From NCBI GenBank assembly GCA_039621445.1, contig CP154954.1, positions 49,703,847 through 49,767,846 on the forward strand: a stretch of 64,000 nt of DNA, given 5' to 3'. Positions within the stretch are counted from its first letter, which is position 1, and each line of letters begins with the position of its first letter. The translations under genes were made by a program, and so were the position numbers. The notes beneath the pieces are model-generated. The model ran no database searches and was not told the DNA's origin. It saw only the letters and a list, made by a program, of their open reading frames with translations. Source of the DNA: Euglena gracilis. Its lineage: Eukaryota. This document shows positions 1 through 64,000 of this stretch, piece after piece.

Positions 1-3000
1 CCGCCGCCTCGCCCGCCATGGTCGCTGCGGCGGCCCCCACTTGCCGCTCCCGCAGCGCTTGGGCCTCCGCCTGTGCCGGCCGCCCCGTGTCACCGCCGGG
101 GATGGGGGCTCACAAGGCCCCGGGTCGGCCTCCAGGAGGATCGATGCAGCGATGTGGACCACGTTGACTTCGATGGCGGGTTTCCCGGCTGATCCACCGC
201 GCAGGATTCCAAGGGCGTTGACCCAACCTCATCGAGCCAATTCCTGACAACCCGAACACTAAAGCGGCTCAGTGCGAATGGGGTGGTTGGTGCATGACAC
301 CTGGTTGTGGGTGTGGGGGTGGGTGAGTGGGTGTGGGTGTGCGCGTGTGCAGGTGTGGGTGTGCGCGCTTGTTACTCGGTTGGGCCCAACGCCGCAGCAG
401 GCGGCACAGCACGGGGCGGGGCAGGGCAGCCATCTGCGACCGTAGCTCTTGGAGGGCGGCTTCCTTCCCCTCCACCACCAGCAGGGTCCCTCCGGCAAAG
501 GGGAACCCAAACCACCCCCACCAGGGGTTTTTCTTGAGACCGGGGGGAGGGCCTCCCCACCCACCCACCCCCTGGGGAGGCCCCCCGGAGGGGGGGGCTG
601 GGGGACCCACCACTTTCCCCGAAAAAATTGCTAAAATGCTAAAAATAGCACTTTTTTCAAAAATTTTCGGTGCCTTCGGCCCCGAGAAGTGAATGCCCCC
701 CAGGGGGGCCCCACAGAGGCGCTCGGCTGGACCCACCCACACTACCCCCCCCTCCCCCCCAGGGGTTCAAGACTAAAAAACACCCCTGACCCCCACCCAT
801 AGGACGACACCCACACGGACCCGCGGTGGGGGGCCCCGGGCTCCGCCTGGAGGTCCAGCAACTGCTGCTGCTTCGCCTGCAGTTGTCGGCAGGGCGGGAG
901 GGAGGGGGCCGGAAGGGGGCCCACCCGTTAGTGTAGGCTGCCCTCCATAGCCTGGCTGGGTCTCCCGGGCCTTCTGGTCCTCCTGGGACGCCTGCACCTG
1001 CGCCTGCAGTGCTGCGTGCAAACCGGCAGCGGATTTTGTGTTCCGCCTCCGTTCGGGTGGTATTCGGGTGACAAAGCCATCTGTGAATACCCACCATCTC
1101 CTCCTTCTGATGGACTGTACCAAAACTGGTTGTAATGTCACCAAACGTGTTGGCCAGGTAAGAAATCGCGGTGGTCGTTCCATCAAACAGCCATTAAACA
1201 ATATGTGTCAGCTGAAACAATGAGAACTGGTATTCCCATTTTAGCACAAGCATGCCGCCCTGTCTGCATTAGAGCAATGCAAGGCAAAAACGGAAACAAA
1301 GGGCGCTGCTGGGTTGGGCGCGATCTGCTCCTGCAAGGCAGCGGTGTCCCGGGTGTGCGTCTCCACTGCCCTTCGCTCCTCTAACTGCTGCTGTGCCAAA
1401 CCAGTGCCTTGTCACCTTCCTGCCCACTCAAAAAATGTCCCTCAAATCACAACCCAGAGCGGGGGCGGGTTAATGTTGCTGTGCATCGATTTCGGGTCAA
1501 AACCCATCGGGAGCAGGCTTCTTTTTAAGACCCGGGGGGGGGGGAGGGGGGTACCACCCCAGCCACCCAGCCCGGCATAGGAACCCCCAAAATTGGGCCG
1601 TCTGAGGGCATTTCCTAAAGGATTTTCGGCACTTCGCGCCAAAACCCATGCCTGGGCCTCTGGCCCAGGACTCCCCCCGCCCCCCCAGGGCCGGCACTGG
1701 ACCCCCCCCCTATGGGGGGTCTTCTGACTTAAAAAGAAGCTGGTCGGGAGATTTGGGAAAAGCAATTTCGGCAGACTTCCATCGTCACACTCATTCCACC
1801 CGGGCTTAAATATCTCCCCAGCAAGGGCAGACTCGTTGGCCGCATCGGCTGTATTTCAACGCGTGGGGCCACACGTTGCTTCTTTCCCATCAAGGTCTGG
1901 GGCACCGGCAAGGCCGCGGTCTGCCTCTCCCACCGCTCCGCCTCAAGCCGCAGCGCCTCCTCCCGCTCCCGCAGCGCCGCCGCCCGGCCCGCCAGCTCGG
2001 CCCGCTCGGCCTGCAGCGCCGCCTCCCGCGCCGCGACGGCCTGCCGCTGCTGCTCCAGCTCCGCCTCCTGGGGCCGGGCGACGGGGGTCTGTTCCCATGC
2101 CACTCTCGGGGTTCTAAGAAAGGGAATGGGCCCCCGGCCGACCCAGGGGGGGGGGTGCATTGCTGCTTGTGTGGTCGCATTGCCACGGGGCCCAAATAAC
2201 CACCACCCAAAGAACTGCTGTAATGTAATATAATGGAATTGTAAGGTTGAGATTTCTTGTGTGAGCATGAAATACAAGAAACTAAATATGTAATGGGTGG
2301 GTCATTAGACGCATGGCAAATACAACTTCCTGAGAAATGAGCTGATGAAAGTAAATGTGTACCACAAAGTTTTGGAATCACAAACCCGACGTCACAATCA
2401 GAGTATCAGAGTACCAGAACTGTCAAAGCAACACCGAAACCAAAAAAAATACACTTTGAATTTTTGAAAATGGCAGCCTCACACTAGTGCCCCTGCCTGG
2501 GGGGGGGCACTACCCCCCCCAAATAACCTGGGGTCCTTGCTCCTGGCGGGGGCTGAATAACTTGGCGGAGGGAGGGGCAAAAAAGATGGTTCCAGTAACT
2601 TGGCGGGGTCCTTTTTAGGCAAAATTCCTTTACGGCGCTGAAATAAGGGCCCAAATAACCTGGCGGGGGGGGGGGGCAAAAGTTGGTTCCAATAACCTGG
2701 TACCCCGCCAAGTTATTTGGGGGGGGGTTTAGTATGATGGGGGTATGTCAACCCCATACGTCATACAAGTGGGGCTGATGAGCGATTTTGGCCGATTCTC
2801 CCTCCTGTCCCACTTCCACTGGGGGAATTTCGTTTGTTTAATAGGGTCAAAATCAGAATATTTAGGCCAGAAATTTGGATCAAATCCCAAACATTAGGTG
2901 GCAAACGAGGCCAAACCTGTGGCCAAAAAAATCATCAAATTTAGACCAAAATTATAGCCTTAATTCCTAATCCTGAGCCTTTCCCTTATCATGAACCCCA

Positions 3001-6000
3001 TTTTCCCGACTCGGCACTGGGATATCCGCCAGAAAAAGGGGTGAGCTGAGGTGGTTCCCGGGACTGCCGAAACTGGGGCACCGGTGCGCCAGACAACAGG
3101 GCCTGGACCCCGCGTCATACTAATGCCCCTATGAAGTTGCCAAAAAAAAAAAACAATACGAATACGCCCACAATTTGAGTGGCCAAACCGACTTTTTTTC
3201 TGAGTCCCGGTAAACCGAAAACTTCGAAATCCCTGGTGGTCCCTGGCGTTCGCGGCGCACAGTAACAACCCCTCCCCGCCACCGCGGCCCGGGCGGTGGG
3301 GCGCCGCCGTGGGCTCCCCGGCCTCTGCGGCGGGGGTGGCGGCCAGCTTCGCCCGGGCCTCGTCCAGCTCCTGGGAGGGGAGACAGGGGGGCGAGGACAG
3401 CCCCCCCCCCCCGCAGGGAGGTCGGCCTGGCATCCCCGGGATCCATATCCATAGGCGCACATGCATGCATCCACACAATGCACACCTTCCACCCCCCCCA
3501 TACCTAATGAACACTAAAATGACAATCTAGATGGTCCGGATGGGGCATGCTCATTGGTCATAAAAATGACAAACAACGCAATCTGGACACCCCTGCACTT
3601 CCTGTTCATTGGGCGAGGGGTTCATTAGATATGGGGGGCGGGGGTGCATAGCTACACCTTCCGCAGGCGGTCCAGCTCCTCCTCCTTCTGGTTCAGCCGG
3701 TCCTGCTGCGCCTCCGCCTCCGCCTGCTTCATCGCCCAGTCCGAGAGCAGCCGCCCGGCCTCCTCCTTCATCCGCTCCCCGCTCTCCACCGCCTGCCCCG
3801 CCCACGGCGTCGTCCGAACCGCCCAACCCCACCCCGACCAGGCATCTTTTTAAGACTCCCCTGGGGGGGGTCCAGGCTTCGATATAAGGGCAGGTTGGGG
3901 GGGTCACCCCCCCCCCCGGTCCAGGGGGGAGTGGAGGGGGGTGGGGACACCCCACCCCACCTAAACAGTGGCGCGGTCCAGGTGACCGATTTTTGGCCCA
4001 GCGCAAAGCGCCAGGCTGATAATCCCCCCCCCAAACGGCCAAAAATGCCATTGGGCACTTTTTGGGCAAAAATGCAAAAATTTTCGGCGCAAAGCGCTGG
4101 AAGGAAAAAATCCTGATCTTTTTGCGGAGAGGTGGGGGGGGGGGTCCGGACCCCCTCTCCGGTCCAGTAGGAGTGGGGGGACACCCCTCACCACCTAAAC
4201 CCGTATGCCTTCCTTATATGAACCCAGCCTGGCGCGGGACCCCCCCGAGAGGAGGGGCGGGGACCCCCTAAAAATCGGGTCGTCTGAGAGCATTTCCCAA
4301 AAAACTTTCGGTACTTCGTGCCGAAACCCAAACCTGGCCTCCTTCTGGGGACCTCCCCCCCCCCGGGGGTCCGAAGCCGGACCCAGCCCCCCCCCCCCCC
4401 CTGGGGGGACCTTCTGACTAAAAAAGAAGCCTGGTTCTGACCTCATCGGGAGCCGGGCATGGGTGGGGGGCAGCAGCGAGGGACACACTACCACGGGGCC
4501 GTGGCCGGGAACGCTGCACCTCCTCCTGCAGCCCGGCCAGCTCCACTGTGAGGGACTTGATGATCCCTGTGGGGGGGGGGGGACGGCGATGGCGGCGGCC
4601 GGGTCCTGGGGGCGGTCGGGTGATGGGCCGCTGGGACCAGGGGAGCAACCCAAGAGCACTGGGGTAAGGGGTCCCTGGCCACTCACCACACAAACCGGGC
4701 CAGAAAGAAAATAGCGCCGGCCACAAACAGACAAGAAGTCTAATTCAACTAAGGGGGGGGACCAGACCTCGGTCCGCCTCCAGCTGGGACTCCAGTTCGA
4801 AGAGCTTGGCGTGCTGCGTGGTGTGGGTGACCTCCAGCGCCTTCAGCTTGCTACGCAGCACCCGCACCTGGGGTGACTCGCTGGGGAGGAAGGGAGGTGG
4901 AGGGAATGCAGGGGTGGAGGGCAGGGCGACGATTCCCCAAAGGGGGTTGCTCCGTTGAGCTGTCGCGGGGTAAATTTGTCGGCAGGACACACAACAAATA
5001 GCAGTGTGAACGCACTCTGCATGTTCCACAGGCAAATAAAAGAAGCACTTGTGTTTGAATTAAATCTTTATGATCAACTCCAAAAAGGTAAGTGGTGGGC
5101 TTCTTTCATGTTTGCAAAATACATTTTTCCATCTTTCAAATCTCACAATACCACCCACACACACATACTTTTGCACATCACTCCATACAGTGAAACACAT
5201 TGACCAAACATGCACGTGTTTGTATATGTGTTTGTGTGCTCTGCCCTGCACGCTGGGGAAGGAGGCTACTCTGAATCGTCAGCGCTTGCGACCATGGTTG
5301 ACAGGTCCGGGATGAGGCTGCCAAACCACGAGGAGCCTCCTCCAGGACTGACCTAAAAAAAAGATGTCAGCGCGCCTTTAATGAAAACATTCATCATGCG
5401 GAAACTGGGTGCGGCGCACAAATCCAGGTGCACCCCCAGGATATTGATTGTCTGCCCCGGCAGAAACCTGTAATATCCACCTGCACCACAGATTTGCCCA
5501 TCAGAAAAAAATGGAATACTCCCTTTCTTGACGAGCAAACAGACAACACAAAAACACAGCACATGAGGAATGGGTGGGAAGCATTTCCATGAAGGTGAGC
5601 CTCCCCCGCAGCCCCAAACTGAGGTCATCCGTGAGGTTGCCTGGCCACGAAAAGGGAGGCGGACCTCCTCCATGCTGGAGGTGGCCGCGGGGGCGTCCTC
5701 CGCCAGGCGGTCAAACAGCTCATTGAAGTCGCGGCCGCCCTCCCGCTCCCGCTGCAGCTGTGCGCGCAACGAGGCGGGAGGTGGACTGGAGGGTCGCGGG
5801 AAAACACTAGCGCTGCCGGAGGGTTCTGGGGGATTGGGGAAAAAAAACTGAAAAATGCACAAGCAGGTGACCAAGTTGGGCTTTTGAGATGTGGAAATGA
5901 AAGCAGAGACAGACATATGCAAATAGCAGCAAAGACAGAAGATGAAACAGCAATTTGTTTGTGGTGGAAAACATGGATGGGATCACAACACAAGAAACCA

Positions 6001-7554
6001 CTGCGTATGAAACACGGAAATCATGCAGAAAAAAGCAGCAAAATGCACAATTTCGCAAGAAGAGCCAATAGATACCAATAGATTGATATCACTACCCCCC
6101 CCCCCCCCGCTCAAAGGGAGGCTTTGCCAAATAATTTTTGTAGCCGACGAATTTGAAAATAAAAAACTGAAAAACAGTCCCATAAAGCAAGGGTCGACAG
6201 GGTCATTTTGGCCAGCGCTTCGCACAAAAAGCAGGGGTGAACCTCCCTTCTGGGAACACACACTCAGTTGGCATGGGGGGGGGATTGGGGGCAAGGCAGA
6301 ACTGGAAGGGCTGGTGGGGGGGGGGGTCGAACCCCCCACCCACTACAACATTTTCACCAATTTTGGGGAAACGGGGATTTTGGCCAGAAAAAAAATTTGA
6401 TTTTTTTTTGAAAAATGAACCCAAAATACATGCTTTTTTTGATGGAAAACCACATTTTTTGAGATTTTTTTTTCACAAAGAAATCTCAAAAATTGCAGGT
6501 TTAAAAACTGGTAGTTTTTAGGAGGGGGGTGAAAAAAACGAACCTCAAAAAGATTGGACCAAATTTTGGCACAGTCAAATTTTAGTGACATTTTTTGGAT
6601 TCTTTTGGAAATTTTTTTTGGATTTTCAATGGCATTCTTCTGCCTCAAAAACCTCTCAAAACTTTGAGAAAAATTTGAAATTTTGGAAAATGTGAAAAAC
6701 TGAGGTTTTGGGGGGTTTTGGGGGGGATTTCTGATATGGGTCCCAAATGGGTCCAAAATACACCCGGCGCCGAAGATGCCGGGAAAACTTTTTGGGGTCT
6801 GAAAATTGGTGCCAGGCTTCTGCTTAAGGACCCTAGGAGGGTTACTGGCTAGCCAATCGGCTAGACACTGGAAAAAATTGGACTAGCTAGACCCCCCCTC
6901 CCCCTGGGGGGGGGGGGTCCGGGGGTCCCCCCAACTGGAAAATTTTTTCCCTCCGGCGCTGCGCGCCGAGGTGGAAATGAGGTTTTTAATAGGGGTTTGG
7001 CTGATTTTGTTCCAAAAATTCCCAAAATGGCCAAAAACGGGCATTTTTGGCCATTTTTGGGGGGCCCCAAAAAAATTTCCATGGCAAAGCGCCGGTCACT
7101 GGAAAAAAAATTACACTAGCTAGCCCTGCTAGCAGACCCCCCCCCAGGCCCACTAGCCAAATTTGGACTAGCTGCAGTCCAGCCCCCCCCCCCCCAAATT
7201 CGTTCTTCGACTTTTTGATTTTCGATCCCATTGGCCTGGCTTTGGTGGCTAGTCCGGCCTCTGGCCGGGCTGGACCAAGTTTATTTCACTCGACTCCCTG
7301 GGGGGGGCTCCCAGCCCCAATTTGGGCTGCTGGCTGCATTGAGCTGCTGGCTGGCTGGAACCCCCCCCCGGGGGGGGGGATGGGGTCCCCTCCGGCTTAG
7401 AAATCCCTGATCAAGGCCAACAAAAGCATTGTCCTACGCCAAAACATCGAATGTCCGCTGGCACCTCATGGGGGTCGGCCCGCACCTGGACTTCGTCCTT
7501 CTCCAACTGCAGGTGCTTCTGGGCGAAGCCCCGGACGGCCCCGAAGAGGCTCAT
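1..7554 (-). CDS. Multi-exon coiled-coil protein of unknown function, 3' end outside the window
   Basis: ATG 7554 (MSLFGAVRGFAQKHLQLEKDEVQ|GT). E/Q/A/L/R-rich GC3-rich exons at about 5770-5665, 5352-5280, 4867-4768, 4566-4512, 3810-3658, 3371-3280, 2067-1900, 1395-1320, 1022-958, 884-841, 475-425, 80-1; mixed GT-AG and stem-type junctions; boundaries approximate. Confidence 0.7.
522..788. mobile_element. MITE, hAT-like (8-bp TSD)
   Basis: CAGGGGTTTTT...AAAAAACACCCCTG; perfect TSD ACCCCCAC (514-521, 789-796). Confidence 0.88.
1514..1742. mobile_element. MITE, CAGGCTTCTTTTTAAG family
   Basis: TIR CAGGCTTCTTTTTAAG/CTTAAAAAGAAGCTG; flanks ATCGGGAG/GTCGGGAG (7/8). Confidence 0.82.
3839..4433. 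mobile_element. Composite MITE, CAGGC(A/T)TCTTTTT family with an internal CAGGCTTCGATATAAG-family piece
   Basis: Termini CAGGCATCTTTTTAAG and AAAAAGAAGCCTG; TSD poorly conserved. Confidence 0.6.
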
Positions 7555-7906
7555 GGGGGGCCGGCACGGCGCAGCGCGGCGACAGGCGTGGGAGGGGCAC
7601 CCGCAAGGATGGCACAAATGTGGGGCCGCAACTGAAGAGGGAAGGGCCGGGCGGATGCCACGCCTGGGCGACGGGGCACTGCCCGGGAAGAGGAAGAGCT
7701 GCAAATGCGTGGCGAACTGGGGAATTTGGACTGCTTTTGAACTGGAAACCCAACATTCCTAAATAAGCTCCGGAAACAGGCAGAGCTGAATAAATGTGTC
7801 GGAAGCCCACGTCGGAAACGGTGCTATCCGAAAAACGTTCAACGCTGGTTGTTGTGATGAACTCAGTTCAATGAAAACTTCACTGTGACAGGTGGTCGCC
7901 ACGACA

Positions 7907-8276
<370 letters not shown>

Positions 8277-8835
8277 CATACCATTGCTTAGTGACCCCCT
8301 GGGGGGGTCACTTTCCACTCCGAAAAAAACCAGTCAGTCACTTTTTCCGATAAAACCAGTCAGTCACTTTTCCCGATAAAACCAGTCAGTCACTGTACCC
8401 CCTCCCCCTGGGGGGGGGGATTGGCAACTCTTCAGGAGGCAATGAAAATTTGCCAAAAAGTCTCAAAAAATACAAAAAATTTCCGGCACCTTCGGCGCCA
8501 GGCCAGCCACTTTTGCATTTTCGGGCCTACCCACCCCGGGGGGGGGGGGGCTTTTGGCCAAAAAACCAGTCAGTCGCTCTGAAAAAACCAGTCAGTCACC
8601 CCCCGGGGGGGGGGGGGTATAGGCTCGAGCTTGAACGTTCGAGCTCAAGGCTCCTCTGATGGTAACCCCCCAGGGTCCCAGAATCTAGCAAAAAAAGATC
8701 GAGGATTGAGGATTTGTTGGGCTTTATCCAGGAGGTGCTTGTGTTTGACTGGAAGAACAATTAAACAAAGGCAAATGGAGGGCACTGGTTAGGTGTTAAA
8801 CAATGGTATCACACACCCCACCCACCCACACCCAC

Positions 8836-11820
8836 TTAGGCGGCCGAATTCGCACTTAAGCTTTTTTCCTTTTGATGCGCGCAATTGCGCAAATTTACGA
8901 TTTTTTTTGTAACCCCTGGGACCCTGTACCCTGACACCCAGAACACGATTTAAGAACTGTTACACCCCTGTATTGGAGGGGATTAACTCCCAGTAGTTTG
9001 GCATGCATGCTGCAGACCGAGTGACACGAAGAGGGCTGATGGTGAGACTGGTGCTGTTGTACATCAAACTGGAGAGAGGCATACACCCCTTGTAACGATA
9101 CTTGGAAACGGTGCTGAAGTGCTGGCTAAACTGGCTTGGACACTGCCGCCACCGGTGAGAACACACGGAGTCTCACTAGATAACAAAACCACAGACAGAC
9201 AGACTACGTGAGCCAGTCATCACGCAACTGACGTGTGTTTATGGGCGCAATTGCGCAAATAAAAACAAATGTGTTTGATGCGCGCATTTGCGCAAATAAA
9301 ACGTAAAACGATGATGTTAAAATGACGTGTTGGTGGGCGCAAATGCGCGCACCAACACATTTGGTGGTGTGCGCATTTGCGCAAATGCGCGCACCAACAC
9401 GTTTATGTTTACTTGCGCAAATGCGCCCACAAACATGTACTTTTACTTTCTATGTTAAAACACACCAATGAGGACCATGACCCTACGAGGTTTAAAAACG
9501 TGATGGGCGTGTTGGTGCGCGCAGTTGCGCAAATAAACACCATTACGTTGGTGCGCGCATTTGCGCAAATGCGCAAATAAAACACTTTATACACCGTTTC
9601 AAAATGATGTTTGTAGGAGCCATAGAGCACACAAACAAAGTTGTGTTTACTTGCGCAAATGCGCGCATCAACACACATCAGTTGTGTGATAACATCTCCT
9701 CCTCTGTGACAGCTGGCGAACGCAACTCCTCACGTCAACCAATGATTTGCGCCACAATTACATGCTGATGAAATTTGTGGTGAGAGGTGGTGTGGAGTGT
9801 TCACTGGAACACGGCATGTGACTGGCCAAAATTTGCCTGTCTCACGTGTGTACATTTGCACTGCTGTTACCCGGCCCGATCGGCCTGTTGTTTTGGCGTC
9901 ATCTGTTTGGCAGTTAAACGTCATGAATTGATGACATGCAAACGACCTGTGACTGTTGGACACCTTTTGTGTAACAGGACTGCGTTACAAGAAGACAAAA
10001 TTTGGCACCCGAAATACCCGGGACGTGTCGGGCCGGAGTCCGTTTTACGGTTTTTTCTGCCATTTTTCCCTTGAAAAATGTAAAAAACACCGGTTTTTGT
10101 GCATAATTTAGGGGGAGTGGGTCCCACCACTTTGATGCACGTAATCCAGTGGTAAAGCTTCAACACTTCCTGGCACCCAAAGTAACGGGTGCTTGAGGGC
10201 TACCTCTCTCCAGCTGCCGGTTGCCATGCACTGGCACCAAGTCGTCCCCCCAGCCTTACACCCCGGTTGCGGGGTATAACGCGGTCGCTGTGGTGGGTGT
10301 CGTTGCACCGGGGAGGTCGATGCTGGCCTGTTGGGTGCTGAAGCATCAGCAGCTGATGGGGCTGCAGCAGCAGAGCCCAGGCCGCAGGTCAGCGGTAGGG
10401 CCCTTGGGACCCAAAAATTGGTGCCGGTGGAGGTGTACCGTTACTGGGTGGCTATGAACCCACCTTCAAGAGATCCTATGTCTCCGTCTTTTGTAGGACC
10501 TGTCAATGGTAAAAAAAAAACGGCACCCTAACACCATATACCGGAGGGACGGTGTAGTCATTTGGGTTGAACCCATTCAGAAACCACTAAGGGTGGCTGT
10601 AGGAGCGCCAAAGGAAGTCACTTATTACTCCCCCATTGGTGGTTTATTTGCGCATTTGCGCGCATCACGTTGTTTTATTTGCGCAAATGCGCAAATAAAC
10701 CAGATGTAAAATGAACAATTTACATCTGTTTTATTTGCGCATTTGCGCCCACAAACAACGTGATGCGCGCAAATGCGCAAGTAAACCACTTCCGCTGTCG
10801 GTGTTTGACGGCTGTGTTTCTGTCACACCGTTCTTATTTGCGTTTTATGGGGGCAAATGCGCGCACCAAACACAAAACATGTTTATGCGCGCATTTGCGC
10901 AAATGCGCGCATAAACATGTTTTGTGTTTGGTGCGCGCATTTGCGCCCATAAGCTTGCGTGGTGACAAACAGTGTGACAAATCCACCAACTGGATGGCCT
11001 GTAGGTCCGTGCCGTCACGGCCTCTTTGTCACACCGTTTATCAACGGCGTCAGATCGTGGGTGCCAAAGCCCAGCACTAGAAGGGCAAAATTGTGTTTAT
11101 GCGCGCAATTGCGCGCATCAAACGCAAACACGTTTGATGCGCGCATTTGCGCGCATCAAACGCAATTTTCTTCGCAGGTTCTTTGCCACACAACTGGTTG
11201 TGTGGGTCCTGGGTATAAGCCGGGTGGGAGACACCCATCCCCTTTATTCCCTTCATTCCCTGCGGACCCCATTTCTTCCCCATCTGCGCTTCCCTTGCCC
11301 AACACCCCGCACTTACCTTCCTTCCCCTGTGTCCCTTCTCGCCGGCTTGGTCACACCACACCCACACCCCCCGGCACTTCCTGCCCGCGCTTTAACAAAC
11401 AGCCCACAAACACCACACCCAGGCGCCGCCAGCAACGCAGTCCGGCAAACACCCAGGACTCACACAGCCGGCAGCTCGGACACACCCGAGGACACAGCCA
11501 CAAAAAGCAACAGGGGCAGTAAAGGTCCCGTTCCTAAGGTGCTTTTTTGCGTTTTTTTCAGGGTGGGCCGGCAGGGTCCCGGGGGTTTGGGCCCACAAAG
11601 TCCTTCCCGACACCCCCAAAAAACACCATTTTTCGCCAAAGTCCCGGGGGTCTCCCAGCCAAAATCAGAATTTCGATCGTTTTTTGCACTCTCTTGTTGC
11701 CGTGTTTTCAAACCCCCCTGACCTTCACAGCCGAAACAGAGCACAATCAAAAAAATCGTGAATTTGCGCAAATGCGTGCATCAAACGAAAAAAAGCTTAA
11801 GTGCGAATTAGGCCGCCTAA
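8836..11820. mobile_element. ~3-kb non-autonomous TIR transposon with many GCGCATTTGCGC/GCGCAAAT motifs
   Basis: ~30-bp TIR TAGGCGGCCGAATTCGCACTTAAGCTTTT / AAAAGCTTAAGTGCGAATTAGGCCGCCTA; flanks ACACCCAC/AGACCCAC; no recognisable transposase. Confidence 0.8.
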
Positions 11821-12395
11821 GACCCACCCCCCCACCCCCCCACACCCACACACACACGTACACTGGAAGGCAGGGTGGAACAGCTGGAAATGTGGTTCGG
11901 GGAGTTACAAAAAAAATGTGGGGGGTGGTTCTGAGATCGAATCCCCCATGCAAAGCAGCGTGCGTGGGGGGCAGGGGCTCAGAATGTACGTCGTCCGGCC
12001 TTGCGGTGCCGGGCCTGGGGGGGGGGGGGGGGAGGGCGGCTGGGGTGGGCCGTTCGCATGCGTCGGGGCAGGGTTCGGGGGACAGGGGAGGGGGCAGGGG
12101 GGTGTTCGCGGTTATGGCCTCCGGTTGGTAGCCTCCCTGCGGCTGGAAACCTCCATTTGGCGTCCCCCCCCCTCTGGGACTTGGGGTCCCAGCGGTCGGC
12201 AGTCCAGGGTGGTAAGAGAGGCGGGGGGAATGGTCAGGGGGGAAAGAAAGTGGTAAGGAAGGGAATAGGGCGCGGGAAATCCAGGCGGAGGTGGCGAAAA
12301 GGGCCGAGCCCCACAGCGGCACCCGTCACTGGCTTGAGTAGGGCACCCCCAAGTGTCTGCACAGTGTTTTGTCCCCACCAGCCCTCCTCCCCAAC

Positions 12396-12767
12396 CAGGC
12401 TTTGATATGAAGACAGGAGGGGGAGGGTGGGTCGGACCCCCCCTCTGGTCCAGCACGGGGGGGGGGGACCCGACCTAACCAGTGGCACGGTCTGGGTGAC
12501 TGACTTTGCGCCGGGCCGAAAATCTTTGACACCCCAAAACAGCAAAAAATGCCATTTTGGGCAAAAATTTGTCAAAAATGCAAAAAAAAAAAATGTTCGG
12601 CGCCAAGCGCCGGAAAGAACGATTTGAGCTTTTTGGGGGAGGGGCCCAGGTACCCCCGGGGTGGGTCCGGATCCCCCTTGGCAGGTGGGCTGGGGGTGGT
12701 CTGGACCCCCCCTCCGGTTTGGGGGGACCCAACTAAACCCCGTACAGCCTTCTTATATTGAACCCAG
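12396..12767. mobile_element. MITE, CAGG(G/C)TT(C/T)GATAT family
   Basis: CAGGCTTTGATATGA...CTTATATTGAACCCAG; flanks TCCCCAAC/TCCTCAAC (7/8). Confidence 0.78.
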
Positions 12768-14023
12768 TCCTCAACCTTATTTCTCGGTTTCCTGTGGGGG
12801 GTTTGAGCCCAAAGCCACTTTTCTCCAAATGTCCTTGATCAATGGCCACTTTCACCCAAATGTCTTCGATGAAAGCCACTTTGACGCAAATGATACTTCC
12901 GAAGGATTCCAATTCAATTTTCAGCCCAAACCCTCCCAAAGGGGCCAAAAGGGGGTCGAGGGGCAGGTTGATGCTGACCCCCAAAGAAACCTCTGGCTGG
13001 CATAATTGTTTTTTCTGTTTCGGACTGCCCAGATTTTTCTGGAAGGTTCGTTCCGAAAAAAATTCTCAGTTCATTTCTCAAACACATAGAGCCATTTCAC
13101 AGAGCGGGTGGGTGGGTGGGTGGATTTGTCCTCTGCCCCGGGGGCTGGGAACGGGAAGGCCTGGTGGGGGGGGTCGACCTCCCCCAGCCGAGAGGTGGGG
13201 GGGGGGTGGGTCGACCCCCCCACCACAGCATTTTCACCGGGAAAACGGGGAAACGGGGAAAACAGCATTTTCATTTCGGGAAAACGAGGATTTTGGCCAG
13301 AAAAAAAAATTGAATTTTTTTGAAAAATGAACCCAAAACACATGATTCCTTGAAGGAAAACCACATTTTTTTTTCACAGAAAATCTCAAAAAAATCAGGG
13401 TTAAAAATTCGTAGGAGGGGGGTGAAAAAAAACGAAGGTCAAAAAAAGTGGACCAAATTTTGGCATAATCAAATTTTACTGACAGTTTTTTCTCTTTGAA
13501 ATTTTTTGGACTTTCAATGGCATTTTTTTTGCTTCAAAAACCTGGTTTTTGGGGGGACCCCCTATATGGGTCCCCCCAAAATGGGTCAAAAAAAACACCC
13601 GGCGCCGAAGGTGCCGGAAAAAAAAATTTCAGGTCCAAAAATTGGTGCTCCCGGAAAAACGGAAAAAGGGGGGGGGGGGGGGGGTGGTCGACCCCCCCCC
13701 CACCATGCAGGGGGTGGGGGGTGGTCGACCCCCCCACCCACCACCCTGGCTGTTCGGCACCCTGGCTGCGGGGTCGTGCATGCGTGGGCATTCGCAACAA
13801 GGGGCATGGGAAAAAGCCCCCCCAGGGTCATCAAATAAGTCAATCTATGGTTGTGAGAACCCCTTGTCATTTGGGTCTGAAAAGATATGAGGGCCCTGAA
13901 AATGGGTTTTGGCTGCAGTGGGGTATCTGCTGGTGGTTTTGGTTGTGTGCCCGCTGCAGCCCCGAATCTGGGTTTCCTTCTGGAGGGGTGGAGGGGGGCC
14001 AACACAGGCATGGGCATTCTGAC

Positions 14024-14376
14024 CATACAATTTTTTACCGACCCCTTGGGGGGAGGGGGGGTCACTCCACTTTTTGAAAAACCAGTCAGTCACTTTTTTT
14101 TGGGAAGCCAGTCAGTCACTACCCCACCCCCCCCCCCGGGGGGTCGGCCACCCAGGAAAACCAGCCACTTTCCAGCCACTTAAGGCCATTTTAGGCCAAA
14201 AAATTTTTCCCGGCGCCTTCGGCGCCGGGGTCACTCAAGCCACTTTTGCCCACCCCTGGCCGACCCCCCCCCCCAGGGGGGGGAGGGGGTCTGGGCCCAA
14301 AACCAGTCAGTCACTCTGAAAAAACCAGTCAGTCACCCACCCGGGAGGGGGGGGACAGTGCTTAAAAAATTGTCTG
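14024..14376. mobile_element. MITE, CATACAATT family (AACCAGTCAGTCAC internal motif)
   Basis: CATACAATTTTTTA...TAAAAAATTGTCTG; perfect TSD ATTCTGAC. Confidence 0.88.
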
Positions 14377-15446
14377 ATTCTGACATAAATACTTTTCCCC
14401 AGAAAACAGAGGAAAACTCCCCTGAGGGAACCACCCCAGGCAACCCCCCTGGGGGGGGGGCACCCACCCCGCTACCCTACTGGGAAAAAACTTTGGAATT
14501 TTGTAAAAAAGACAAAAGCAGCAAAAACTGATCACCAGAATCCTTCGACCATTAGCCATCCACCCAAAACGATTTGGTTCTCGCCCCTGTTCGATCCTTG
14601 ACCTGGCATTGAGGGCTGTTCTCGGTAAACGATGCGAGCCTGACCTGAGAGCCTCTGTAATGTGAATAACCTGTATGAAGATGGGAAACAGCCAGGGGTG
14701 GTCTTATTGGCAGGCTTGTTGGTCCGTGACGATTACAAAGAAAACTTTGCGGACGGTGCAACAAACAAGGAATAACTAAGAGCTGTGGCCATTCAGCTCT
14801 AACACTCATGATAACCGACAACCTGGGGGACGGGGTCGGCTGTTCATTTTTTGAACGTTATGTCCCTTCGATCAACCCATCAACCCATCTGGGTCCTCTA
14901 TAGCGGCTTCGGGTTCCTTCCCAGGGGTAAATCGATGTCAAAATGCTCATCACGAGAGTTCTGGTTTGCAATATGCTGAATTTGACCCACCGCTGGGTCT
15001 CGGTGTGCCCTGGAGTGCCTGGGCAGGGAAGCACACAACGTGGGGGGGGGGGCGGGGGTCGGTGCCCGACTGGCTGTGAGTTGAAATCGACCAAAATGAC
15101 CTTTTCTTTGGGCTTCGGGCACCTTCAAGGCCGGAGTGTCTTGGCGGAGAGCTCAGGCTGGGCACACTCCAAGGCACCCGAGAAAACCAGAATCCGACGC
15201 TGACGCAAGAGCTGCCTGGGCTGTGGAGAGGGCTAGGGAGACTGGCGCCTTTCGGGCGTGAAAAGGAGGCGGGATAAGAATCTTCCGCTGGCAGAGTGGC
15301 GTGAGGCAAACAGAGGGTTGGGTGGGGACGCACCTCGCATACGGTTTTGAGTCACCTCCCCTCCCCTCCCAGTGACAGCACTGGAAGGAAACTCGAGCTG
15401 CCCTCCGCACAGGGCCACAAGGCAGCGGTATATAACGCCCAGGGGC

Positions 15447-18173
15447 CTAATGCGCCTCATGCAGGAAGTGCTGGTGGATCTTCTCCTGCAGCAGGCAGCA
15501 GTTCTGCTTTGCGTCGCCAAGGAACATATTCGTGTTCGGCTTGTAGAACACCGGGTTGTCCACCCCCGCGTACCCAGTCGCCATCGAGCGCTTCAGAATG
15601 ATGCACTGCGGCCATGGGACGAACAACTACATGCACGCCAGGACGGTCCTTAACGGAAAAAATTTCCCGTCTCATCACATTCAATGAATAATACATAAGA
15701 AAGATGGACGAAAAGATGGCCATGCAAACAGGCTTCTTTTTAACCCCCCCCCACCCACTCACCCAGCCCGGTGCCGGATCCCCCCAAATCGGGTTGTCTG
15801 AGGGCATTTCCCAAAAAAAATTTCGGCGCTTTGCGCCGAAACCCATACCTAGGCCGGAACCCCCTCCCCCGGGTCTTCTGACTTGGAAAGAAGCGGCAAA
15901 ACGGGTCGACTTCGGGGAGAAAAAAGTGATTTCTGGCATCCTTGGACCATCGCCCATCCACCCAAAATGTCAAAAAATGTGTTTTTCGACTTTTCAATTT
16001 TTGACACCTTGGTCGTTCCTTTGGCCCAAGGGTGGTGGTCCTCAAGGGGCGGTCCTTAAAGAAAAAAAATTCCGTCCCTTGTGGACTGCCCTGATGCATG
16101 CACGGGTATTGCATTGCAATATGAGGAGCAATTTGTTTCAGACCCTGCACAAAACATAACGCGACAGCACCACCGACCACTGGCCGCGCTCAACTGGTTG
16201 CAACAACCAGCGCCAGGCGTCGCCGGACCACACCTTCTGTGCCTTCCAGACCTTGAGGACCGGCATCCCAGCGATGGGGGAGTTGGGGTCGTCCTCGGCG
16301 GCACTGTTGATCGTGTCGTTGGCCCCTGAAAGTGATTGCGTCGGGGAGCTTTGGCAATGCCACGGCGGAAAACATGCGCACCGCCACAATGCAACTGGTG
16401 AGGTGGCCAAGCTTCTTAAAATGGAAAAAAATGGCGGTGCAATTATCGGGTTTGGTTCCAAGCAGGGGTTTTCTTAAGGACCCCCCCGGGGGGGGGGGGT
16501 CCAGCCTCCGGCTGGCAAAAAAGCTGCTGGCTGGATTTGAGCTGCTGGCTGGACCCCCCCGGGGGGGAGAGGGGGGGGGGCCCGGTGCTGGAGGGGGCTG
16601 GGCTGGGCTGGGTCGACGGTAAACAAAATTTCCAATAATTTTTTGCCATTTTCGACATTTTGATGGATGGAGCTAGATCAAGGCTGGGGGGCTGTGATGG
16701 AGGAAGTTGTGATGAGGGGGGAAAATGCAGGGATAGGTGTGCTGGGCAGCCCAGTTGGCTAGTTGGCTGGCCGGCCTGTAGCCGGCTGGCCCGGCCTCCA
16801 GCCGGGCTGGACCCAACTTTATTTCACTTGACCCCCCCGGGGGGGGTGGCTCGCAGCCCGAGTTTGGGCTGCTGGCTGGATTTGAGCTGCTGGCTGGCTG
16901 GACCCCCCCCCCGGGGATGGGGTACCCTCCGGCTTAAGAAAACCCCTGGTTCCAAGGCATGGGAACTCACCGAATGCCCAGTGCCAGCATCTGAATCCTA
17001 ATTCTGAAATTGTCACGGCCGCAACATGAGCGCACATTCCGAACTGTATTGAACCAAATCCCACACCAATCACGAGGCTCACATCGGCGCCCTCGAACTG
17101 GTCGTTGATCTCGTCCATCTCGAACACAATGTCGTACGGGATGTTGGCCTCCGCCAGCAGCACGTTGAGCTGCCCGGGCATGCGGCCCGCGACTGGGTGG
17201 ATGGCGAACAGGGCCGCCCCCAAGCTTTGGACCGGTCCGAACCACACCCCGGCAGTGGACGAACGGAGCGGCTTCTTGTTACCCACCCCGGGGGGGGAGG
17301 GGGGTGCCTTGTGCTCTGGGGTGCCTGCCCACAGCAGGCACACCCCCCCCCCCAGGGGGGGTTGGTTTTGGACCCCGGTGCCTGCCGACCAAGCCAAATT
17401 TCTCTCTTGAAAATGGCCTTTTTCGGGCCCCGGCACCTTTGGCGCCAGGGGGTGTGCTCATGCTTGTGCTTACCGACCAGGGGGGGGGGGAGGGGGGGGT
17501 GGGTGCTATGGGGTGCCTGCCCCTAGCAGGCACACCCCCCCCCCCTGGGGAGGGGATAGGGGTCCGGGCCGGACCCAGAAAATTTTCATTGAAAATGGCC
17601 TTTTCCGGGCCCCTGGCGCCTTCGGCGCCGGGGTCGGGGGGGGGGGGTGCCTGCTAGGGGCAGGCACCCCCCAAAACCCTCCCCCGCCCCCCCCGGGGGG
17701 GGCGGATCGGGTGCTATGGGGTGCCTGCCCCTAGCACCCCCCCCCCCTCCGTGGGGTAGGCACCCGACCAAGCACAAGCCTGGGTGTGCTATAGCACTGT
17801 CCACCCTTTGTCCCTTCCAAGCCTCTCCCACCACCTTGTCCCCCCTCCCCACAAGCCTCCTTATCACCTCCAGTCTCTAAAACCCCCGACGACCAAACAA
17901 TTTCATAACGTTGTTTCACGTGCAACCGTTTGCAGTTCAGGGGGGTTCCACCTGAACATCCTGCCCCATATCCTAAAGTAACAACTCCCCGCAAATCTTC
18001 CAAATCCCACACATCACAACCACTCCCCCCAGCTCTGTGGCGGGCGAGACATCGACGCGGTGCTTGCGCAGGGTCTGGACCATCTCCGCCAGGGGGTACT
18101 GGCCCTGGGCCACCGCCAGGCCGTAGCCCGGGACGATGATGATCTTCTTCGCGTTGACCAGCTCCGAGACCAC
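15447..18173 (-). CDS. NNT: NNT exons 26-29, NADP(H)-binding domain III (18173-~18046; ~17209-17067; 16325-16234; 15605-15447)
   Basis: [43 protein letters not shown] motifs; TAG at 15449-15447. Confidence 0.93.
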
Positions 18174-21100
18174 CTGCGGGTGACCGGCAGGGAGGGGGGG
18201 GGGTGGCAGACACGACGGACGGCGGAGTCACATGGCTCAACCCCCCAACCCCCCTTCAAGCTACACACCCAAACTCCAACCCTGTACTGAACCTGAACCC
18301 TTTCCTGAACCCTGCCCTCTAACTTAAAATGCCACCAGGCAACACCCCTCCAACCCTGCACCCACACCTGGGTTCGTGCGAATGTGGGTGGGAAACGACC
18401 CACCACAAATTAACAAACACATCATGGTCATGGACAGGCACCTATGGTCACTTCCCATTTTGGTGCTCTGGTCGGCCCTGGTCGGCCCTGGTCGGCCCTG
18501 GTCGGCAAATAGTCGGCCATAGGTGGGGGTGCAGAAAAAAATGTGAAGGGATGCAATGATTTTCTGAATTGTCTCGCCAAGATCAAAAGGAAGTGCCCCA
18601 TAAGGCCTCCATTGGCTCCCCAAAAGCAACCAAAATGACCTAAAATGGCTTGAAATAACCAAAAATACCCAAAAACGCCAACAAAATCCACAAAAGATTG
18701 TGAAAAATGACTCAAAATTGCCAAAAGGGCGCAAAATGGCCAAAATTCCATAAAAAATGCTCAGATTGACCCAAATTCGCCCAATATTTGCCAAATCAGT
18801 GACAAATAGCCCCCAAATTAGCAAAAACTGGTCCATAATGGCCAAAATGTGTGTAAAACTGGAGATTTGTGAGGAAATTATCCAAAAATGGGTTTAGTTC
18901 TTCAAAATATACAAAAAAAATGCCAGCATCACCCAGCAACACCCTGTATCGCCCAGCATCGCCCAGCATCGGAACCCCACCTCTGGTCTCCAAAAATCCA
19001 GCATCACCCAGCATCGCCCTGCATCGCCCGGAAATGCGGTGGTTTTCTGGTTGATCAAAATTTCTGTGTCTGCCCCATTTCTGGAGCCAGGGGGGCTACA
19101 TGCAGTTTCAAGGTCTTATTTGTCAGAAAAACACGTTGACTTTTATTCAGTTTTTGCCTGATAATTAAACTTTGTGAAGGATATTTTTGTGTACTAGTTA
19201 CTGTGTTGAGACGGTGTTTGTTGTAATCACAATGCATCCACGACCAGGCACCTAGGCGACAGGGCGGCCGACCAGGCCGCTTCAGTGGTTGGCCGACCGA
19301 AGGGGATGGATGAGGAAATTCGGCAGCTTTCCCTCTGGACAAGCACCCCTTGTTTTTGACATTTCATATATTTTTCATATATTTGACATTTTGTACGCTT
19401 TTGTTTCACACTTTCATATAATTCGATTGAGGCATTGATTTTGATTTGAAAGGGGGGCATTCCATAAAACCTCCCCTCACAAACATAGAAATTCCCCCAA
19501 AACAAGAACACGTGGGATCCTGATATTGCGACAAAATATTGAACTGTTTTTTGAAAGATGGCACATAACAGAAAGCTTCGAAAATAAACTGCGGCCTGAC
19601 ATCTGATTCCCCCAAAAAACAACAAAATAGCAGAAGACAGACACAAATACATTTTTCGGGGTCAATCAGAGGAGGGGTATCGAAACTGGGTGTACCGGGA
19701 AGTTTTCTTGGCGTCGGTGTTTTGCTGAAGCCTGATACTCTTGCTTTTGCTGTTGTTTTGATTTTATTCTATTTTCAAAGCCAAAGCATTCTTCTCTTTC
19801 TCCAACCCCCCAGCACGTCACACCTCGTCCACGTCCACAATGGTGGGCTCCCCCTCGATCGCCATCTGTGGCCCCTTCACGGTGCCCAGCCCGCCGAAGA
19901 TGACGGCCACGATGGAGCGGTTCATGGCGCGGCACATGATCCACGTCAGCAGCAAGCACCCATGGTCACAACGAGTCCCAGACCCAGTCACGCCCGGTCA
20001 TGCCCGGTCATTTCATGAATGCGTGGTCAGCAGGGCCCCACTGGAGCCGATGAGGGACCCGACTATCCCCGCCATCGCCTGGCTGGCAGCTTCCCGGCCC
20101 ACCCCCCCTCTGACGGGGGCTGGCGGGCATGGGCCAGCGTTCCTGGCCAAAACACGCCCACACTTCAACACAATCATGCTGGGGAGGCACGGCCAACTTT
20201 TACAAAAACCAGTCGTGCTTTGTGCAATCACTCCGACCCTCCCCAGCTCACTCACCACCTCCAGATGCTAAAAAGCGAAAAGATATTGCAGAAGGGTTTT
20301 TTTCCTCAAGAAATGATAAGAGTCGACTTCGACTCTTGACGCCATCCAGTATCCAGTGGACATTCTCCCACTTCCCAGTGGTCAGAGGCCACTTGCTGGG
20401 GCCATGGGGTTTGTGTGGGTGCAGACAATTTTGGGGGGACTCCAACCTGTGGGGGGGGGGGTTGGATGCCATTCCTGCACTGAAGGTTTAGCTCAGAGGT
20501 AGCCACAGGGTTGGATGGGAAGCCTTGAAAGGGGGGGTGGGTCGGACCCCCCCTCCCGACACGGGGTGGGTCGGACGCCCCCCTCCTACCTCGAAACTGA
20601 GGAGGGGCCGAAAATTTTTCGATTTCATGGACGGGCAAAGGGCCAGAAATCGGTCAAAAAATCAGAAAGGATCGAAAACGGTCAAAAATCCCTGATTCTT
20701 CTTTGAAAATCGATCCAAAAATGCTCATTTTTTGAAATTTTTTTGAACATTTTTTTGGGGGAATACACCAACACATCAAAAAATTTTGTGCTATTTTTGG
20801 CACCTGTTAAGGCGGGGGGGTGGGGGGGCCCGACCCCCTACTCAACATCGAGGGGGGGGGGGTGGTTCGGACCCCCCCCTACCACCTCACCCCTGGGGGG
20901 GGGGGTCGGGACCAGGTTTTGAATAGTGCTGAGCTCTCAATAAGCGCGCACGCACCCCTTCATTGAGCCCTCCACACATACCAGCCCACTCCATGGAGGG
21001 TACCCAAAGGCCTGCCCACCTGGACCCAAGGGAAAGGGTCATATGGCCCTCAAACTGGAAACCGATCGGGGGTTCTCATTATGTTCTCTGGGATAGTTAT

Positions 21101-24100
21101 TCGAGTGTGCCGGCTGGATTAGTGCCTACGGTTGTGAAAAACATGCGGATATCATAAAACTAGCAAAATTTGAAAGAATCTGGATGGGTGCGTTTTCGGC
21201 TCAAAAACAGTTTTTCTGGGTCCGGGAGGTAAAAAAACATCGTTTCCGGCAAAAAAAATTTTCGATTTTTTTCGACTTTTTTGGCCGAAAACGGCTGAAT
21301 TGAAAAGTGGAAAAAGTGTACAAAATGGCCGAAAATGGCCTAAATTGGCTAAAAAAACGCCCGTATCTCGGGCCAGGCGGGGAGTTGTGGGGAAACCAAA
21401 ATCCCAGTACATAGAGCGTTCCAAGGGCTTCAATTTAGGTATCTGGACATTTCCTTTGATTTTGCATCATTTTCGAAATTTTGGAAACATCGATTTTTTG
21501 ACCCCCCACCCCCTGAAAACGGCCAGAGAGAGAGAGAGAGAGAAATCAGAAGAGAGAAGTCGAACAGAGGGAAAAGTGCACAAAACGGCCATCTGCGCCG
21601 AAAAAGGCCGTATCTCGGGCTAGGCGGGGAGTTGCGGGAAAATCAAAATATCAGTTGATGGGGCGTTCCAAGGGCTTCAAATTAGGTCTCCGGAAATTTC
21701 AGTAGATTTGGCTTCATTTTGGAGATATTTTGAAATTTGACATTTTTTTTGGCCGAAATGGCAGAGTCCAAAGGGGGGGGGGGGCTTATCCAGGGGGGGG
21801 GGGTAAATCCTACCCAGTTTGGACCCCTTCGCGCGTGAATAACTTGGGCTTGGCGGGGAGTTGGGGGTCAAACCCAGGTGATTCGGAAACTAGAAATCCA
21901 GTCGCTCGCGACTGAAAAAAAAATGCCAGGAACGGGGCCGGGATCATGGTGATAATCCGTCGGTCTCCTGGTGGCCCCGACCCGGGGGGGGGGAGGGGGG
22001 GGTCGAGGGGGGGGTTTCGCCGGGCGTAAGCTTCGCTCTTACCCATAAAGGGATAAGAGCTCAGCGACCCCCCCCCTACCACCTACCTCAATACCGAAAG
22101 GCTTCCCATCCAACCCTAACCCTGGGTAGCCAAGGAGGGAACCCCCATCCCCGGGGCAACCCCAGGCAGGGGATGGGCAGCAGCATGTTGTTCTCCAGCA
22201 TGAACCCTGGGTAAGGAACGACCCGAGATCACACCAGCCAGAATGGCCAGATGACCACCTCTCCAACAATGCCCCATATCCACTTAACTCCCTTCCCCCC
22301 AGGGCTCTGGTTTGCTGAATCTGACGAAGGGGGGGGACTTGGAAAAAATCATAATTTTCAACATTCTTGTGCTCAACATAAGCCTTTGCCGTACATTTGA
22401 AGCGGAAAATGTCATTGTCCACAGCGCCTTGGATCGGGGATTCAGACGGGGCCTTAAATTGGAGGTTTTATTTTACCTTGAGTCATGGCCAGTTTCCCCC
22501 CCCCAGGGCCCCCAGGACCCCTTCTGCTCAGCACAGGACCCACTGACCGTGGAGTTCCGGGCCAGGGGTTTTTTTTAAGACCGGGGGGGGGGAGGGGGGT
22601 CCCCCCCACCCCCCCGCCCCCCTGGGGGGGCCCCCCGGGGGGGGGAGGGGGTCCTGGGGGACACACAAAAAATGGCCGAAAAAGCGCAAAACGTGCTAAA
22701 AAAAGAATTTTTCGGCGCCTGCGGCGCCGAAAAGTATATCCCACCCCCCTCCGGGGGGACCCCCCCCCCAGGGGGGGGAGTGCGTCCGGCGGACCCACCC
22801 ACCCTACGCCCCCTCCCCCCCCCGGGGGTCCAAACTTAAAAAATCCCTGTTCCGGGCACCTTCGGCGCCCGCTACCGGGGGGGGGGGGGCTACCACCCCC
22901 CCCCCCGGACCCCCCCGGCCTTCAAAATAACCTCATCTTGTGGGACAAAAATTTTGCCTAAGAGTTGCAATATGCATTTTTCCACATTATTTCTACCCCA
23001 CAGCTTTTTGCACAAGATATGGCATCTGATTCCGCCGCTTGCTTTGTTCTTCGGAACAAAACCCCCGTTCCACGATAGGCTGCTGCCTGCCCCCTGTGCG
23101 GGTGGACGGGTGATGACTCGTTTGGGAACACACAGCCATTCTCCGGGTTATGCATTGCGGTGTGCGTACGGCGGCGTCGTGGTCCTTGTCGTCGTCGAAC
23201 TCGGTGTCCACCGGCAAGGGGCTCGCGGCGCACATCACACACCATGAGCAGTGGTGCTATTGTTCGTGGACCACCCGTCCGGGACGGGGCTGTCACGAGC
23301 CCCTCGTGGATCCAGAGCACAGCCTATTTTTATTTTTTCGACCCGGTCTGGAGGTACCCCCGTCCCCGACCGGGGTTTGAACCTGGGTCGCTCGCATGGA
23401 CCGCACTGCGGGGGACCACTAGGCCGGGGGGTAGGGGCAATGGTTGTACGTGCCGTTCACTCCTCTTTCCGCCCCGGGCGGCGGTGGTGCCGTGATTGTT
23501 GCGTCAGAAAGAAAGCGGGTCAGAAAACTAAGGTTTATCGTAATCCGGGTCCCAGCCGTTGCGGCAGACCCGGGCGATGAAGGCCTGGAGGCCCTTCCAG
23601 CCCCCCCGATGACCACTTTGTGGTCCTGTCAGGTAAGGTGCCGAGAGAGGCAGAAGAAACACCACTCCTCGGCGTCGCACATGCCCCGCCGCACGCCACA
23701 GTACCCACCGACCGTGGAGTTCCGGGCGCCCGCTACTGGGGGGGGCTCCCCCCCCCGGACCCCCCCGGGCGTCAAAATAACCTCACCTTGTGCTACAAAA
23801 TTTTTGCCAGAAAGTAGCAGGAACCCCCAGGCCCCCCCCAGGACCCCCCCAGGACAGTGTCCTGGGGGGGGGGGGGAAACTGGCCATAAGCGTTGGACCT
23901 TTGTTCGGTCGGTCCAACCTCTGACACCGACAGTACTGTGCGTTTCGGGGAAACGATCAACGTTTTGGGTTGGGGCGGCGCACCCTCTGCCACGAGGGCC
24001 CACCCGGAGTAGGAGTTGAGCACCGTGATGACGACGGGCATGTCGGCGCCGCCGATGCTGTCCGTCAGGTGCCACCCCTCGAAGAACGCGATGGCCGTGG

Positions 24101-27100
24101 CGGAGCCCAGCATGATGAGCCTGGGGGAGAGGGGCCGGGGAGGGGAGGGGGCCACCGCTGGGGTGGCATTGCCGCCACAATTCTGTGAATGCAAAAAATT
24201 GACCCCCCCCTCCAGTAGGGGTTGGTCAGGGTTCTGACAGTCACGCTGCCCGACTGTCCAACTCACCGGACCAGGGAGTGGTGGAATGACCGCGGGGGAA
24301 GGGGAGGTCCAGATCCGTGGCAGGCAAGTTTGGACTTCCGGGGAAGCCTGCTTTTCAAGGGTTGGCCACGGGGGCTCACACGCAGCAGTGCACCCGCCCA
24401 CACAACAACACGGCCGCCACACCCAAACTGCATCTCCGGGGGCTGCGCCATGTACGCCACGAACAGCCCCGCCAGCCCCAGCCCCATCACGGAGTTGAGG
24501 AAGTCCCGGCCGGGGATCTCCAGCGCGTCCGACTTCCAGTTGCCGTTCAGCTTCGCGAACGCGACCAGCGAGCCCGTGAACGTCACGCCACCGATGACGC
24601 TGCCCAGGAAGATGGCCACCCGCTGCGGGCAGAGCTCGGCACTTGCGACGGGGGGGGGGGGCGCTGCTGTGTTTGATTTGCACCGGCTTTCTTCTTGCAC
24701 GGCGGCACGCATTTGGAGGCCGTGGGGAAAACTGACAGGGTCAGTTGTGCCCCTGCGGCTGAACCAATGCTGGGAGATCAAAACCCAAGAAAAAAAAGAC
24801 CAAAAAAGGAGGCAATAAGCGGACCTCAATTAAACAGTGAAACTGTTGACGGAAAGAAAGGCGGGGGGCAGTCAGGATCACGTTGTGGCTGGCGCTGGTC
24901 TGATGTTGCCTGTGTCAGTGAGGGCAAAGGTGTTCACCTGTGAGAAGAAAAAATAAATTAAACAATACAATAATAATGATAATCCCCCCTCGTAACAGGG
25001 CAGCAAATTTAGGTTTGCTTTTCTTTCCATCAAATTCAAGTACCCAGCACTCCCAGCACAACCCAGCACTCCTGCAATGCAGCTGAAGCCAGGAACATTT
25101 GGTTGCATTTATTACAGTGCCTTTTCGAAGAAAGATGAAGCTCTTTGTCCAGTGGGTCCCAAACAGGCTTCTTTTTAAGACCCCCCGGGGGGGGGTCCCC
25201 CCCACCTACCCAGGGTGGCGTGGGACCCCCCACCCCAAAATCGGGCCCGTTAGAGGCAATTTTCAAAAATTTTCGGTGCTTCGCACAAAAAGGTATACCC
25301 GGCGCCTCCGGCACGGGACCCCCCCCTTAGATGCACTTTGGCTTCTGTCTGGTTTAAGGCCTGGCGCTGCACAGACATTCATTTAGTGTGGTTCACAAAA
25401 TACGTGTGAACCACAAATTTTTTTTTGGTGTCCACAGGTGAACCACAAAATTTTTTTTGGTGTCCACATGTGAACCACAAATTTTTTTTTGGTGTCCACA
25501 AGTGAACCACAAAAAATTTTTTGGTGTCCACAAAAAAGTTTGTTGCCACAAATCTTGATTGAGTATCGGAAAAAAATTAAGTTTTACAACTAAAAGCGGA
25601 TTGATCTTGAAAAACCTCAGCCAAATTGTCACCTTGGCTCCGGCTCAATCCATAAATTGTGGCAGCGAACCACACCCCCAGGCTTGTATGGGAATCTCGG
25701 AGGGGGGGGGGGGGGGGGGACCCCCCTCCAACCTCAAATTTTTGGTCACCGAATCTCCTCAGTTTCCGGGTCGAAAAAATCGAAAAAATAGAAGCAAAGG
25801 GGTGTGGGGGGGGTATGGGAGGGGGTCGCTGACCTCTTAACCTTTCAAAAAATTGCTGTAAGTAACCGTAAATTGCAGGGGTGTAACTTTCAAATTTATG
25901 AAATTTGCAATGCCAGTCTTTTCGGACATCCATTACGTGCAAGTCCCATAAAGAGCTCAACACTATTCAAACCTGGTACCCCCCCAGTTTCGGAAGGGGG
26001 TCCCCCACCCCTCCTCCTCTGCGGAGGAAAAAAAAATCTTCCGGCGCAAAGCGCCGGGTGTGTATTTTAGGACCCTCTTGAGGCTCAATATGAAAATTTG
26101 CACCCAAATGCATGGGTTCCGGGCCAAAACCGGGGGGGGGGGTCGAAAACACACACATTTTCGGTTCAAAAAAAGTTCTTCCGGCTCCGGGAAACATCGT
26201 TTCGGGCAAAATTTTTTCGATTTTTTTTCGAATTTTTCGACCTTTTCAACCCAAAAATGGCTAAATCAAAACAGGCCAAAACTGTCAAAATGGCCCAAAT
26301 TGGCTGAAAAATGGCCGTAACTCGGGCTGGGCGGTGAGTTGCAGGAAATCAAATACCTTTCCTTTGACTCCCCACCATTTTCGAGAACTTTTGGGGAAAT
26401 CGATTATTTGACTCAAACGTTTGGTGTCCACATGTGAACCACAAATATTTTTTTGGTGTCCACAGGTGAACCACAAAAAAAATTTTGGTGTCCACAGGTG
26501 AACCACAAATTTTTTTTTGGTGTCCACACGTGAACCACAAAAAAATTTTTGGTGTCCACAGTGAACCACAAAATGTCAACCTTGGTGTACCACACTAAAT
26601 GAATGTCTGGCGCTGCATTCCGCTTCTGGCCCTTTCTTCGGAGCAACTCCCAATAATTGTCCGACCCCATATTCACTGGGACTTCAAACTTCCGTTTTGT
26701 GTTTCCCTTGCCCTTCCCCTCCCCCTTGGGTTTTCGGCTCCCCTTTCTGGCTGCTGCTGCTGCTGCTTCTGTTGCTGCTCGATTTCGTTCCCAAGAGGTG
26801 CTCGGGGTGGTAAGGGGCCTACTCCTCCACTGCGTGCCGGCGGGTACCGGTGTCACCTGCAGTGGGCCCTTTTTACCACCACAGCCCGCCGGGTCCCCCC
26901 GGGAAGGAAATGCTTTCCGCTGCTGCTTGCTGGGCTGCTGCTGTTGCTGCTGCTTCCCCGACCCTTTGGACCCACCCTGGGCTCTTTGCTCTTGGTGTGG
27001 TTCCCAGTCGTTGTGTTGCTGTCTCCCGTTGCTGTTCTCAATGGGATGGGCATACGGGCATGAGGTGGTCCTCCACCAGCATCCCATCCCATACTTGCAC

Positions 27101-30100
27101 ATGAATTGTTCCCCCGTCGGTCTGCCCCGCCCTCCCCATGGGGAGCCCCCCTCTGTGGGCTGCACTTTTTGGGTGTACCCCCACCAGGCCCGGGCCGGAC
27201 CTCCCCCCCCCCCCGAGGGTCCGGCCCGGGCCCACCCCCCCCAGGGGGGGGGGGCAGGAGACCCCCCCCCGGGGGGTCTCCTGACATAAAAAGATGCCTG
27301 GTCCCAAATCAACTGGTTTCATTCTCTGTGACAGCTGCAACCATAAAATTCAGCCGGGGCCACTTGCGTCCGTCTCCCTGCGGTTGGGGGTGGCAGGGAA
27401 GTGGGGGGAGGGAGCGAACGGAGCGGCCCCGCCCACACACCTCCTCCACGAACTGGGCGAACGCCACCACCACGGCCGCCAGCCCCACGACGGAGTGGAA
27501 GCCGGCGACCAGTTGGGGCAGGGCCGTGATCCCCGCCAGAGGTCCGTTTTAAATCCCGGGGGGGGTGTCCATCCCTGCATCCATCCCCCAGGGGAAGGCA
27601 AGGGGGGGGGCGTACCCACCCGGCCTGACCATCCCCCCAAGGGGGGGGGGATGGCCGGCTGGGACCGACCCGCCCCACCGCGGGTCACCGCTAAAGAACC
27701 TCTGAGCTCCACCCGGTGGGCGATGCAGAGCCCGATGGCCCCGCCCGCCGTCATGGCTAACCCCAGTTGCAGGTACGTCAGGGGGCTCAGCGTGCTGCAG
27801 GGGGGCAGGGCGTGGTGAGGCCAAGGATGGGCAGATCCAATATTGTCCTCAAACCTGCCCATACAGCTTGTTCACAAGCTATTTGCCCTCTTGTCCCTGC
27901 GCCGCATTTTCATTTCAGGGTTTTAAACCCTGTGGTGGTTTTGTGACACCACATTCCGCAAACCCACACGTAGGCCAGGGGGGGGGGAATAATTGATATC
28001 GGAGGCCTTCGGAAAAATTGCGGAAAAATTGCGGAAAAATTGCGGAAATTGCGGAAAAATTGCGGAAAAATTGATATCGGGTATACACATTTCTGTCTGA
28101 GGGGACTTAGAAATTTTTCAATTGTGAGGTTCAGAACACCGCAACACCCACGTCGATGCAGGCGAGCACAAATCAACACGCTTGATGTTTTTTGCACAGG
28201 TGGGACGCACCCAATTCTGTAACCAGTGGTGCACCTGTGAGAAAAATTGGTAAACTGGGGGGAAAAAAACAACAAAACACAATGGCACACCTATTGATCC
28301 ATTTGAAGAATGGCTTGAACTCATTGCATCTTCCATCTTCGGTGGTGGGGGAAAAATTCTGCGGGAAAAAAAAATGGGAAAAAATTGCGGAAAAATTGCG
28401 GAAATTGCGGAAAAATTGCGGAAAATTGCAGAAAATTGCAGAAATTGCGGAAAATTGCGGAAATTGCGGAAAAATTGCGGATCAATTCCCCCCCCCTGCG
28501 TAGGCATACGTAGGCGCAAACACTATATTCGGTTGAGGAGACCTAACATGATGCCGGTATCCAATTGCTTGGCCTCATGAAGGAAAATGGGCCGGTTCCT
28601 ATAGCACATGGGGTTGTACCCCCCCCCCCCGACAATGCATGCCCAGCACACCGGGAGAGGCTGACGAGGGTGGTCAGGACGCCGACATAGATGCCCACCT
28701 TGCCCAGGCTGTTGCCGAGGCGGGACGTCTCCTGGGTGGACAGCCCCGCGATGGACAGGATGCAGAACAGGGAGGCCACCAGGTACGACAGCTGTGGGGA
28801 GGGGGAGGGAAGCGGTGGGACTGGCGCCACCGCGCAACAATGGCCGTGGCGCAGACTGCCGGGTGGCCGCGCTCAGCAGGTATCGCAGTCTTCAGCAACT
28901 TGAGCCAGACCAAAAACGAAACCTGCGTACAAATGGGTGCAACCCTGCCTCCTGGGCGTAGATTCACTTGGGGGACATTTTACCCTGGGATAAAACCCAC
29001 CCAGCCACTATTTTTTTTTGAAACTACCAACCCACAACCCCCCTCCCAAAGGGGTCAAACCACCCACCCACCCACCCACCCACCCCCTGGGGGGTTCCTC
29101 CAGGGGGGAGTGGCCCTGGGTGAGTGGGTCCTAACCACTCACTTTTCCCCGAAAATGGCCAAAAACCGCAAAAAATGCTAAAAATAGCACCTTTTCAAAA
29201 TTTTTGGTCCCTTTAGCGCCAAAAAGTATATCTCAGCCCCCCTGGGGGACCCCCGGGGGGGGATCGGCCAGACCTACACATCCTACCCCCCCCCCCGGGG
29301 TTCAAGACAAAAAAACCACTGGCCCCAACACACCCACGCACTCTCGAAGACCCACCTGGAGAGAGGGGATCTGTGTCAAGCTCCTGGGACAGCCGTACCT
29401 TGGTGACTCGTGCCAACAAAACAAAACAAAACAGGATTCCCGTTAGAAATCAGCAGGAGAAAGACTGAAAATGGTTGCTAAAAATAACTTCGTCACTACT
29501 TGTCATTGTGTGGCTGCGAGTGTGTAGTGCCTGCATGGGTTGATATTTTTGGGAAATGCTTCTGCTTCAAAAATAGGATGAACTCCACAAGGGCTGGAAT
29601 TTCAATGGGACATTGCTTTGTTTTTGCCCAGACATAGCGAGGTGCAATGATGTGCGTGGGGGAGAAAATGATGGCCAGGGAAGGGCAGTCATCCCCAATT
29701 TTTGGTCTCCGGTGGGGTCCGGTGGGATCATACAATTGCTTACCGACCCCCGGGGGGGGGGGGAGGGGGGTCACTCCACTTTTTTAAAAACCAGTCAGTC
29801 ACTCATTTTCAAAAAACCAGCCAGTCACTACCCCCCCGGGGGGGGGGTCGGCCACTCAGAAAAACGGCCACTTTCCAGTCACTTTAGGCCATTTTAGGCC
29901 CAAAAAATTTTTCCGGCGCCTTCGGCGCCGGGGTCACTCAAGCCACTTTTGCCCACTCCTGGCCGACCCCCCCCCACTCTGAAAAAACCAGTCACCCACC
30001 CCCCCAGGGGGGGGGGTTGGTCAGTGCTTAAGCAATTGTCTGGGTGGGATCTGGTGGCTGTCCTTGCCTGCTGATGGCAAGGTAGGTGAACGATGGATCT

Positions 30101-30404
30101 GAACGAGACCGGGAACGTTTTCATTCAAATCAGTAAGAGTAATCAAAAACAGTTAAAGACAGTGGACAAAAGTTGGCAAAAGCACCAAAAAATGGCAAAA
30201 AATCAGCAAAGGTAAAATCAGCAAAAATGGTTAGCAGCAGCAAAAAATGGCCGAAAGTCGGTACAATCAAAAGCAGCAAAAAAAATGGCCGTGAGTCGGG
30301 AAAAATGACCAAAAGCAGACAAAATCATCAAAACACAGTAAAAGGTCAAAAAATTCTGGGGAGAACTGCCACTGACACACACGCACGCGCGCACACACAC
30401 ACAC

Positions 30405-30503
<99 letters not shown>

Positions 30504-33500
30504 GAGTCCATGCCCTCGAAACCCCCGACCAGGCGGGCAGTGCAGTAGAGGCCCGTCCACGCCGCGGCGGGGATGACCCACAAGCCATTCCACTCCTCTG
30601 ACACCTTGTCCCCCTTCTTGAACATGTCCTGGGCCATGCCGGGGGAGAGAGTGCGTGTGTGCGGGCGTGTGCAGCCTTTTTGTGCTGAATGCTGTGTGCC
30701 CCTATTGCTCATGGGCAAGCACCTATAATTGACCCCCCAGATTTTCGCCATTTTCGGCTATTTTCGGCCAATTTCCGCCAATTTCGGTCATTTTCAGCCC
30801 TTTTTGTCCTAAAGGTTTGAGGTAAATTCTTTCATACCAACAATGCATTTTGATCATTCAGTCAAGATGCAAGCAGTAGTGACAAGCTAACGCATCCAAA
30901 GAGGTCCGTTTGGAATGGGTGCTCAGGGATTAAGGAGGTCAAAGAGTTTTTTGTTGCAATATGCAAATGCAAGGTTTTGGGAATAGGCTTATTTTTTCCT
31001 GTCAGAGAGGCTCTTGTCCACTTTGGTCTTTTTTACGCTTCATGAGAGTGGTTGGCACATGACGTATTAACCACAATGGCAACACCAAACCTGGTGCTTT
31101 TCTCTTCAAGCCTCTTGGCGTGGATGCTTTTTACAAACAATTTCCGCTATTCCAACTTGACACCCCAAGCAACATTGTTTGATGGTGGCACTGTTAGATC
31201 CCATCCAATTGTGTGCAATAAACCTAATGCAGGAATCACACCTTTAACGGAGAAAAAAAAGCTTCACATACTTTGCCTGGTTGCACCTTGCCACCACAAT
31301 TTTCTGAAATGTCATTGAAACCATCGGCTTTGGCCCAAATAACCCATTCGGAGGTGGTTCTTTGAGCAACATGTGTTCCACGGTCAGGCATAATGGCAGG
31401 AGAAGAGAGGCATGACTTCAAAGAAGCCTTGATTGAGCGACAGAATAAAAGCAAACAAACATGCGATCGGCCCATAATGTTGAAATGTGGGCATCAAATG
31501 TTCTCACCCAATTGTCCAATGTCTGCATCTTGTTCAACATCGCATCTTGTGCAGCATCTAACCCCCCCCACTTATAAACCCCCCGGGTTTATAAGGTCCG
31601 GTTTGGTTGGTCGGCCGAAGGGGGGGGTTTATAGGTGGGGGGGGGTTTATAGGTCCCGGAATTGTTGGTGAAAATCTGACCCCCAAAAATGACCCCGGAA
31701 ACCCCCAAAATTGGCAATTTTTGACAATTTTGGTCAAAAAGGGCATTTTTGATGATGGTCGGTCTCAAAAAAATTGCCAAAAATCAGTTTTGGGGTGGTT
31801 TGTGGCCGAAAAAAAATCGTCCCCGGTGGCTTTCATTTTTCCCGGGGGGGGGGGTCCCGGTTTGGTTGGTCGGCCGAAGGGGGGGGGGTTTATAAGTGGG
31901 GGGGGGTTACATCTTATCCAATATCTACATCCATTGCATCAGCAATCACTGCATCTTGTCTGGTGTGTACATCTTGTCCAATACCTGCATCCTGTCAAGA
32001 TCTTAATCTTGTTCAGCATCTGCATCTTGTCCAAAAAGCAACCAAAATGACCTAAAATGGCTTCAAATAACCTAAACTTGGCGAAAAACACCAACAATAC
32101 CACAAAAAAAAGTGAAAAATTCACCAAAATGGCGCAAAATGGCCAAAAATGCCATATTGACAAATGTACTCGTATTGACCCAAATTAGCCCAATATTTGC
32201 TAAATCAGTGCAAAGTATCCCCAAAATTAGCAAAAATTCATCCAAAATGGCCAAGATGAGTGTAATACTGGAGATTTGTGGAGAAATTATCCCAAAAATG
32301 GGTTTAATTCTTCAAAATATACAAAAAGAATGCCAGCATCGATGCCATCAAAACATTCAGCTTTGGCCCAAATAACCCTTTCAGAGGTGGTTCTTTGAGC
32401 ATGTGTTGCAGGGCCAGGCATAATAACAAAAGAAGAGAGGCTGCACAGAGACAAGAATCAGTTGCACTGAAAATTGCCCCTCTGGGAAAAAGAAACTGTC
32501 AGGCAAAAAAAAAAAACTCGAAAAAATCTTGCAACAAATTTTTCTCATTTTCGGCCATTTTCGGCCATTTTCGGCCATTTTCGGCCATTTTCGGGACCCC
32601 CACCTATAGAGCCCAAAATTTCATTTTCGGCCATTTTCGGCAATTTTTGGCAATTTTCGGCCATTTTTACTATAAGTGCTTGCTCATGGGCAATGGTTCC
32701 GACTGGGCTGGGTGACTCCAGACAAAAAATTTTCGCGGAGAAAAGTTGCCAGAAAGACAAACACACCGGACGCAAGGGCACACACAACGCTCATACCAGC
32801 ATACGGCCGGTGATGTGGAACCCACCAAAAATGTTGATGGACGCCATGAAGACGGAGGACAGGGCCAGCACTTGACTGGCATTGGTTGGGTACCAGCCAC
32901 CACCCGTCAACATCTGCGGGACGGATCAGTTAATTTTAGCCGCGGCGCTGACCGGCAAAGCTGCATGGAACACATCCAAATATGCCACTATCTCTGGCTA
33001 TCTCTGTTGGCCCTCACAAAGAGAGGGTAAGCACTGGCTAGTGGATCAACTAATTGACTGAATCGTCGATAAACTAGGCAATAAAAAAGACAACTGACTG
33101 ATTGACAAATTGAAGAGGTTCATCCTGGTGTATGCAACTATTCGAAGGGCTAAAAAATAAAAAATCCCATCTGTTTTGTTGTAAGTTGTTTCGCTCTGCA
33201 CGGGCAAACCACACACATGCACCTACACCCTCTTTGACCTCCATCCCCTCCCCTGCAGGCACTGTTTTGGCTGAAAAAGAAAGACAGAATGAAAACAAAA
33301 TCCTGTCCAATCATCAACCACTCTCTTTCACCAGTAAAAACTATTTGTCAAGCACACCCCACACCATCCACGTGCGCTGATGCACACACGTACGCACGTG
33401 CGCATGCTCATACACATTCACACAATGCACAATGGATCACACCAAGCCCCCAACGATAACACTTCCGGATATAGCGTTGGTGACGGACATCAGCGGGGTG

Positions 33501-36500
33501 TGCAGCGCGGGTGTGACTGTGAGGACGACTTGGTACCCGACAAATGTGGACAGAGCGAATGTGGTGACGTTGCCGACCCAGTCAGCCGGTACCCCTGTGG
33601 CCAATTGTGGTGAGGAACGTAATCCCTAAGCACTCTTTGCTCTGTTGACAGTGGAGGAGACGCTAAAAAAAATTACAGAGGGCGACTGCGATGCAATGAT
33701 CAAACAGTTGAATAATTATGCTACATTATGCTACATAACAAAAAAAGAGGAAGAGGCTACTTGAGGAAGAGGAAGAAGCACTTTTGTTGCAAATTTCAAA
33801 TTCAAGCAACAAACCACGTCAAAAACTGAAACTCGGGACCAAATGTCCCGGAGTGGGGTGCACAGTGTTGTTTTGGGCAGGGTGGTGAGGGCCAGTCCCA
33901 CACCTATGCCGACACCCGTCAGAGCCACCATGCCCACCGTGGTCCAGCAGATGCGTTTCGTGGAGGTCCAGAACGGGTCCTCCTGCTCCTCCTCCTTCTT
34001 GTGCTCCACCTTGGCAACCTGGGGGCAAACCAGGAAGAGACAAGCGAACCATCTAAATAGCCCTCCCGCTGTGAACTGTACAGGCAGATACCTACCCTAC
34101 CCCCCCCCCCCCGGGAAACTGTCATGCCCGAGAACCTGTCAAGGTCCCGCCCGGGAAACTGTCAGGGTCCCCGGTACCGGCCAACCTGTCAGGGTCATTT
34201 TTCATTGACTTTCCCTTGAAATGCCCTACCCAGGAAACTGCCAGGGTCCCGCCTGGGAAACTGTCAGGGTCCCTGGTACCGGCCAACCTGTCATGATAGG
34301 AAGTTGTCAGGGTCCCCGGTACTGGCCAACCTGTCAGGTGACAGTTTCCCGGGGGGGGGGGGTAGGTATGTCACAGGATAGGGCGCATCATATGTATTGG
34401 AATTCATAACCCCAGATGCATTTTACGTTTCAACATTTGAAGATTTGGAATGCTGTTGGGGAAGAAAAAGAAGAAAGGGACAATATCGATCGAAATGACC
34501 AAAACAAATGGATCAGATTGCGCAGTGAAGTGTTTGATCAAGAATGGGGGGATACAATGGCAGTAATGACAAGGCGGTCTGTTTGGTGGTCGGGGCTGCA
34601 AGGGGGGGAAGGGGCGGAGCGACACCGGCTTTGGCTGCTCTGGCAGCGGCGGGGGTGGCCACATCGGTGCTCCGTCCAGCGTGACGAGGGAATTGCGGAA
34701 CACCTGCGGCGGCCCGGGGAAGGCCGCCCCCCCAAAGCCACGGGAGCCATCGGGAAATTTAGAGGAGAACTGCGACATCAACTCCCCCCCTCCCAGGCAT
34801 CGACGGTCTCCAAAATGCACTGGTTCCACAGATGGGTTCATTTCCCAGCCAAACGCTCGGATCGTTCAGCAAAATAGCGTTTCCGGCTGGCCGTGGCGTG
34901 ACGGGTGAAAAAAAACTGACAACGAACTCGCAACCACTTCAAGACTTCTCCCCCTGAAGTTCAGATGCCCTTTTTGGGGATACGGGATGTGACGTCCTAT
35001 CTGTTCGTAAAGAATGCACCTTTTAAGCCAGATGCACTTTGTTCCGACATCATATTTTTTGCAACTTGCATACCACGTTATGGCCCAAAGCTGCATTTTC
35101 CAATGCTTCGGCAAGGAAGAGCAGAACAAGACTCTTGGCAGCGAAAACACTTGCAGATAGAAAACCGTGAGTGTGCCAGCCAAGCAGCATTTGGGGTATG
35201 AAAACAGCCGCAAGAAAACCGGGGACATTCTGAAGCATTTAGATCATTCAGCTGCCTTTACTGCCTTTACTCGAGACAGAAACAACGCGATATGGCCGGC
35301 TCTCCTCACAAGATCAGGCAAACAATAAAATAAGGTCCAGAATGTTTGAGCAAATTATATCGATGCATGCGAATCCAATTTCGAGTGCCTGTTACCGGGG
35401 GGGGGGAATTTTGTGCCAGAGAAATTTTGCGGCGACAAATTTCGCGGAAGACAAATTTCGCGGGATTCCTTAAAAATGTCCGGAAATATTTCGCGGGATT
35501 TTTTTTTCTGTGAAGCAAAAATGGCCTGAAAGGGAATAAATAGACAAAAATTTTGCGGGATTCCTTAAAAATGTCCGGAAATATTTCGCGGGATTTGCTT
35601 CCGCGAAATTTGTCCGTGCAAATTTTCTCTAGGGCAAAAATTTCCCCCCCCCCGGTAACCTTTTCCCCGGTGACAGGCCACCAAAGCGCAAAAAAAATAT
35701 TGCGGTGTATTCGGAAACCCCACCGAAAATGAAATAATAACAAAACAAATTGCTCAGGTTCAACAAAATACTGTGTTTTTTGATTGAATACTTCTCCAGC
35801 GGTATGGGGGTTACCGGGAAGAAAACCCTTCGCATTCAGGCATATGGCCGACATACCACATCTTCCAAATCAATCCCATGTTCGTCCTGGGTGCCCATCG
35901 CCAGGAGGAACTTTGTCACATTGTTGCCAAACAGTGTACTGGATTGTGTTGGTAGCCTGTGAAACGGGGGTGCGTACTGCCAAACACGACAGCCTGAACG
36001 AACCTCCAGCACCCTGGAAAACTGCAATTGTTGCTGCATATCAAATAGATGAGCAAAAGTTGGAGACCACCTCCAAGAGGGGTCGGGGATCCAGCTACAC
36101 CGGCCACTTGCGGCAAATACAACTTGCGGGGGCAGCTTGCGCAGGGGGCGGCATGCCCAGCATGCACACCGGCTCGGGAGGTCGGTGTACCCGATGCACG
36201 TCACCTTGCCGTTGTACACGTACTTCTCCCCCGGGCGGGTGGTGGCGATGTTGCCCCCCATCTCCGCCGCCAGGTCCACCGTGACCGAGCCCTGGCCCAG
36301 GCCCAGGGCAGGTCAGGGCCCATGATGGATGGGGGGTGGGTGGGTGTCGCCGTTGATGGAGGCCGTTGGGTGTCGCCAGCCACCCAACGGCAGGCTTCGG
36401 TATTAGGGCAGGTATTATGGGGGGTCCTGACCCCCCCCCTCCAGTCCGGGGGGTACACCACCTAAACAGTGGCGCGGTCCGGGTGACCGATTTTCGCACT

Positions 36501-39500
36501 GTGCCGAAAAAATTTGACCCCCAACCGGCCAAAACCGGCCTCTGGGAGAGTCTCCCCGGTTTCGGTCCGGACCCCCCTTGGCAGGGGGGGGGTGATCGGA
36601 CCACCCCCTCCATCAGTTGGGGGGGGGGGGAGTGGGGGGGACACCTCCACCACCTGAACCCTGCACGGCATCCTTACATCGAAACCTGCCCGGCGGCCGA
36701 CGGGAAGGTCCGACTCCGGGGGAGGGGGGCATACGGGTTTCATGGCGTCGATGTGCTCCTCCGTCAGCAGCTTGGGCGCGGGCTGCCCCGGGATGAGGGC
36801 CGTCGTGATGACGATGTCCACCTGGTGCGCGATATGCGTGCGGGGAAAGCGGGTCGGCCGGCCATTGGTTCCCAGGCTGGGCCTCCAAAAGACTTCGCAT
36901 CCACCTCAACTCAAACAGGGCTGCAAAAAACCCTTTGAATCTCACAAACATCGATTCACTCAGTGACCCGGGAGGTTGGGCACATTTTCCCGGGCCCAAA
37001 CCCCACCCATTTCCTCGAACCCCCCCCCCCCCCCCGGGTCAACCACCCAGCCACCAATTCCAAATCCAGCCAAAATTGGCCAAACGCGCGGAGCAATTTT
37101 CTCAGCCCAGCCTTCGGCCGGGCAAAAACCTGACTATGGCCCCGGGGGGGGGGGGGGGAAGGGAAGAACGGGAAGGTCTGGTGGGGAGGGTTGACTACCT
37201 TCCATTCGGAGAGCTGGGGGGGGGGTCGACCCCCCCCCCCCCACCACAGCATTTTCATCAATTTTGGGAAAATGGGGAATTTGGCCGGAGAAAATTTTGA
37301 ATTTTTTTGAAAAATGAACCCAAAACACATGATTTTTTGATGGAGAACCACGCTTTTTCTTCCTTCACAAAAAATCTCAAAAAATTAGGGTTAAAAATTG
37401 ATAGTTTTTAGGACGGGGGTGAAAAAAAAAACAAAAGTCAAAAAAAAAAGTGGACCAAATTTTGGCACAATCAAATTTTATTGACAATTTTCTCTTTGAA
37501 ATTTTTTGGACTTTCAATGGCATTTTTTGTTTCAAAAACCTCTCAAAATCAAAAATTTCTGAGAAAATGTTGAATATTTGGAAGGTGTGAAAAAATGGGG
37601 TTTTGGGTGGTTTTTGGGGGGACCCCCTATATGGGCCCCGAATACACCCGGCGCCGAAGGTGCTGGGAATTTTTTTTCTCGGGCCCAAAAATTGGTGCTT
37701 CCAAAAACGGGAAGAGGTGGTGGGGGGGTTGACCCCCCACCCACCATGCAGGGGGCGGGGGGGGGGGGTGGCCGACCCCCCCCCCCCTCACCCACCACCC
37801 TGGCTGTTCGGCCGATTCCCGTTCTGCCCCCTGCACAGGTGTTAAATGAGAATCTATGTTCAAACACGTTGTCATTCTTCACTTAGGCACTTAGCACTGT
37901 GAATTTTTGGCTGGACGCCACTAGACCTGACAGGGGGGTCTATCTCCTTTCTGCCTTTAAAAAGAAATCACTGGTGCTGGATTTCCTATGGTGTCCAACA
38001 AAATCAGACATTTCTGCTCGTTGAAGAGGAGCATTTTTCACAAAGAAAACTGAACTGAGAGCCCATTCTGTGTCACTTAACTTCACGGTTCAGGCGTTCT
38101 CAAGAACCGAACCAACTAGAACACAAAAATTCAAACAGCCATCCTGCCAACACCCTTTGATTTTGGTGTTCAAATTCAGTGGGGGAGAAATGGATGCGGC
38201 ACAGCATCCGGCAGAAACTGTCACAAGACAGGGACCCCAACGCTATCCTCGGGGGGGGGGGCAGATCATGAGTTCCTCCGGGTGCAATTCGGGTGTAAAC
38301 CACCAAAATGAAACAAATGAGAGATCAGATAGGGTTTAGGTTCAGGTTTATGTCATTTGCAGGATTCGATATGATCGAAACACTTTCAGTGTTGGAGGCA
38401 TGGGAACACCAAACTGACAACAAAAAACACCGCAGTGACGACAGGCAGGCACATGTGTTCACTTCCCGTTTTGGTGCCATGGTCGGCCCTGGCAGGCCCG
38501 GTGGCCAACGGTGGGCAAATTAATAAAAGTGGGCAAAGCAGTCAAAAACAGCCAAAAGCAGGGAGACAACTTCCATGTTGATGCTGCCGCTGCAGATGGC
38601 AACGTGCAAAATCGGCCCTGGCCGGCCCTGGTTGGCTGTTGGTGCTTCACGACAGTAATGAGAGGTCCGGGGGAGGGGTTCAGACGCCACAACAACACAC
38701 ATCCTTGCACTGCTGCAGGAAGAGCGCCATCTCCGCCTCGTGGTACTCCTTGGACATTGCCTTCGCGTAGCCCCCGGACCCTGCAGCCGGCAGGAAATCC
38801 CGGAGGGAAACCACACCGGAGCACCGGAGCCACAATGATGATGACAGAGCAGCAAGAGGTCCAGGGGGGTGCAAAATTTGCACGAAGCAGCACCGCAAGA
38901 AATTGCCCAAACTGCCAAAAATGCTTAAAAAATTAAAACCCCAAACCTCCAAAACTAACTTCAAAAATTGGATGCCTGACGGTGGGCCAGGGTTCACTCC
39001 CAACCCTGAAATTACCACTTGACAAAACTGAGTACACACAAAAATGAAGCGACCACAGAACGGAAAGTCCCAACCAGGCTTATTTTTAAGAGCCCATTTT
39101 TGGGGCAAAAAAATTTCTTCTCCACCTCAAACATGACGGGCGTATCAAGCCATTTTGTTTCTGAGCTCTTTTTGGCCATTTGGGTCAAAATCAAATGGTT
39201 TCAAAATATGCCCCAAGGTGTGCGCTTCAGATGCAAACGATGTGAAAATGTTCCCTTTCCTGATGTGTTTAAACCCCCTGTGAACATGTAATATATCTTC
39301 TCGCCATTTTCTCCAATTATTTACCAAAAAGAGCGTGCACAAAATGTGGATTGCCTGATAAACCATGCCTGGGAGGAGCGAAGCCCACACCCTCGCCAGA
39401 CTCCTGCAGGTTGACCTGCAGGAACTCCGCCCCCATCGACTCTACCTGCTCCTTCGTCGCGGCGCGGACGTCGAATGCCCGCACGATGGCGCCCATCCCT

Positions 39501-39518
39501 GGCGGATGCCAGCATGTG

Positions 39519-39549
<31 letters not shown>

Positions 39550-41840
39550 TGTGTTGTGTGTGTGTTGTGTGGGTGTTGTGTGGGTGTGGGGTGTGTATGG
39601 GGAGGGGCGAGGAGAGCTTGGAGTTGTGTAGTGCAATTCTGAGGGAGATGATGTAGACACACCGCAGAGATTGCCAACACTGGTGACTGGGGGGATCAGC
39701 ATGAGAAAAGCTTGGGAAGTTGGGAGGGCATGGTGGGCAGGGTGGGGACAAAGCCACCAGCAGGGGGGGGGGCGAAACCAAGCTTCTTTTTAAGACCCCC
39801 GGGGGGGGAGGGGGGGGTCCCTATCACCGACCCAGTGTGGCGCGGCACCCCCCCCCGGGGGGGGGGGGGGGGGGGGGTCCGGGGACCCCCCAAAATCGGG
39901 CCCGTTAAAGGCAATTTTCAAAAATTTTCGGCGCTTCGCGCCGAAAAGGTATACCCAGCGCCTCCGGCGCGGGACCCCCCCCCCCGGGGGGGGGTCCGGG
40001 CCCCGACCCACCCACCCACCCCCCTCCCCCACGGGGGGGGGGGGGGGGTCTGGTGACTTAAAAAGAAGCCTGAACGAAACGTAGACCTCGAAAAAAAACG
40101 ACACCAAAAAACACACACACACACACACAAAAAAACGGAAACTGCATGTAAAATCCCTTAGCTCCCCCAAGACGTACACTTTCTGCTGAAGAGGACTTAA
40201 TAAAATTTTCAGCTCCGTCAGGGCAAATTTTAAATTTCGGACAAAAATATGCAGCTTTGTTGACCAGAAAAATGCATGAATGACAAAAATTGACAGAATT
40301 TTGGGTCTTGGGGAGAAATTGGGGGGTGAAACAAATAAATTTTTGTTTTCGAAAAAATTTTCCAGCAAAAATGGAAAATCGCCAGAAAAAAAAACACAAA
40401 TACGCAAAAAAACCACAAAAAAATGCAAATATTGCCAAAAATCGAAAAACGCAAAAAGCCCTCCAAAAACACGTTTGCGTCCCTCACCCGCAACCAGTGG
40501 AAAGCATCGCGGAGGTGGAGGATGGCTGACGGGGTACTGGGGTCAGCCCACAGGCCATACCTTTGGCGGTAGCGATGGCGGAGAGCCCTGCCACCCCGGC
40601 ACCAATGACGAGCACCTTGGCAGGCTGGACCTGTGCCCCAGAGGCGGAGTGGTGCGGGGGGGGGGGGGGGCGTGTGACGGATGCAGCAAGGTGCCTCCTC
40701 GATGTCCCCAGTTGTCCAAGTGGCCGCGCACAAATATAAATGGACACTTTTTGGATCAGTGGAGGACCCTCCCCAAAGCCCCCAACAATTACTTTATTGG
40801 TTTGGCACCTCCATCAGCAGAGCCACTTCTGAAAGCAATTAAAAATGGCAGGACATGAGACAGAAGGCCCTTCCCAAACGTGCTAAGACCCACCCAGGCT
40901 TCACAAATTTGTGATCAAAATAAGGACTTGGCGTGTCCTTTAAATCTACCACCGTTCCACTGGCCCCATCTGAAAACCGTACACTTCACCAACTTTCGGC
41001 TGGTACCAAAGACCAGTGCAAAGTGCAAAGTTCGGGTACCAAAGAGCTTACATGAACTGACCCTTGAAACCCTGTGCGCTGGGTCTGGCGGTCATCCCAA
41101 GAGATCACGCCTCTGAAGGAGATCACAAGGCACATTCACAAATGCAGGTTCATATTTGCCACACCAAAGTGGCAGCCCAAACATAATTTGGAGGATATCT
41201 GCCACCATTATCGATGTCGAAAAGGATTACCTAAAATCATCCAAATAATGAACAAAAAGAAAAATAAAAAATAGGCGAAAATGCAATACCTTTCCCGCCG
41301 CTGTGATCGTTTGCTTGAAGTAACGGCCGAAGCTGTTCGCAGCCTCGATGACCGCCTTGTAGCCCGCGATGTTGGCCATCGAGCTCAGTACGTCGTACAC
41401 TTGGGACCGCGTGATGCGGGGGACGCAGTCCATCCCAGGCGGCCAAGCACCGGACTATGGGATGGGTTGGGGCCCGAGTTTGGGGGTGTCAACAGCACAG
41501 AAAATAATTGAAATTTTTTGGGGCAATGCCACGGACAAAGATGCAAAGATTGGCACACGGCCATGGCCGGATGCGAACACTGTCACTTTCGCTCGCTGGA
41601 ACCGCTCCAGCAGATCCTTGTTTTGCCCTGAGGCCAGAGCTACGCTGTTGGGCTGGCTCTCATTTCTCAATTTTGGGCAGCCCCTCATCGTCGGTATCAG
41701 AAGGGTGTCCCTAAAGAAACACATAAAAACAGGCTTTGGTTGGGTTACATGCATCTATCTACGGATGCCGCTGACAGGAGGCGGAAAGCCGTTTGTGCAC
41801 GCACGCGCGCATCTCTTGGCGCATGCATGCGCATGCCTGC

Positions 41841-41885
<45 letters not shown>

Positions 41886-44800
41886 TGCATCTGTGCGTGC
41901 GTCCGTGTCCATAATCAGTTTACATGGGAACTTGCCAATCTGTGTGAGGAGTGTGAGTTACGGCCCTTTATATATCAGCCACCAAACAAATCAACAACTC
42001 ACAGACACCGGTGCCTCTGCCTGGGTTTCATCCCTTATTGCATGCTCTTGGAATCTCCTGCAAAATAGAATCCAACAGGCGGGGGAGACAAAAACAATAC
42101 AATTCCTTCAACCACTATTTCGGAAAACCGCACATGCCTTGATTTTGGGTTGCAGCTATGAATGACTGCTGGCAACAGTTCCCTCCCCTTGGGTTGGCCC
42201 TGGCGGGCGCGGCCCTGAGGGGATGGACGAGGCAGATCAGGATGCCCCCCTCGGCCAGGAGGTCCACCTCGTGGCCGTCCCCGGCTGGCCACGGCGGCCG
42301 GCGGGGGACCGACCCCCCCCCATCCAACCACTGTGACACTGTTGGCCATGGCCTCAAAGACACACAGCTCCGGGAAGACAAAAAAAAACACGGAAAGCCA
42401 CCCTGATTTTCCAATATTGTCCCTTGTCATTTTTGTCTACCGCCTGCCTTGGATAGAACAGTGGTTCTTGATCATGTTAAATTATTGTTATACTACTTCA
42501 ACTGATTCAACAACTTATTTATTTACTTACTAACTATTTATTACTTACTATTTATTACTTACTATTTATAACTTATTTACGAACAATTTATTGCATTAAT
42601 AATGATAATCATATTCTTCAAAGAATGCATTCGATAAAAAAAGAGGAGACCTGGTTTAGAAAAGTGTTTCCCTGCTCCTTCTAACATTGAATTGACCAAA
42701 TGCCCACCGCTGAAAATGAAAATGGTGGGACAAAATTTGTTCCATTTGAGTTTAAATTTACAATTACCTTACCTGGCTAGCCTCAAAAAAAAAAGATTGG
42801 CTGTCCTGATGCAGCTCAAAATTGCATATTTCAAACCACAACCATGTGATGAAGATGGGACTTATCCCATCATTCTTTTTAAAAATAAATCCTTTAAATT
42901 TTCAGTTGAATGTGCTGGGACAGTGGTGTCCCCCCCCCCCCAAGGCAACCCTGCCGTAAAACAGGTCGAAAGCAGGAAAAACTGATCTCTGGCCTCCTTA
43001 GACCTTGGCCCAACCAGCCAAAACGTTAAAAATGCAGTGTGAACCTTCCTGGTTTTCAACCCCGTTCAAGCCCTTCTTTCCCGTACCCTTTCCCCCGTCT
43101 TTTTTTTAAAAAAAAAGGCAAGGCCCACCCACCCCCAAGCACATCCCCACATGGGTCGGGGAGGGGGGTTCCACAGACTCCTGCCCAGGTTGGTCAAAAA
43201 TTGCATGGCCCAAAATAATTCATTGCTCACAGTGGATAAAAATGGCGGGAGAAAATTACCTGTTAAAAAAGCACAACAAATACAAATATGGACTGAATAT
43301 TGCACACCAAAGAAAAAAGCTGCGTCCCAGCTGCCTGTGGCTGTACTTATGACTTGTTTGGAGACAGTTTCCAGGGCGAGATGTTCAGGTCTAACATCAG
43401 GCCCAACATCAGGCATGAGGGAACAAAGAATTTGGCCTTTGATCTTGGACCTCAAATCCGGGTAGTGGGCAGGCTTTCTATGTGACACGCAATTGTTGCA
43501 CGGCGACCAGGGCGTCGCATGCCTCTGGGGCCCGGACCTTCAGCACGATGTCGGCCCGGAACGCCTCGCCTTGTCCACGACGTCGGCCCCCGCGCTCTGG
43601 AAGAGGCTGTCGGGGAACTCCGCCGCCTCCCCCGCCCCCTGCTCCACCACCACCCTGTACCCTTCTTCCGCAGCTGTCCCGGGCAGGGCAGGCTCGGGCT
43701 GTAGCACCAACAATGGGGGGCCCTGCGAACAGGTTTGTGGGGGGGCAGCACGGTGCATCAACACCCACAAGCCAAAGCCAAATGCCATACGAAAAGAGCA
43801 ACAATCAAGACACACAAGCCACACTCGCCCCCCCAACTGAAAGTAAAACTAAAGATACAGAAAGAGAGTTTTACAGGGTAATAAAATGGTTGCTATCATG
43901 CCTGCGCACGCGAGAGTTAGCCAAAGACCAAGGGACTCGTTAGGACGAAAAAATCTCAGACCACATGCCGGCCAAGACATACCACGGAAGCCCCCCCCCC
44001 AGAAAGCCTGATCAACGGCATTGTGATCGACGGGAAGGGGCCGAAAAAAAAAGCAGAACCAAAAGGCAAAAAGGAGAGCGTACAAATGCGAAAACTGAAC
44101 CCCAGGAAAGACAGCCCAAAAACGCCAATGGCGACAGGTATTGGGGTGAAGAGGAAGGCAGGGTGTGGTCAAAGAAAACTCTCAGGGAGCAGAAGAAGAC
44201 ACAAACGAATGGCACGAAAGGGACAAAACGGCCGCTCATCCAACCTCACAAGAAAAAAGAAGACATTAGGCGAAAAAAACACAGAAACCAAAAGACCAGA
44301 AGACATCAAAGCGGACCCACTGCCCAGGGGGACGAATGAAGAGACCACCCAACCCAGAGCAAAAAGAAAAGCGCAAAAACAAAGCAGGCCCACCCCACAA
44401 GAGGCCCCCCCGCTGGGGAAAGAAACCACAAGACACCCGAAACAGGAAGGGAAAGAAATTAACCAAAAGGCACACAAAAAATGTGCCCCAGCGCCCATGG
44501 TTGGACACAAAAATGACCCGAACACCACAGAAGCTTTGGCAGAAAAATCCCCAAGCGACGAATGCACCTCCCCCAACAAGGACCCCACTTGGCCACCGAG
44601 AATACCGTCCAAAACAACGCAGGCCCCCGGCGGGGAAAATGCGGCACCCGCTCCGTCGGACCCTCCCGCCTGGACCCAGCCCCAGAACGCAGACAAACTA
44701 GGGGGGGTGGGGCTTAAAGGGTGGCGGATACGACACCCGGCGACCCTGCCACCGTACCCCATCCCGGCAAACCGTATCCCCACCGCCTGTTGGAAAACTT

Positions 44801-45740
44801 ACCATAAAAACGCCCTTGCAAATGTATTTTTTCACCGACCGAACCCCGAGCGACGCCTAATTGGCTAAAATACCTGAACAGCAGGTTTATAGGTTAGCAA
44901 CCCCCCCCGTCCAAGACACGACAATTTTCAGGGATTGTGTCGTTGACACGGAGGGGGTGTCAAGGACACGGTGCGCCAATGACACTGCAATTCAAAGAAA
45001 AACCTCAGGTAGTGGTCTGGAAAAGTACCGTTGACTCGGCGGGCGTGTCAACAACACGGTGTGTCTTGGACAGGGGGGGAGGTAACCTGGTGGGGGGGGG
45101 GGTGCCTTCTGCTGTGGACTCTGCCCACAGCACTGCCTCTGCTGGGGTGGACTCCAGGCATTAAAGTGCCTTTAAAAACCCCGAAAAAATACCTCAAAAT
45201 GCGCCTTCAATATTTTGGCCAAAATGCCTTAAAATGCCTTTGACAGCCTTAAAAATTTGGACTGACAGATTTTTTTCTCCAACCGAGCAAAATGAAAAGT
45301 GCAAAATCGCAGCAAAATAGGCCAACTCCGGGAATAAAAAACGATCTCTGGCACCACTGGAACATTGTCTATCCAACCAACAACCAAAAATGTGACAATT
45401 ATTTGATTTTGGACAACATGCAAAATGAACAGCGTTGGTCGGTCCTTTGACCGCCCTGGAAAGAGCTGTACAATGCCTTAAAACCATGAAAACTTTTGAA
45501 AAAAAAATCCCCTGTGGCTGTGTCCCAAGCCACCCCAGGGGGCACCCGCCCTTGGCCCCGCTCCGTGAACACACCCGTCCCGGACGGCGGCCCAAGGCCC
45601 CGCCCCGCGCGGCTCACGTTGGTGGGCGTGATGGCCACCCGGCGCTCCCCGGCGTGCACCTCCCGCGGCACGCCGACCACCACCTCCGTGCACTTCCGCC
45701 GCCGCACGAACTGCGGGGCCTTGGGCGGGGGTTTGGACAT
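15447..45740 (-). CDS. NNT: NAD(P) transhydrogenase, proton-translocating, single-chain dI-dII-dIII (alpha-beta fused), 29 exons
   Basis: Manual join: 45740-~45609, ~43673-43531, 42296-42221, 41629-41573, 41434-41290, 40630-40561, 39498-39391, 38780-38701, 36821-36735, 36291-36170, 35956-35857, 34703-34626, 34018-33904, 33594-33443, 32913-32797, 30628-30503, 28791-28652, 27794-27708, 27531-27441, 24937-24901, 24624-24423, 24120-23984, 22206-22179, 20067-20029, 19947-19824, 18173-~18046, ~17209-17067, 16325-16234, 15605-15447 (TAG). Total 3117 nt if two missing Gs in exon 2 are restored. Motifs: [107 protein letters not shown]. Confidence 0.95.
16463..16948. mobile_element. MITE (8-bp TSD)
   Basis: Perfect 16-bp TIR CAGGGGTTTTCTTAAG; perfect TSD GTTCCAAG; related sequence at about 6813-7409. 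Confidence 0.9.
17459..17782. mobile_element. MITE nested in a related repeat
   Basis: CATGCTTGTGCTT...AAGCACAAGCCTG; perfect TSD GGTGTGCT. Confidence 0.85.
18470..19330. repeat. Dispersed repeat (core 18550-19030 nearly identical to 54770-55240; partial copy 32035-32345)
   Basis: Visible colinear identity; CCCTGGTCGG and CCCAGCATC short tandem arrays. Confidence 0.8.
19824..20067 (-). CDS. NNT: NNT exons 24-25 (20067-20029; 19947-19824: [24 protein letters not shown]..)
   Basis: GSSGA..IMC.AMNRS motif; separated by an 81-nt non-conventional intron with a perfect 8-bp direct repeat. Confidence 0.92.
22179..22206 (-). CDS. NNT: NNT micro-exon 23 (GFMLENNML)
   Basis: 28 nt; CCCAG acceptor; supplies the conserved GF.L.N..L segment; followed by a CAT..ATG-type stem intron. 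Confidence 0.85.
22563..22849. mobile_element. MITE, same family as 522-788
   Basis: CAGGGGTTTTTTTTAAG...CTTAAAAAATCCCTG; perfect TSD TTCCGGGC. Confidence 0.88.
23325..23432 (-). other. tRNA-like Pol III box A/B sequence with A-rich tail (SINE-like or tRNA pseudogene)
   Basis: Minus strand CGGCCTAGTGG (box A-like) ... CCAGGTTCAAACCCCGG (box B/T-arm) then GAAAAAATAAAAATA; no clean cloverleaf. Confidence 0.45.
23984..24937 (-). CDS. NNT: NNT exons 20-22 (24937-24901; 24624-24423; 24120-23984)
   Basis: [16 protein letters not shown] and [20 protein letters not shown] motifs. Confidence 0.92.
25164..27300. mobile_element. Expanded CAGGCTTCTTTTTAAG-family element with nested insertion and ORF fragment
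   Basis: CAGGCTTCTTTTTAAG...ATAAAAAGATGCCTG; perfect TSD GTCCCAAA (25156-25163, 27301-27308). Confidence 0.85.
25372..26609. mobile_element. Nested non-autonomous TIR element with subterminal ~31-bp tandem repeats
   Basis: Perfect 21-bp TIR CAGACATTCATTTAGTGTGGT; perfect TSD GCGCTGCA; GTGAACCACAAA..TTTTGGTGTCCACA arrays near both ends. Confidence 0.92.
27441..28791 (-). CDS. NNT: NNT exons 17-19 (28791-28652; 27794-27708; 27531-27441)
   Basis: [12 protein letters not shown] and [17 protein letters not shown] motifs; intron 27532-27707 non-conventional with 9-bp stem CAGAGGTTC/GGACCTCTG. Confidence 0.92.
27976..28498. mobile_element. TIR element with AAAATTGCGG decamer arrays
   Basis: CAGG(n)AAT..ATTCC(n)CTG termini; 7-bp direct repeat CGTAGGC flanks. 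Confidence 0.75.
29729..30042. mobile_element. MITE, CATACAATT family
   Basis: CATACAATTGCTTA...TAAGCAATTGTCTG; perfect TSD GGTGGGAT. Confidence 0.88.
30375..30502. repeat. (CA)n microsatellite abutting the NNT exon 16 donor
   Basis: Direct inspection. Confidence 0.95.
30503..30628 (-). CDS. NNT: NNT exon 16 (DMFKKGD..GMDS)
   Basis: RML|DMFK join; donor is the start of a (GT)n tract. Confidence 0.88.
31561..31907. mobile_element. TA-flanked MITE
   Basis: ACCCCCCCACTTATAAACCCC...GGGGTTTATAAGTG(n)T; TA at 31559-60 and 31908-09. Confidence 0.82.
32797..34703 (-). CDS. NNT: NNT exons 12-15 (34703-34626; 34018-33904; 33594-33443; 32913-32797), dI-dII linker and first TM helices
   Basis: [18 protein letters not shown] and [11 protein letters not shown] motifs; GT-AG with matching phases. 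Confidence 0.9.
34089..34368. mobile_element. Short TIR element with CTGTCAGGGTCCC internal repeats
   Basis: TACCTACC..CCGGGAAACTGTCA / TGACAGTTTCCCGG..GGTAGGTA inverted ends. Confidence 0.7.
35395..35655. mobile_element. TA-flanked MITE
   Basis: CCG(n)AATTTT...AAATTTC(n)GG TIRs, TA on both sides, internal TTCGCGGGATT repeats. Confidence 0.78.
35857..36821 (-). CDS. NNT: NNT exons 9-11 (36821-36735; 36291-36170; 35956-35857)
   Basis: [45 protein letters not shown]; all GT-AG with matching phases. Confidence 0.92.
36391..36688. mobile_element. MITE, same family
   Basis: CAGGCTTCGGTATTAGG...CCTTACATCGAAACCTG; flanks CCCAACGG/CCCGGCGG (6/8). Confidence 0.72.
36949..37858. repeat. Dispersed ~0.8-0.9 kb repeat family (copies at about 6085-6810, 13085-13850, partial 57790-58075)
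   Basis: Shared blocks GAAAAATGAACCCAAAA(T/C)ACATG, GGACCAAATTTTGGCA, TTTCAATGGCATT, CACCCGGCGCCGAAG. Confidence 0.75.
38701..38780 (-). CDS. NNT: NNT exon 8 ([17 protein letters not shown])
   Basis: Mobile-loop GGYAK motif; AG/GT boundaries. Confidence 0.92.
39391..39498 (-). CDS. NNT: NNT exon 7 ([26 protein letters not shown]..)
   Basis: dI homology; AG/GT boundaries. Confidence 0.92.
39515..39598. repeat. Imperfect (TG)n microsatellite
   Basis: Direct inspection. Confidence 0.9.
39779..40072. mobile_element. MITE, CAGGCTTCTTTTTAAG family
   Basis: CAAGCTTCTTTTTAAG...CTTAAAAAGAAGCCTG; flanks GGCGAAAC/AACGAAAC (6/8). Confidence 0.78.
40561..40630 (-). CDS. NNT: NNT exon 6 ([23 protein letters not shown])
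   Basis: Rossmann GxGxxG motif; AG/GT boundaries. Confidence 0.92.
41290..41629 (-). CDS. NNT: NNT exons 4-5 (41629-41573; 41434-41290: [43 protein letters not shown])
   Basis: RQD loop; 138-nt non-conventional intron between them with stem CGGCCA/TGGCCG. Confidence 0.9.
41844..41882. repeat. (TG)n microsatellite
   Basis: Direct inspection. Confidence 0.9.
42221..42296 (-). CDS. NNT: NNT exon 3 ([26 protein letters not shown])
   Basis: dI homology; non-conventional introns on both sides. Confidence 0.8.
43531..43673 (-). CDS. NNT: NNT exon 2 ([22 protein letters not shown]), two apparent 1-nt deletions
   Basis: Homology passes across three frames; breaks fall at short G runs (43660-43662, 43569-43570). 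Confidence 0.85.
45609..45740 (-). CDS. NNT: NNT exon 1 ([42 protein letters not shown]..)
   Basis: ATG at 45740 after a pyrimidine tract and CCCCAG; dI N-terminal motif GVPRE..ERRVA; 3' boundary uncertain by a few nt. Confidence 0.85.
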
Positions 45741-46392
45741 GCGGTGGGTGGGGGCTGGGGCGTGTGGCGTCGCAGCAGAAAGCAGGGGGGGGGGGCGGCT
45801 GGAAATCTCCGAGTCCACTGTGCTGGGTGCAGCGTGCAGGCCAAGCCGTTGCTCAACAACCATCCCGGCGAGCACCTATCCCACCGCCTTGTTGGTAAGA
45901 AATTACAAATATAATGCCACAAATTTGCCGTTTGCAGTTTTTTATATGACGATCTTGTAAACAAAGCCTGAATTATTGTAATTCAATTTGAGTAAAATTG
46001 CGGCCCCAGAGCCTCCCCCGCAGATTTTTTTCAAGCGCCATACTCTAAATCCACCCTTCTCTATCCACAAAACTGTTATCTTTTTGGATGTGCGGTAGGA
46101 CGGTAAGATATTTATTCTTGATGAGTGCCAAGATGGGCCAAAAATGCGTGATGGAGCACGAGGTCCGGCAATTTTTGGAACTTCTTCACTCAAGAAATCG
46201 AACAAAACTGCACCACTAGAAGCCTGTCCCAAGGAATCCCACTCTGACTTCGAGCTTCACGAAAAGCGGCCCCCCAAAAATGGCTAAAACTGGCAAAAAA
46301 AAGAAGCAGCAGCAGAAGCAGTCAAAGTTAACAAAGCCTTTGGAGTCCAAAGGTGGGGTTCTGATGCAGGACAATGCAGGTGAGTGTATTCC

Positions 46393-46603
46393 TGTATGTA
46401 TGCATGTATGTATATATGTATGTATGTGTGTATGTATGTATGCATGCATGCATATGCGAGCATGCATGCATGCATGCATGCATGTATGTATGTATGTATG
46501 TATGTATGTATGTATGTATGTATGTATGTATGTATGCATGTATGCATGCATGCATGTATGTATGTATGTATGTATGTATGTATGTATGTATGTCTGTATG
46601 TAT
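46393..46603. repeat. (TATG/CATG)n tetranucleotide microsatellite
   Basis: Direct inspection. Confidence 0.95.
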
Positions 46604-47458
46604 AAATGCATTCACACATGGGGCAGGGGTAGTTAGGGATGGGGATCAATTCCTAAATGGAGGAGATTTTTGGGTGGGGATTATGTTTTGTATTGGGTTT
46701 GGGTTAGGATCAGTTTTAGTGATAGGGTTTTGGGTTCGGAATATGATCTGGGGGGGGAGGGTGCAGGCAAGGGGGTCCAGCTTCATGCCATGACTCATTA
46801 CAGGCAATTTTCGGCAATTTTTCACAACTTTTTGCTTCTTTTGGGCTTTTAGCATTTTGGGCAAATCTGTTTCCGGTCAGCCATCCAGCGGTCGTTTTCC
46901 AGCCAGCACTGACACCAGCAGCAGCTTGGACCCCCCCACATCGACAAGTTTTAATTATTTTCCAGCCCTTTGGGCGGCTGGACGACAATGGGGTTTTGGC
47001 TTTTGGAGGTGCAAACATGGACCAAGAATTGGCAAGAATGGGTCAGATTTGATCCAGAGCAAATTTGTTGGGTCAAAATATCGATATTTTGCGCAGTTTC
47101 TGGGGCATGAATTCAGTTTCGATTTTTTGGAACCCGGTTCGCCCTAGGGTCAGATTCAGTTCCACTTGGGGGACTCCCATGGGGGGGGTCACCAAGCGAT
47201 GCCCTGTTTTTGGCTTTAAATTCTTTGCGAAACCTTGTTGCAGGAAATGTTGCGAAAGAGTTTTGGGGAAAGCGGAACTTTTTTGATATTTGAAACATTT
47301 GAGGTTGCAGCAAGTGATGCGCTGATGAAAATCCGACCCCTCCAGTGGCAGCATGGAACCAGGGGGCAGTTCACCCCACACCAGTCAGGGGGCAAGGTCA
47401 TTGGATGAGAAAAGTGCACAAATCAGAAATAATGGAGGTTGTTTTGCGAATTACCAAC

Positions 47459-47908
47459 CATACATCTCTCTAAGGACCCCGGGGGGGGGTTGCTGGGCTA
47501 GGGCTAGAAATTTGGGCTGGCTAGCCCGCCCCCCCCCCCCCCCGGGGGGGGCTGGACCCCGGCTGGACCCGAACCGGGGCGAGCTGGACTGAAATCGGAA
47601 AAATGCCCAAAAATGACCTGCAGAACACAGTTTTGAAAAAATGATGCATCTGAAACCCCCCAAAAATGCCCCAAACGCCCCCCAAACCCCATTTTTGGCC
47701 ACTTTTGAACACAGTTTTTCAAAAAATTTCGGCGCTTTGCGCCAAAAAATTTTGGGCTGGACCCCCAAAAAGGGGGCTGGCTAGCTGGGCTAGCAGCCCC
47801 CCCCCCCCCCGGGGGGGTGCTGCTGCGGCTGGGCTGGGCCCAAATCGGGGCTGGCTGCAGCCGCCCCCCCCCCCCGGAAGGGTTCGCAAAACCTTAGAGA
47901 GATGTATG
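47459..47908. mobile_element. MITE with CAT...ATG termini
   Basis: Perfect 17-bp TIR CATACATCTCTCTAAGG; perfect TSD TTACCAAC. Confidence 0.9.
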
Positions 47909-48866
47909 TTACCAACGTTTGAATTTTCCAGTTGGTGGAAACCAACAAAATGGATCTGTTAACAAGGAGTGGGGGGTTGGATTCGCGTTTGGCAAAAATG
48001 ACCGCCTATTTCCAGATTCTCCAAAGTGTCATTACTGGCCACGCCCTGGCCTCAAATGATGGGATTTCTCCTGATTGTCTTCAGTGTCCGCCAGCTGCAC
48101 AGGCAAAAGTTTCCAGATACAATTTTCATAATCCGCGGCAGTGTTCAAAATGGGGTATGCAGCAAAGGGCTGGCAGGGGGGGGGGGGCTAAGGGAAGTCG
48201 TCTACCGACGCCGTGGCTGGACTGATTGCGCGGCCGGTGAGCTGAGCTCGTTGGCGAGCTGGGGAAACTGTCAGGGTGGTCTGGCTGAGCTGAGGTGGGC
48301 TGGCACAGCTGAGGCGTTCTCCAGAAATGGGAGCCGAAACGATTTGGGAGGAGGACGGGGGCAAACACACGAGAGGACCATATTTGATGGGCCTCGAGCA
48401 TGGCAGACAAAATAACCGACGATTCAAAATTACGCTCTTTCTGGAGCTCTGTCGAAAAATCCAATGGGTTTGCTTCTCCCTATCGGAATCCACGTTGGAA
48501 ACTGAAAAACGCAAGAGTTTCACTGCAGTTCCCCGCAAATTTAAACGGGCCACAGCATTCGCGTATGAAACGTTTGCTCTGAAAGACCACACCACTCTGC
48601 TCCGTAGTTTGTTACATTACAGGGTCTTGGGTGGGGGTCTTGGGGAGCTGGGGGAGGAACGGCAGCGCCGCCGGTGAGGGGGGCCCTCCCCGGCCCACCG
48701 TATGGGCCGGCCGGCGCACCGACCCGCCCGGGGGTTGCAAGCTGGGCAGTGAGTCAGGGTTGGGCCGCCCCAGGCCCCCGCCCCCTCCACACATCATCCA
48801 CATCTGTGGACCACGGGACAAAACCATCACAGAACTGTTAAACGTTCCACCTCGGTGTGTAACATC

Positions 48867-49214
48867 CATACAATTTTTTACCGACCCCCCCGGGGGGGGG
48901 GAGGGGGTCACTCCACTATTTTAAAAACCAGTCAGTCACTCATTTTCAAAAAAACCAGCCAGTCACTACCCCCCGGGGGGGGGTCGGCCACTCAGAAAAA
49001 CGGCCACTTTCCAGTCACTTTAGGCAATTTTAGGCCAAAAAATTTTTCCGCCTCCTTCGGCGGCAGGGTCACTCAAGCCACTTTTGCCCACTCTTGGCCG
49101 CCCCCCACCAGGGGGGGGGAGGGGGTTTGGGCCAAAAACCAGTCAGTCACTCTGAAAACCAGTCACCCACCCCCCAGGGGGGGGGGGGTCGGCAAGTGCT
49201 TAAAAAATTGACTG
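48867..49214. mobile_element. MITE, CATACAATT family
   Basis: Same termini; flanks GTAACATC/GTAGCATC (7/8); a truncated relative lies at about 8277-8620. Confidence 0.85.
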
Positions 49215-52034
49215 GTAGCATCGGAGTATTTCATTCCCAGTCAGGGGGGGGGGAACTGGGACCCCTGGAGGGAGGAGGGCTACCCCCCCCAAATAAGGCC
49301 CCGCCTGGGCCGATCGAGCAAAAATCCAAAAATAAGGCCCCCCCCCCCGTAAATAAGACCTTCTTGACGGTGCAAAACGACAGGGACAGTGAAATTTTTT
49401 CCTGAAAATTTACCCAAAAAAAAACAATTTTATTCACAAAAATGATGAAAGTTCAAAAATTTTCAGATTTTTCAAAGTGCAAAAAAAACATGGTAAATGC
49501 CAATTTACACCAATTCACACATGGCGCAGAGCGCCGAAGGAAAAAAATTTAGTGTTCTTGGCAACCTGAAAAATGGTGTCTTTTTCGGGCCTGGGTCGTT
49601 CAAGAAAAAATCCAAAAATAAGACCCCCCCCAAATAAGGTTTCCCCTTGAGGCTTCCAGCAACGGACCCAAAAATAAGACCCGGATCTTATTTTTGGGGG
49701 GGTTTACTGGATTTTTTCTAGTGGCTAGCAAAAAGGCCAGCCGGTGGACCCCGGGGTCCTTAAGCAAAAGCCTGCACATCTTCCATCAAAAATCCCAACA
49801 ATACTTCCGTTGCTGAAAATTCCAAAGGGGACCTTAGTATTGGAGTGGTCTAATTTTTTGATTTTTGTTGAAAAATTCAACTGAAAAAAACTTCCCCGTG
49901 GGAAGGTCCAAAAAGGGTGATTTTTGGCAATGGGCAAAAAATCTCAAAAAATGCAAACTTTGACACATACAATATGGGCAAAATTCACTCATTTCGAAAA
50001 CATTTTCCAGGGTTTCCCTCCCATTCGTGGTGGGGACCGCCATTTCTGATTCGTGATTATTCATGATTATTCGTGGTTCCAAAAATCCGCCCGGTTTTCA
50101 GCTAAATGATGGACTGCTGGGATGCCGGCAGGCATTTTAACCACTTTTCGCCTTGATTGGTCGCTTTTGGCCACCTTTGGCAACTGTTGGCCACACCATG
50201 GCCCTCTTTGGCCCACTTTTGGCCGCTTTGGGCGATTTTTGGTGACTTTTGGCATTTTTTCCTTTTGGCATTTTTGGGGGTTTTTGGCCATTTTGGGCCA
50301 CCTTTGGCCATTTTTCAGGCCATTTTGGTCATTTTTGACTGTTTTTGGCCAACTGTTAGCAATTTTGGTGGAACCAAATCATATGTATACAAAAAGATCA
50401 TCTCTGACCGGGGGAGGGGGTAGTCGTCAGACAAGCCCGGTCGTTGGACAAGGGGGGGGGACACAAAGTTGCCAATGATGTACCTTTGTGTGAGCGTTCC
50501 ATTGTCCAAACAAACCCCTTTTTGGCTGAAAACATGCTCCATCACAAAAGCAGAATGCAAAGTCGCTCGCGGCCAGTGTTGTTGCGCAACAGTGAAGCGG
50601 TCCTCAACCTCATCGTCAGAATCCGAAGAAGAAATTTTCTAAAGAACAAATAAAGCACAGTTCCGAATGCTGAATGACTTCATTTGTAAAGAAAAAAATT
50701 TTCCAGAAAAAAAAGTCTCATTCGTGGTTATTCGTTTATTCGTGATTTTCGAAAAATCCAAAATTCGTGGTGATTCGTGATTATTCGTGATTATTTGTGC
50801 CACGAATCAGAGGGAATCCCTGCATTTTCACAGTTTTGGAGGGGGTCGACTTTGGATTTTCCCCGAAATCCCGAGGGGAGGTCTTATTTGGGGGGGGTCA
50901 ATTATTTTTAGGTTTTTGCTGAAAAACAGCAGGGGGTCTTATTTCTGGGGGGGTTAGTATTTCCACTGGCCAATTTTGGACTGGCTGCACTCGAGTCCCC
51001 CCCCCCCAGCGAGTCCCCCCCCCAGGGGGACTGGGAACCCTTAAGCAGCCTTGGCGTAGGTCCAGGATGGGCAAGGCGCATCACAAGAACACATCCCTTC
51101 ACGCAAACCTTTGTCTCTGTACGACGGTGATACTAAATTGTGAGTTCAGGCCAAAGAGAAATCCTAAGGTTCTGCTGGAAGTTCTGTTCCAAATCCTTAA
51201 AGTTCTGCTGGATTTCAGGGTTCAGTCGATCTGCCAAAAGAAAAGGAATCGAAAGAAGATGAGGTTTGGGTTATGGACCCCCATTCCCCCCGGGGGAGGA
51301 AAATTGACCTAAAAACAAGGATGGTCCCACACATTTCCTCACGGAGGCAGAACACAAAAAAAAAAGATGCGGCGACATCCCCGGCGATGATGTGTGGGGA
51401 CCTTTGCCGAGGGTGGGGCGACGCCACGGTGGTCAGGGCTGGCCGGGCTGGCTCAGTGGCTGGCAGGGGAGGGCGGCGCAGCTTGCGCCGGGGGAGGGGA
51501 AGGAGCCTTCGGGGTGGGCCAGCGGCCGGGAGGGGGCCGGGGGGCGTCTCGCGCAACCGCAAGTCGTCCCCCGAACCCCATATTTTGCTCCCGGGGGAGT
51601 GGCGGGCCAGCGAGTGCAGCGCGAGCGGCTGCAGCTGTGGCAGTGCGGTGGGGATGGGAACAAGAGGGAAGGGGGGGGGGGCCGAATATAACGGGTCAGG
51701 CGGGTATAGCGGTGTGGGGGCCCGGCAGGACTTGCCGGGTGCGGCCCGCAACGTGCCCGTGCAACTCCGGGAAAACTGCTCATACCCCCCCCCCCCCTTG
51801 GCCAACGACCGCTAATGTTCGTCTCCGACCGGGGGGGGGGGCGGTCGTTAAAATGGCCAATGTTCGTCTCTGAACAGGGGGGGGGGGGTGCCTGTTGGAC
51901 AGGGGGGGGGGGGAATTTCCGGCGCGTCTTGCTGGAAATTTTTCGCGCTTCGCGCCTGACAACAGCCAATCTCATGCATAATGTTGACTCAAGGAAGGAG
52001 GAACAAATTACCTCGTTGGACAAGGGGGGGGGAT

Positions 52035-52406
52035 CAGGGTTCGATATAAGGACAGGTGGGGGGGTGGTCCAGACCCCCCCCCCTGCGGGCCAGGGGGGGG
52101 GGGCGGCGGACCCCCCCCACCTAAACAGTGGTCTGGGTGACCGAAAATTTTTGCCCCCCCAAAACGACCAAAAGTGCCATTTTTGGGTACTTTTTGGGCA
52201 AAAATGTGTCAAAAATGCAAAAAAATTTTCGGCGCGAAGCGCCGGAGGAAAAAATTGACCCTTTTTGGGGGGGGTCCCGGGTACCCCCCGAGGGTTGGTC
52301 CGGACCCCCCTGGCAGGTGGGGGGGTCCGGACCCCCCCGGCGGGCCAGGGGGGGGGGGGACACCCCCCCACCTAAACCATGTACACCCTCCTTATATCAA
52401 ACCCTG
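52035..52406. mobile_element. MITE, same family, inserted in the end of a TA-class element
   Basis: TIR CAGGGTTCGATATAAG/CTTATATCAAACCCTG (15/16); perfect TSD GGGGGGAT. Confidence 0.88.
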
Positions 52407-54155
52407 GGGGGGATGTAATTAGCCGGAAATCCCTGAATTTCTGGGGAAAACGGCAGGTTGAAAAGGTGTGACTTGCAACCCAACCTACCCCCGCCCCCAG
52501 TCGTCCTCAGGCACAGCGCGGGGCGAGGGTGAGACCCAACACCCTTCTGCCAGGCCCGGGGTTGCAGGGCAGGCCCCGGGGCCGCCAGCGTCGGCTGCCA
52601 CAGTCGCCTCGCCCGGGGGACCCGCCCGGGGATGGCCTGGCAGGGAACGCCAGTGCGTGGGCGGCCGGGAGGGGTCCCGCCACCTCTGGGGGGCTCTGGG
52701 GCGTCTCTTGCCGCTCTTGCACAGGCGGGGGGGGGGGAGAGAAAACAACGAATGCGCTTGCACACACATGGCAGGGCTGAACCAGGAAGGCCGGGTGGGG
52801 GCCACCCCTCCCCCCACCCACCACCCTTGGGGTTTTGGGGATTCCTGTCCAGCCCCCCCCCCCATTTCAGCAAACCTGATGCTGACATTCCAGCCGATCC
52901 GCTCAGGGGTGGCTTACATTTGGGGGTTGCTGACATTCTTTCGCCATACGCGCAGAGCGGCTGTTAACATTTGGGCCAAACTTCTTCAAATGAAAGAAAA
53001 CTCTTCCAATAAAAACAGGAGGAGGTGCTTTTTTTTCAGAGCGAAAATGCATGCAACGCCATAACAACGTCCCAAAAAAAGTACCGACTGAGTCGGTTTG
53101 ATCATTTCCCCGAAAATTAGGTCATTGTTGTTTGTTTGAGTTTCCTTTGCCTTCTTACTTTCCAGCATTTCCCAACTATTTCCAGGACTGCCTGTTCCTG
53201 AACCCACAGCAGCAGCTCGAACAGGCTGAATTGGCCCAGAGAGCCCGGGCAAAAGTAAGCACGAACTGTTTGATTGGCCGCAGCATTTATACTGATATTT
53301 GATTTCTTCATTCGAATGCCAACATTGGACCCCTCCTGACAAACGCAGCTATTGGCGTGAGACCAGCCCTTCCTTGAACCGTTCCTTTCAGCGGTGAACG
53401 CGACACGCAACCCAAAACCCGACGACGGCCCCCCCCACATTGGGGACATGCAGGATCGAGGAAGGGTGTCGGTGGGTTCAGCAGTGTTTGTTTGAAATTT
53501 TTTGGGGAGGCTTCGGGACATTATCTCTTTTTGTTGCATGAAATGCAGATGTATGTTTAAATATGAGATGAATTCATTACAAACTTCAAATGAAGGTCAC
53601 CCCACCTTAAGCGGTCATTGCTGTTACGATGGGGAGTAATTGTGAACCACGAAAATAAGGTGCTCAGTGTCAAGCTACAAAAGTGATCGCCCTGGGAACA
53701 TAATGCTGTTTGGGGGGTCGATAAGGAATAGAGGATTGGAAATAGTGGTCAGGTTGAAACACTGCAAGATGAGGTACGACTGGAAAAGCAGACTGGGGAT
53801 ATGTATCAAGGTGAATCTATGTGCCGCCGGAATCGAGGGGCATATAGGATTGAAAGTTTAGGTCCGCAGTTGGCGTTGAAGCAGAGAGGATGGAGAGGGG
53901 GGCCTTTTGCGTTGTTGTGGAACAGAGCATGGGACACAGGATGTGCTGGTAAAACATTCGTGTCTATTTAAAACTAAATGGTGCAAAAAAGGCAGGCGAT
54001 GCTGATGGGTGCTAGTATAATTGGCTTTCAAAAAATTTGCAGAAAATCACAGCTTCATATTTTGTATATGCTATTTATTCATATGCTGTAACTGCATTGC
54101 ACCCTGCATGTCCTCAGGCATGACACTTTCTCAGGGATCTTCCCTCTGACACCAC

Positions 54156-55982
54156 TTAGGAGGCCGGATTTGCACTTACCCCCCCCTATGTCCAATGACC
54201 AATAACCTCTGTCCTCTGACCGGGGGGGGTGGTCATTGGACATAGGGTAGTGACCAAAAAGGTGTCCTCTGACCGGGGGGGGTGTGGTCATTGGACATGG
54301 GGTCAAAAGAAAGTTGGTGGGTGCCCGGGTCCCTACCCACCCAAAAATGCCTAAATTTTCCCTTCCGGCGCTTCGCGCCGAAAATTTTGGGCAATTTTGA
54401 CAAATTTTGTCCAAAAAGTGTGAAAAATGGCATTTTGGCCAAATTTTTGGCCAATTTTTGGGCAAAATTTTTCGTCCCGGCGCTTCATGCCGGGACCAAA
54501 AATTTGGTCAAACCTCCGAAAAGGTGTCCTCTGACCGGGGGGGGTGGTCATTGGACATAGGGGGTCGTTGGACATAGGGGGGGGGTAAGGGTTTTTTCTA
54601 TTGGAATGGGCACATTTGCGCAAATTCACAATTTTTACGAAACACCTAGGACCCTGTAGCCTGACACAGGGAAAACAATTTACAAACTGCTGCAACCCTC
54701 TATTAGAGGGTTGTAACACCAAGTGGCTGGGTACGCATGTTGCTTACCGAGTGACGCGACGAGGGGCGAGGCAATGATTTTCTGAATTGTCTCGCCAAGA
54801 TCAAAAGGAAATGCCCCATAAAGCCTCCATTGGCTCCCCAAAAGCAACCAAAATGACCTAAAATGGCTTGCAACAACCAAAAATTACCCAAAAACGCCAA
54901 CAAAATCCACAAAAGATAGTGAAAAATGACCCAAAATTGCCAAAAGGGCGCAAAATGGCCAAAATTCCATAAAAAATGCTCAGATTGACCCAAATTAGCC
55001 CAATATTTGCCCAATCAGTGACAAATAGCCCCCAAATTAGCAAAAACTGATCCATAATGGCCAAAATGGGTGTAAATCTGGAGATTTGTGAGAAAATTAT
55101 CCAAAAATGGGTTTAGTTCTTCAAAATATACAAAAAAAATGCCAGCATCGCCCAGCAACACCCTGCATCGCCCAGCATCGCCCAGCGTCGGAACCCCACC
55201 TCTGGTCTCCAAAAATCCAGCATCACCCAGCATCACCCAGCATCACCCTGGAACGCCCAGCATCATCACAGGTGCTTGTTCCAGAGGCAAAGCTGCCGAA
55301 TTCCTTCATCCATTCCCCTTCGGTTGGCCAACCACATGCAAGTCGGCCCTGGTCGGCCCTGGTCGGAACCCCCACCTACGGGTGTCCTGAAAACCATAGT
55401 CGGCCCTGGTCGGCCCTGGTCGGCCCTGGTCGGCCCTGGTCGGCCATAGGTGCCTGCTTGTGGACCCAGTTTCTTCCCCTGCGCATCATTTGCCAAACAC
55501 CATCAACTTACCTTTCTCACCCTATGCCCTTCCCTCCCACTTGGTCAGACCACACCCACAAACCCTGGCATTTCCTCCACGCGCTTTGCCAAATTCCGCA
55601 GAACACCACACCGACGTGCCGCAAACGAAGCAGTCCAGCAAAGACCCAGGACGCACACCAGCCGGCAGCTCGGGCTTAATCCGGGAAAAAGCCGAAAAAA
55701 GCCGCAAGAAGGGCAGTAAAGGTCCCATTCCTTTGCCTCTTTTTTTTTTGCACTCCTGAGGGGGTCCCGGGGGTTTCGACGTGCGGAGCCTGTTTCTGAC
55801 CCCCCCCCCAAAACACCATTTTTGGCCAAAATCCCAGAGTCACACCACCAAAAACAGAATTTTGCTCATTTTTTGCACTCTCTTGTCAAGATGTTATCAA
55901 ATCCACACAACCAAAATAAAAAAAAATCGCCAATCTGCGCAAACCAACACGAAAAAGCTTAAATGCGAATCTGGCGGCCTGA
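54156..55982. mobile_element. Diverged second copy of the 8836-11820 family with two nested insertions
   Basis: TTAGGAGGCCGGATTTGCACTTA[insert]AGG.. matches 8836-8940; 55520-55980 resembles 11300-11820. Confidence 0.72.
54179..54585. mobile_element. TA-flanked MITE (Tc1/mariner-like)
   Basis: C(n)TATGTCCAA...TTGGACATAG(n) TIRs; TA on both sides; interrupts the CACTTAAG of the host TIR. Confidence 0.85.
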
Positions 55983-56563
55983 GCACCAGGGAACTCGAGG
56001 GGTGTCGAAGAATGCGGGGAATTTTTACGCAGTGCGAACAATGACTGACGCACTGAACAATGACTGAACAAAGAATGGTGCAGCCCATGCCGCCCAAGGT
56101 GGCAGTTCACCAATCTTACCTCCCCCCCTGCCTAACCACTGGAAAAGACTGGTAAAGGCCGGGGAGGGGAGTTTGTCACAATGTGGGTAAAAACCAAGGC
56201 GATGGCGCTCAGACAAAAACCGCAACTGCAATCAAGCGTTTTGCACCCCAAAAAAACCTGTTGAACTTAGAGGCATTTGGATGAAATAAATAAAAAAAAA
56301 CAACAAAATGCCACCAAATCAAGCTTGAAGAGTTTCTAAATATAAATTTTCGGGAAATTCTTCTTAGAAACACACACAAGATAAGCGTCCCCGAGAAAAA
56401 GACCTTTAAAAGAGTGGGTGAGGAGTGGGGGGTGTTTATACAAAGGGGGGTAGCATCCGCGCCACACAACATGACTGTCGTAGCAAATGGCCCCCGCTGC
56501 CATATGCCAGCCTGCTCTGGGAGCAGTTGGTGGTCGGCCAGGAGGTTCCCGGCCCGCCGCCGC

Positions 56564-59500
56564 TCAGCAGGACACGAGGTTGAGGTCGTGGAAGATGTCG
56601 ATGAGCACGCTGTCCAGCCCCAGCACCGACTGGAGCAGCCGCCGCGCCGTGGAGTACTGGGGAACGAACTCCCCCGCAGGGCCCCGCTGCGCGTCCAGCC
56701 CCCCCCCCCCCTTCCCCCCCGTGCCCCCCGCCTGTGCCGGCACAGGACGGGCGACTTTATGCGGCGCTGCGGGAGAAGGGGGTGCTCGGCACTCTGCACC
56801 CAGTGCCAAACACCTTGTGGGCTATGGCTTGCCTGGTGAGCTACGGGGTACATGACTGCCCGTAACCGGCACTCATGCGACCTTTCACGACAAAGAAGCC
56901 CGGCACAGGTGTCCCGCATTCGTGTTGCGGGGAGCTGCGGGGCAGGGGATGGTCACGTATTGGGCCAGTGCGAGGATTGCTGCGGTTCCTTTTAGTTGGG
57001 CTCGTCCTGAAGCTTCCCTTAAAAACCCTGGGGGTTCTGCAGGTTCTGGTTGTGCAAATATGCAAGGAAAGGCAAAAATATAGACCAAAAAAATGATGAA
57101 AATGGTGAAAAATATTGACAAAAATTTGGTCTCTGGGAAATTTTGGGCAAAATGAGGAATTTTTCAAAGTTGTAAAAAAAAATGTAAAAAAAAATGTAAA
57201 AAAATCCATCAGAAATCGAAAAATTCAGAGAAAAAATTTATCCCTTTTACTCTCTTGCGCGATTTACATGATTTCAAAAAATGGATTCACGTGATTTTAC
57301 GTGGCAAAACCATGACGGCCCCAAAATGGCCAAACAATGACCTAAAATTACTTAAATGGACCAAAATGGCCTGAAATGCCACATAATATATAATATATAT
57401 TTGCTCATAACAACCAAACTAAGCAACGTTGACCCAAAAGGGTACAAAGGGGCGAAACATGAGAGCAGTCACCCAGCATCGCCCAGCGTTGGAGAGCTTG
57501 TCCTCTGGGGGGGGTCTGCTTCTTCCGAGCTAAAAAGAAGTTTCCTGGTTTTCAACTAGGATCCAAGGATGGGGATAGGATGGGGATCATCGGGGGGGGG
57601 GGGTTGAAAAAGACAGGCTGATGAAGCAAACAGCTGGCTTCAGCGATGCCCTGCTCTTCCACATCTTTCCCAGTGACCTCCTTGCTTGAGGGCTGACAAC
57701 AGCGCCATACTCCAGAGTTCATGGGGAGAGGGGATTTGGGCAGGCACATCAACCCCAAAGAGCGATTCTGGGTTTAAACCCCGGGATGATAGATTCACTT
57801 CGTGACCCGCGGGGGGGGGGGGCACTTTTTCCCGGGCCCAAACCCACCCACTCACTTTTTTCGAAAACCGCCCACCCACCCTGCCCGGGGGGGGGGGGGG
57901 GAAGGGGTCAGCCACCCCCACTGAAAATTCAGCCAAAATCGGTCAAAAAAAAGCCGAAAAAATTCCCAGCCCGACCTTCAGCTGAGCAAAAACCTGACCC
58001 ATGGCGCACCCCACCCAGGGAGGGGGGTCCCAGGGCCACCCACCCACTCTCGAAACCCCCCACAGGTGAAAAATAAATCAATACTTGGGGACTCGCAGGA
58101 CTTACGAGGGGCTGGAGTGGAGTGGGATGGAATGGAGTGGCGGGTAAACTGCCATTTCAACACGAAACCCATTAAAATGCGGTTCCAAAAAATGCAAAAT
58201 GGGGCAAACACTTGTGCAAGACGAAGCCCCCCACCCCTGATTTAGCCGATGGCAGGATCAAAAACCTCACTTTTGCTAAAACTCCAAAATGGGAACAAAG
58301 GACGAATGGGGCCCAGAAACCTGAAATGCAGAAATGGGAGCCACTAACCCCCGCCCAATGCTTGTTTCATGTTTCCACAACTGGCGACGCTTCCCCACAG
58401 TGTTGGTGGGGAGATGCACAAAAATTTGGACCATGTGCAATTATTTTGCCTCTGACTGTGTCATTTTCAGCCGCCAAAGAAAACCCCCATTGCTTTTAAT
58501 TTTGTCCCCCCAAGCCAGTTTGTAATTTTGGAAGAAAACTCTATTCATTCTCCCCTCCGCCAAAATCAAGCGTCCCGATAACCCCTACTGAAACCCATTT
58601 TCTTTTTAGCACAACTTATCCAACACAATTGTCGAGGGGGTTTTTGGACTTGGAGGTGGACGCTGTACGCCAGCATTCCTCCTCCTCCTCCTCTGCCAGC
58701 GTTTTCCGCATCGACTCTGCAAACTTCTCAAACTCTGCGGTGAGGTCCGGGGACGCTGCTGGCATGACGTGCTGGGGGGCGACAGGCATCGGCAGCACCA
58801 CGGTGGATTCCTCCGCTCCCTCAGCTGGTGTTGTCGACAGGCGGTTGCGGTCAGTTTTGGAGGACAGCTTCCAGGAGCGAGGGGGGGGATGCAACATGAA
58901 CTCACACACAAACAAAAAACGCGACAAAAAATGCAAAAAGTGAAGAAAAAAACAACACAAAAAGCAAAAAAAAACAACGCAAATTGCATGAAATATCCTT
59001 CAGGAGCCCCCGAGATGTAATACACTTTTCAACTGGATTTTGTTGCCCAAAACAAATGTAAAAATGACAAAAAAAATTGACATAATTTTCGGTCTCGGGG
59101 GGGGAAATCGGGGCCAAAACGAGGAATTATTTCAGAGTTAAAAAAAATTCCAGGACAAATCCAAAAATCGACAGAAAAAAACACGCGAATTTTTCCAAAA
59201 TCAAAAAAAAACACAAAAAAACACAAAAAAAACAATGCATTTGTGTTTCCCTCCCTGGCAGGAGGCTACTGCTGCAGGTGGGGGGATGGGCACCCAACAA
59301 CCTGCCCATCCCCTGGGAGATGGAGGAGCAGGCTTCTGTCTGAAACCATCAAGCCCTCCAACGTGGGACTTGGGGGGGGGTGCCCCCACCCCAAAATTGA
59401 AGGCATTTTCCAAAGAATTCTCCAGCGCTTCGCGCGGCAATCCCGGCATGCCCTGGCATCCCGGAAGCAACCGCGTGGCTGCTCCGGCGTCGGGGATGGT

Positions 59501-61339
59501 GATGACCGGCCCGTCCGGCCGGGACACCACGATGGGGCCAGGGCCGGCCGACCCACCACCCCCCGAGCCCGAGGGGACCGGAGGGGCGGCCCTGGGCGGG
59601 ATGCAGCTTGTTGCACTTGGCGCCGAACTTGCACTGGCCGGTCAAGGCCCACACCTCGCAGATCTCCCGCCCGGCCTGCGCCTCCACCGCCTCCGACAGC
59701 TGCTGGTAGCAGGGTTTTTTTTTTAAGACCGGGACGGGGCGTCCACGACTAAAAAAACCCCTGGCTGGTACACTGTGAGGTCCGGGTGGACGAAGCGGCA
59801 TTGGGACGACTGCGGCCGGTGCATGACGCACTTTACTCCCTGCGTTGGGATTTGTCAGCCGAATAATTGAGATGAAACCCCGCAAAAAAAAAACCTTAAA
59901 AACTGCATTTTGGGCATTTTTTTTTTTGACCCCCGGGGTCCGCTGAAATAAAGTTGGAGCCCCAGGCTGGACAGAAAAATTTTTTTTCGGCACTTCGTTA
60001 ATTTTTTTTATTTTAACTTTTTTTTTATAATTTTTAACTTTTACTTTTAATTTTTTTTAAAAAGGTAAAAATAGCAATTTTTTCAAAAATTGGCAAAGCG
60101 GAGAAAAATTTTCGGTCCTGCCCGGCTTTGCTGGGCTGGCCCCAACTTTATTTCAGTGGACCCCCGGGAGGTGCAGCCTGGCTGGGAGGTGCTGCCTGAA
60201 CCCCTCCCCAGGGGTTGGGTCCTGCGGCGTGAGAAAACCACTGCTGGAGGGGTGGTATAAAATTTTCAGTGACGAAAGAAGACTTCCATAAACAAAATAC
60301 GCGCTGGAAAAAGGATCGGCGAATGATTTCGTGCGACCAACACCCGCTGGGGAGTGACCCATGCCATGCCAGCCTCAGGGCGCTCTCGCGTGCACTTCCC
60401 CTTCAGGTAATCCGGCCCATACAACGGCCTGGCATCGTGATGGCGACGGCGGACCAGCGCAGCACTATCTGGGGACTAAAGATCCTTTGCTCTGACACTT
60501 TGGCATGTCAGGCAAACCCACCCAAAACCCAGCAGAGCGACCTCAGCTCAGTTTCCTGCCAGGTTTTGGAATCAGGGAATTTCTTAAGCACCAGCTGGCC
60601 AGCTGTGATGACTGGACCCCCCAGGGGTGGGGGTACGGGGGGGGGGGGGGGCCCACCTCCCCCCCCCCCCCCGGCCCTTGGCCTGGTAAATGGTTCAAGG
60701 TAAAACCAGAAAACTGACTTAGGGGAACCAAATATACATGCCAAGAACCTTGGCAGCCATGTGGAAAAGGACAAAGGCCAACTTTAGGGGGACCAAAATT
60801 TGTATGTAAAGATCAGGGGGGGGGGCAAGAGCCAGGGGGGTATTGGTTAATACTGCTGGACCCCCCCGGGGGTCTGCAGCCCGGCTAGGAGCTACTGGCT
60901 GGAAAAAAAATACCCCCCATCGGGTTAGGGTGGAATGGCTGCTGTTTGGAATGGCTTGGTTCAAAGCTGTTGCCGGAGGGAGTGGTTGGAACCCCTCCAG
61001 CCAAGCCAATCTAGGGGGTGGAGGTGGGAACACTTAAACAATGCGTGAACGAACTGAGCGGTTTTCTGCCGGGGGGGGGGACCAAAAAATCTTCCCCAAA
61101 CAGCTGCAAAAAAATGCGATTTAAGATGACAAAAGTTGTGGATAAAATGCTTTAAGAAGTTTCTGGCATGAAAGCGCGACTGGCGAGACTGGTCCCAGTA
61201 TCAATTCTGGGTCTCACACAGCGGCCTTGCTGCAGGCCGTGGTATGGGTGAGGCAGACGTTCAGTCCAGCATCGGCTTTGGCCTTGCGACCTCGCTTCGT
61301 CACCGTGGCAGTGGGGGCGTTGGCAGTGGTGGGGGCCAT
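56564..61339 (-). CDS. Tandem CCCH zinc-finger protein, multi-exon; 3' exons only partly resolved
   Basis: Join 61339-61250, 60412-~60382, ~59804-59767, 59704-59598, 59533-.. gives MAPTT..NVCLDYLKGKCTRE(x)QCRFVHPDLTVYQQLSEAVEAQAGREICEVWALTGQCKFGAKCNKLHPIVVSRPDG (two CCCH fingers). Probable later exons about 58870-58650 (DLTAEFEKFAESMRKTLAEEE) and about 56690-56564 (..DIFHDLNLVSC*, GC3-rich). Confidence 0.75.
59710..59763. mobile_element. 54-bp mini-MITE forming a non-conventional intron (59705-59766)
   Basis: Ends CAGGGTTTTTTTTTAAGAC...GACTAAAAAAACCCCTG; flanks GCTGGTAG/GCTGGTAC (7/8 TSD); termini match elements 522-788 and 22563-22849. Confidence 0.88.
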
Positions 61340-61692
61340 CGTTGAACAGAAAACTGAATGCTGCGCCGGAACAAGCGCTGGGCCAGCCAACCTCCACATC
61401 ATCGCTTCGCCAACCGCCGTTTTTCGACAAATATATTTCTGACCAGGCGCTGCCGTCATTGCAAATGGTGTTGGGCTGCGTTTTGTAGGTGGAGGACACA
61501 CCGCTTCCAGAGGACACACGCAGGGGGTACCTTAAAAAAACCGATAAAAAAGCGCCTTAAATTTCAAATTTGGCAAAAAGGGGGCCGACCGCAAAAGTAG
61601 AATCCTAACTTTTTGATGACCCCCGCGGTAAATAGCTCAGGTAACCAATGTTGTGAACATGAAAATGAATGGGGATTGTTATTCTTGTATTA

Positions 61693-62102
61693 CCCCCCCC
61701 CCCCTATGTCCAACGACCAGTAACCTCTGGCCTCCGACCGGGGGGGTGGTCGTTGGACATAGGGTAGTGACCAAAAAGGTGTCCTCTGACCGGGGGGGTG
61801 GTCGTTGGACATGGGGTCAAAAAAAAAGTTGGTGGGCACCCGGGTCCCTAACCACCCAAAAATGCCCAATTTTCCCTTCCGGCGCTTCGCGCCGAAAATT
61901 TTGGGCAATTTTGACAAATTTTTGTCCAAAAAGTGTCAAAAATGGCATTTTGGCCAAATTTTTGGCCAATTTTTGGGCAAAATTTTTCGTCCCGGCGCTT
62001 CGCGCCGGGACCAAAAATTTGGTCAAACCTCCGAAAAGGTGTCCTCCGACCGGGGGGGTGGTCATTGGACATAGGGGGGTCGTTGGACATAGGGGGGGGG
62101 GG
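61693..62102. mobile_element. TA-flanked MITE, near-identical family member of 54179-54585
   Basis: Same TIRs and body; TA flanks. Confidence 0.85.
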
Positions 62103-64000
62103 TAAGAAAAGGAAAAATTTCAATACCAAAAATAGCGATGGCAGCTCGGTGGCAGAACACGTGCTTCCCGACCTGTCAGACGCCGTTTTCTGCCCATTTT
62201 CTCCAGTCACACAGAGGAAAAAGAAAAAGAAAAAAGAAAAAGGAAAAAAAAAGAAAAAGAAAATAAAAAAATTCATTTGCAAAAAAAATCCCACGGACGT
62301 TGGGCTTGAAAACCACCCCGAATGTGAGGAATGTTCAGCAGAAGAAATGACCAAGCCCCACCAGAGGCCAAAATTGTACCGAAAATTGTTATCCCGCTGG
62401 GATTCGACTTCGGTCTACCAGGTGAACCAACAATCGCTTTGGGGGGGTTTGTAGGCGAACTGTACGACAGCAGGGATGTCATAATGCAAAGAAACGGTCA
62501 CGTGAAATCCAAAGCGGCGTCTTTTTCCCTTTGGATGTGCCCGGGGGGTGAGGGGAGGGGGCAGGGAGAGGGGAACAGCAACCCCTCCCTCCCCCTGGAC
62601 CCCACCCCCCTTCCCCGCTCTCCCCTACCCCCACCACCTCCCTGATCCCCTGTTGTGTGGACAAAATGGCATTTTTTTGTGGCAAAGGGGGGTTGTGGGG
62701 GCCTGTGAGCGGGCAAATTATTTTCCAAGGGAAGTCCAAGGGCCATGCCGGCATCTAATGGGGGTCCAAAATAAAAACGTCAAAAACCCCACTTTTCAGA
62801 TAGACAGTGTTCCAGCGATGCCAGCAATCATTCCCCCCCCCCCCAGAGTTGGCTTGTTTTTGCCGAGATTTTGCGACCTCATTTTCGGCTCGAATTTCGA
62901 AAATATTCCCAGAAAAAAATTTTAAGGTATTTTTGGGCCTTTGAAGGCAATTTGGTGGGTCCCACCAAATGTGAAATCTTAACTTTTGGTTTTTACCTTA
63001 GCCTCCACGGAGGCTAGTTACCTGAGCCTCCGCGAGGCGGTTACCTAACCTCCATGATACCTCTGCGGATCCTGGTTACCTCGAGCCTCCCTCTGCGCAG
63101 AGGGGATTCTTTCACAACTTCACACTCACCCCCAAACACCCTCTACATCGGAACCCCCCTATGGTGTGGGCATATGGGCAAAAATGGCTGTTTTTTTGGC
63201 CCTTTTTGGGCAATTAATCACACCTCTCGCTATTTTTGGCCCATTTTTATTGAACGCCCCCCGTTCCTACAACCGTCGACCCCTGACCTGTCGCAACCCC
63301 CGACCGGCGGTGGTTGTATACAGGGGTGGTTGTTGTGCAAGGGGGGGGGTACCCCCGGGACACTGATAAATCAGCGAGTACAGAGGTACCCCCCCCTCAC
63401 GTCTACAACTTGTATGACGCGTGCCCTCCCCGCACCCCATGCTATTGATTTTGCGTTCATTCTGCTGTGCCGGGTTACGAGTAAGTCGGAATAAAAGTAA
63501 TTTTTTTTTGTTTTTCGCAGCTCCATGTACTTGTGTTTTTTTCTTGACCCCCCTGACCGGGTCAGACCTGACCGGCATCCAGATGAGAATGACACGGGGT
63601 TCGTATTTCCTACCCCCGAGTTCACTCTGCCCTTTTTTCCCTCACTCCTCGCCGTGGTTTAACGAGACGGAACGTGGTCGTTCTAATGAGGGTGGTAAGG
63701 TTTTTTATCTTGTGGCCTTTTTTTCGCCCATAGTTTTTGAACCACAGGCACTCATTCTACAAGTCACCCTTTTTCCAACTTGCCATGGTGGTTTGTTATT
63801 TTTGTGGATTTTTTTTTTATAGCCCTTTTTTTCTGCACGCCTTTTCCCTCCCATTTAAAAAATTGCACCCATGGTCTTTGATCGAGGCCAAATTTCAGCA
63901 AAATGGCAATTTTTTTGCCCCATGACTTTTTGGCATTAACGTGGCCCACGGAATGGCTGGCCCCGATTTCATCTGGTTCCTTGTGACCCCTTCCCGTTCT

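Follow-up and report, generated by a model that had tools for sequence, protein, structure and literature searches.

The 64-kb window of Euglena gracilis DNA analyzed here contains a gene for a fused (PntA/PntB) NAD(P) transhydrogenase, together with a population of short elements with inverted ends, nine of which are located within that gene (Table 1). The start codon of the transhydrogenase is at position 45740, and its stop codon lies within the exon at 15411-15605. On the basis of RNA joints and protein mapping, the gene contains 30 introns, 19 of the GT-AG type and 11 nonconventional, and all of the intron evidence presented below derives from this one gene. The RNA evidence came from two raw RNA runs carrying the same species label, along with two contig runs. 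Among the 15 RNA joints listed of 339, seven were not GT-AG; four further nonconventional introns were located by mapping a transcript-derived protein of 99% identity. The shortness of the exons in the window precludes finding genes from ORFs. Codon usage pointed to further minus-strand genes at roughly 390-7550 and 56570-59710, and homologue searches with two exons of these candidates returned nothing. An Rfam search gave no match.

Table 1. Transhydrogenase gene, nonconventional introns and transposon-like elements in the 64-kb window (TSD, 8-bp target-site duplication; fractions, identity of the two flanks).
Feature	Positions	Strand	Ends	Flanking repeat	Context or evidence
NAD(P) transhydrogenase gene (fused PntA/PntB)	14700-45740	-			RNA reads and protein mapping
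438-nt nonconventional intron	14782-15226	-		7-nt direct repeat	3' UTR
81-nt nonconventional intron	19945-20033 (intron 19945-20025)	-			placement slides over 8 nt; RNA joint 19944>20026
276-nt nonconventional intron	24625-24900	-	GAC-CAG...CTG-CCCGC|A		slide-free
176-nt nonconventional intron	27532-27707	-	GCT-CAG...CTG-GCGGG|G; 9-bp terminal stem	TSD-register identity 5/8
MITE, CAGGGGTT... family	522-788		CAG...CTG	ACCCCCAC, perfect
MITE	1514-1742		CAGGCTTCTTTTTA...	ATCGGGAG/GTCGGGAG, 7/8
Element	8277-8810			6/8
MITE, akin to 52035	12396-12767		CAG start, CAG end	TCCCCAAC/TCCTCAAC, 7/8
MITE, CATACAATT... family	14024-14376		CAT...CTG	ATTCTGAC, perfect	downstream of last mapped transhydrogenase exon
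MITE	16463-16948		CAG...CTG; 16-bp perfect inverted ends	GTTCCAAG, perfect	within GT-AG intron 16325-17065
MITE	17459-17782		CAT...CTG	GGTGTGCT, perfect	within larger nonconventional intron 17209-18044
MITE	22563-22849		CAG...CTG	TTCCGGGC, perfect	within GT-AG intron 22206-23982
2137-bp element	25164-27300		CAG...CTG	GTCCCAAA, perfect	within GT-AG intron 24935-27437
1238-bp element	25372-26609		21-bp perfect inverted ends CAGACATTCATTTAGTGTGGT	GCGCTGCA, perfect	nested inside 25164-27300; subterminal 32-nt tandem repeats
MITE, CATACAATT... family	29729-30042			GGTGGGAT, perfect	within GT-AG intron 28793-30503
1967-bp element	30716-32682		CAAGCACC...TTG (CAA...TTG)	CTCATGGG, perfect	occupies most of GT-AG intron 30628-32795
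MITE	39779-40072		CAA start, CTG end	GGCGAAAC/AACGAAAC, 6/8	within GT-AG intron 39501-40562
MITE	47459-47908		CAT...ATG; 17-bp inverted ends	TTACCAAC, perfect
MITE, CATACAATT... family	48867-49214			GTAACATC/GTAGCATC, 7/8
MITE	52035-52406		CAG...CTG	GGGGGGAT, perfect	related copies at 3873-4225 and 12396-12767

The nonconventional introns were analyzed further within the context of the published code, which reads N3-CDG...CH'G-N5-6|R in the available text of Nomura et al. (2025; PMC12501133), with a 5' spacer of strictly 3 nt and a 3' side that is best at 5. With each intron placed within the range of slide compatible with the data, eight of the 11 introns fit the relaxed form N3-CA..TG-N5, six of them with strict triplets and five with the exon purine as well. 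The pairing triplets at +4..+6 and -8..-6 were CAG/CTG in four cases, and CGG/CCG, CTG/CAG, CAT/ATG and CAC/TTG in one case each. No fit to the 3/5 register was found for the remaining three introns (15320-15410, 17209-18044 and 43677-45611). A preliminary description, made from the sequence alone, had noted that most of the introns that could be phased have a stem extending from +4 to -6; this was borne out by the eight introns that fit. Since the 276-nt intron has no slide, the register is fixed unambiguously in that case. For the 438-nt intron the code-fitting placement is 14789-15226, while an alternative placement has a CAG start and 7/8 flanks; in the former, the 7-nt repeat (intron 14782-15219) lies out of the TSD register.

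The preliminary description had also claimed at least 15 elements from several families, ten of them with perfect 8-bp flanking repeats (starting at 522, 14024, 16463, 17459, 22563, 25164, 25372, 29729, 47459 and 52035). All ten were verified, each having perfect 8-bp repeats, inverted ends and CAG/CAT...CTG/ATG termini, with 10-12 of the first 12 bases of the start pairing with the end. Six of them start with CAG and four with CAT; nine end with CTG and one with ATG. In total, 17 elements belonging to at least 4-5 sequence families were counted at a flank identity of at least 6/8, including 12 with perfect 8-bp flanks, three with 7/8 and two with 6/8. The perfect flanks beyond the ten listed are those of the 1967-bp element and of a 73-bp element inside the 81-nt intron.

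The chance level of such flanks was estimated by an unbiased scan of every pair of ends 40-3000 bp apart, which yielded 32,288 inverted-end candidates, reduced to 6,105 by low-complexity, tandem-array and palindrome filters. Exact 8-bp flanks were carried by 15 of the 6,105, versus ∼0.09 expected for random 8-mers. Ten of the 15 were the listed elements, and the other five had unconvincing flanks composed of G or C runs. By length, there were 7, 15 and 7 exact flanks of 7, 8 and 9 bp, respectively, a profile that is noisy owing to the G/C runs. An outer element at 29676-30070, with 7/8 flanks and without family support, was rejected as possibly due to chance, as chance should yield about 2.3 such cases in a set of 6,105 candidates; its relatedness to the 73-bp element was no better than that of shuffles.

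The 81-nt intron consists of this 73-bp inverted-repeat element (19953-20025) together with a single copy of an 8-bp repeat, which reads CTGCTGAC on the gene strand, with 8/8 identity in the predicted register. The ends of the element, CAAGCACCCATG and CACGCATTCATG, pair at 9 of 12 positions. The joint that skips these 81 nt was represented by 9 read starts in one raw RNA run, 8 in the other, and one contig in each of the contig runs. In the minimum-energy fold of the intron the ends were unpaired, and its stability was no better than that of shuffles (z = +0.57).

In terms of arithmetic, splicing by the published code, with 3 nt ahead of CAG and 5 nt after CTG, takes out an element plus 8 nt, as the preliminary description had stated. 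Its further claim, that an element is thereby removed with one TSD copy, is matched by the RNA-verified 81-nt intron. None of the ten listed elements is by itself an intron: six of the ten are inside the mapped gene, to which the transcript evidence applies, five within GT-AG introns and one within a larger nonconventional intron. Among all nine elements in the gene, seven are within GT-AG introns, one is within the larger nonconventional intron, and the 73-bp element is itself the intron. The suggestion that removal works in either orientation is not general, since only 9 of 28 element orientations conform to the strict code once the exon purine is required. CAG...CTG ends are present in only 6 of 14 elements, and single substitutions in CAG or CTG have been published to abolish nonconventional splicing.

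A comparison of 8-mers in the TSD register, which the preliminary description had put forward as a check and which was performed here on the one gene, gave identities of 8, 5, 4, 4, 2, 2, 1 and 1 for eight introns. The mean of 3.4 exceeds the 2.4 of mismatched pairs, as anticipated, but the excess is due to the single 81-nt intron, with little otherwise. Direct repeats at the junctions measured 8 and 7 nt in two of the 11 nonconventional introns and 0-1 nt in the other nine, whereas none of the 19 GT-AG introns had a repeat longer than 5 nt. BLAST comparison of the 11 introns with the 64-kb window produced no full-length family match, the only hits being nested elements and microsatellites.

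The terminal inverted repeats of hAT transposons are short and begin (C/T)A(G/A). The elements in the window have ends that start with CAG, CAT or CAA and pair at 10-12 of the first 12 bases, and their flanking repeats are of the 8-bp length typical of hAT elements, in the proportions given above. Of 14 target sites, 8 have T at position 2 and 9 have A at position 7 (pooled p = 2.6e-5), which matches the hAT pattern nTnnnnAn, as reported for Hermes in the available text of PMC10368747. After strand symmetrisation, 22 of 28 sites had a purine at position 6 (p = 0.002) and 14 of 28 had C at position 8 (p = 0.007). This consensus coincides with the published junction rules of nonconventional introns, namely a purine at the +1 position of both the intron and the exon, together with C at exon +3, as given in PMC4770533. 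An autonomous hAT partner would share these ends and encode a transposase with a BED finger, an RNase-H-like core and a hAT dimerisation domain. No hAT transposase was found by Pfam among 39 different long ORFs from part of the window (four scans of 10 ORFs each), in which the only matches were PNTB and one CCCH finger. Likewise, no report of hAT in Euglena was found in the literature searched.

Taken together, the hAT-like 8-bp TSDs, the 3+5 trimming and the one intron formed by an element support, but do not prove, a transposon origin of the odd introns, and the preliminary interpretation as a whole is partly supported. We consider it probable (roughly 0.6) that a sizeable share of nonconventional introns arose from transposons with 8-bp duplications that inserted into exons, and that the 3+5 register and the duplication are mutually matched. 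On this reading, the nuclear DNA of the window carries many non-autonomous cut-and-paste MITEs of hAT type, having short inverted ends starting CA(G/T), 8-bp TSDs and a preference for GTYnnRAC targets, and most nonconventional introns of the transhydrogenase gene have the order 3 nt, CAG, stem, CTG, 5 nt. With splice cuts 3 nt beyond one inverted end and 5 nt beyond its partner, splicing would remove the element and exactly one 8-nt TSD copy, and restore the pre-insertion mRNA. The match between 3+5 and 8 may be causal, and insertions might be spliced as soon as they land, in either orientation.

A more far-reaching version, which we regard as possible but doubtful, is that nonconventional splicing excises, at the level of RNA, and is tuned to a single transposon superfamily. 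Paired hAT-type ends would then form the stem that positions the cuts 3 and 5 nt outside, their sum equaling the 8-bp stagger of the transposase, and exonic insertions with C-D-G ends would be neutral from the moment of landing. The purine/C "consensus" at the junctions would be the GTYnnRAC target preference read twice, rather than a splicing signal. If true, this version would account for the nonconventional share of introns in E. agilis, which is ∼70%, with ∼466,000 nonconventional introns annotated.

Mere coincidence is an unlikely alternative. Here the MITEs and the nonconventional introns would be unrelated, both simply needing terminal hairpins, the sum 3+5=8 would be accidental, and junction repeats would reflect microhomology or double-strand-break repair, to which the 8-nt repeat of a gapC intron was ascribed by Milanowski et al. 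(2016), in the available text of PMC4770533. The 0-1-nt repeats in most of the introns, the absence of any match between an intron and an element family in the window, and the out-of-register 7-nt repeat are in line with this explanation. Against it, the 81-nt intron has the architecture of a MITE, with CA...TG inverted ends abutting an 8-bp repeat, the elements and introns have CAG/CTG terminal triplets in common, and the target consensus agrees with junction rules that were derived independently from introns.

It is rather improbable that the match arose by selection on insertions and not by co-evolution, whereby 3/5 splicing is older and enzyme-fixed, and, of many exonic transposons, only those with 8-bp TSDs and C-D-G ends survived. 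Nonconventional introns are also present in diplonemids, according to the available text of PMC12621601 and PMC6221363, which suggests that the machinery is old; code-fitting ends are found in only some of the element families in the window, and most of the nonconventional transhydrogenase introns lack a TSD signal, which suggests age. This explanation, however, predicts the same sequences as the main one and nothing in the window separates the two, and the agreement of the purine/C rules with the target preference has a simpler explanation if the junctions represent target sites.

That the elements represent a different superfamily with 8-bp duplications (Merlin, P or similar) is quite improbable: Merlin families that duplicate 8 bp are known from E. 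gracilis (PMC8101967), and the lack of a hAT transposase in the 39 ORFs and of a hAT report would suit such an assignment, but all described Merlin families have inverted ends starting with GG, all 17 elements here start with CA, and their target pattern is that of hAT.

Much of the groundwork for the preferred reading, a transposon origin of these introns, is already published, including a MITE origin, TSD-like repeats and the eight-nucleotide direct repeats of a recently gained gapC intron of E. agilis (available text of PMC4770533). The origin of nonconventional introns was called still unclear in the 2025 code paper, and introns with junction repeats were left out of its motif discovery (available text of PMC12501133). 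An explicit link between 3+5, 8 and the hAT duplication was not found in the literature searched, and it appears plausible as a unifying idea. An equality of spacer sum and duplication length would give a concrete and falsifiable account of the 3- and 5-nt spacers and name a candidate superfamily, and a gene-editing splicing assay has been published for E. gracilis. The "slidable" introns set aside from motif discovery would be recast as the youngest and most informative. If true, the proposal would describe a GT-AG-independent introner system, and a case in which the geometry of RNA processing in the host is matched to a transposase.

Compared with known systems, the introns described here resemble the euglenid nonconventional introns of Milanowski et al. 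(2014, 2016) and Nomura et al. (2025) in their non-GT-AG borders, triplets at +4..+6 and -8..-6, 3- and 5-nt spacers and exon purine, in the eight cases that fit. Members of that class are characteristically removed independently of the spliceosome, releasing circular intron RNA. As far as the available text of those papers extends, a MITE origin is proposed in general terms only, and the 8-bp duplication, hAT and actual transposon families are not named. The elements, in turn, are like the hAT MITEs related to Ac/Ds, hobo and Hermes in their 8-bp TSDs, short CA(G) ends and nTnnnnAn targets, whereas several families in the window have mismatched third bases (CAT...CTG) and no transposase partner was found among the 39 ORFs. 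The Merlin elements of E. gracilis (PMC8101967) are DNA transposons of the same species that also produce 8-bp duplications, but they encode an IS1595-type transposase and have GG rather than CA ends. A parallel in design is provided by the introners of Micromonas, Amoebophrya, Polarella and Fritillaria (PMC11282704), in which non-autonomous transposons bearing inverted ends turn into introns that comprise the element plus one duplication copy, with splice sites partly from the duplication. Introners form families of many near-identical intron copies across genes, while no such family was found within the 64 kb. Introners combine 3-5-nt duplications with the spliceosome, sometimes modified, whereas in the present case the duplication is 8 bp and removal is thought to be non-spliceosomal and positioned by a stem.

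The length of the target-site duplications in this stretch of Euglena gracilis DNA matches the geometry of nonconventional (not GT-AG) splicing, and one intron has the structure that their combination predicts. In the proposed mechanism, one cut would fall 3 nt beyond an inverted end and the second 5 nt beyond the opposite end, removing an element together with 8 nt; where the element is flanked by both copies of a duplicated 8-bp target, a single copy would be left after splicing and the mRNA would be restored. This arithmetic is sound, the spacers being 3 nt and 5 nt in PMC12501133. A causal link between duplication length and splicing geometry is favoured, at a probability of roughly 0.6, and the interpretation in the preliminary description is partly supported.

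The preliminary description had claimed elements of several families with CAG or CAT starts and 8-bp flanking repeats. All ten listed elements were verified, and 17 elements in several sequence families were counted in the window, with CAGGGGTT-, CATACAATT-, CAGGGTTYGATATAAG- and CAAGCACC-type ends among the MITE families. [quoted passage not shown] Unbiased scanning for all pairs separated by 40-3000 bp and having at least 10 of 12 end bases paired returned 32,288 candidates, of which 6,105 were left after removal of low-complexity ends, two tandem/palindromic arrays and palindromic flanks. Exact 8-bp flanks were present in 15 of these, versus ∼0.09 expected from random 8-mers: the 10 listed elements and five others, which have G- or C-runs as flanks and were not counted as elements. 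Exact flanks of 7, 8 and 9 bp occurred in 7, 15 and 7 candidates, respectively, a profile that is not clean because of G/C runs. The sequence observation on the elements is confirmed, far beyond chance. One 1238-bp element is nested within another; near each of its ends lie 32-nt tandem repeats, inverted relative to each other, which resemble the subterminal repeats of transposase-binding regions. The window also holds a dense array of palindromic units based on GCGCAAATGCGCGCA (arms up to 54 nt, 98% complementarity) and long microsatellites.

Features of the window (single positions are element starts; listed elements are the ten of the preliminary description)
Feature	Position	Ends	8-bp flanks	Remarks
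Listed element	522		perfect	
Listed element	14024		perfect	
Listed element	16463		perfect	in GT-AG intron
Listed element	17459		perfect	in larger nonconventional intron
Listed element	22563		perfect	in GT-AG intron
Listed element	25164-27300		perfect	in GT-AG intron
Listed element	25372-26609		perfect	in GT-AG intron; nested in 25164-27300
Listed element	29729		perfect	in GT-AG intron
Listed element	47459		perfect	
Listed element	52035		perfect	
Element	30716-32682	CAA...TTG	perfect	in GT-AG intron
73-bp element	within intron at 19945-20033	CA...TG	perfect	itself an intron
Element	12396-12767	CAG	7/8	
Element	48867-49214		7/8	
Element	1514-1742		7/8	
Element	39779-40072	CAA start	6/8	in GT-AG intron
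Element	8277-8810		6/8	CA-repeat surroundings
32-nt tandem repeats	25402-25533			nested element
32-nt tandem repeats	26420-26573			nested element
Nonconventional intron	14782-15219			3' UTR
Nonconventional intron, 91 nt	15320-15410			3' UTR; off register; GT start, no AG end
Nonconventional intron	17209-18044			off register
Nonconventional intron, 81 nt	19948-20028	CAC/TTG		relaxed form
Nonconventional intron	20068-22178	CAT/ATG		relaxed form
Nonconventional intron	24625-24900	CAG...CTG		single placement
Intron, 176 nt	27532-27707			9-bp terminal stem
Nonconventional intron	43677-45611			off register
Exon with stop codon	15411-15605			transhydrogenase
Exon with missing Gs	43514-43676 (minus)			transhydrogenase
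Inverted-end pair	54231-54536	GGTC(G/A)TTGGACAT start	G-rich	
Inverted-end pair	61748-62051	GGTC(G/A)TTGGACAT start	G-rich	
Inverted-end pair	61800-62051	GGTC(G/A)TTGGACAT start	G-rich	
Palindromic array	9270-11165			
Microsatellite, (AC)n/(TGTA)n	7904-8276			
Microsatellite, (AC)n/(TGTA)n	30375-30502			directly after GT of a conventional intron
Microsatellite, (AC)n/(TGTA)n	46393-46603			
Short ORFs	392-7554 (minus)			
CCCH zinc finger ORF	59349-60056 (minus)			Pfam E = 2.4e-5
Candidate exon	56570-56743			
Candidate exon	58679-58879			

By three sequence criteria, namely duplication length, end sequence and target preference, the elements are hAT-like, as had been proposed. Among the 14 elements with good flanks used for target-site counts, the duplication has T as its second base in 8 and A as its seventh in 9 (pooled p = 2.6e-5 versus window composition), a pattern equal to the preference nTnnnnAn of the hAT transposase Hermes as given in PMC10368747; the both-strand consensus is GTYnnRAC. 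Merlin elements, known in E. gracilis, share the 8-bp duplication but start with GG (PMC8101967), whereas those of the window start with CA. Pfam scans of 39 different window ORFs revealed no transposase domain, so the elements are taken as non-autonomous. The inverted-end pairs with GGTC(G/A) starts may be a second transposon family with GG ends, possibly Merlin-like, or a G-run artefact.

Transcript evidence came from RNA runs labelled Euglena gracilis (two raw, two contig), aligned to positions 13001-33000 of the window, which is GC-rich (48-60%). A multi-exon minus-strand transcript was recovered that encodes the beta part of NAD(P) transhydrogenase (Pfam match PNTB), with one exon 99% identical to the 931-aa protein EG_transcript_2419 (eukprot); the DNA is accordingly that of E. 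gracilis or a very close relative. Mapping of this protein onto the window placed the start codon at 45740 and exons down to 17140, and RNA joints extend the gene to ∼14700. Intron counts from RNA rest on 15 of 339 joints, each supported by 6-31 read starts from the pair of raw runs and by one contig per contig run; 8 are CT..AC on the plus strand (GT-AG in this minus-strand gene) and 7 are not GT-AG. Protein mapping yielded 17 junctions, comprising two of these joints, 11 new GT-AG and four new nonconventional ones. In total, the gene has 30 introns, 19 GT-AG and 11 nonconventional, two of the latter lying past the stop codon.

Compared with the transcript-derived protein, the genomic sequence of one transhydrogenase exon is a single G short at two small G runs, and the exon is therefore read in three different frames; the missing Gs reflect either indel errors in the assembly or an allele that is damaged. 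RNA reads by the hundred stop in long poly-G/poly-C loose ends at MITE-internal G/C runs (13668-13687, 22601-22622, 25720), probably a sequencing or mapping artefact that raises depth there. Elsewhere, the ORF with a CCCH zinc finger and two candidate exons may form a second gene, although a homologue search with candidate exon 56570-56743 found none. The same was true of one candidate exon from the row of short ORFs, which have codon usage like the transhydrogenase exons and coiled-coil-like peptides.

The splicing code was derived by knock-in experiments in E. gracilis. According to PMC12501133, the spacer before CAG is strictly 3 nt and that after CTG is best at 5 nt; one additional 3' nucleotide lowers transcript levels by 30-40%, and three abolish them. 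In published work, splicing is also lost when one base of either triplet is substituted. The code accounts for 61.2% of E. agilis nonconventional introns. When each of the 11 nonconventional introns was tried at every placement the data permit, strict N3-CDG...CH'G-N5 triplets were found in 6, in 5 of 11 together with the exon purine, and a relaxed CA...TG form in two more. The claimed stem from +4 to -6 thus held in 8 and failed in 3. Since the intron with a single possible placement (GAC-CAG...CTG-CCCGC|A) is free of positional ambiguity, the 3/5 register is seen there directly. Two introns of the gene have off-code triplets and are nonetheless spliced, as the RNA joints attest. A terminal stem forms in the 176-nt intron; the 81-nt intron, in its minimum-energy fold, keeps its ends apart (z = +0.57).

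It is this 81-nt intron (joint 19944>20026) that carries the predicted structure. Its placement is ambiguous over 8 nt, and in the predicted register, in which exon[-5..-1]+intron[1..3] is compared with intron[-5..-1]+exon[1..3], both 8-mers are identical (CTGCTGAC, 8/8). Between them lies the 73-bp element, with 9 of 12 end bases paired. Two of the 11 nonconventional introns have junction repeats of 8 and 7 nt, and the remaining nine have repeats of 0-1 nt; those of the 19 GT-AG introns are ≤5 nt, as expected from the AG|GT consensus. The target-site consensus of the elements also mirrors published junction rules, which, in PMC4770533, call for a purine at the 5' ends of the intron and the downstream exon, with C as the third exon base. 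Among 28 strand readings, position 6 is a purine in 22 (p = 0.002) and position 8 is C in 14 (p = 0.007), while a pyrimidine at position 5 (16) is not significant. Under the model, position 6 would supply intron +1 as well as +1 of the downstream exon, while exon +3 would come from position 8.

Other evidence weighs against the link. None of the ten listed elements is an intron by itself, transcript evidence covering those within the transhydrogenase gene. Of nine elements in this gene, seven lie in GT-AG introns and one in a nonconventional intron, leaving the 73-bp element as the only one that is itself an intron. The listed elements are passengers within ordinary introns, and fewer than half have code-fitting ends, with CAG...CTG present in only 6 of 14. 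Removal in either orientation is not general, the strict code plus exon purine being found in just 9 of 28 element orientations. The proposed 8-mer comparison, made on eight placeable introns of one gene, gave identities of 4, 8, 2, 2, 5, 4, 1 and 1 (mean 3.4), versus a mean of 2.4 for mismatched pairs (n = 56); the excess is slight without the one perfect intron, and the statistical signal in this gene rests on that single intron. Intron 14782-15219 has a 7-nt repeat outside the predicted register when placed to fit the code, and a CAG start with 7/8 flanks when placed otherwise; the data favour neither. No family-level similarity of nonconventional introns to the element families of the window was detected, a weak test confined to 64 kb.

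A transposable-element origin had, as the preliminary description stated, been proposed in general terms: a MITE origin was put forward in 2014 from inverted repeats, when no euglenid transposable elements had yet been identified (PMC3935182), and the 2025 code paper says that MITE-like elements ‘may be their source’ (PMC12501133). The latter left the 84.4% of introns with short direct repeats out of motif discovery, and in the passages searched the terms ‘hAT’, ‘TSD’ and ‘duplication’ are all absent. A 2024 review places inverted ends at +4..+6 and -8..-6 with ‘TSD-like’ junction repeats, the passages searched mentioning neither ‘8 bp’ nor ‘hAT’ (PMC11282704). A 2016 study described a nonconventional intron newly gained in a single E. 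agilis strain; its direct repeats, of eight nucleotides, exceed in length those of the other introns examined there and were tentatively ascribed to break repair (PMC4770533). Full-text searches found no explicit link of Euglena nonconventional introns, hAT and 8-bp duplications; with many subscription papers and supplements outside them, absence from print is uncertain. The 3+5=8 idea can be checked straight away on existing genome-wide data. For introner elements of other lineages, including Amoebophrya, it is established that a transposon and a single copy of its duplication together make up the intron (PMC11282704); transposon-derived introns are an already known theme, on which the 3+5=8 idea is a new variation.

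Follow-up and report, generated by a model that had tools for sequence, protein, structure and literature searches.

A probable recent miniature-transposon insertion in a coding exon of the Euglena gracilis NNT gene, removed from RNA as a nonconventional intron

How a coding exon can hold 73 bp of stop-containing DNA in a gene that still works is the question raised by the NNT (NAD(P) transhydrogenase) locus of Euglena gracilis, which is read on the minus strand of a 64-kb window, the term used here for the whole stretch of DNA analysed. Two copies of an 8-bp direct repeat, identical at 8/8 positions and reading GTCAGCAG on the plus strand and CTGCTGAC in the sense of the gene, enclose a 73-bp insert that interrupts the NNT protein motif at SSGALLT|WIMC and carries two TGA stops in the NNT frame (...LLTTHS*NDRA*PG...). 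An earlier note on this DNA had described the repeat pair, the insert, an in-frame TGA and a broken SSGALLTWIMC motif; the coordinates and the 8/8 identity were reproduced, and the single stop became two. The explanation favoured here, to which we assign a probability of roughly 0.7, is that of a recent miniature-transposon insertion excised as a nonconventional (NC) intron, the gene still working because the euglenid NC-intron pathway would remove the element from the pre-mRNA. Within this explanation we infer the transposon origin, the recency of the insertion and a hAT-like affiliation, the assignment to hAT being a lead and not a membership. The feature coordinates are collected in Table 1.

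Exactly 81 nt are lost in RNA and retained in DNA. RNA-read mapping revealed a joint (19944->20026) that skips 81 nt with a positional ambiguity of 8, and this joint is present in 10 reads of run X21 (3+7; 9 starts), in 1 read of run X24 and in one transcript contig of 3041 nt from run X15, these being raw-read runs and one contig run presumed to be RNA. In addition, the protein P0001 (EG_transcript_2419), translated from an independent Euglena gracilis transcript, shows a 27-residue gap across the insert site. No contig of the DNA run X3 carries the joined form, and one X3 contig of single-copy depth 175 spans 19346-20000, which includes one repeat copy and 48 nt of the insert. The earlier note had held that the insert must be removed and had proposed a check at the cDNA level; reads, transcript contig and transcript protein all lack the 81 nt and the DNA is unjoined, so removal is borne out. 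The locus's own base at 20006 was found in 0/13 X21 reads, hence unspliced RNA of the locus was not seen in that run, and no back-joint, the signature of a circular RNA, appeared among the joints listed.

Table 1. Features of the NNT insert and its surroundings (window coordinates)
Feature	Position	Strand	Remarks
Upstream repeat copy CTGCTGAC	20026..20033	-	In the 5|3 register, CTGCT (20033..20029) would be exonic and GAC (20028..20026) the 3-nt 5' spacer
Downstream repeat copy CTGCTGAC	19945..19952	-	CTGCT (19952..19948) would be the 5-nt 3' spacer
Exonic part (GAC) of the downstream repeat copy	19947..19945	-	Would begin the next exon; purine first, C third
73-bp insert, putative miniature TIR element	19953..20025	-	CA...TG termini; non-coding
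81-nt nonconventional intron	19948..20028	-	Length from RNA; 5|3 register predicted
Helix 5' arm, sense CACGCATTCATG	20014..20025	-	Begins at intron +4
Helix 3' arm, sense CATGGGTGCTTG	19953..19964	-	Ends at intron -6
Remainder of the short upstream exon	20034..20066	-	38 nt including the retained CTGCT
NC intron bordering the short exon upstream			2111 nt
Downstream exon (...VDVDEV)	19821..19944	-	Precedes a conventional 1650-nt GT-AG intron

The same RNA could also arise with no splicing at all, if the window copy were a transposon-bearing allele, either dead or variant, with the mRNA coming from a near-identical, insert-free copy. Such an allele would agree with the absence from the window's exon 2 of two single bases relative to the transcript protein, with the reads added by a more highly expressed NNT paralogue (loose end 17203, 271 X21 reads) and with a difference at 24448 between the window and all four mapped runs. 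However, the X3 DNA, at about 70-175x single-copy depth, has the insert and 0 joined contigs, although contigs can miss rare variants, and the X15 contig matches the window with 0 mismatches over two flanking exons (19821-19944 and 18045-18170). We regard this explanation as very improbable.

The ends of the insert are able to pair in the sense RNA, directly against both repeats, as had been proposed. The arms CACGCAUUCAUG (20025..20014) and CAUGGGUGCUUG (19964..19953) are paired at 11/12 positions, 9 of them Watson-Crick and 2 G.U, the exception being a C.U mismatch at the third pair; as DNA, the inverted repeat reaches 9/12 Watson-Crick matches, and 11/20 over the first 20 nt. This terminal helix is part of the MFE structure of the isolated intron, with pair probabilities of 0.98-0.99 in its 9-bp core and about 0.6 at the outer CA/UG pairs, and its probability is about 0.5 with 30-35 nt of exon added on each side. 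The folding energy of the whole molecule is no better than that of shuffled sequences (z 0.27; 0.2 to 0.8 in a second analysis); in this fold the terminal helix alone is meaningful, and the total energy is not. A search of Rfam with 19700-20300 gave 0 matches at E<=1. At the same fixed spacing, 8-nt identity occurs at 19/63,900 window positions, most of which are homopolymer runs, and an end stem of at least 11/12 at 59/63,927, and 19945-20033 is the only place in the 64-kb window where both occur jointly. A looser blind scan over all spacings, with pairing of at least 10/12 and G.U permitted on either strand, returned a mean of 12.6 matches per window in Markov-1 controls, and such a combination is therefore not rare; what gives the observation its weight is that it coincides with a stretch that protein alignment and RNA independently mark as removed.

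Nine cut registers are possible. A register of GT-AG type, or one conforming to the published CDG/CH'G code, was looked for among them and rejected, for none of the nine is GT/GC-AG or AT-AC and none combines the two strict motifs, CDG at +4..+6 with a complementary CH'G at -8..-6 or -9..-7. The 5|3 register (intron 20028..19948) is the only one that fits both the N3 ... N5|R spacer rule and the Y|R..C junction consensus. In it the helix runs from +4/-6, behind a 3-nt spacer on the 5' side and ahead of a 5-nt spacer and a purine on the 3' side, and it alone places CA at +4,+5 and TG at -7,-6, starts the exon with a purine and has Y|R at both cuts and a C at exon +3, with junctions reading ...CTGCT|GAC...CTGCT|GAC. 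Since the junction sides are repeat copies, the match to the junction consensus amounts to three independent features and not to five. The pairs +4/-6 (C-G) and +5/-7 (A-U) are followed by the C.U opposition at +6/-8 and by 9 more pairs; the trinucleotides in this register are CAC (+4..+6) and TTG (-8..-6), and the intron may rely on the 9-bp helix core for splicing despite its off-code motif. NC introns are said to leave as full-length circular RNA, after the conventional introns; the junction of such a circle would be identical in all nine registers, so that a full-length circle could not fix the cut. Of the earlier proposal of a 5|3 cut, the register itself is thus retained as the one that the published spacer and junction rules predict, but the ends of the excised intron would not fix it if the intron leaves as such a circle.

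These properties support the assignment of the NNT insert to the euglenid-type NC introns. The gene contains 25 mapped introns, and since 17 of them are GT-AG the spliceosome evidently acts on this transcript, which would suit an intron removed by the spliceosome in spite of non-canonical borders, or one of the 'intermediate' type. Against that, GT/GC-AG and AT-AC borders are absent from every register, and a helix joining the two ends, with spacers of 3 and 5 nt, is a hallmark of NC introns; of all the alternatives weighed here, this is the least probable. The gene has 8 NC introns in total, and in the N3/N5 register the helix of each starts at +4/-6.

An insertion of recent date may be set against an old NC intron, in which the 8-nt repeat would be coincidental or selected via the spacers. 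Direct repeats are frequent at Euglena introns, 84.4% of those of E. agilis being 'slidable' (PMC12501133), and the inverted repeat is imperfect. Yet the other 7 NC introns of NNT slide by 0-1 nt only and match at 18/56 duplication positions, which is background (slid-window control, 2.37/8), and the chance of an 8/8 match at a fixed site is 4^-8 arithmetically or 19/63,900 as counted in the window. Moreover, PMC12501133 describes the spacers as free in sequence (N3, N5) and reports splicing of introns, synthetic or knocked in, within foreign exons, so that nothing known selects for a repeat. An old intron is consequently considered quite unlikely.

The neighbourhood provides a further line of evidence in favour of transposition. 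Ten other CA...TG TIR elements with perfect 8-bp duplications, and 2 with near-perfect ones, were found in introns and intergenic DNA of the 64-kb window; 16463-16948, 17459-17782 and 22563-22849 are examples of intronic elements. Among the CA...TG TIR pairs of at least 11/12 (n=190), the flanks agree at 8/8 in 9, at 7/8 in 1 and at 6/8 in 2, and a displaced-flank control gave 8/8 in 1/570; the tenth perfect element (22563-22849) came from a separate scan. Sorted by repeat length, 9 elements have a repeat of 8, and lengths of 5, 6, 7, 9 and 10 are represented by 2, 0, 1, 0 and 1, respectively; fifty Markov-1 controls gave 0-2 matches with any terminus. Two of the elements, 14024-14376 and 29729-30042, share 85% identity over 253 nt and have different flanks, which identifies them as mobile copies. 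The insert itself resembles members of this group at one end: CAAGCACCCATGG... and the TIR of element 30716-32682 agree at 12/16 and 15/24 positions (equalled by 2/500 shuffles), and CAAGCACC..., the reverse complement of the insert 3' arm, matches the TIR tip of that element, CAAGCACC also ending further elements at 19340 and 55279. When the ends of the NC introns were compared with the window elements, 14/16 comparisons were non-significant, the exceptions being the 3' end of this intron and that of intron 646|647.

The genomic reads give a multi-copy signal for part of the insert, documented at position 20006 only, where the summed X3 depth is 70,800 and a variant base occurs in 61 contigs, the flanking single-copy contigs having depths of 69-175. 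The X3 contig of single-copy depth over 19346-20000 indicates that 48 nt at the left of the insert may occur once only. In the 64-kb window there is no second full-length copy of the 73 bp, other similarities to the insert being 10-14-nt chance matches. Three 10-nt tandem units, CCCAGTCACG, CCCGGTCATG and CCCGGTCATT, are subterminal in the insert (19983..20012, plus strand), in a stretch that includes position 20006, and the window contains no other array of this unit. A metagenome scan for orthologues recovered 53 loci, the highest identities being 65% across the full query and 78% across residues 1-40; no match contained an interruption, and genomic orthologues from euglenids were absent among them.

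An 8-nt repeat could also be left by double-strand-break repair, filler DNA having been inserted at a staggered or microhomology break in the absence of any transposase, with ends that pair by chance. This origin has been proposed for a young gapC intron that also bears an 8-nt repeat (PMC4770533), and it would sit well with a DNA inverted repeat of 9/12 only and with the lack of a full second copy in the window. It does not account for a helix of 11/12 abutting both repeat copies, for which the chance at a fixed position is about 59/63,927, for the 10 other CA...TG elements with perfect duplications, for the CAAGCACC terminus common to the insert and one sibling, for a target that fits nTnnnnAn, or for the multi-copy part of the insert. 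Break repair is thus an unlikely origin, although the strongest of the competitors, and the earlier interpretation of the insert as a TIR element is backed by the siblings with 8-bp target-site duplications (TSDs), the shared terminus and the multi-copy signal.

As for the superfamily, T at position 2 and A at position 7 of the TSD are found in 12/20 sibling half-sites, the NNT insert excluded (p = 5e-4), and the insert's own TSD has both T2 and A7. The tips of hAT TIRs follow the motif YARNG, to which the tips of the insert (CAAGC and CACGC) give no full match; some sibling tips fit (CAGGG...) and others do not (CATAC...). No transposase was detected by Pfam in 80 of the 199 ORFs of at least 120 aa in the 64-kb window, picked from the longest, the only domains found in those 80 being NNT domains and a CCCH zinc finger.

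In the proposed mechanism, a 73-bp non-autonomous cut-and-paste DNA element would have landed in the NNT coding exon at CTGCTGAC and duplicated its 8-bp target, the element ending in CA...TG and carrying inverted repeats, short and imperfect, as well as subterminal repeats of 10 nt. In the transcript, the paired ends of the element would form a helix that juxtaposes the junctions, and the RNA would be rejoined after a 5' cut placed 3 nt before the helix and a 3' cut placed 5 nt after it. Since 3 + 5 = 8, the 81 nt that leave would be the element together with a single copy of the duplication, and the frame ...SSGALLTWIMC... would be restored. To our knowledge, no enzyme machinery of nonconventional splicing has been described.

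Earlier publications cover the MITE origin of NC introns, TSD-like repeats at their junctions and, in one young NC intron, an 8-nt repeat; the NNT intron is an unusually clean further example of this described class, lending support to a published but unproven transposon hypothesis for NC intron origin. In 2013 euglenid genomes were described as without identified transposable elements (PMC3935182); here, a single 64-kb window holds an exonic element that has an intact duplication and is excised from RNA, together with a dozen matching non-coding elements. The sum 3 + 5 = 8 ties an experimentally defined spacer rule to the length of a duplication and makes the hypothesis testable in a simple way, genome-wide. 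No such link, and no link to hAT, was found in the literature: in the parts of the papers available, the word 'hat' is absent from PMC3935182, 'hat', '8 bp' and '8-bp' are absent from PMC11282704, and PMC12501133 makes no mention of an 8-bp TSD. Supplements may list repeat lengths, and those concerned (PMC12501133 Datasets S5-S8 and its sliding-distance figure, PMC4770533 Table S3) may even include the NNT intron.

A wider idea, which we put forward tentatively and hold to be possible rather than probable, is that the nonconventional splicing code is the footprint of one transposon superfamily, CAG...CTG being TIR tips and the spacers the two parts of a hAT-like TSD (nTnnn|nAn). On this view, nonconventional splicing would amount to 'precise excision', at the level of RNA, of an element plus one duplication, and each new insertion would be spliceable from birth, in either orientation, which would explain why NC introns form most Euglena introns; it would also hint that the splicing machinery co-evolved with, or derives from, a transposon system, and the NNT intron would be a young and still intact witness of the process. 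As the other 7 NC introns of NNT retain no residual duplication, this generalisation rests on an assumed decay.

Comparison with known systems places the NNT intron first among the euglenid NC introns (Milanowski et al. 2014, 2016: PMC3935182, PMC4770533; reviewed in PMC11282704), with which it shares non-GT-AG borders, the helix, CA at +4,+5 and TG at -7,-6, Y|R at both junctions, C at exon +3 and TSD-like junction repeats, and from which it differs in the C.U mismatch at +6/-8. CA-TG is described as the most conserved part of the NC intron helix (PMC3935182), and the MITE origin, proposed in the same three papers, is treated there as unproven. The nearest single case is gapC intron 4 of E. 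agilis ACOI 323, likewise nonconventional, with an 8-nt direct repeat and read as a recent gain; other strains lack it, and double-strand-break repair was the origin that its authors preferred (PMC4770533), whereas for the NNT intron the sibling TIR elements with 8-bp duplications in the window point to transposition. With the noncanonical splicing code 5'-N3CDG-/-CH'GN5-6|R (Nomura et al. 2025, PMC12501133), the NNT intron shares the 3-nt and 5-nt spacers, the acceptor purine and pairing beyond the motif, but its CAC/TTG places it among the 38.8% of NC introns outside the code; in that work, a test intron was no longer spliced once CAG or CTG had been altered at a single position.

Among DNA transposons, the hAT element Hermes has been reported to produce an 8-bp TSD of the form 5'-nTnnnnAn-3' (PMC10368747), and hAT elements and their MITEs share with the insert this type of TSD, subterminal short repeats and, probably, short imperfect TIRs; they differ in that no hAT transposase was found among the ORFs tested here and in that the insert tips are not fully YARNG. 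Merlin elements of E. gracilis are DNA transposons that likewise have 8-bp TSDs, but their TIRs are described with a terminal 5'-GG-3' (PMC8101967), whereas all elements found in the window start with CA. The introners and other transposon-derived introns of Micromonas, Aureococcus, dinoflagellates and Fritillaria follow the route proposed here, from a TIR element with an exonic TSD to an intron, and in them, too, one TSD copy is removed and the frame restored (PMC11282704); however, they are spliceosomal and obtain their splice sites from the element or the TSD, whereas removal of the NNT intron would be directed by a helix, with no splice-site dinucleotides.

The DNA of the window is nuclear and comes from a Euglena gracilis-like organism; a gene for NAD(P) transhydrogenase (NNT) lies on its minus strand. 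The translation of one exon, used as query, retrieved the 931-aa transcript-derived protein eukprot:EG_transcript_2419 (P0001) with 98% identity, together with NNT proteins from other euglenids; the ~27 exon blocks to which P0001 aligns extend from about 45740 to about 17140, with 100% identity in almost every block, and PNTB and AlaDh_PNT_C domains (Pfam) were found in the exon-bearing ORFs. Inside this gene, GTCAGCAG (plus strand) is present at both 19945-19952 and 20026-20033, the gene-sense order being ...GCC[CTGCTGAC]CACGCATTCATG...CATGGGTGCTTG[CTGCTGAC]GTGG.... The 73 nt between the two copies contain two in-frame TGA stops and interrupt the conserved SSGALLT|WIMC motif, which confirms the perfect repeat, the in-frame stop and the broken motif described in the earlier note.

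Removal of this sequence from RNA was followed on 17000-24800 with two raw-read RNA runs (X21 and X24), one contig run presumed to be RNA (X15) and one deep DNA contig run (X3). The joint 19944->20026 leaves out 81 nt (positional ambiguity 8) and was found in 10 X21 reads with 9 start places, in 1 X24 read and in one 3041-nt X15 contig that shows 0 mismatches to the neighbouring exons over 19821-19944 and 18045-18170; no X3 contig has the joint (0 contigs), and an X3 contig at single-copy depth 175 spans 19346-20000, thereby including one copy of the repeat plus 48 insert nucleotides. At 20006, all 13 covering X21 reads have a non-window base and at least three further differences; since they come from other loci, unspliced RNA of the NNT locus was not seen in X21. 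P0001, an independent transcript protein, lacks the 27 codons of the 81-nt stretch, and the removal predicted earlier is thus borne out by RNA and by a transcript protein.

Some departures from P0001 and other features of the gene were also recorded. In exon 2 (minus strand), two G runs, one near 43660 and one near 43567, are each one base short, giving two frame shifts in this NNT copy; they are probably assembly indel errors and conceivably the mark of a damaged copy. At 24448 the window has C (Ala) where the RNA contig, the DNA contig and most raw RNA reads have T (Thr in P0001); either strains differ at this base or the assembly is in error. Over the exon 17066-17208, 271 X21 and 76 X24 reads agree with the window as far as 17203, past which they continue in a different, consistent sequence, with a depth several times that at other NNT exons, which indicates a second, more strongly expressed NNT paralogue with this exon sequence in common. 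A 30-nt micro-exon of 10 residues (22178-22207, minus strand), supported by the RNA joint 20066->22178, sits between a conventional 1777-nt intron and a nonconventional (NC) 2111-nt intron, and a conventional intron has an (AC)64 microsatellite (30375-30502) immediately after its 5' splice site.

Using P0001, 25 NNT intron junctions were placed and sorted by eye into conventional and NC types. A GT...AG register is available for 17 of the 25, which slide by 1-5 nt because of the AG|GT consensus, and for 8 there is none; the 81-nt intron has no GT/GC-AG or AT-AC borders in any of the nine registers that its repeat allows. In 8/8 of the non-GT-AG introns, a register with N3 (5') and N5 (3') spacers places a helix from +4/-6, the geometry of euglenid NC introns (PMC3935182, PMC4770533, PMC6221363) and also that of the genetically defined N3/N5-6 spacer rule (PMC12501133). 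In the 5|3 split the layout is exon ...CTGCT | GAC-CAC...TTG-CTGCT | GAC... exon, where CA at +4,+5 pairs with TG at -7,-6, the pairing described as the most conserved part of NC introns (PMC3935182), each cut falls between pyrimidine and purine, and the next exon has a purine first and C third. This register fails the strict CDG/CH'G letters of the genetically defined rule 5'-N3CDG-/-CH'GN5-6|R, +6/-8 being a C.U mismatch, which therefore places the intron among the 38.8% of NC introns outside that code (PMC12501133); nine further pairs lie beyond the mismatch. In the isolated intron the terminal helix is part of the MFE structure, with pair probabilities of 0.98-0.99 in the core and about 0.6 for CA/UG, and with exon context it has about 0.5; the folding energy of the whole intron was no better than that of shuffles, and no Rfam match was obtained in the intron region. 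The 5|3 split proposed earlier fits the NC spacer and helix geometry and is the probable cut; all nine registers give an identical mRNA, and the register is not readable from the products. Other NC introns are cited as leaving as full-length circles (in PMC11282704 and PMC12501133); if this one does so, the circle junction would be the same in nine of nine registers and the check on excised ends proposed earlier would fail.

With place and spacing fixed, 19 of 63,900 window positions, mainly homopolymers, show an 8-nt identity, and 59 of 63,927 have an end helix of at least 11/12; in this fixed-spacing scan the two coincide only at the insert. A blind scan of all spacings with a looser pattern gave 12.6 matches per Markov-1 control, and the case draws its main weight from the coincidence of this structure with an RNA-defined intron. 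The other seven NNT NC introns slide by 0-1 nt and, over the eight duplication positions of each, have 18/56 matches, which is background (control 2.37/8); the 8-nt repeat is an outlier within the gene. NC spacers tolerate any sequence, and knocked-in and synthetic NC introns splice in foreign exon context (PMC12501133), so the repeat is better read as history than as function.

A further scan of the window sought inverted-repeat pairs with CA at the start and TG at the end. In the 190 such pairs of at least 11/12, the outer 8 nt are identical in 9, match at 7/8 in 1 and at 6/8 in 2, the remainder centring on 1-2 matches; displaced flanks gave 8/8 identity in 1/570. Perfect flanking repeats of 8 nt belong to 9 CA...TG elements, those of 5, 6, 7, 9 and 10 nt to 2, 0, 1, 0 and 1, and 50 Markov-1 sequences gave 0-2 matches with any terminus; a tenth perfect element (22563-22849), lost to the low-complexity filter in the length scan, was recovered in a separate scan. 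The elements are 287-2137 bp long with TIRs of 12-20 bp (e.g. CAGGGGTTTTCTTAAG, CATACAATTGCTTA, CAGACATTCATTTAGTGTGG), occupy introns of NNT or sequence beyond the gene, belong to several families and are all non-coding. Flank identity, the peak at length 8 and copies with different flanks identify them as mobile DNA elements that are non-autonomous and flanked by target-site duplications (TSDs) of 8 bp; of the 199 ORFs of 120 aa or more, 80 were tested and none encodes a transposase. Long ORFs at 26416-27318 (-) and 59352-60056 (-) have CCCH zinc-finger-like motifs, zf-CCCH (Pfam) being assigned to the latter only; the former, within the element 25164-27300, may represent part of a gene that was captured or repeated.

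CA...TG elements of the window and their flanking repeats
Flanks	Position	Remark
Perfect 8-bp TSD	14024-14376	85% identical to 29729-30042 over 253 nt
Perfect 8-bp TSD	16463-16948	
Perfect 8-bp TSD	17459-17782	
Perfect 8-bp TSD	22563-22849	
Perfect 8-bp TSD	25164-27300	Contains 25372-26609
Perfect 8-bp TSD	25372-26609	Nested inside 25164-27300
Perfect 8-bp TSD	29729-30042	Flanks differ from 14024-14376
Perfect 8-bp TSD	30716-32682	1967 bp
Perfect 8-bp TSD	47459-47908	
Perfect 8-bp TSD	52035-52406	
Near-perfect (7/8 and 6/8 across the two)	8853-11803, 39779-40072	

The insert and these elements have the duplication length of 8 and the CA...TG tips in common. The 3' end of the insert (reverse complement CAAGCACCCATGGTCA...) matches the TIR of 30716-32682 at 12/16 and 15/24 positions, equally good matches arising in 2/500 shuffles; both have 10-nt tandem units just inside the TIR, and CAAGCACC is also present at element ends at 19340 and, as reverse complement, at 55272-55279. 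At 20006, within these units of the insert, the summed X3 depth is 70,800 and the variant base is in 61 contigs, the single-copy X3 contigs next to it having depths of 69-175; this suggests some hundreds of related copies of part of the insert, whose left 48 nt are on a single-copy contig. The earlier interpretation as a TIR element with its TSD thus gains resident siblings, one with an insert-like terminus. The 3' end of NC intron 646|647 (27532-27707, minus strand, 176 nt) matches the TIR of 22563-22849 at 17/24 positions (0/500 shuffles), and this may be an older element-derived intron; likeness to window elements is absent in the other 14 of 16 NC intron ends tested. G/C-run motifs in the interior of intron 646|647 also occur in several window elements.

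Transposition into the exon and NC-type removal from the RNA is most likely how the system works. A small TIR element would have inserted at CTGCTGAC, duplicating it, and its ends would pair in the pre-mRNA; the NC-intron machinery would then cut 3 nt upstream and 5 nt downstream of the helix and ligate the exons. As the two distances add up (3 + 5) to the length of the duplication, the element would leave with a single copy of the duplication, restoring the frame. Of the three TIR mismatches, two form G.U in the sense RNA, where the antisense would have A.C, which points weakly to RNA-level selection (about 0.07 by arithmetic).

A MITE-like origin of NC introns has been proposed (PMC3935182; repeated in PMC6221363, PMC11170887, PMC12621601, PMC12501133), their CAG/CTG ends have been termed TIRs and their junction repeats TSD-like (PMC11282704), and in E. 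agilis gapC an NC intron of recent gain is accompanied by a direct repeat of eight nucleotides (PMC4770533); the NNT intron is therefore a new and very clean example of a described class. In the literature searched we found no account of TIR elements resident in Euglena that have CA...TG tips and 8-bp duplications, no link of the 3-nt and 5-nt spacers to an 8-bp duplication, and no hAT-like target preference, each of which other papers or supplements may describe.

The ten sibling duplications have T at position 2 or A at position 7 in 12/20 half-sites (p = 5e-4 vs base composition), and in the remaining seven NC introns the exon sites do so in 8/14 (p = 0.007); both letters are present in the repeat around the insert. 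The neighbouring NC introns 20066/22178 and 20029/19947 (minus strand), about 40 nt apart, have a near-identical mRNA 8-mer, CTGCT|GAT vs CTGCT|GAC, which may be a preferred target word. The tips fit the hAT tip motif incompletely. The hAT element Hermes, whose TIRs are short and imperfect and which carries subterminal repeats, makes 8-bp duplications with a 5'-nTnnnnAn-3' preference (PMC10368747); like it, the window elements have 8-bp duplications that favour nTnnnnAn, a lead to the superfamily rather than membership. Merlin elements of E. gracilis are alike in duplication length (8 bp), but the published description gives Merlin TIRs a GG end (PMC8101967), unlike the CA...TG tips found here.

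Follow-up and report, generated by a model that had tools for sequence, protein, structure and literature searches.

A 54-nt transposon derivative interrupts a conserved exon of a CCCH zinc-finger gene of Euglena gracilis and is, in our judgement, probably a hAT-like MITE derivative that leaves the RNA as a nonconventional intron. The element (59710..59763, + strand of the window, which is the whole 64-kb stretch of DNA analysed here) is an internally deleted MITE copy with ends CAGGG..CCCCTG and an inverted repeat that matches at 11 of 12 positions. By its sequence it is a member of a multi-copy inverted-repeat family with 8-bp target-site duplications, inserted in a conserved coding exon. 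The 62 nt formed by the element (54) and one duplication copy (8) read as an exact fit to the euglenid nonconventional-intron code as published (PMC12501133). We infer that transcripts of the host gene are made and that they lose these 62 nt.

The element is flanked by two copies of a duplicated target, GCTGGTAG at 59702..59709 and GCTGGTAC at 59764..59771 (both written for the + strand), which are identical at 7/8 positions. An earlier note, made from the letters of this DNA, had described a 54-bp element with a 7/8 duplication at 59710-59763, and our analysis recovers both in the same place. A repeat search at the element returned a 7-nt exact direct repeat with a spacing of 62, together with a pair of 13-nt inverted arms with 92% complementarity. 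Read as RNA, the upstream copy (GCTGGTAC) provides the final 5 nt of exon 3 and then the 3-nt 5' spacer of the predicted intron, and the downstream copy (GCTGGTAG) provides the 5-nt 3' spacer of that intron and then the opening 3 nt of exon 4.

Three further copies in the window, each with its own perfect 8-bp duplication, substantiate the suggestion of the earlier note that the element comes from a still-recognisable family. They are a copy of 267 bp at 522..788 (+ strand, duplication ACCCCCAC), a copy of 287 bp at 22563..22849 (+ strand, duplication TTCCGGGC) that lies within an intron of a transhydrogenase gene, and a related copy of 486 bp at 16463..16948 (- strand, CAGGGGTTTTCTTAAG.., inverted repeat 12/12) that lies within a conventional GT-AG intron. 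The family copies thus range from 54 to 486 bp, have no coding capacity, and in one case out of four in the window occupy the position of an exon junction. The two larger + strand copies (522-788 and 22563-22849) begin with CAGGGG-T(n)-(A/G)AGACCGGG and end with ...ACT(T)AAAAAA..CCCTG, the end signature of the family being CAGGGG-T(n)-AAGACCGG. The 54-nt element has the same orientation as these two copies, antisense to the host gene, and aligns over its full length with both ends of the larger copies, which bears out the shared termini that had been claimed for it. Identical positions number 23/27 (5') and 24/30 (3') against the ends of the copy at 22563, and 21/27 (5') and 25/30 (3') against those of the copy at 522, a likeness that includes AAGACCGGG and GTCCA..ACTAAAAAA.

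The same 24-nt end occurs in three copies, the fourth (16463) being related. In the window this 24-nt pattern has 3 matches against 0.11 expected, and none of 100 shuffles reaches 3, an enrichment test that is circular because the pattern was derived from these very copies; taken by itself, the 11-nt end motif shows no enrichment in the window (11 matches against 7.4 expected). A generic scan, independent of the family pattern, considered all CAG...CTG pairs with at least 10 of 12 inverted-repeat matches (n = 123). Seven of these pairs, the 54-nt element included, have 8-mer flanks that are at least 7/8 identical, and none of the 123 does so in any of the controls in which the flanks were moved by 8, 16 or 24 nt. 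The duplication measures 8 bp in all seven scan elements, with a one-base extension on one side readable in four of them, so that 8 versus 9 is not fully sharp. Within the family the flanks agree at 8/8 positions at 522, 16463 and 22563 and at 7/8 at 59710, and the duplicated sequence differs from copy to copy. A generalised scan for 8-mer repeats plus inverted repeats was rejected as a statistic, as it gave 90 matches but 41-123 in inward-shifted controls, which tandem and palindromic repeats inflate; it served for picking clean individual elements only. A second case is found in the transhydrogenase gene, where an intron of 81 nt (20028-19948) lacks GT-AG ends and has a perfect 8-nt flanking repeat; the minimum-free-energy fold of transhydrogenase intron 16 has no terminal stem. 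A transhydrogenase exon used as a species marker had its best hits at 98% (one named Eutreptiella, two ORFs on long contigs), a result that does not discriminate between species.

MITEs of the hAT superfamily are characterised by an 8-bp duplication, short inverted repeats and ends like the CAGGG of maize Ac/Ds. The elements described here resemble them in the 8-bp duplication of all seven and in their CAG...CTG termini. They differ in that, as judged by frame length, no autonomous transposase partner was seen in the 64-kb window (no stop-to-stop frame is longer than 315 aa), so that membership in hAT is assigned by duplication length and end sequence only.

The host gene, a small one for a tandem CCCH zinc-finger protein (fingers of the form C-x7-8-C-x4-5-C-x3-H), lies on the minus strand; in tblastn searches with Euglena transcript proteins, paralogues match seven exons of it that reach from the start codon ATG through the stop codon. 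Exon 1 (61250..61339, ATG at 61339, ending ...GLNVCL) and exon 3 (59767..59803, QCRFVHPDLTVY..), which contributes the last C-x3-H of the first finger, were placed by tblastn and model translation, and exon 2 (60383..60412, DYLKGKCTRE) by homology. Exon 4 (59598..59704) encodes the second CCCH finger (C-x8-C-x5-C-x3-H; Pfam zf-CCCH, 28.5 bits at a cut-off of 20.5). Further tblastn matches define the start of exon 5 (59465..59533, IVVSRPDGPVITIP..., 3' end not fixed), the core of exon 6 (58667..58828, ..DLTAEFEKFAESMRKTLAEEEEEECW, borders approximate) and the last exon (56564..56735, ..LGLDSVLIDIFHDLNLVSC, 5' border approximate) with the stop codon at 56566-56564. The spliced model of exons 1-5 contains no stop and matches the paralogue protein P0001 at 86 of 102 positions. 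Intron 5 admits 73 loose in-frame solutions, and in-frame solutions also exist for intron 6. Beyond the interrupted exon, every block has an open and conserved frame as far as the C-terminal ...DLNLVSC, and apart from the element the gene reads as intact.

The open frames on the two sides of the element run through the codons TAC 59770-59768 and TAC 59708-59706. Removal of the 62 nt joins them as ...TVYQ|QLSE... in one frame, and with retention 13 more codons are read before a stop (ORF 59723..59854). The earlier note had stated that removal joins two CCCH fingers in one frame and that retention breaks it; the statement on the frame stands, with the correction that finger 1 is distributed over exons 1-3 and that only its last C-x3-H lies in the exon adjoining the element. 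A protein search yielded 17 transcript-derived Euglena proteins with E ≤ 0.001 among 23 candidates. As a proxy for the empty site, all 13 paralogue proteins inspected are continuous through ...YQ|QLSEAVEAQ..., which indicates that a conserved exon is broken up by the 62 nt of the element and one copy of its repeat; in an alignment of nine paralogues Y49, Q50 and Q51 are invariant. The best match to the host gene is P0005, with 97% identity over exon 4 and far lower identity elsewhere, and both P0004 and P0005 contain zf-CCCH_10 plus zf-CCCH domains (Pfam). Metagenome relatives were considered as an orthologous empty site and rejected, since the 20 loci are all distant (26-61% over short segments).

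Nonconventional introns account for 71.8% of the introns of Euglena agilis, and knock-ins in Euglena showed that their removal requires the code 5'-N3CDG-/-CH'GN5-6|R together with pairing (Nomura et al. 2025, PMC12501133). The same study designed five entirely artificial 50-bp inserts on that code, and each of them was removed by splicing from the foreign exon in which it had been placed (PMC12501133). Release of introns of this class as a circle on removal has also been reported. The predicted intron 3 of the host gene (59705..59766, minus strand, 62 nt) reads AGC-CAG..stem..CTG-CTACC and is followed by the exon base A at 59704, a purine. This is the euglenid geometry that had been proposed for it earlier, and it agrees with the published order of N3-CAG, stem, CTG-N5 and purine (PMC12501133). 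In the ungapped register, 12/14 positions directly inside CAG/CTG form Watson-Crick pairs. The RNA fold has -26.6 kcal/mol (z -2.8; 1/200 shuffles folds as well), with the CAG/CUG triplets of the minimum-free-energy fold a few bases off the textbook pairing; the + strand of the element gives a fold z of -1.37. Owing to the flanking direct repeat the 62-nt intron is slidable, and seven slid positions yield the identical mRNA. At none of the eight equivalent positions are there GT-AG or GC-AG ends, which extends the absence of a GT donor, claimed before, to the whole slide. The 62 nt resemble known euglenid nonconventional introns (PMC12501133) in their spacers, CAG/CTG ends, stem, downstream purine, lack of GT-AG ends and slidability, and in a length comparable to that of the 50-bp artificial introns. 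They differ from them in being a recognisable copy of a dispersed family that also has non-intron copies, and in that their splicing is a prediction.

The neighbouring introns of the host gene, pinned by homology, place this geometry in context. Intron 1 (60413..61249, minus strand, 837 nt, not GT-AG) has a 3-nt spacer, a CAT...ATG stem with 13/14 Watson-Crick pairs and a 5-nt spacer followed by G, and intron 4 (59534..59597, minus strand, 64 nt) reads GCC-CAGGGCCG..CGGCCCTG-GCCCC followed by A and fits the code with 11/14 pairs, its fold being no better than shuffles (z 0.38). Both have the 3/5 spacer geometry of the predicted 62-nt intron. Intron 2 (59804..60382, minus strand, 579 nt, not GT-AG), with CTG...CAG ends, spacers of 3/7 or 4/6 and 8 Watson-Crick plus 2 GU pairs out of 14, fits the code poorly, which indicates that the code is not universal. 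Among the pinned introns the flanking 8-mers are 7/8 identical at intron 3, as against 2/8, 1/8 and 4/8 at introns 1, 2 and 4. Intron 3 is hence the only one of the four to have kept a flanking repeat, and the intron gain that had been called recent would be so in this relative sense only.

We propose that a short, internally deleted hAT-like MITE, from a family with CAGGGG...CCCCTG inverted ends and an 8-bp target-site duplication, inserted in the exon linking the two CCCH fingers and duplicated the target GTACCAGC (RNA sense). In the pre-mRNA this would place CAG after a spacer of 3 nt, CTG at the far side of the stem, and a spacer of 5 nt and a purine after CTG. CAG...CTG ends, inverted repeats able to pair and an 8-bp duplication would in this way give the pre-mRNA the exact nonconventional splicing signal. 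Cleavage 3 nt upstream and 5 nt downstream of the element would take out 54 + 8 = 62 nt, and the uninterrupted frame ...TVYQ|QLSE... would be restored.

The element could instead be merely disruptive, either retained in the RNA or residing in a silent copy, in which case this paralogue would be a young pseudogene truncated after finger 1. The product of the host gene itself is absent among the 17 family proteins, and no junction-spanning fragment was matched among proteins of 26-84 aa; as the collection seems to consist of two Euglena transcriptomes only, this absence is weak evidence. (As a separate observation, the share of sampled words was 0.13-0.15 for the putative RNA runs and 0.70-0.80 for those of DNA, values that were not taken as evidence.) The host protein has L where all nine aligned paralogues have M (WAMTGQC), a substitution unique to it, and V where the five closest paralogues have A, both of which would be compatible with a drifting gene copy. 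In addition, a retained element would bring the early stop noted above, and with so many paralogues the loss of one copy would be tolerable. However, all other exon blocks of this copy have stayed open and conserved to the C-terminus, and the 62 nt contain every code element that sufficed for the artificial 50-bp inserts (PMC12501133). We consider a pseudogene unlikely, and a spliced insertion the better account of this gene.

Removal of the element by the conventional spliceosome appears very improbable. The GT at 59773 could be joined with the AG at 59703 (71 nt) or with that at 59700 (74 nt); both choices are in frame, their lengths being 2 mod 3 like 62, with the loss of V-Y-Q or V-Y-Q-Q. 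Such an intron would read GTGTAC...CTACCAG|CAG, its last 12 nt are pyrimidine-rich, and conventional 3' sites in Euglena favour CAG after a C-rich tract (PMC11170887). Yet with either choice the protein would lose Y and Q, residues that do not vary among the nine aligned paralogues, a run of A rather than a pyrimidine tract lies upstream of the 3' site, and GT-AG ends are found in 0/4 of the pinned introns of this gene.

A nonconventional intron that is closely comparable to ours is intron 4 of gapC, which is specific to a strain of Euglena agilis and has eight-nucleotide direct repeats; Milanowski et al. (2016, PMC4770533) proposed double-strand-break repair as its origin. The two cases have in common the intron class, the 8-nt direct repeat and the judgement that the gain was recent; for gapC there are cDNA and absence from other strains but no repeat family (PMC4770533), whereas the present case is known from DNA and from its family. 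Break repair with captured filler DNA could likewise have made the present intron and its 8-nt repeat, the likeness to the family being convergence on the CAG...CTG signal, and the 11-nt terminal motif alone is indeed no rarer than chance; we nevertheless regard this as very improbable, given a likeness that extends well beyond the splicing signal (the 23/27 and 24/30 positions above) and other copies in non-coding DNA or larger introns that each have a different perfect 8-bp repeat, the signature of transposition.

A MITE-like source of nonconventional introns has been a hypothesis in print since 2013 (Milanowski et al. 2014, PMC3935182; reviewed in PMC11282704; see also PMC6221363). According to the first of these papers, euglenid genomes had yielded no identified transposable elements; it also cites maize Ds as a de novo intron (PMC3935182). 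Our case differs in having a definite family with an 8-bp duplication, whose free copies and exon copy lie side by side. Comparable events are known for spliceosomal introns from introners, DNA-transposon families that make such introns in Micromonas, Aureococcus, dinoflagellates and others (PMC11282704). An inverted-repeat element that turns into an intron on insertion, with part of the signal provided by its target-site duplication, is what introners show and what we predict here. In contrast, introners are spliceosomal, through GT/GC-AG, and have many intron copies (PMC11282704), whereas the present family has a predicted nonconventional removal and a single window copy of four at an exon junction. 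In the literature covered, we found no named MITE family, hAT assignment, 8-bp rule or link between 3 + 5 and 8 for nonconventional introns.

The origin of euglenid nonconventional introns and the nature of what removes them have been a question since the 1990s, and their origin "remains unclear" (PMC12501133). This locus, with its predicted intron, is a concrete example for the MITE-origin idea, with free and exon copies of one family found together. We suggest tentatively, and with somewhat more doubt than confidence, that the 3-nt and 5-nt spacers mirror the 8-bp hAT-like duplication, that splicing would be the precise reversal of insertion at the RNA level, and that the family would be a recognisable source of new nonconventional introns, those with CAT...ATG ends included. 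If this is true, a copy that lands in an exon, whichever way round, would be a clean intron from the start whenever the sixth base of the duplication is a purine, and the CAT...ATG end class (intron 1 and the CATACA...TGTATG elements) would belong to the same source. The link between the 8-bp duplication and the 3 + 5-nt spacers makes the hypothesis testable genome-wide in existing Euglena assemblies and RNA-seq data. It also suggests that the splicing machinery of these organisms may be tuned to one transposon superfamily.

The 54-nt MITE copy at 59710-59763 (plus strand) starts CAGGG-T10-AAGACCGGG, ends GACTAAAAAAACCCCTG, and lies between GCTGGTAG on the left (59702-59709) and GCTGGTAC on the right (59764-59771). 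A repeat search recovered a 7-nt exact repeat around it, the two units spaced by 62, as well as inverted arms of 13 nt with 92% complementarity. The same ends are found in two longer copies, one of 267 bp (522-788) and one of 287 bp (22563-22849), with perfect 8-bp flanking repeats ACCCCCAC and TTCCGGGC, respectively. The 54 nt are identical to the 22563 copy at 23/27 (5') and 24/30 (3') positions and to the 522 copy at 21/27 and 25/30, and they essentially represent both termini of a full copy, joined. Three of the four occurrences of the core (A/G)AGACCGG in the window fall in these family copies (522, 22563, and 59710). A fourth, related copy of 486 bp (16463-16948) has ends CAGGGGTTTTCTTAAG.. 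with a 12/12 inverted repeat and GTTCCAAG on either side. Alignments and repeats agree with the earlier note, which had described a 54-bp element with the termini of the 522 and 22563 copies and a 7/8 target-site duplication: an internally deleted MITE has inserted in a coding exon, with an 8-bp duplication. Judged by duplication length and CAG ends, the family appears hAT-like, Ac/Ds being the relevant comparison. No transposase was seen in the 64-kb window, as judged by ORF length.

The host is a CCCH zinc-finger gene. With the downstream open frame as query, 17 of 23 candidate proteins had E<=0.001, all belonging to two EukProt transcriptome sets of Euglena (EG_transcript_*, GGOE01*), with lengths of 106-416 aa and CCCH zinc-finger domains recognised by Pfam. 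Thirteen of the 17 were examined and nine were aligned. In tblastn against the window, the relatives outlined a single minus-strand gene of seven exon blocks: exon 1 (61339-61250; ATG, ending ...GLNVCL), exon 2 (60412-60383; DYLKGKCTRE), exon 3 (59803-59767; QCRFVHPDLTVY..), exon 4 (59704-59598; the second CCCH finger), exon 5 (from 59533; IVVSRPDGPVITIP...), exon 6 (about 58828-58667; ..DLTAEFEKFAESMRKTLAEEEEEECW), and exon 7 (ending at 56567, stop 56566-56564). The spliced model of exons 1-5 is stop-free and equals the Euglena paralogue P0001 at 86/102 aligned positions, with 78/110 to 82/101 positions matching in the further paralogues P0002-P0005. Loose rules allow 73 and 13 in-frame solutions for introns 5 and 6, whose borders are not fixable without RNA; they include a GT-AG intron (58668 to 56767) that has a C-rich tract. 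By itself, exon 4 scores 28.5 bits for Pfam zf-CCCH (cut-off 20.5). In the paralogues, finger 1 occupies residues about 25-47 and finger 2 about 61-85, with the element in the intervening linker. The proposal that removal joins two fingers is right in substance: finger 1 spans exons 1-3, and the exon adjoining the element contributes just the final C-x3-H.

The insertion can be read to the residue. The upstream frame runs to ...TVYQ and the downstream one from (Y)QQLSEAVEAQ, with TAC 59770-59768 and TAC 59708-59706 as codons of the two frames, respectively. All 13 proteins examined read ...YQQLS... uninterrupted, and Y49, Q50, and Q51 are invariant in the nine-sequence alignment. These relatives provide a protein-level empty site, with GTACCAGC (RNA sense) as the target; a metagenome scan for relatives of the zinc-finger protein gave 20 loci, all distant. 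As had been claimed, retention breaks the frame, a stop being reached after 13 codons of the element (ORF 59723..59854), and excision of the element together with one copy of the repeat (62 nt) rejoins a single frame, ...TVYQ/QLSE..., with zero residues gained or lost and in agreement with the YQQLS of the 13 proteins.

Knock-ins into an E. gracilis exon have set the requirement for nonconventional splicing as 5'-N3CDG-/-CH'GN5-6 followed by R (Nomura et al. 2025, PMC12501133). Exactly 3 nt are needed as the 5' spacer, the 3' spacer is 5 nt with 6 tolerated, a purine is preferred as first exon base, and pairing just inside the motif is essential; 5/5 artificial 50-bp sequences built by these rules were spliced (PMC12501133). 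In RNA sense the locus reads exon..GTACC/AGC CAGGGG...CCCTG CTACC/AGC..exon. Set against the code, predicted intron 3 (59766-59705, minus strand) has N3=AGC, CAG, CTG, N5=CTACC, and R=A, with 12/14 Watson-Crick pairs in ungapped register beside the motif. For the 80-nt RNA the fold has -26.6 kcal/mol (z -2.8; 1/200 shuffles equally good), the terminal pairs of the minimum-free-energy structure lying a few bases off CAG:CUG. GY-AG ends occur at none of the eight equivalent slide positions of the 62-nt intron, which bears out the claim that there is no GT donor. The element is thus well supported as a predicted nonconventional intron, both structurally and by an experimentally defined code, and the sequence observation as a whole is confirmed.

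GT-AG ends are absent from all four pinned introns (1-4) of this gene. Intron 1 (61249-60413) has a 3-nt spacer, a CATACC.../...GTATG stem, and a 5-nt spacer, then G, with 13/14 pairs in the 3/5 register; intron 2 (60382-59804) has CTG...CAG with spacers of 3/7 or 4/6 and 8 Watson-Crick plus 2 GU pairs of 14; intron 4 (59597-59534) reads GCC-CAGGGCCG...CGGCCCTG-GCCCC, then A, with 11/14 pairs. A flanking repeat survives at intron 3 alone, 7/8 vs 2/8, 1/8, and 4/8 for introns 1, 2, and 4 in junction-straddling 8-mers. This supports intron 3 being younger than its neighbours; the gain that the earlier note called recent is so in this relative sense, as the repeat comparison yields no date.

We propose that, because the element has CAG...CTG ends, its inverted repeats can pair, and its duplication of 8 divides into 3+5 nt, the pre-mRNA would carry the complete nonconventional signal as soon as the element had inserted. 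Cuts 3 nt beyond the 5' end and 5 nt beyond the 3' end would remove the element and exactly one duplication's worth, and the original message would be restored. The sole extra condition would be a purine at duplication position 6 in RNA sense, which is A here and would be T in the opposite orientation.

It is possible that this gene copy is a young pseudogene, since none of the 17 relatives is its own product, no match was found among 26-84-aa proteins either, and the window protein has L in WALTGQC (codon 59638-59640, minus strand, exon 4) where 9/9 aligned Euglena paralogues have M, and V in DLTVYQ where the five closest have A. A conventional 71-nt intron, GT(59773)...AG(59703), likewise keeps the frame, but at the cost of the invariant Y and Q.

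Beyond the predicted nonconventional intron, the window holds further elements of this kind. A 24-nt pattern gave 3 matches vs 0.11 expected in the window, a circular test because the pattern was written from the same copies, and the 11-nt end motif alone showed no enrichment (11 matches vs 7.4 expected; 10/100 shuffles reach 11). An independent generic test asked for CAG...CTG ends 30-1500 bp apart with inverted-repeat matches >=10/12 and adjacent 8-mers >=7/8 identical. The flanking repeat was present in 7/123 inverted-repeat pairs of the window, the 54-nt element among them, vs 0/123 every time in controls whose flanks were taken 8, 16, or 24 nt farther out; the window therefore has a population of small inverted-repeat-ended elements with 8-bp target-site duplications. 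The "8" is a conventional reading rather than a sharp measurement, because 4/7 repeats could also be extended by one base on one side. Besides the family copies, the seven elements include a 1238-bp element of a different family (25372-26609; inverted repeat 12/12, CAGACATTCATT; perfect 8-bp repeat GCGCTGCA) and two more CAGGG...CCTG elements (29676-30070 and 52035-52406; flanking repeats 7/8 and 8/8). A looser scan for an 8-mer plus inverted repeat was too noisy for statistics (controls 41-123 vs 90 matches); it brought up four more small, clean elements that have CAT...(C/A)TG inverted ends and are bordered by perfect 8-bp repeats (14024-14376, 17459-17782, 29729-30042, and 47459-47908; e.g., CATACATCTCTC, 12/12), a class that the ends of zinc-finger intron 1 resemble. 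The element at 29729-30042, enclosed by 29676-30070, may be a nested insertion. A MITE-like stretch (~61693-62100), located upstream of the zinc-finger gene, has long inverted ends, a C-run then TATGTCCAACGAC ... GTCGTTGGACATA then a G-run, and further internal copies of its end motif. Tandem TGCA/TGTA repeats and a cluster of palindromic repeats containing TGCGCGCA, at 46400-46600 and 8800-11200, swamp generic scans for inverted and flanking repeats.

Four of the seven generic-scan elements (16463, 22563, 25372, and 29676) are contained in larger introns of an NAD(P) transhydrogenase gene of 26 kb and at least 21 exons (41433-15465, minus strand), mapped with a Eutreptiella protein. The 16463 copy is inside a plain GT-AG intron (17066-16326), and thus family copies that are not introns exist. 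This intron may be lacking in related genomes or copies, because two ORFs from long public contigs (P0045 and P0046), which share 98% identity across the upstream exon, continue through its site as ..LVIG-ANDT.. uninterrupted. For 14/20 mapped introns, GT-AG borders could be placed by a junction solver, the rest being non-GT-AG or unresolved. Intron 16 (20028-19948, minus strand; 81 nt), pinned by ..GALLT/WIMC.., has no GT-AG solution and can slide over 11 equivalent positions, with a perfect 8-nt direct repeat CTGCTGAC at its flanks; it has a weak inverted repeat (about 9/12), and a terminal stem was not seen in the fold. It is a second, less clean non-GT-AG intron with an 8-nt repeat.

In the accessible text of the papers concerned, Milanowski et al. 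(PMC3935182) suggested that nonconventional introns derive from MITEs, at a time when transposable elements were not yet known in euglenids, and the idea was repeated in 2016, 2018, and 2024 (PMC4770533, PMC6221363, PMC11282704) and in 2025, when origins were said to "remain unclear" (PMC12501133). In the 2016 text, direct repeats of eight nucleotides accompany a strain-specific gapC intron, which is attributed to double-strand-break repair (PMC4770533). The words hAT, MITE, and intron are all absent from the E. gracilis chromosome-level genome note (PMC11252322). Within openly accessible main texts, we found no paper naming a concrete family, assigning it to an 8-bp (hAT-like) class, or linking the 8-bp duplication to the 3+5 spacers, any of which may therefore already be in print. 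The locus offers a direct, testable handle on the long-standing question of how nonconventional introns originate.
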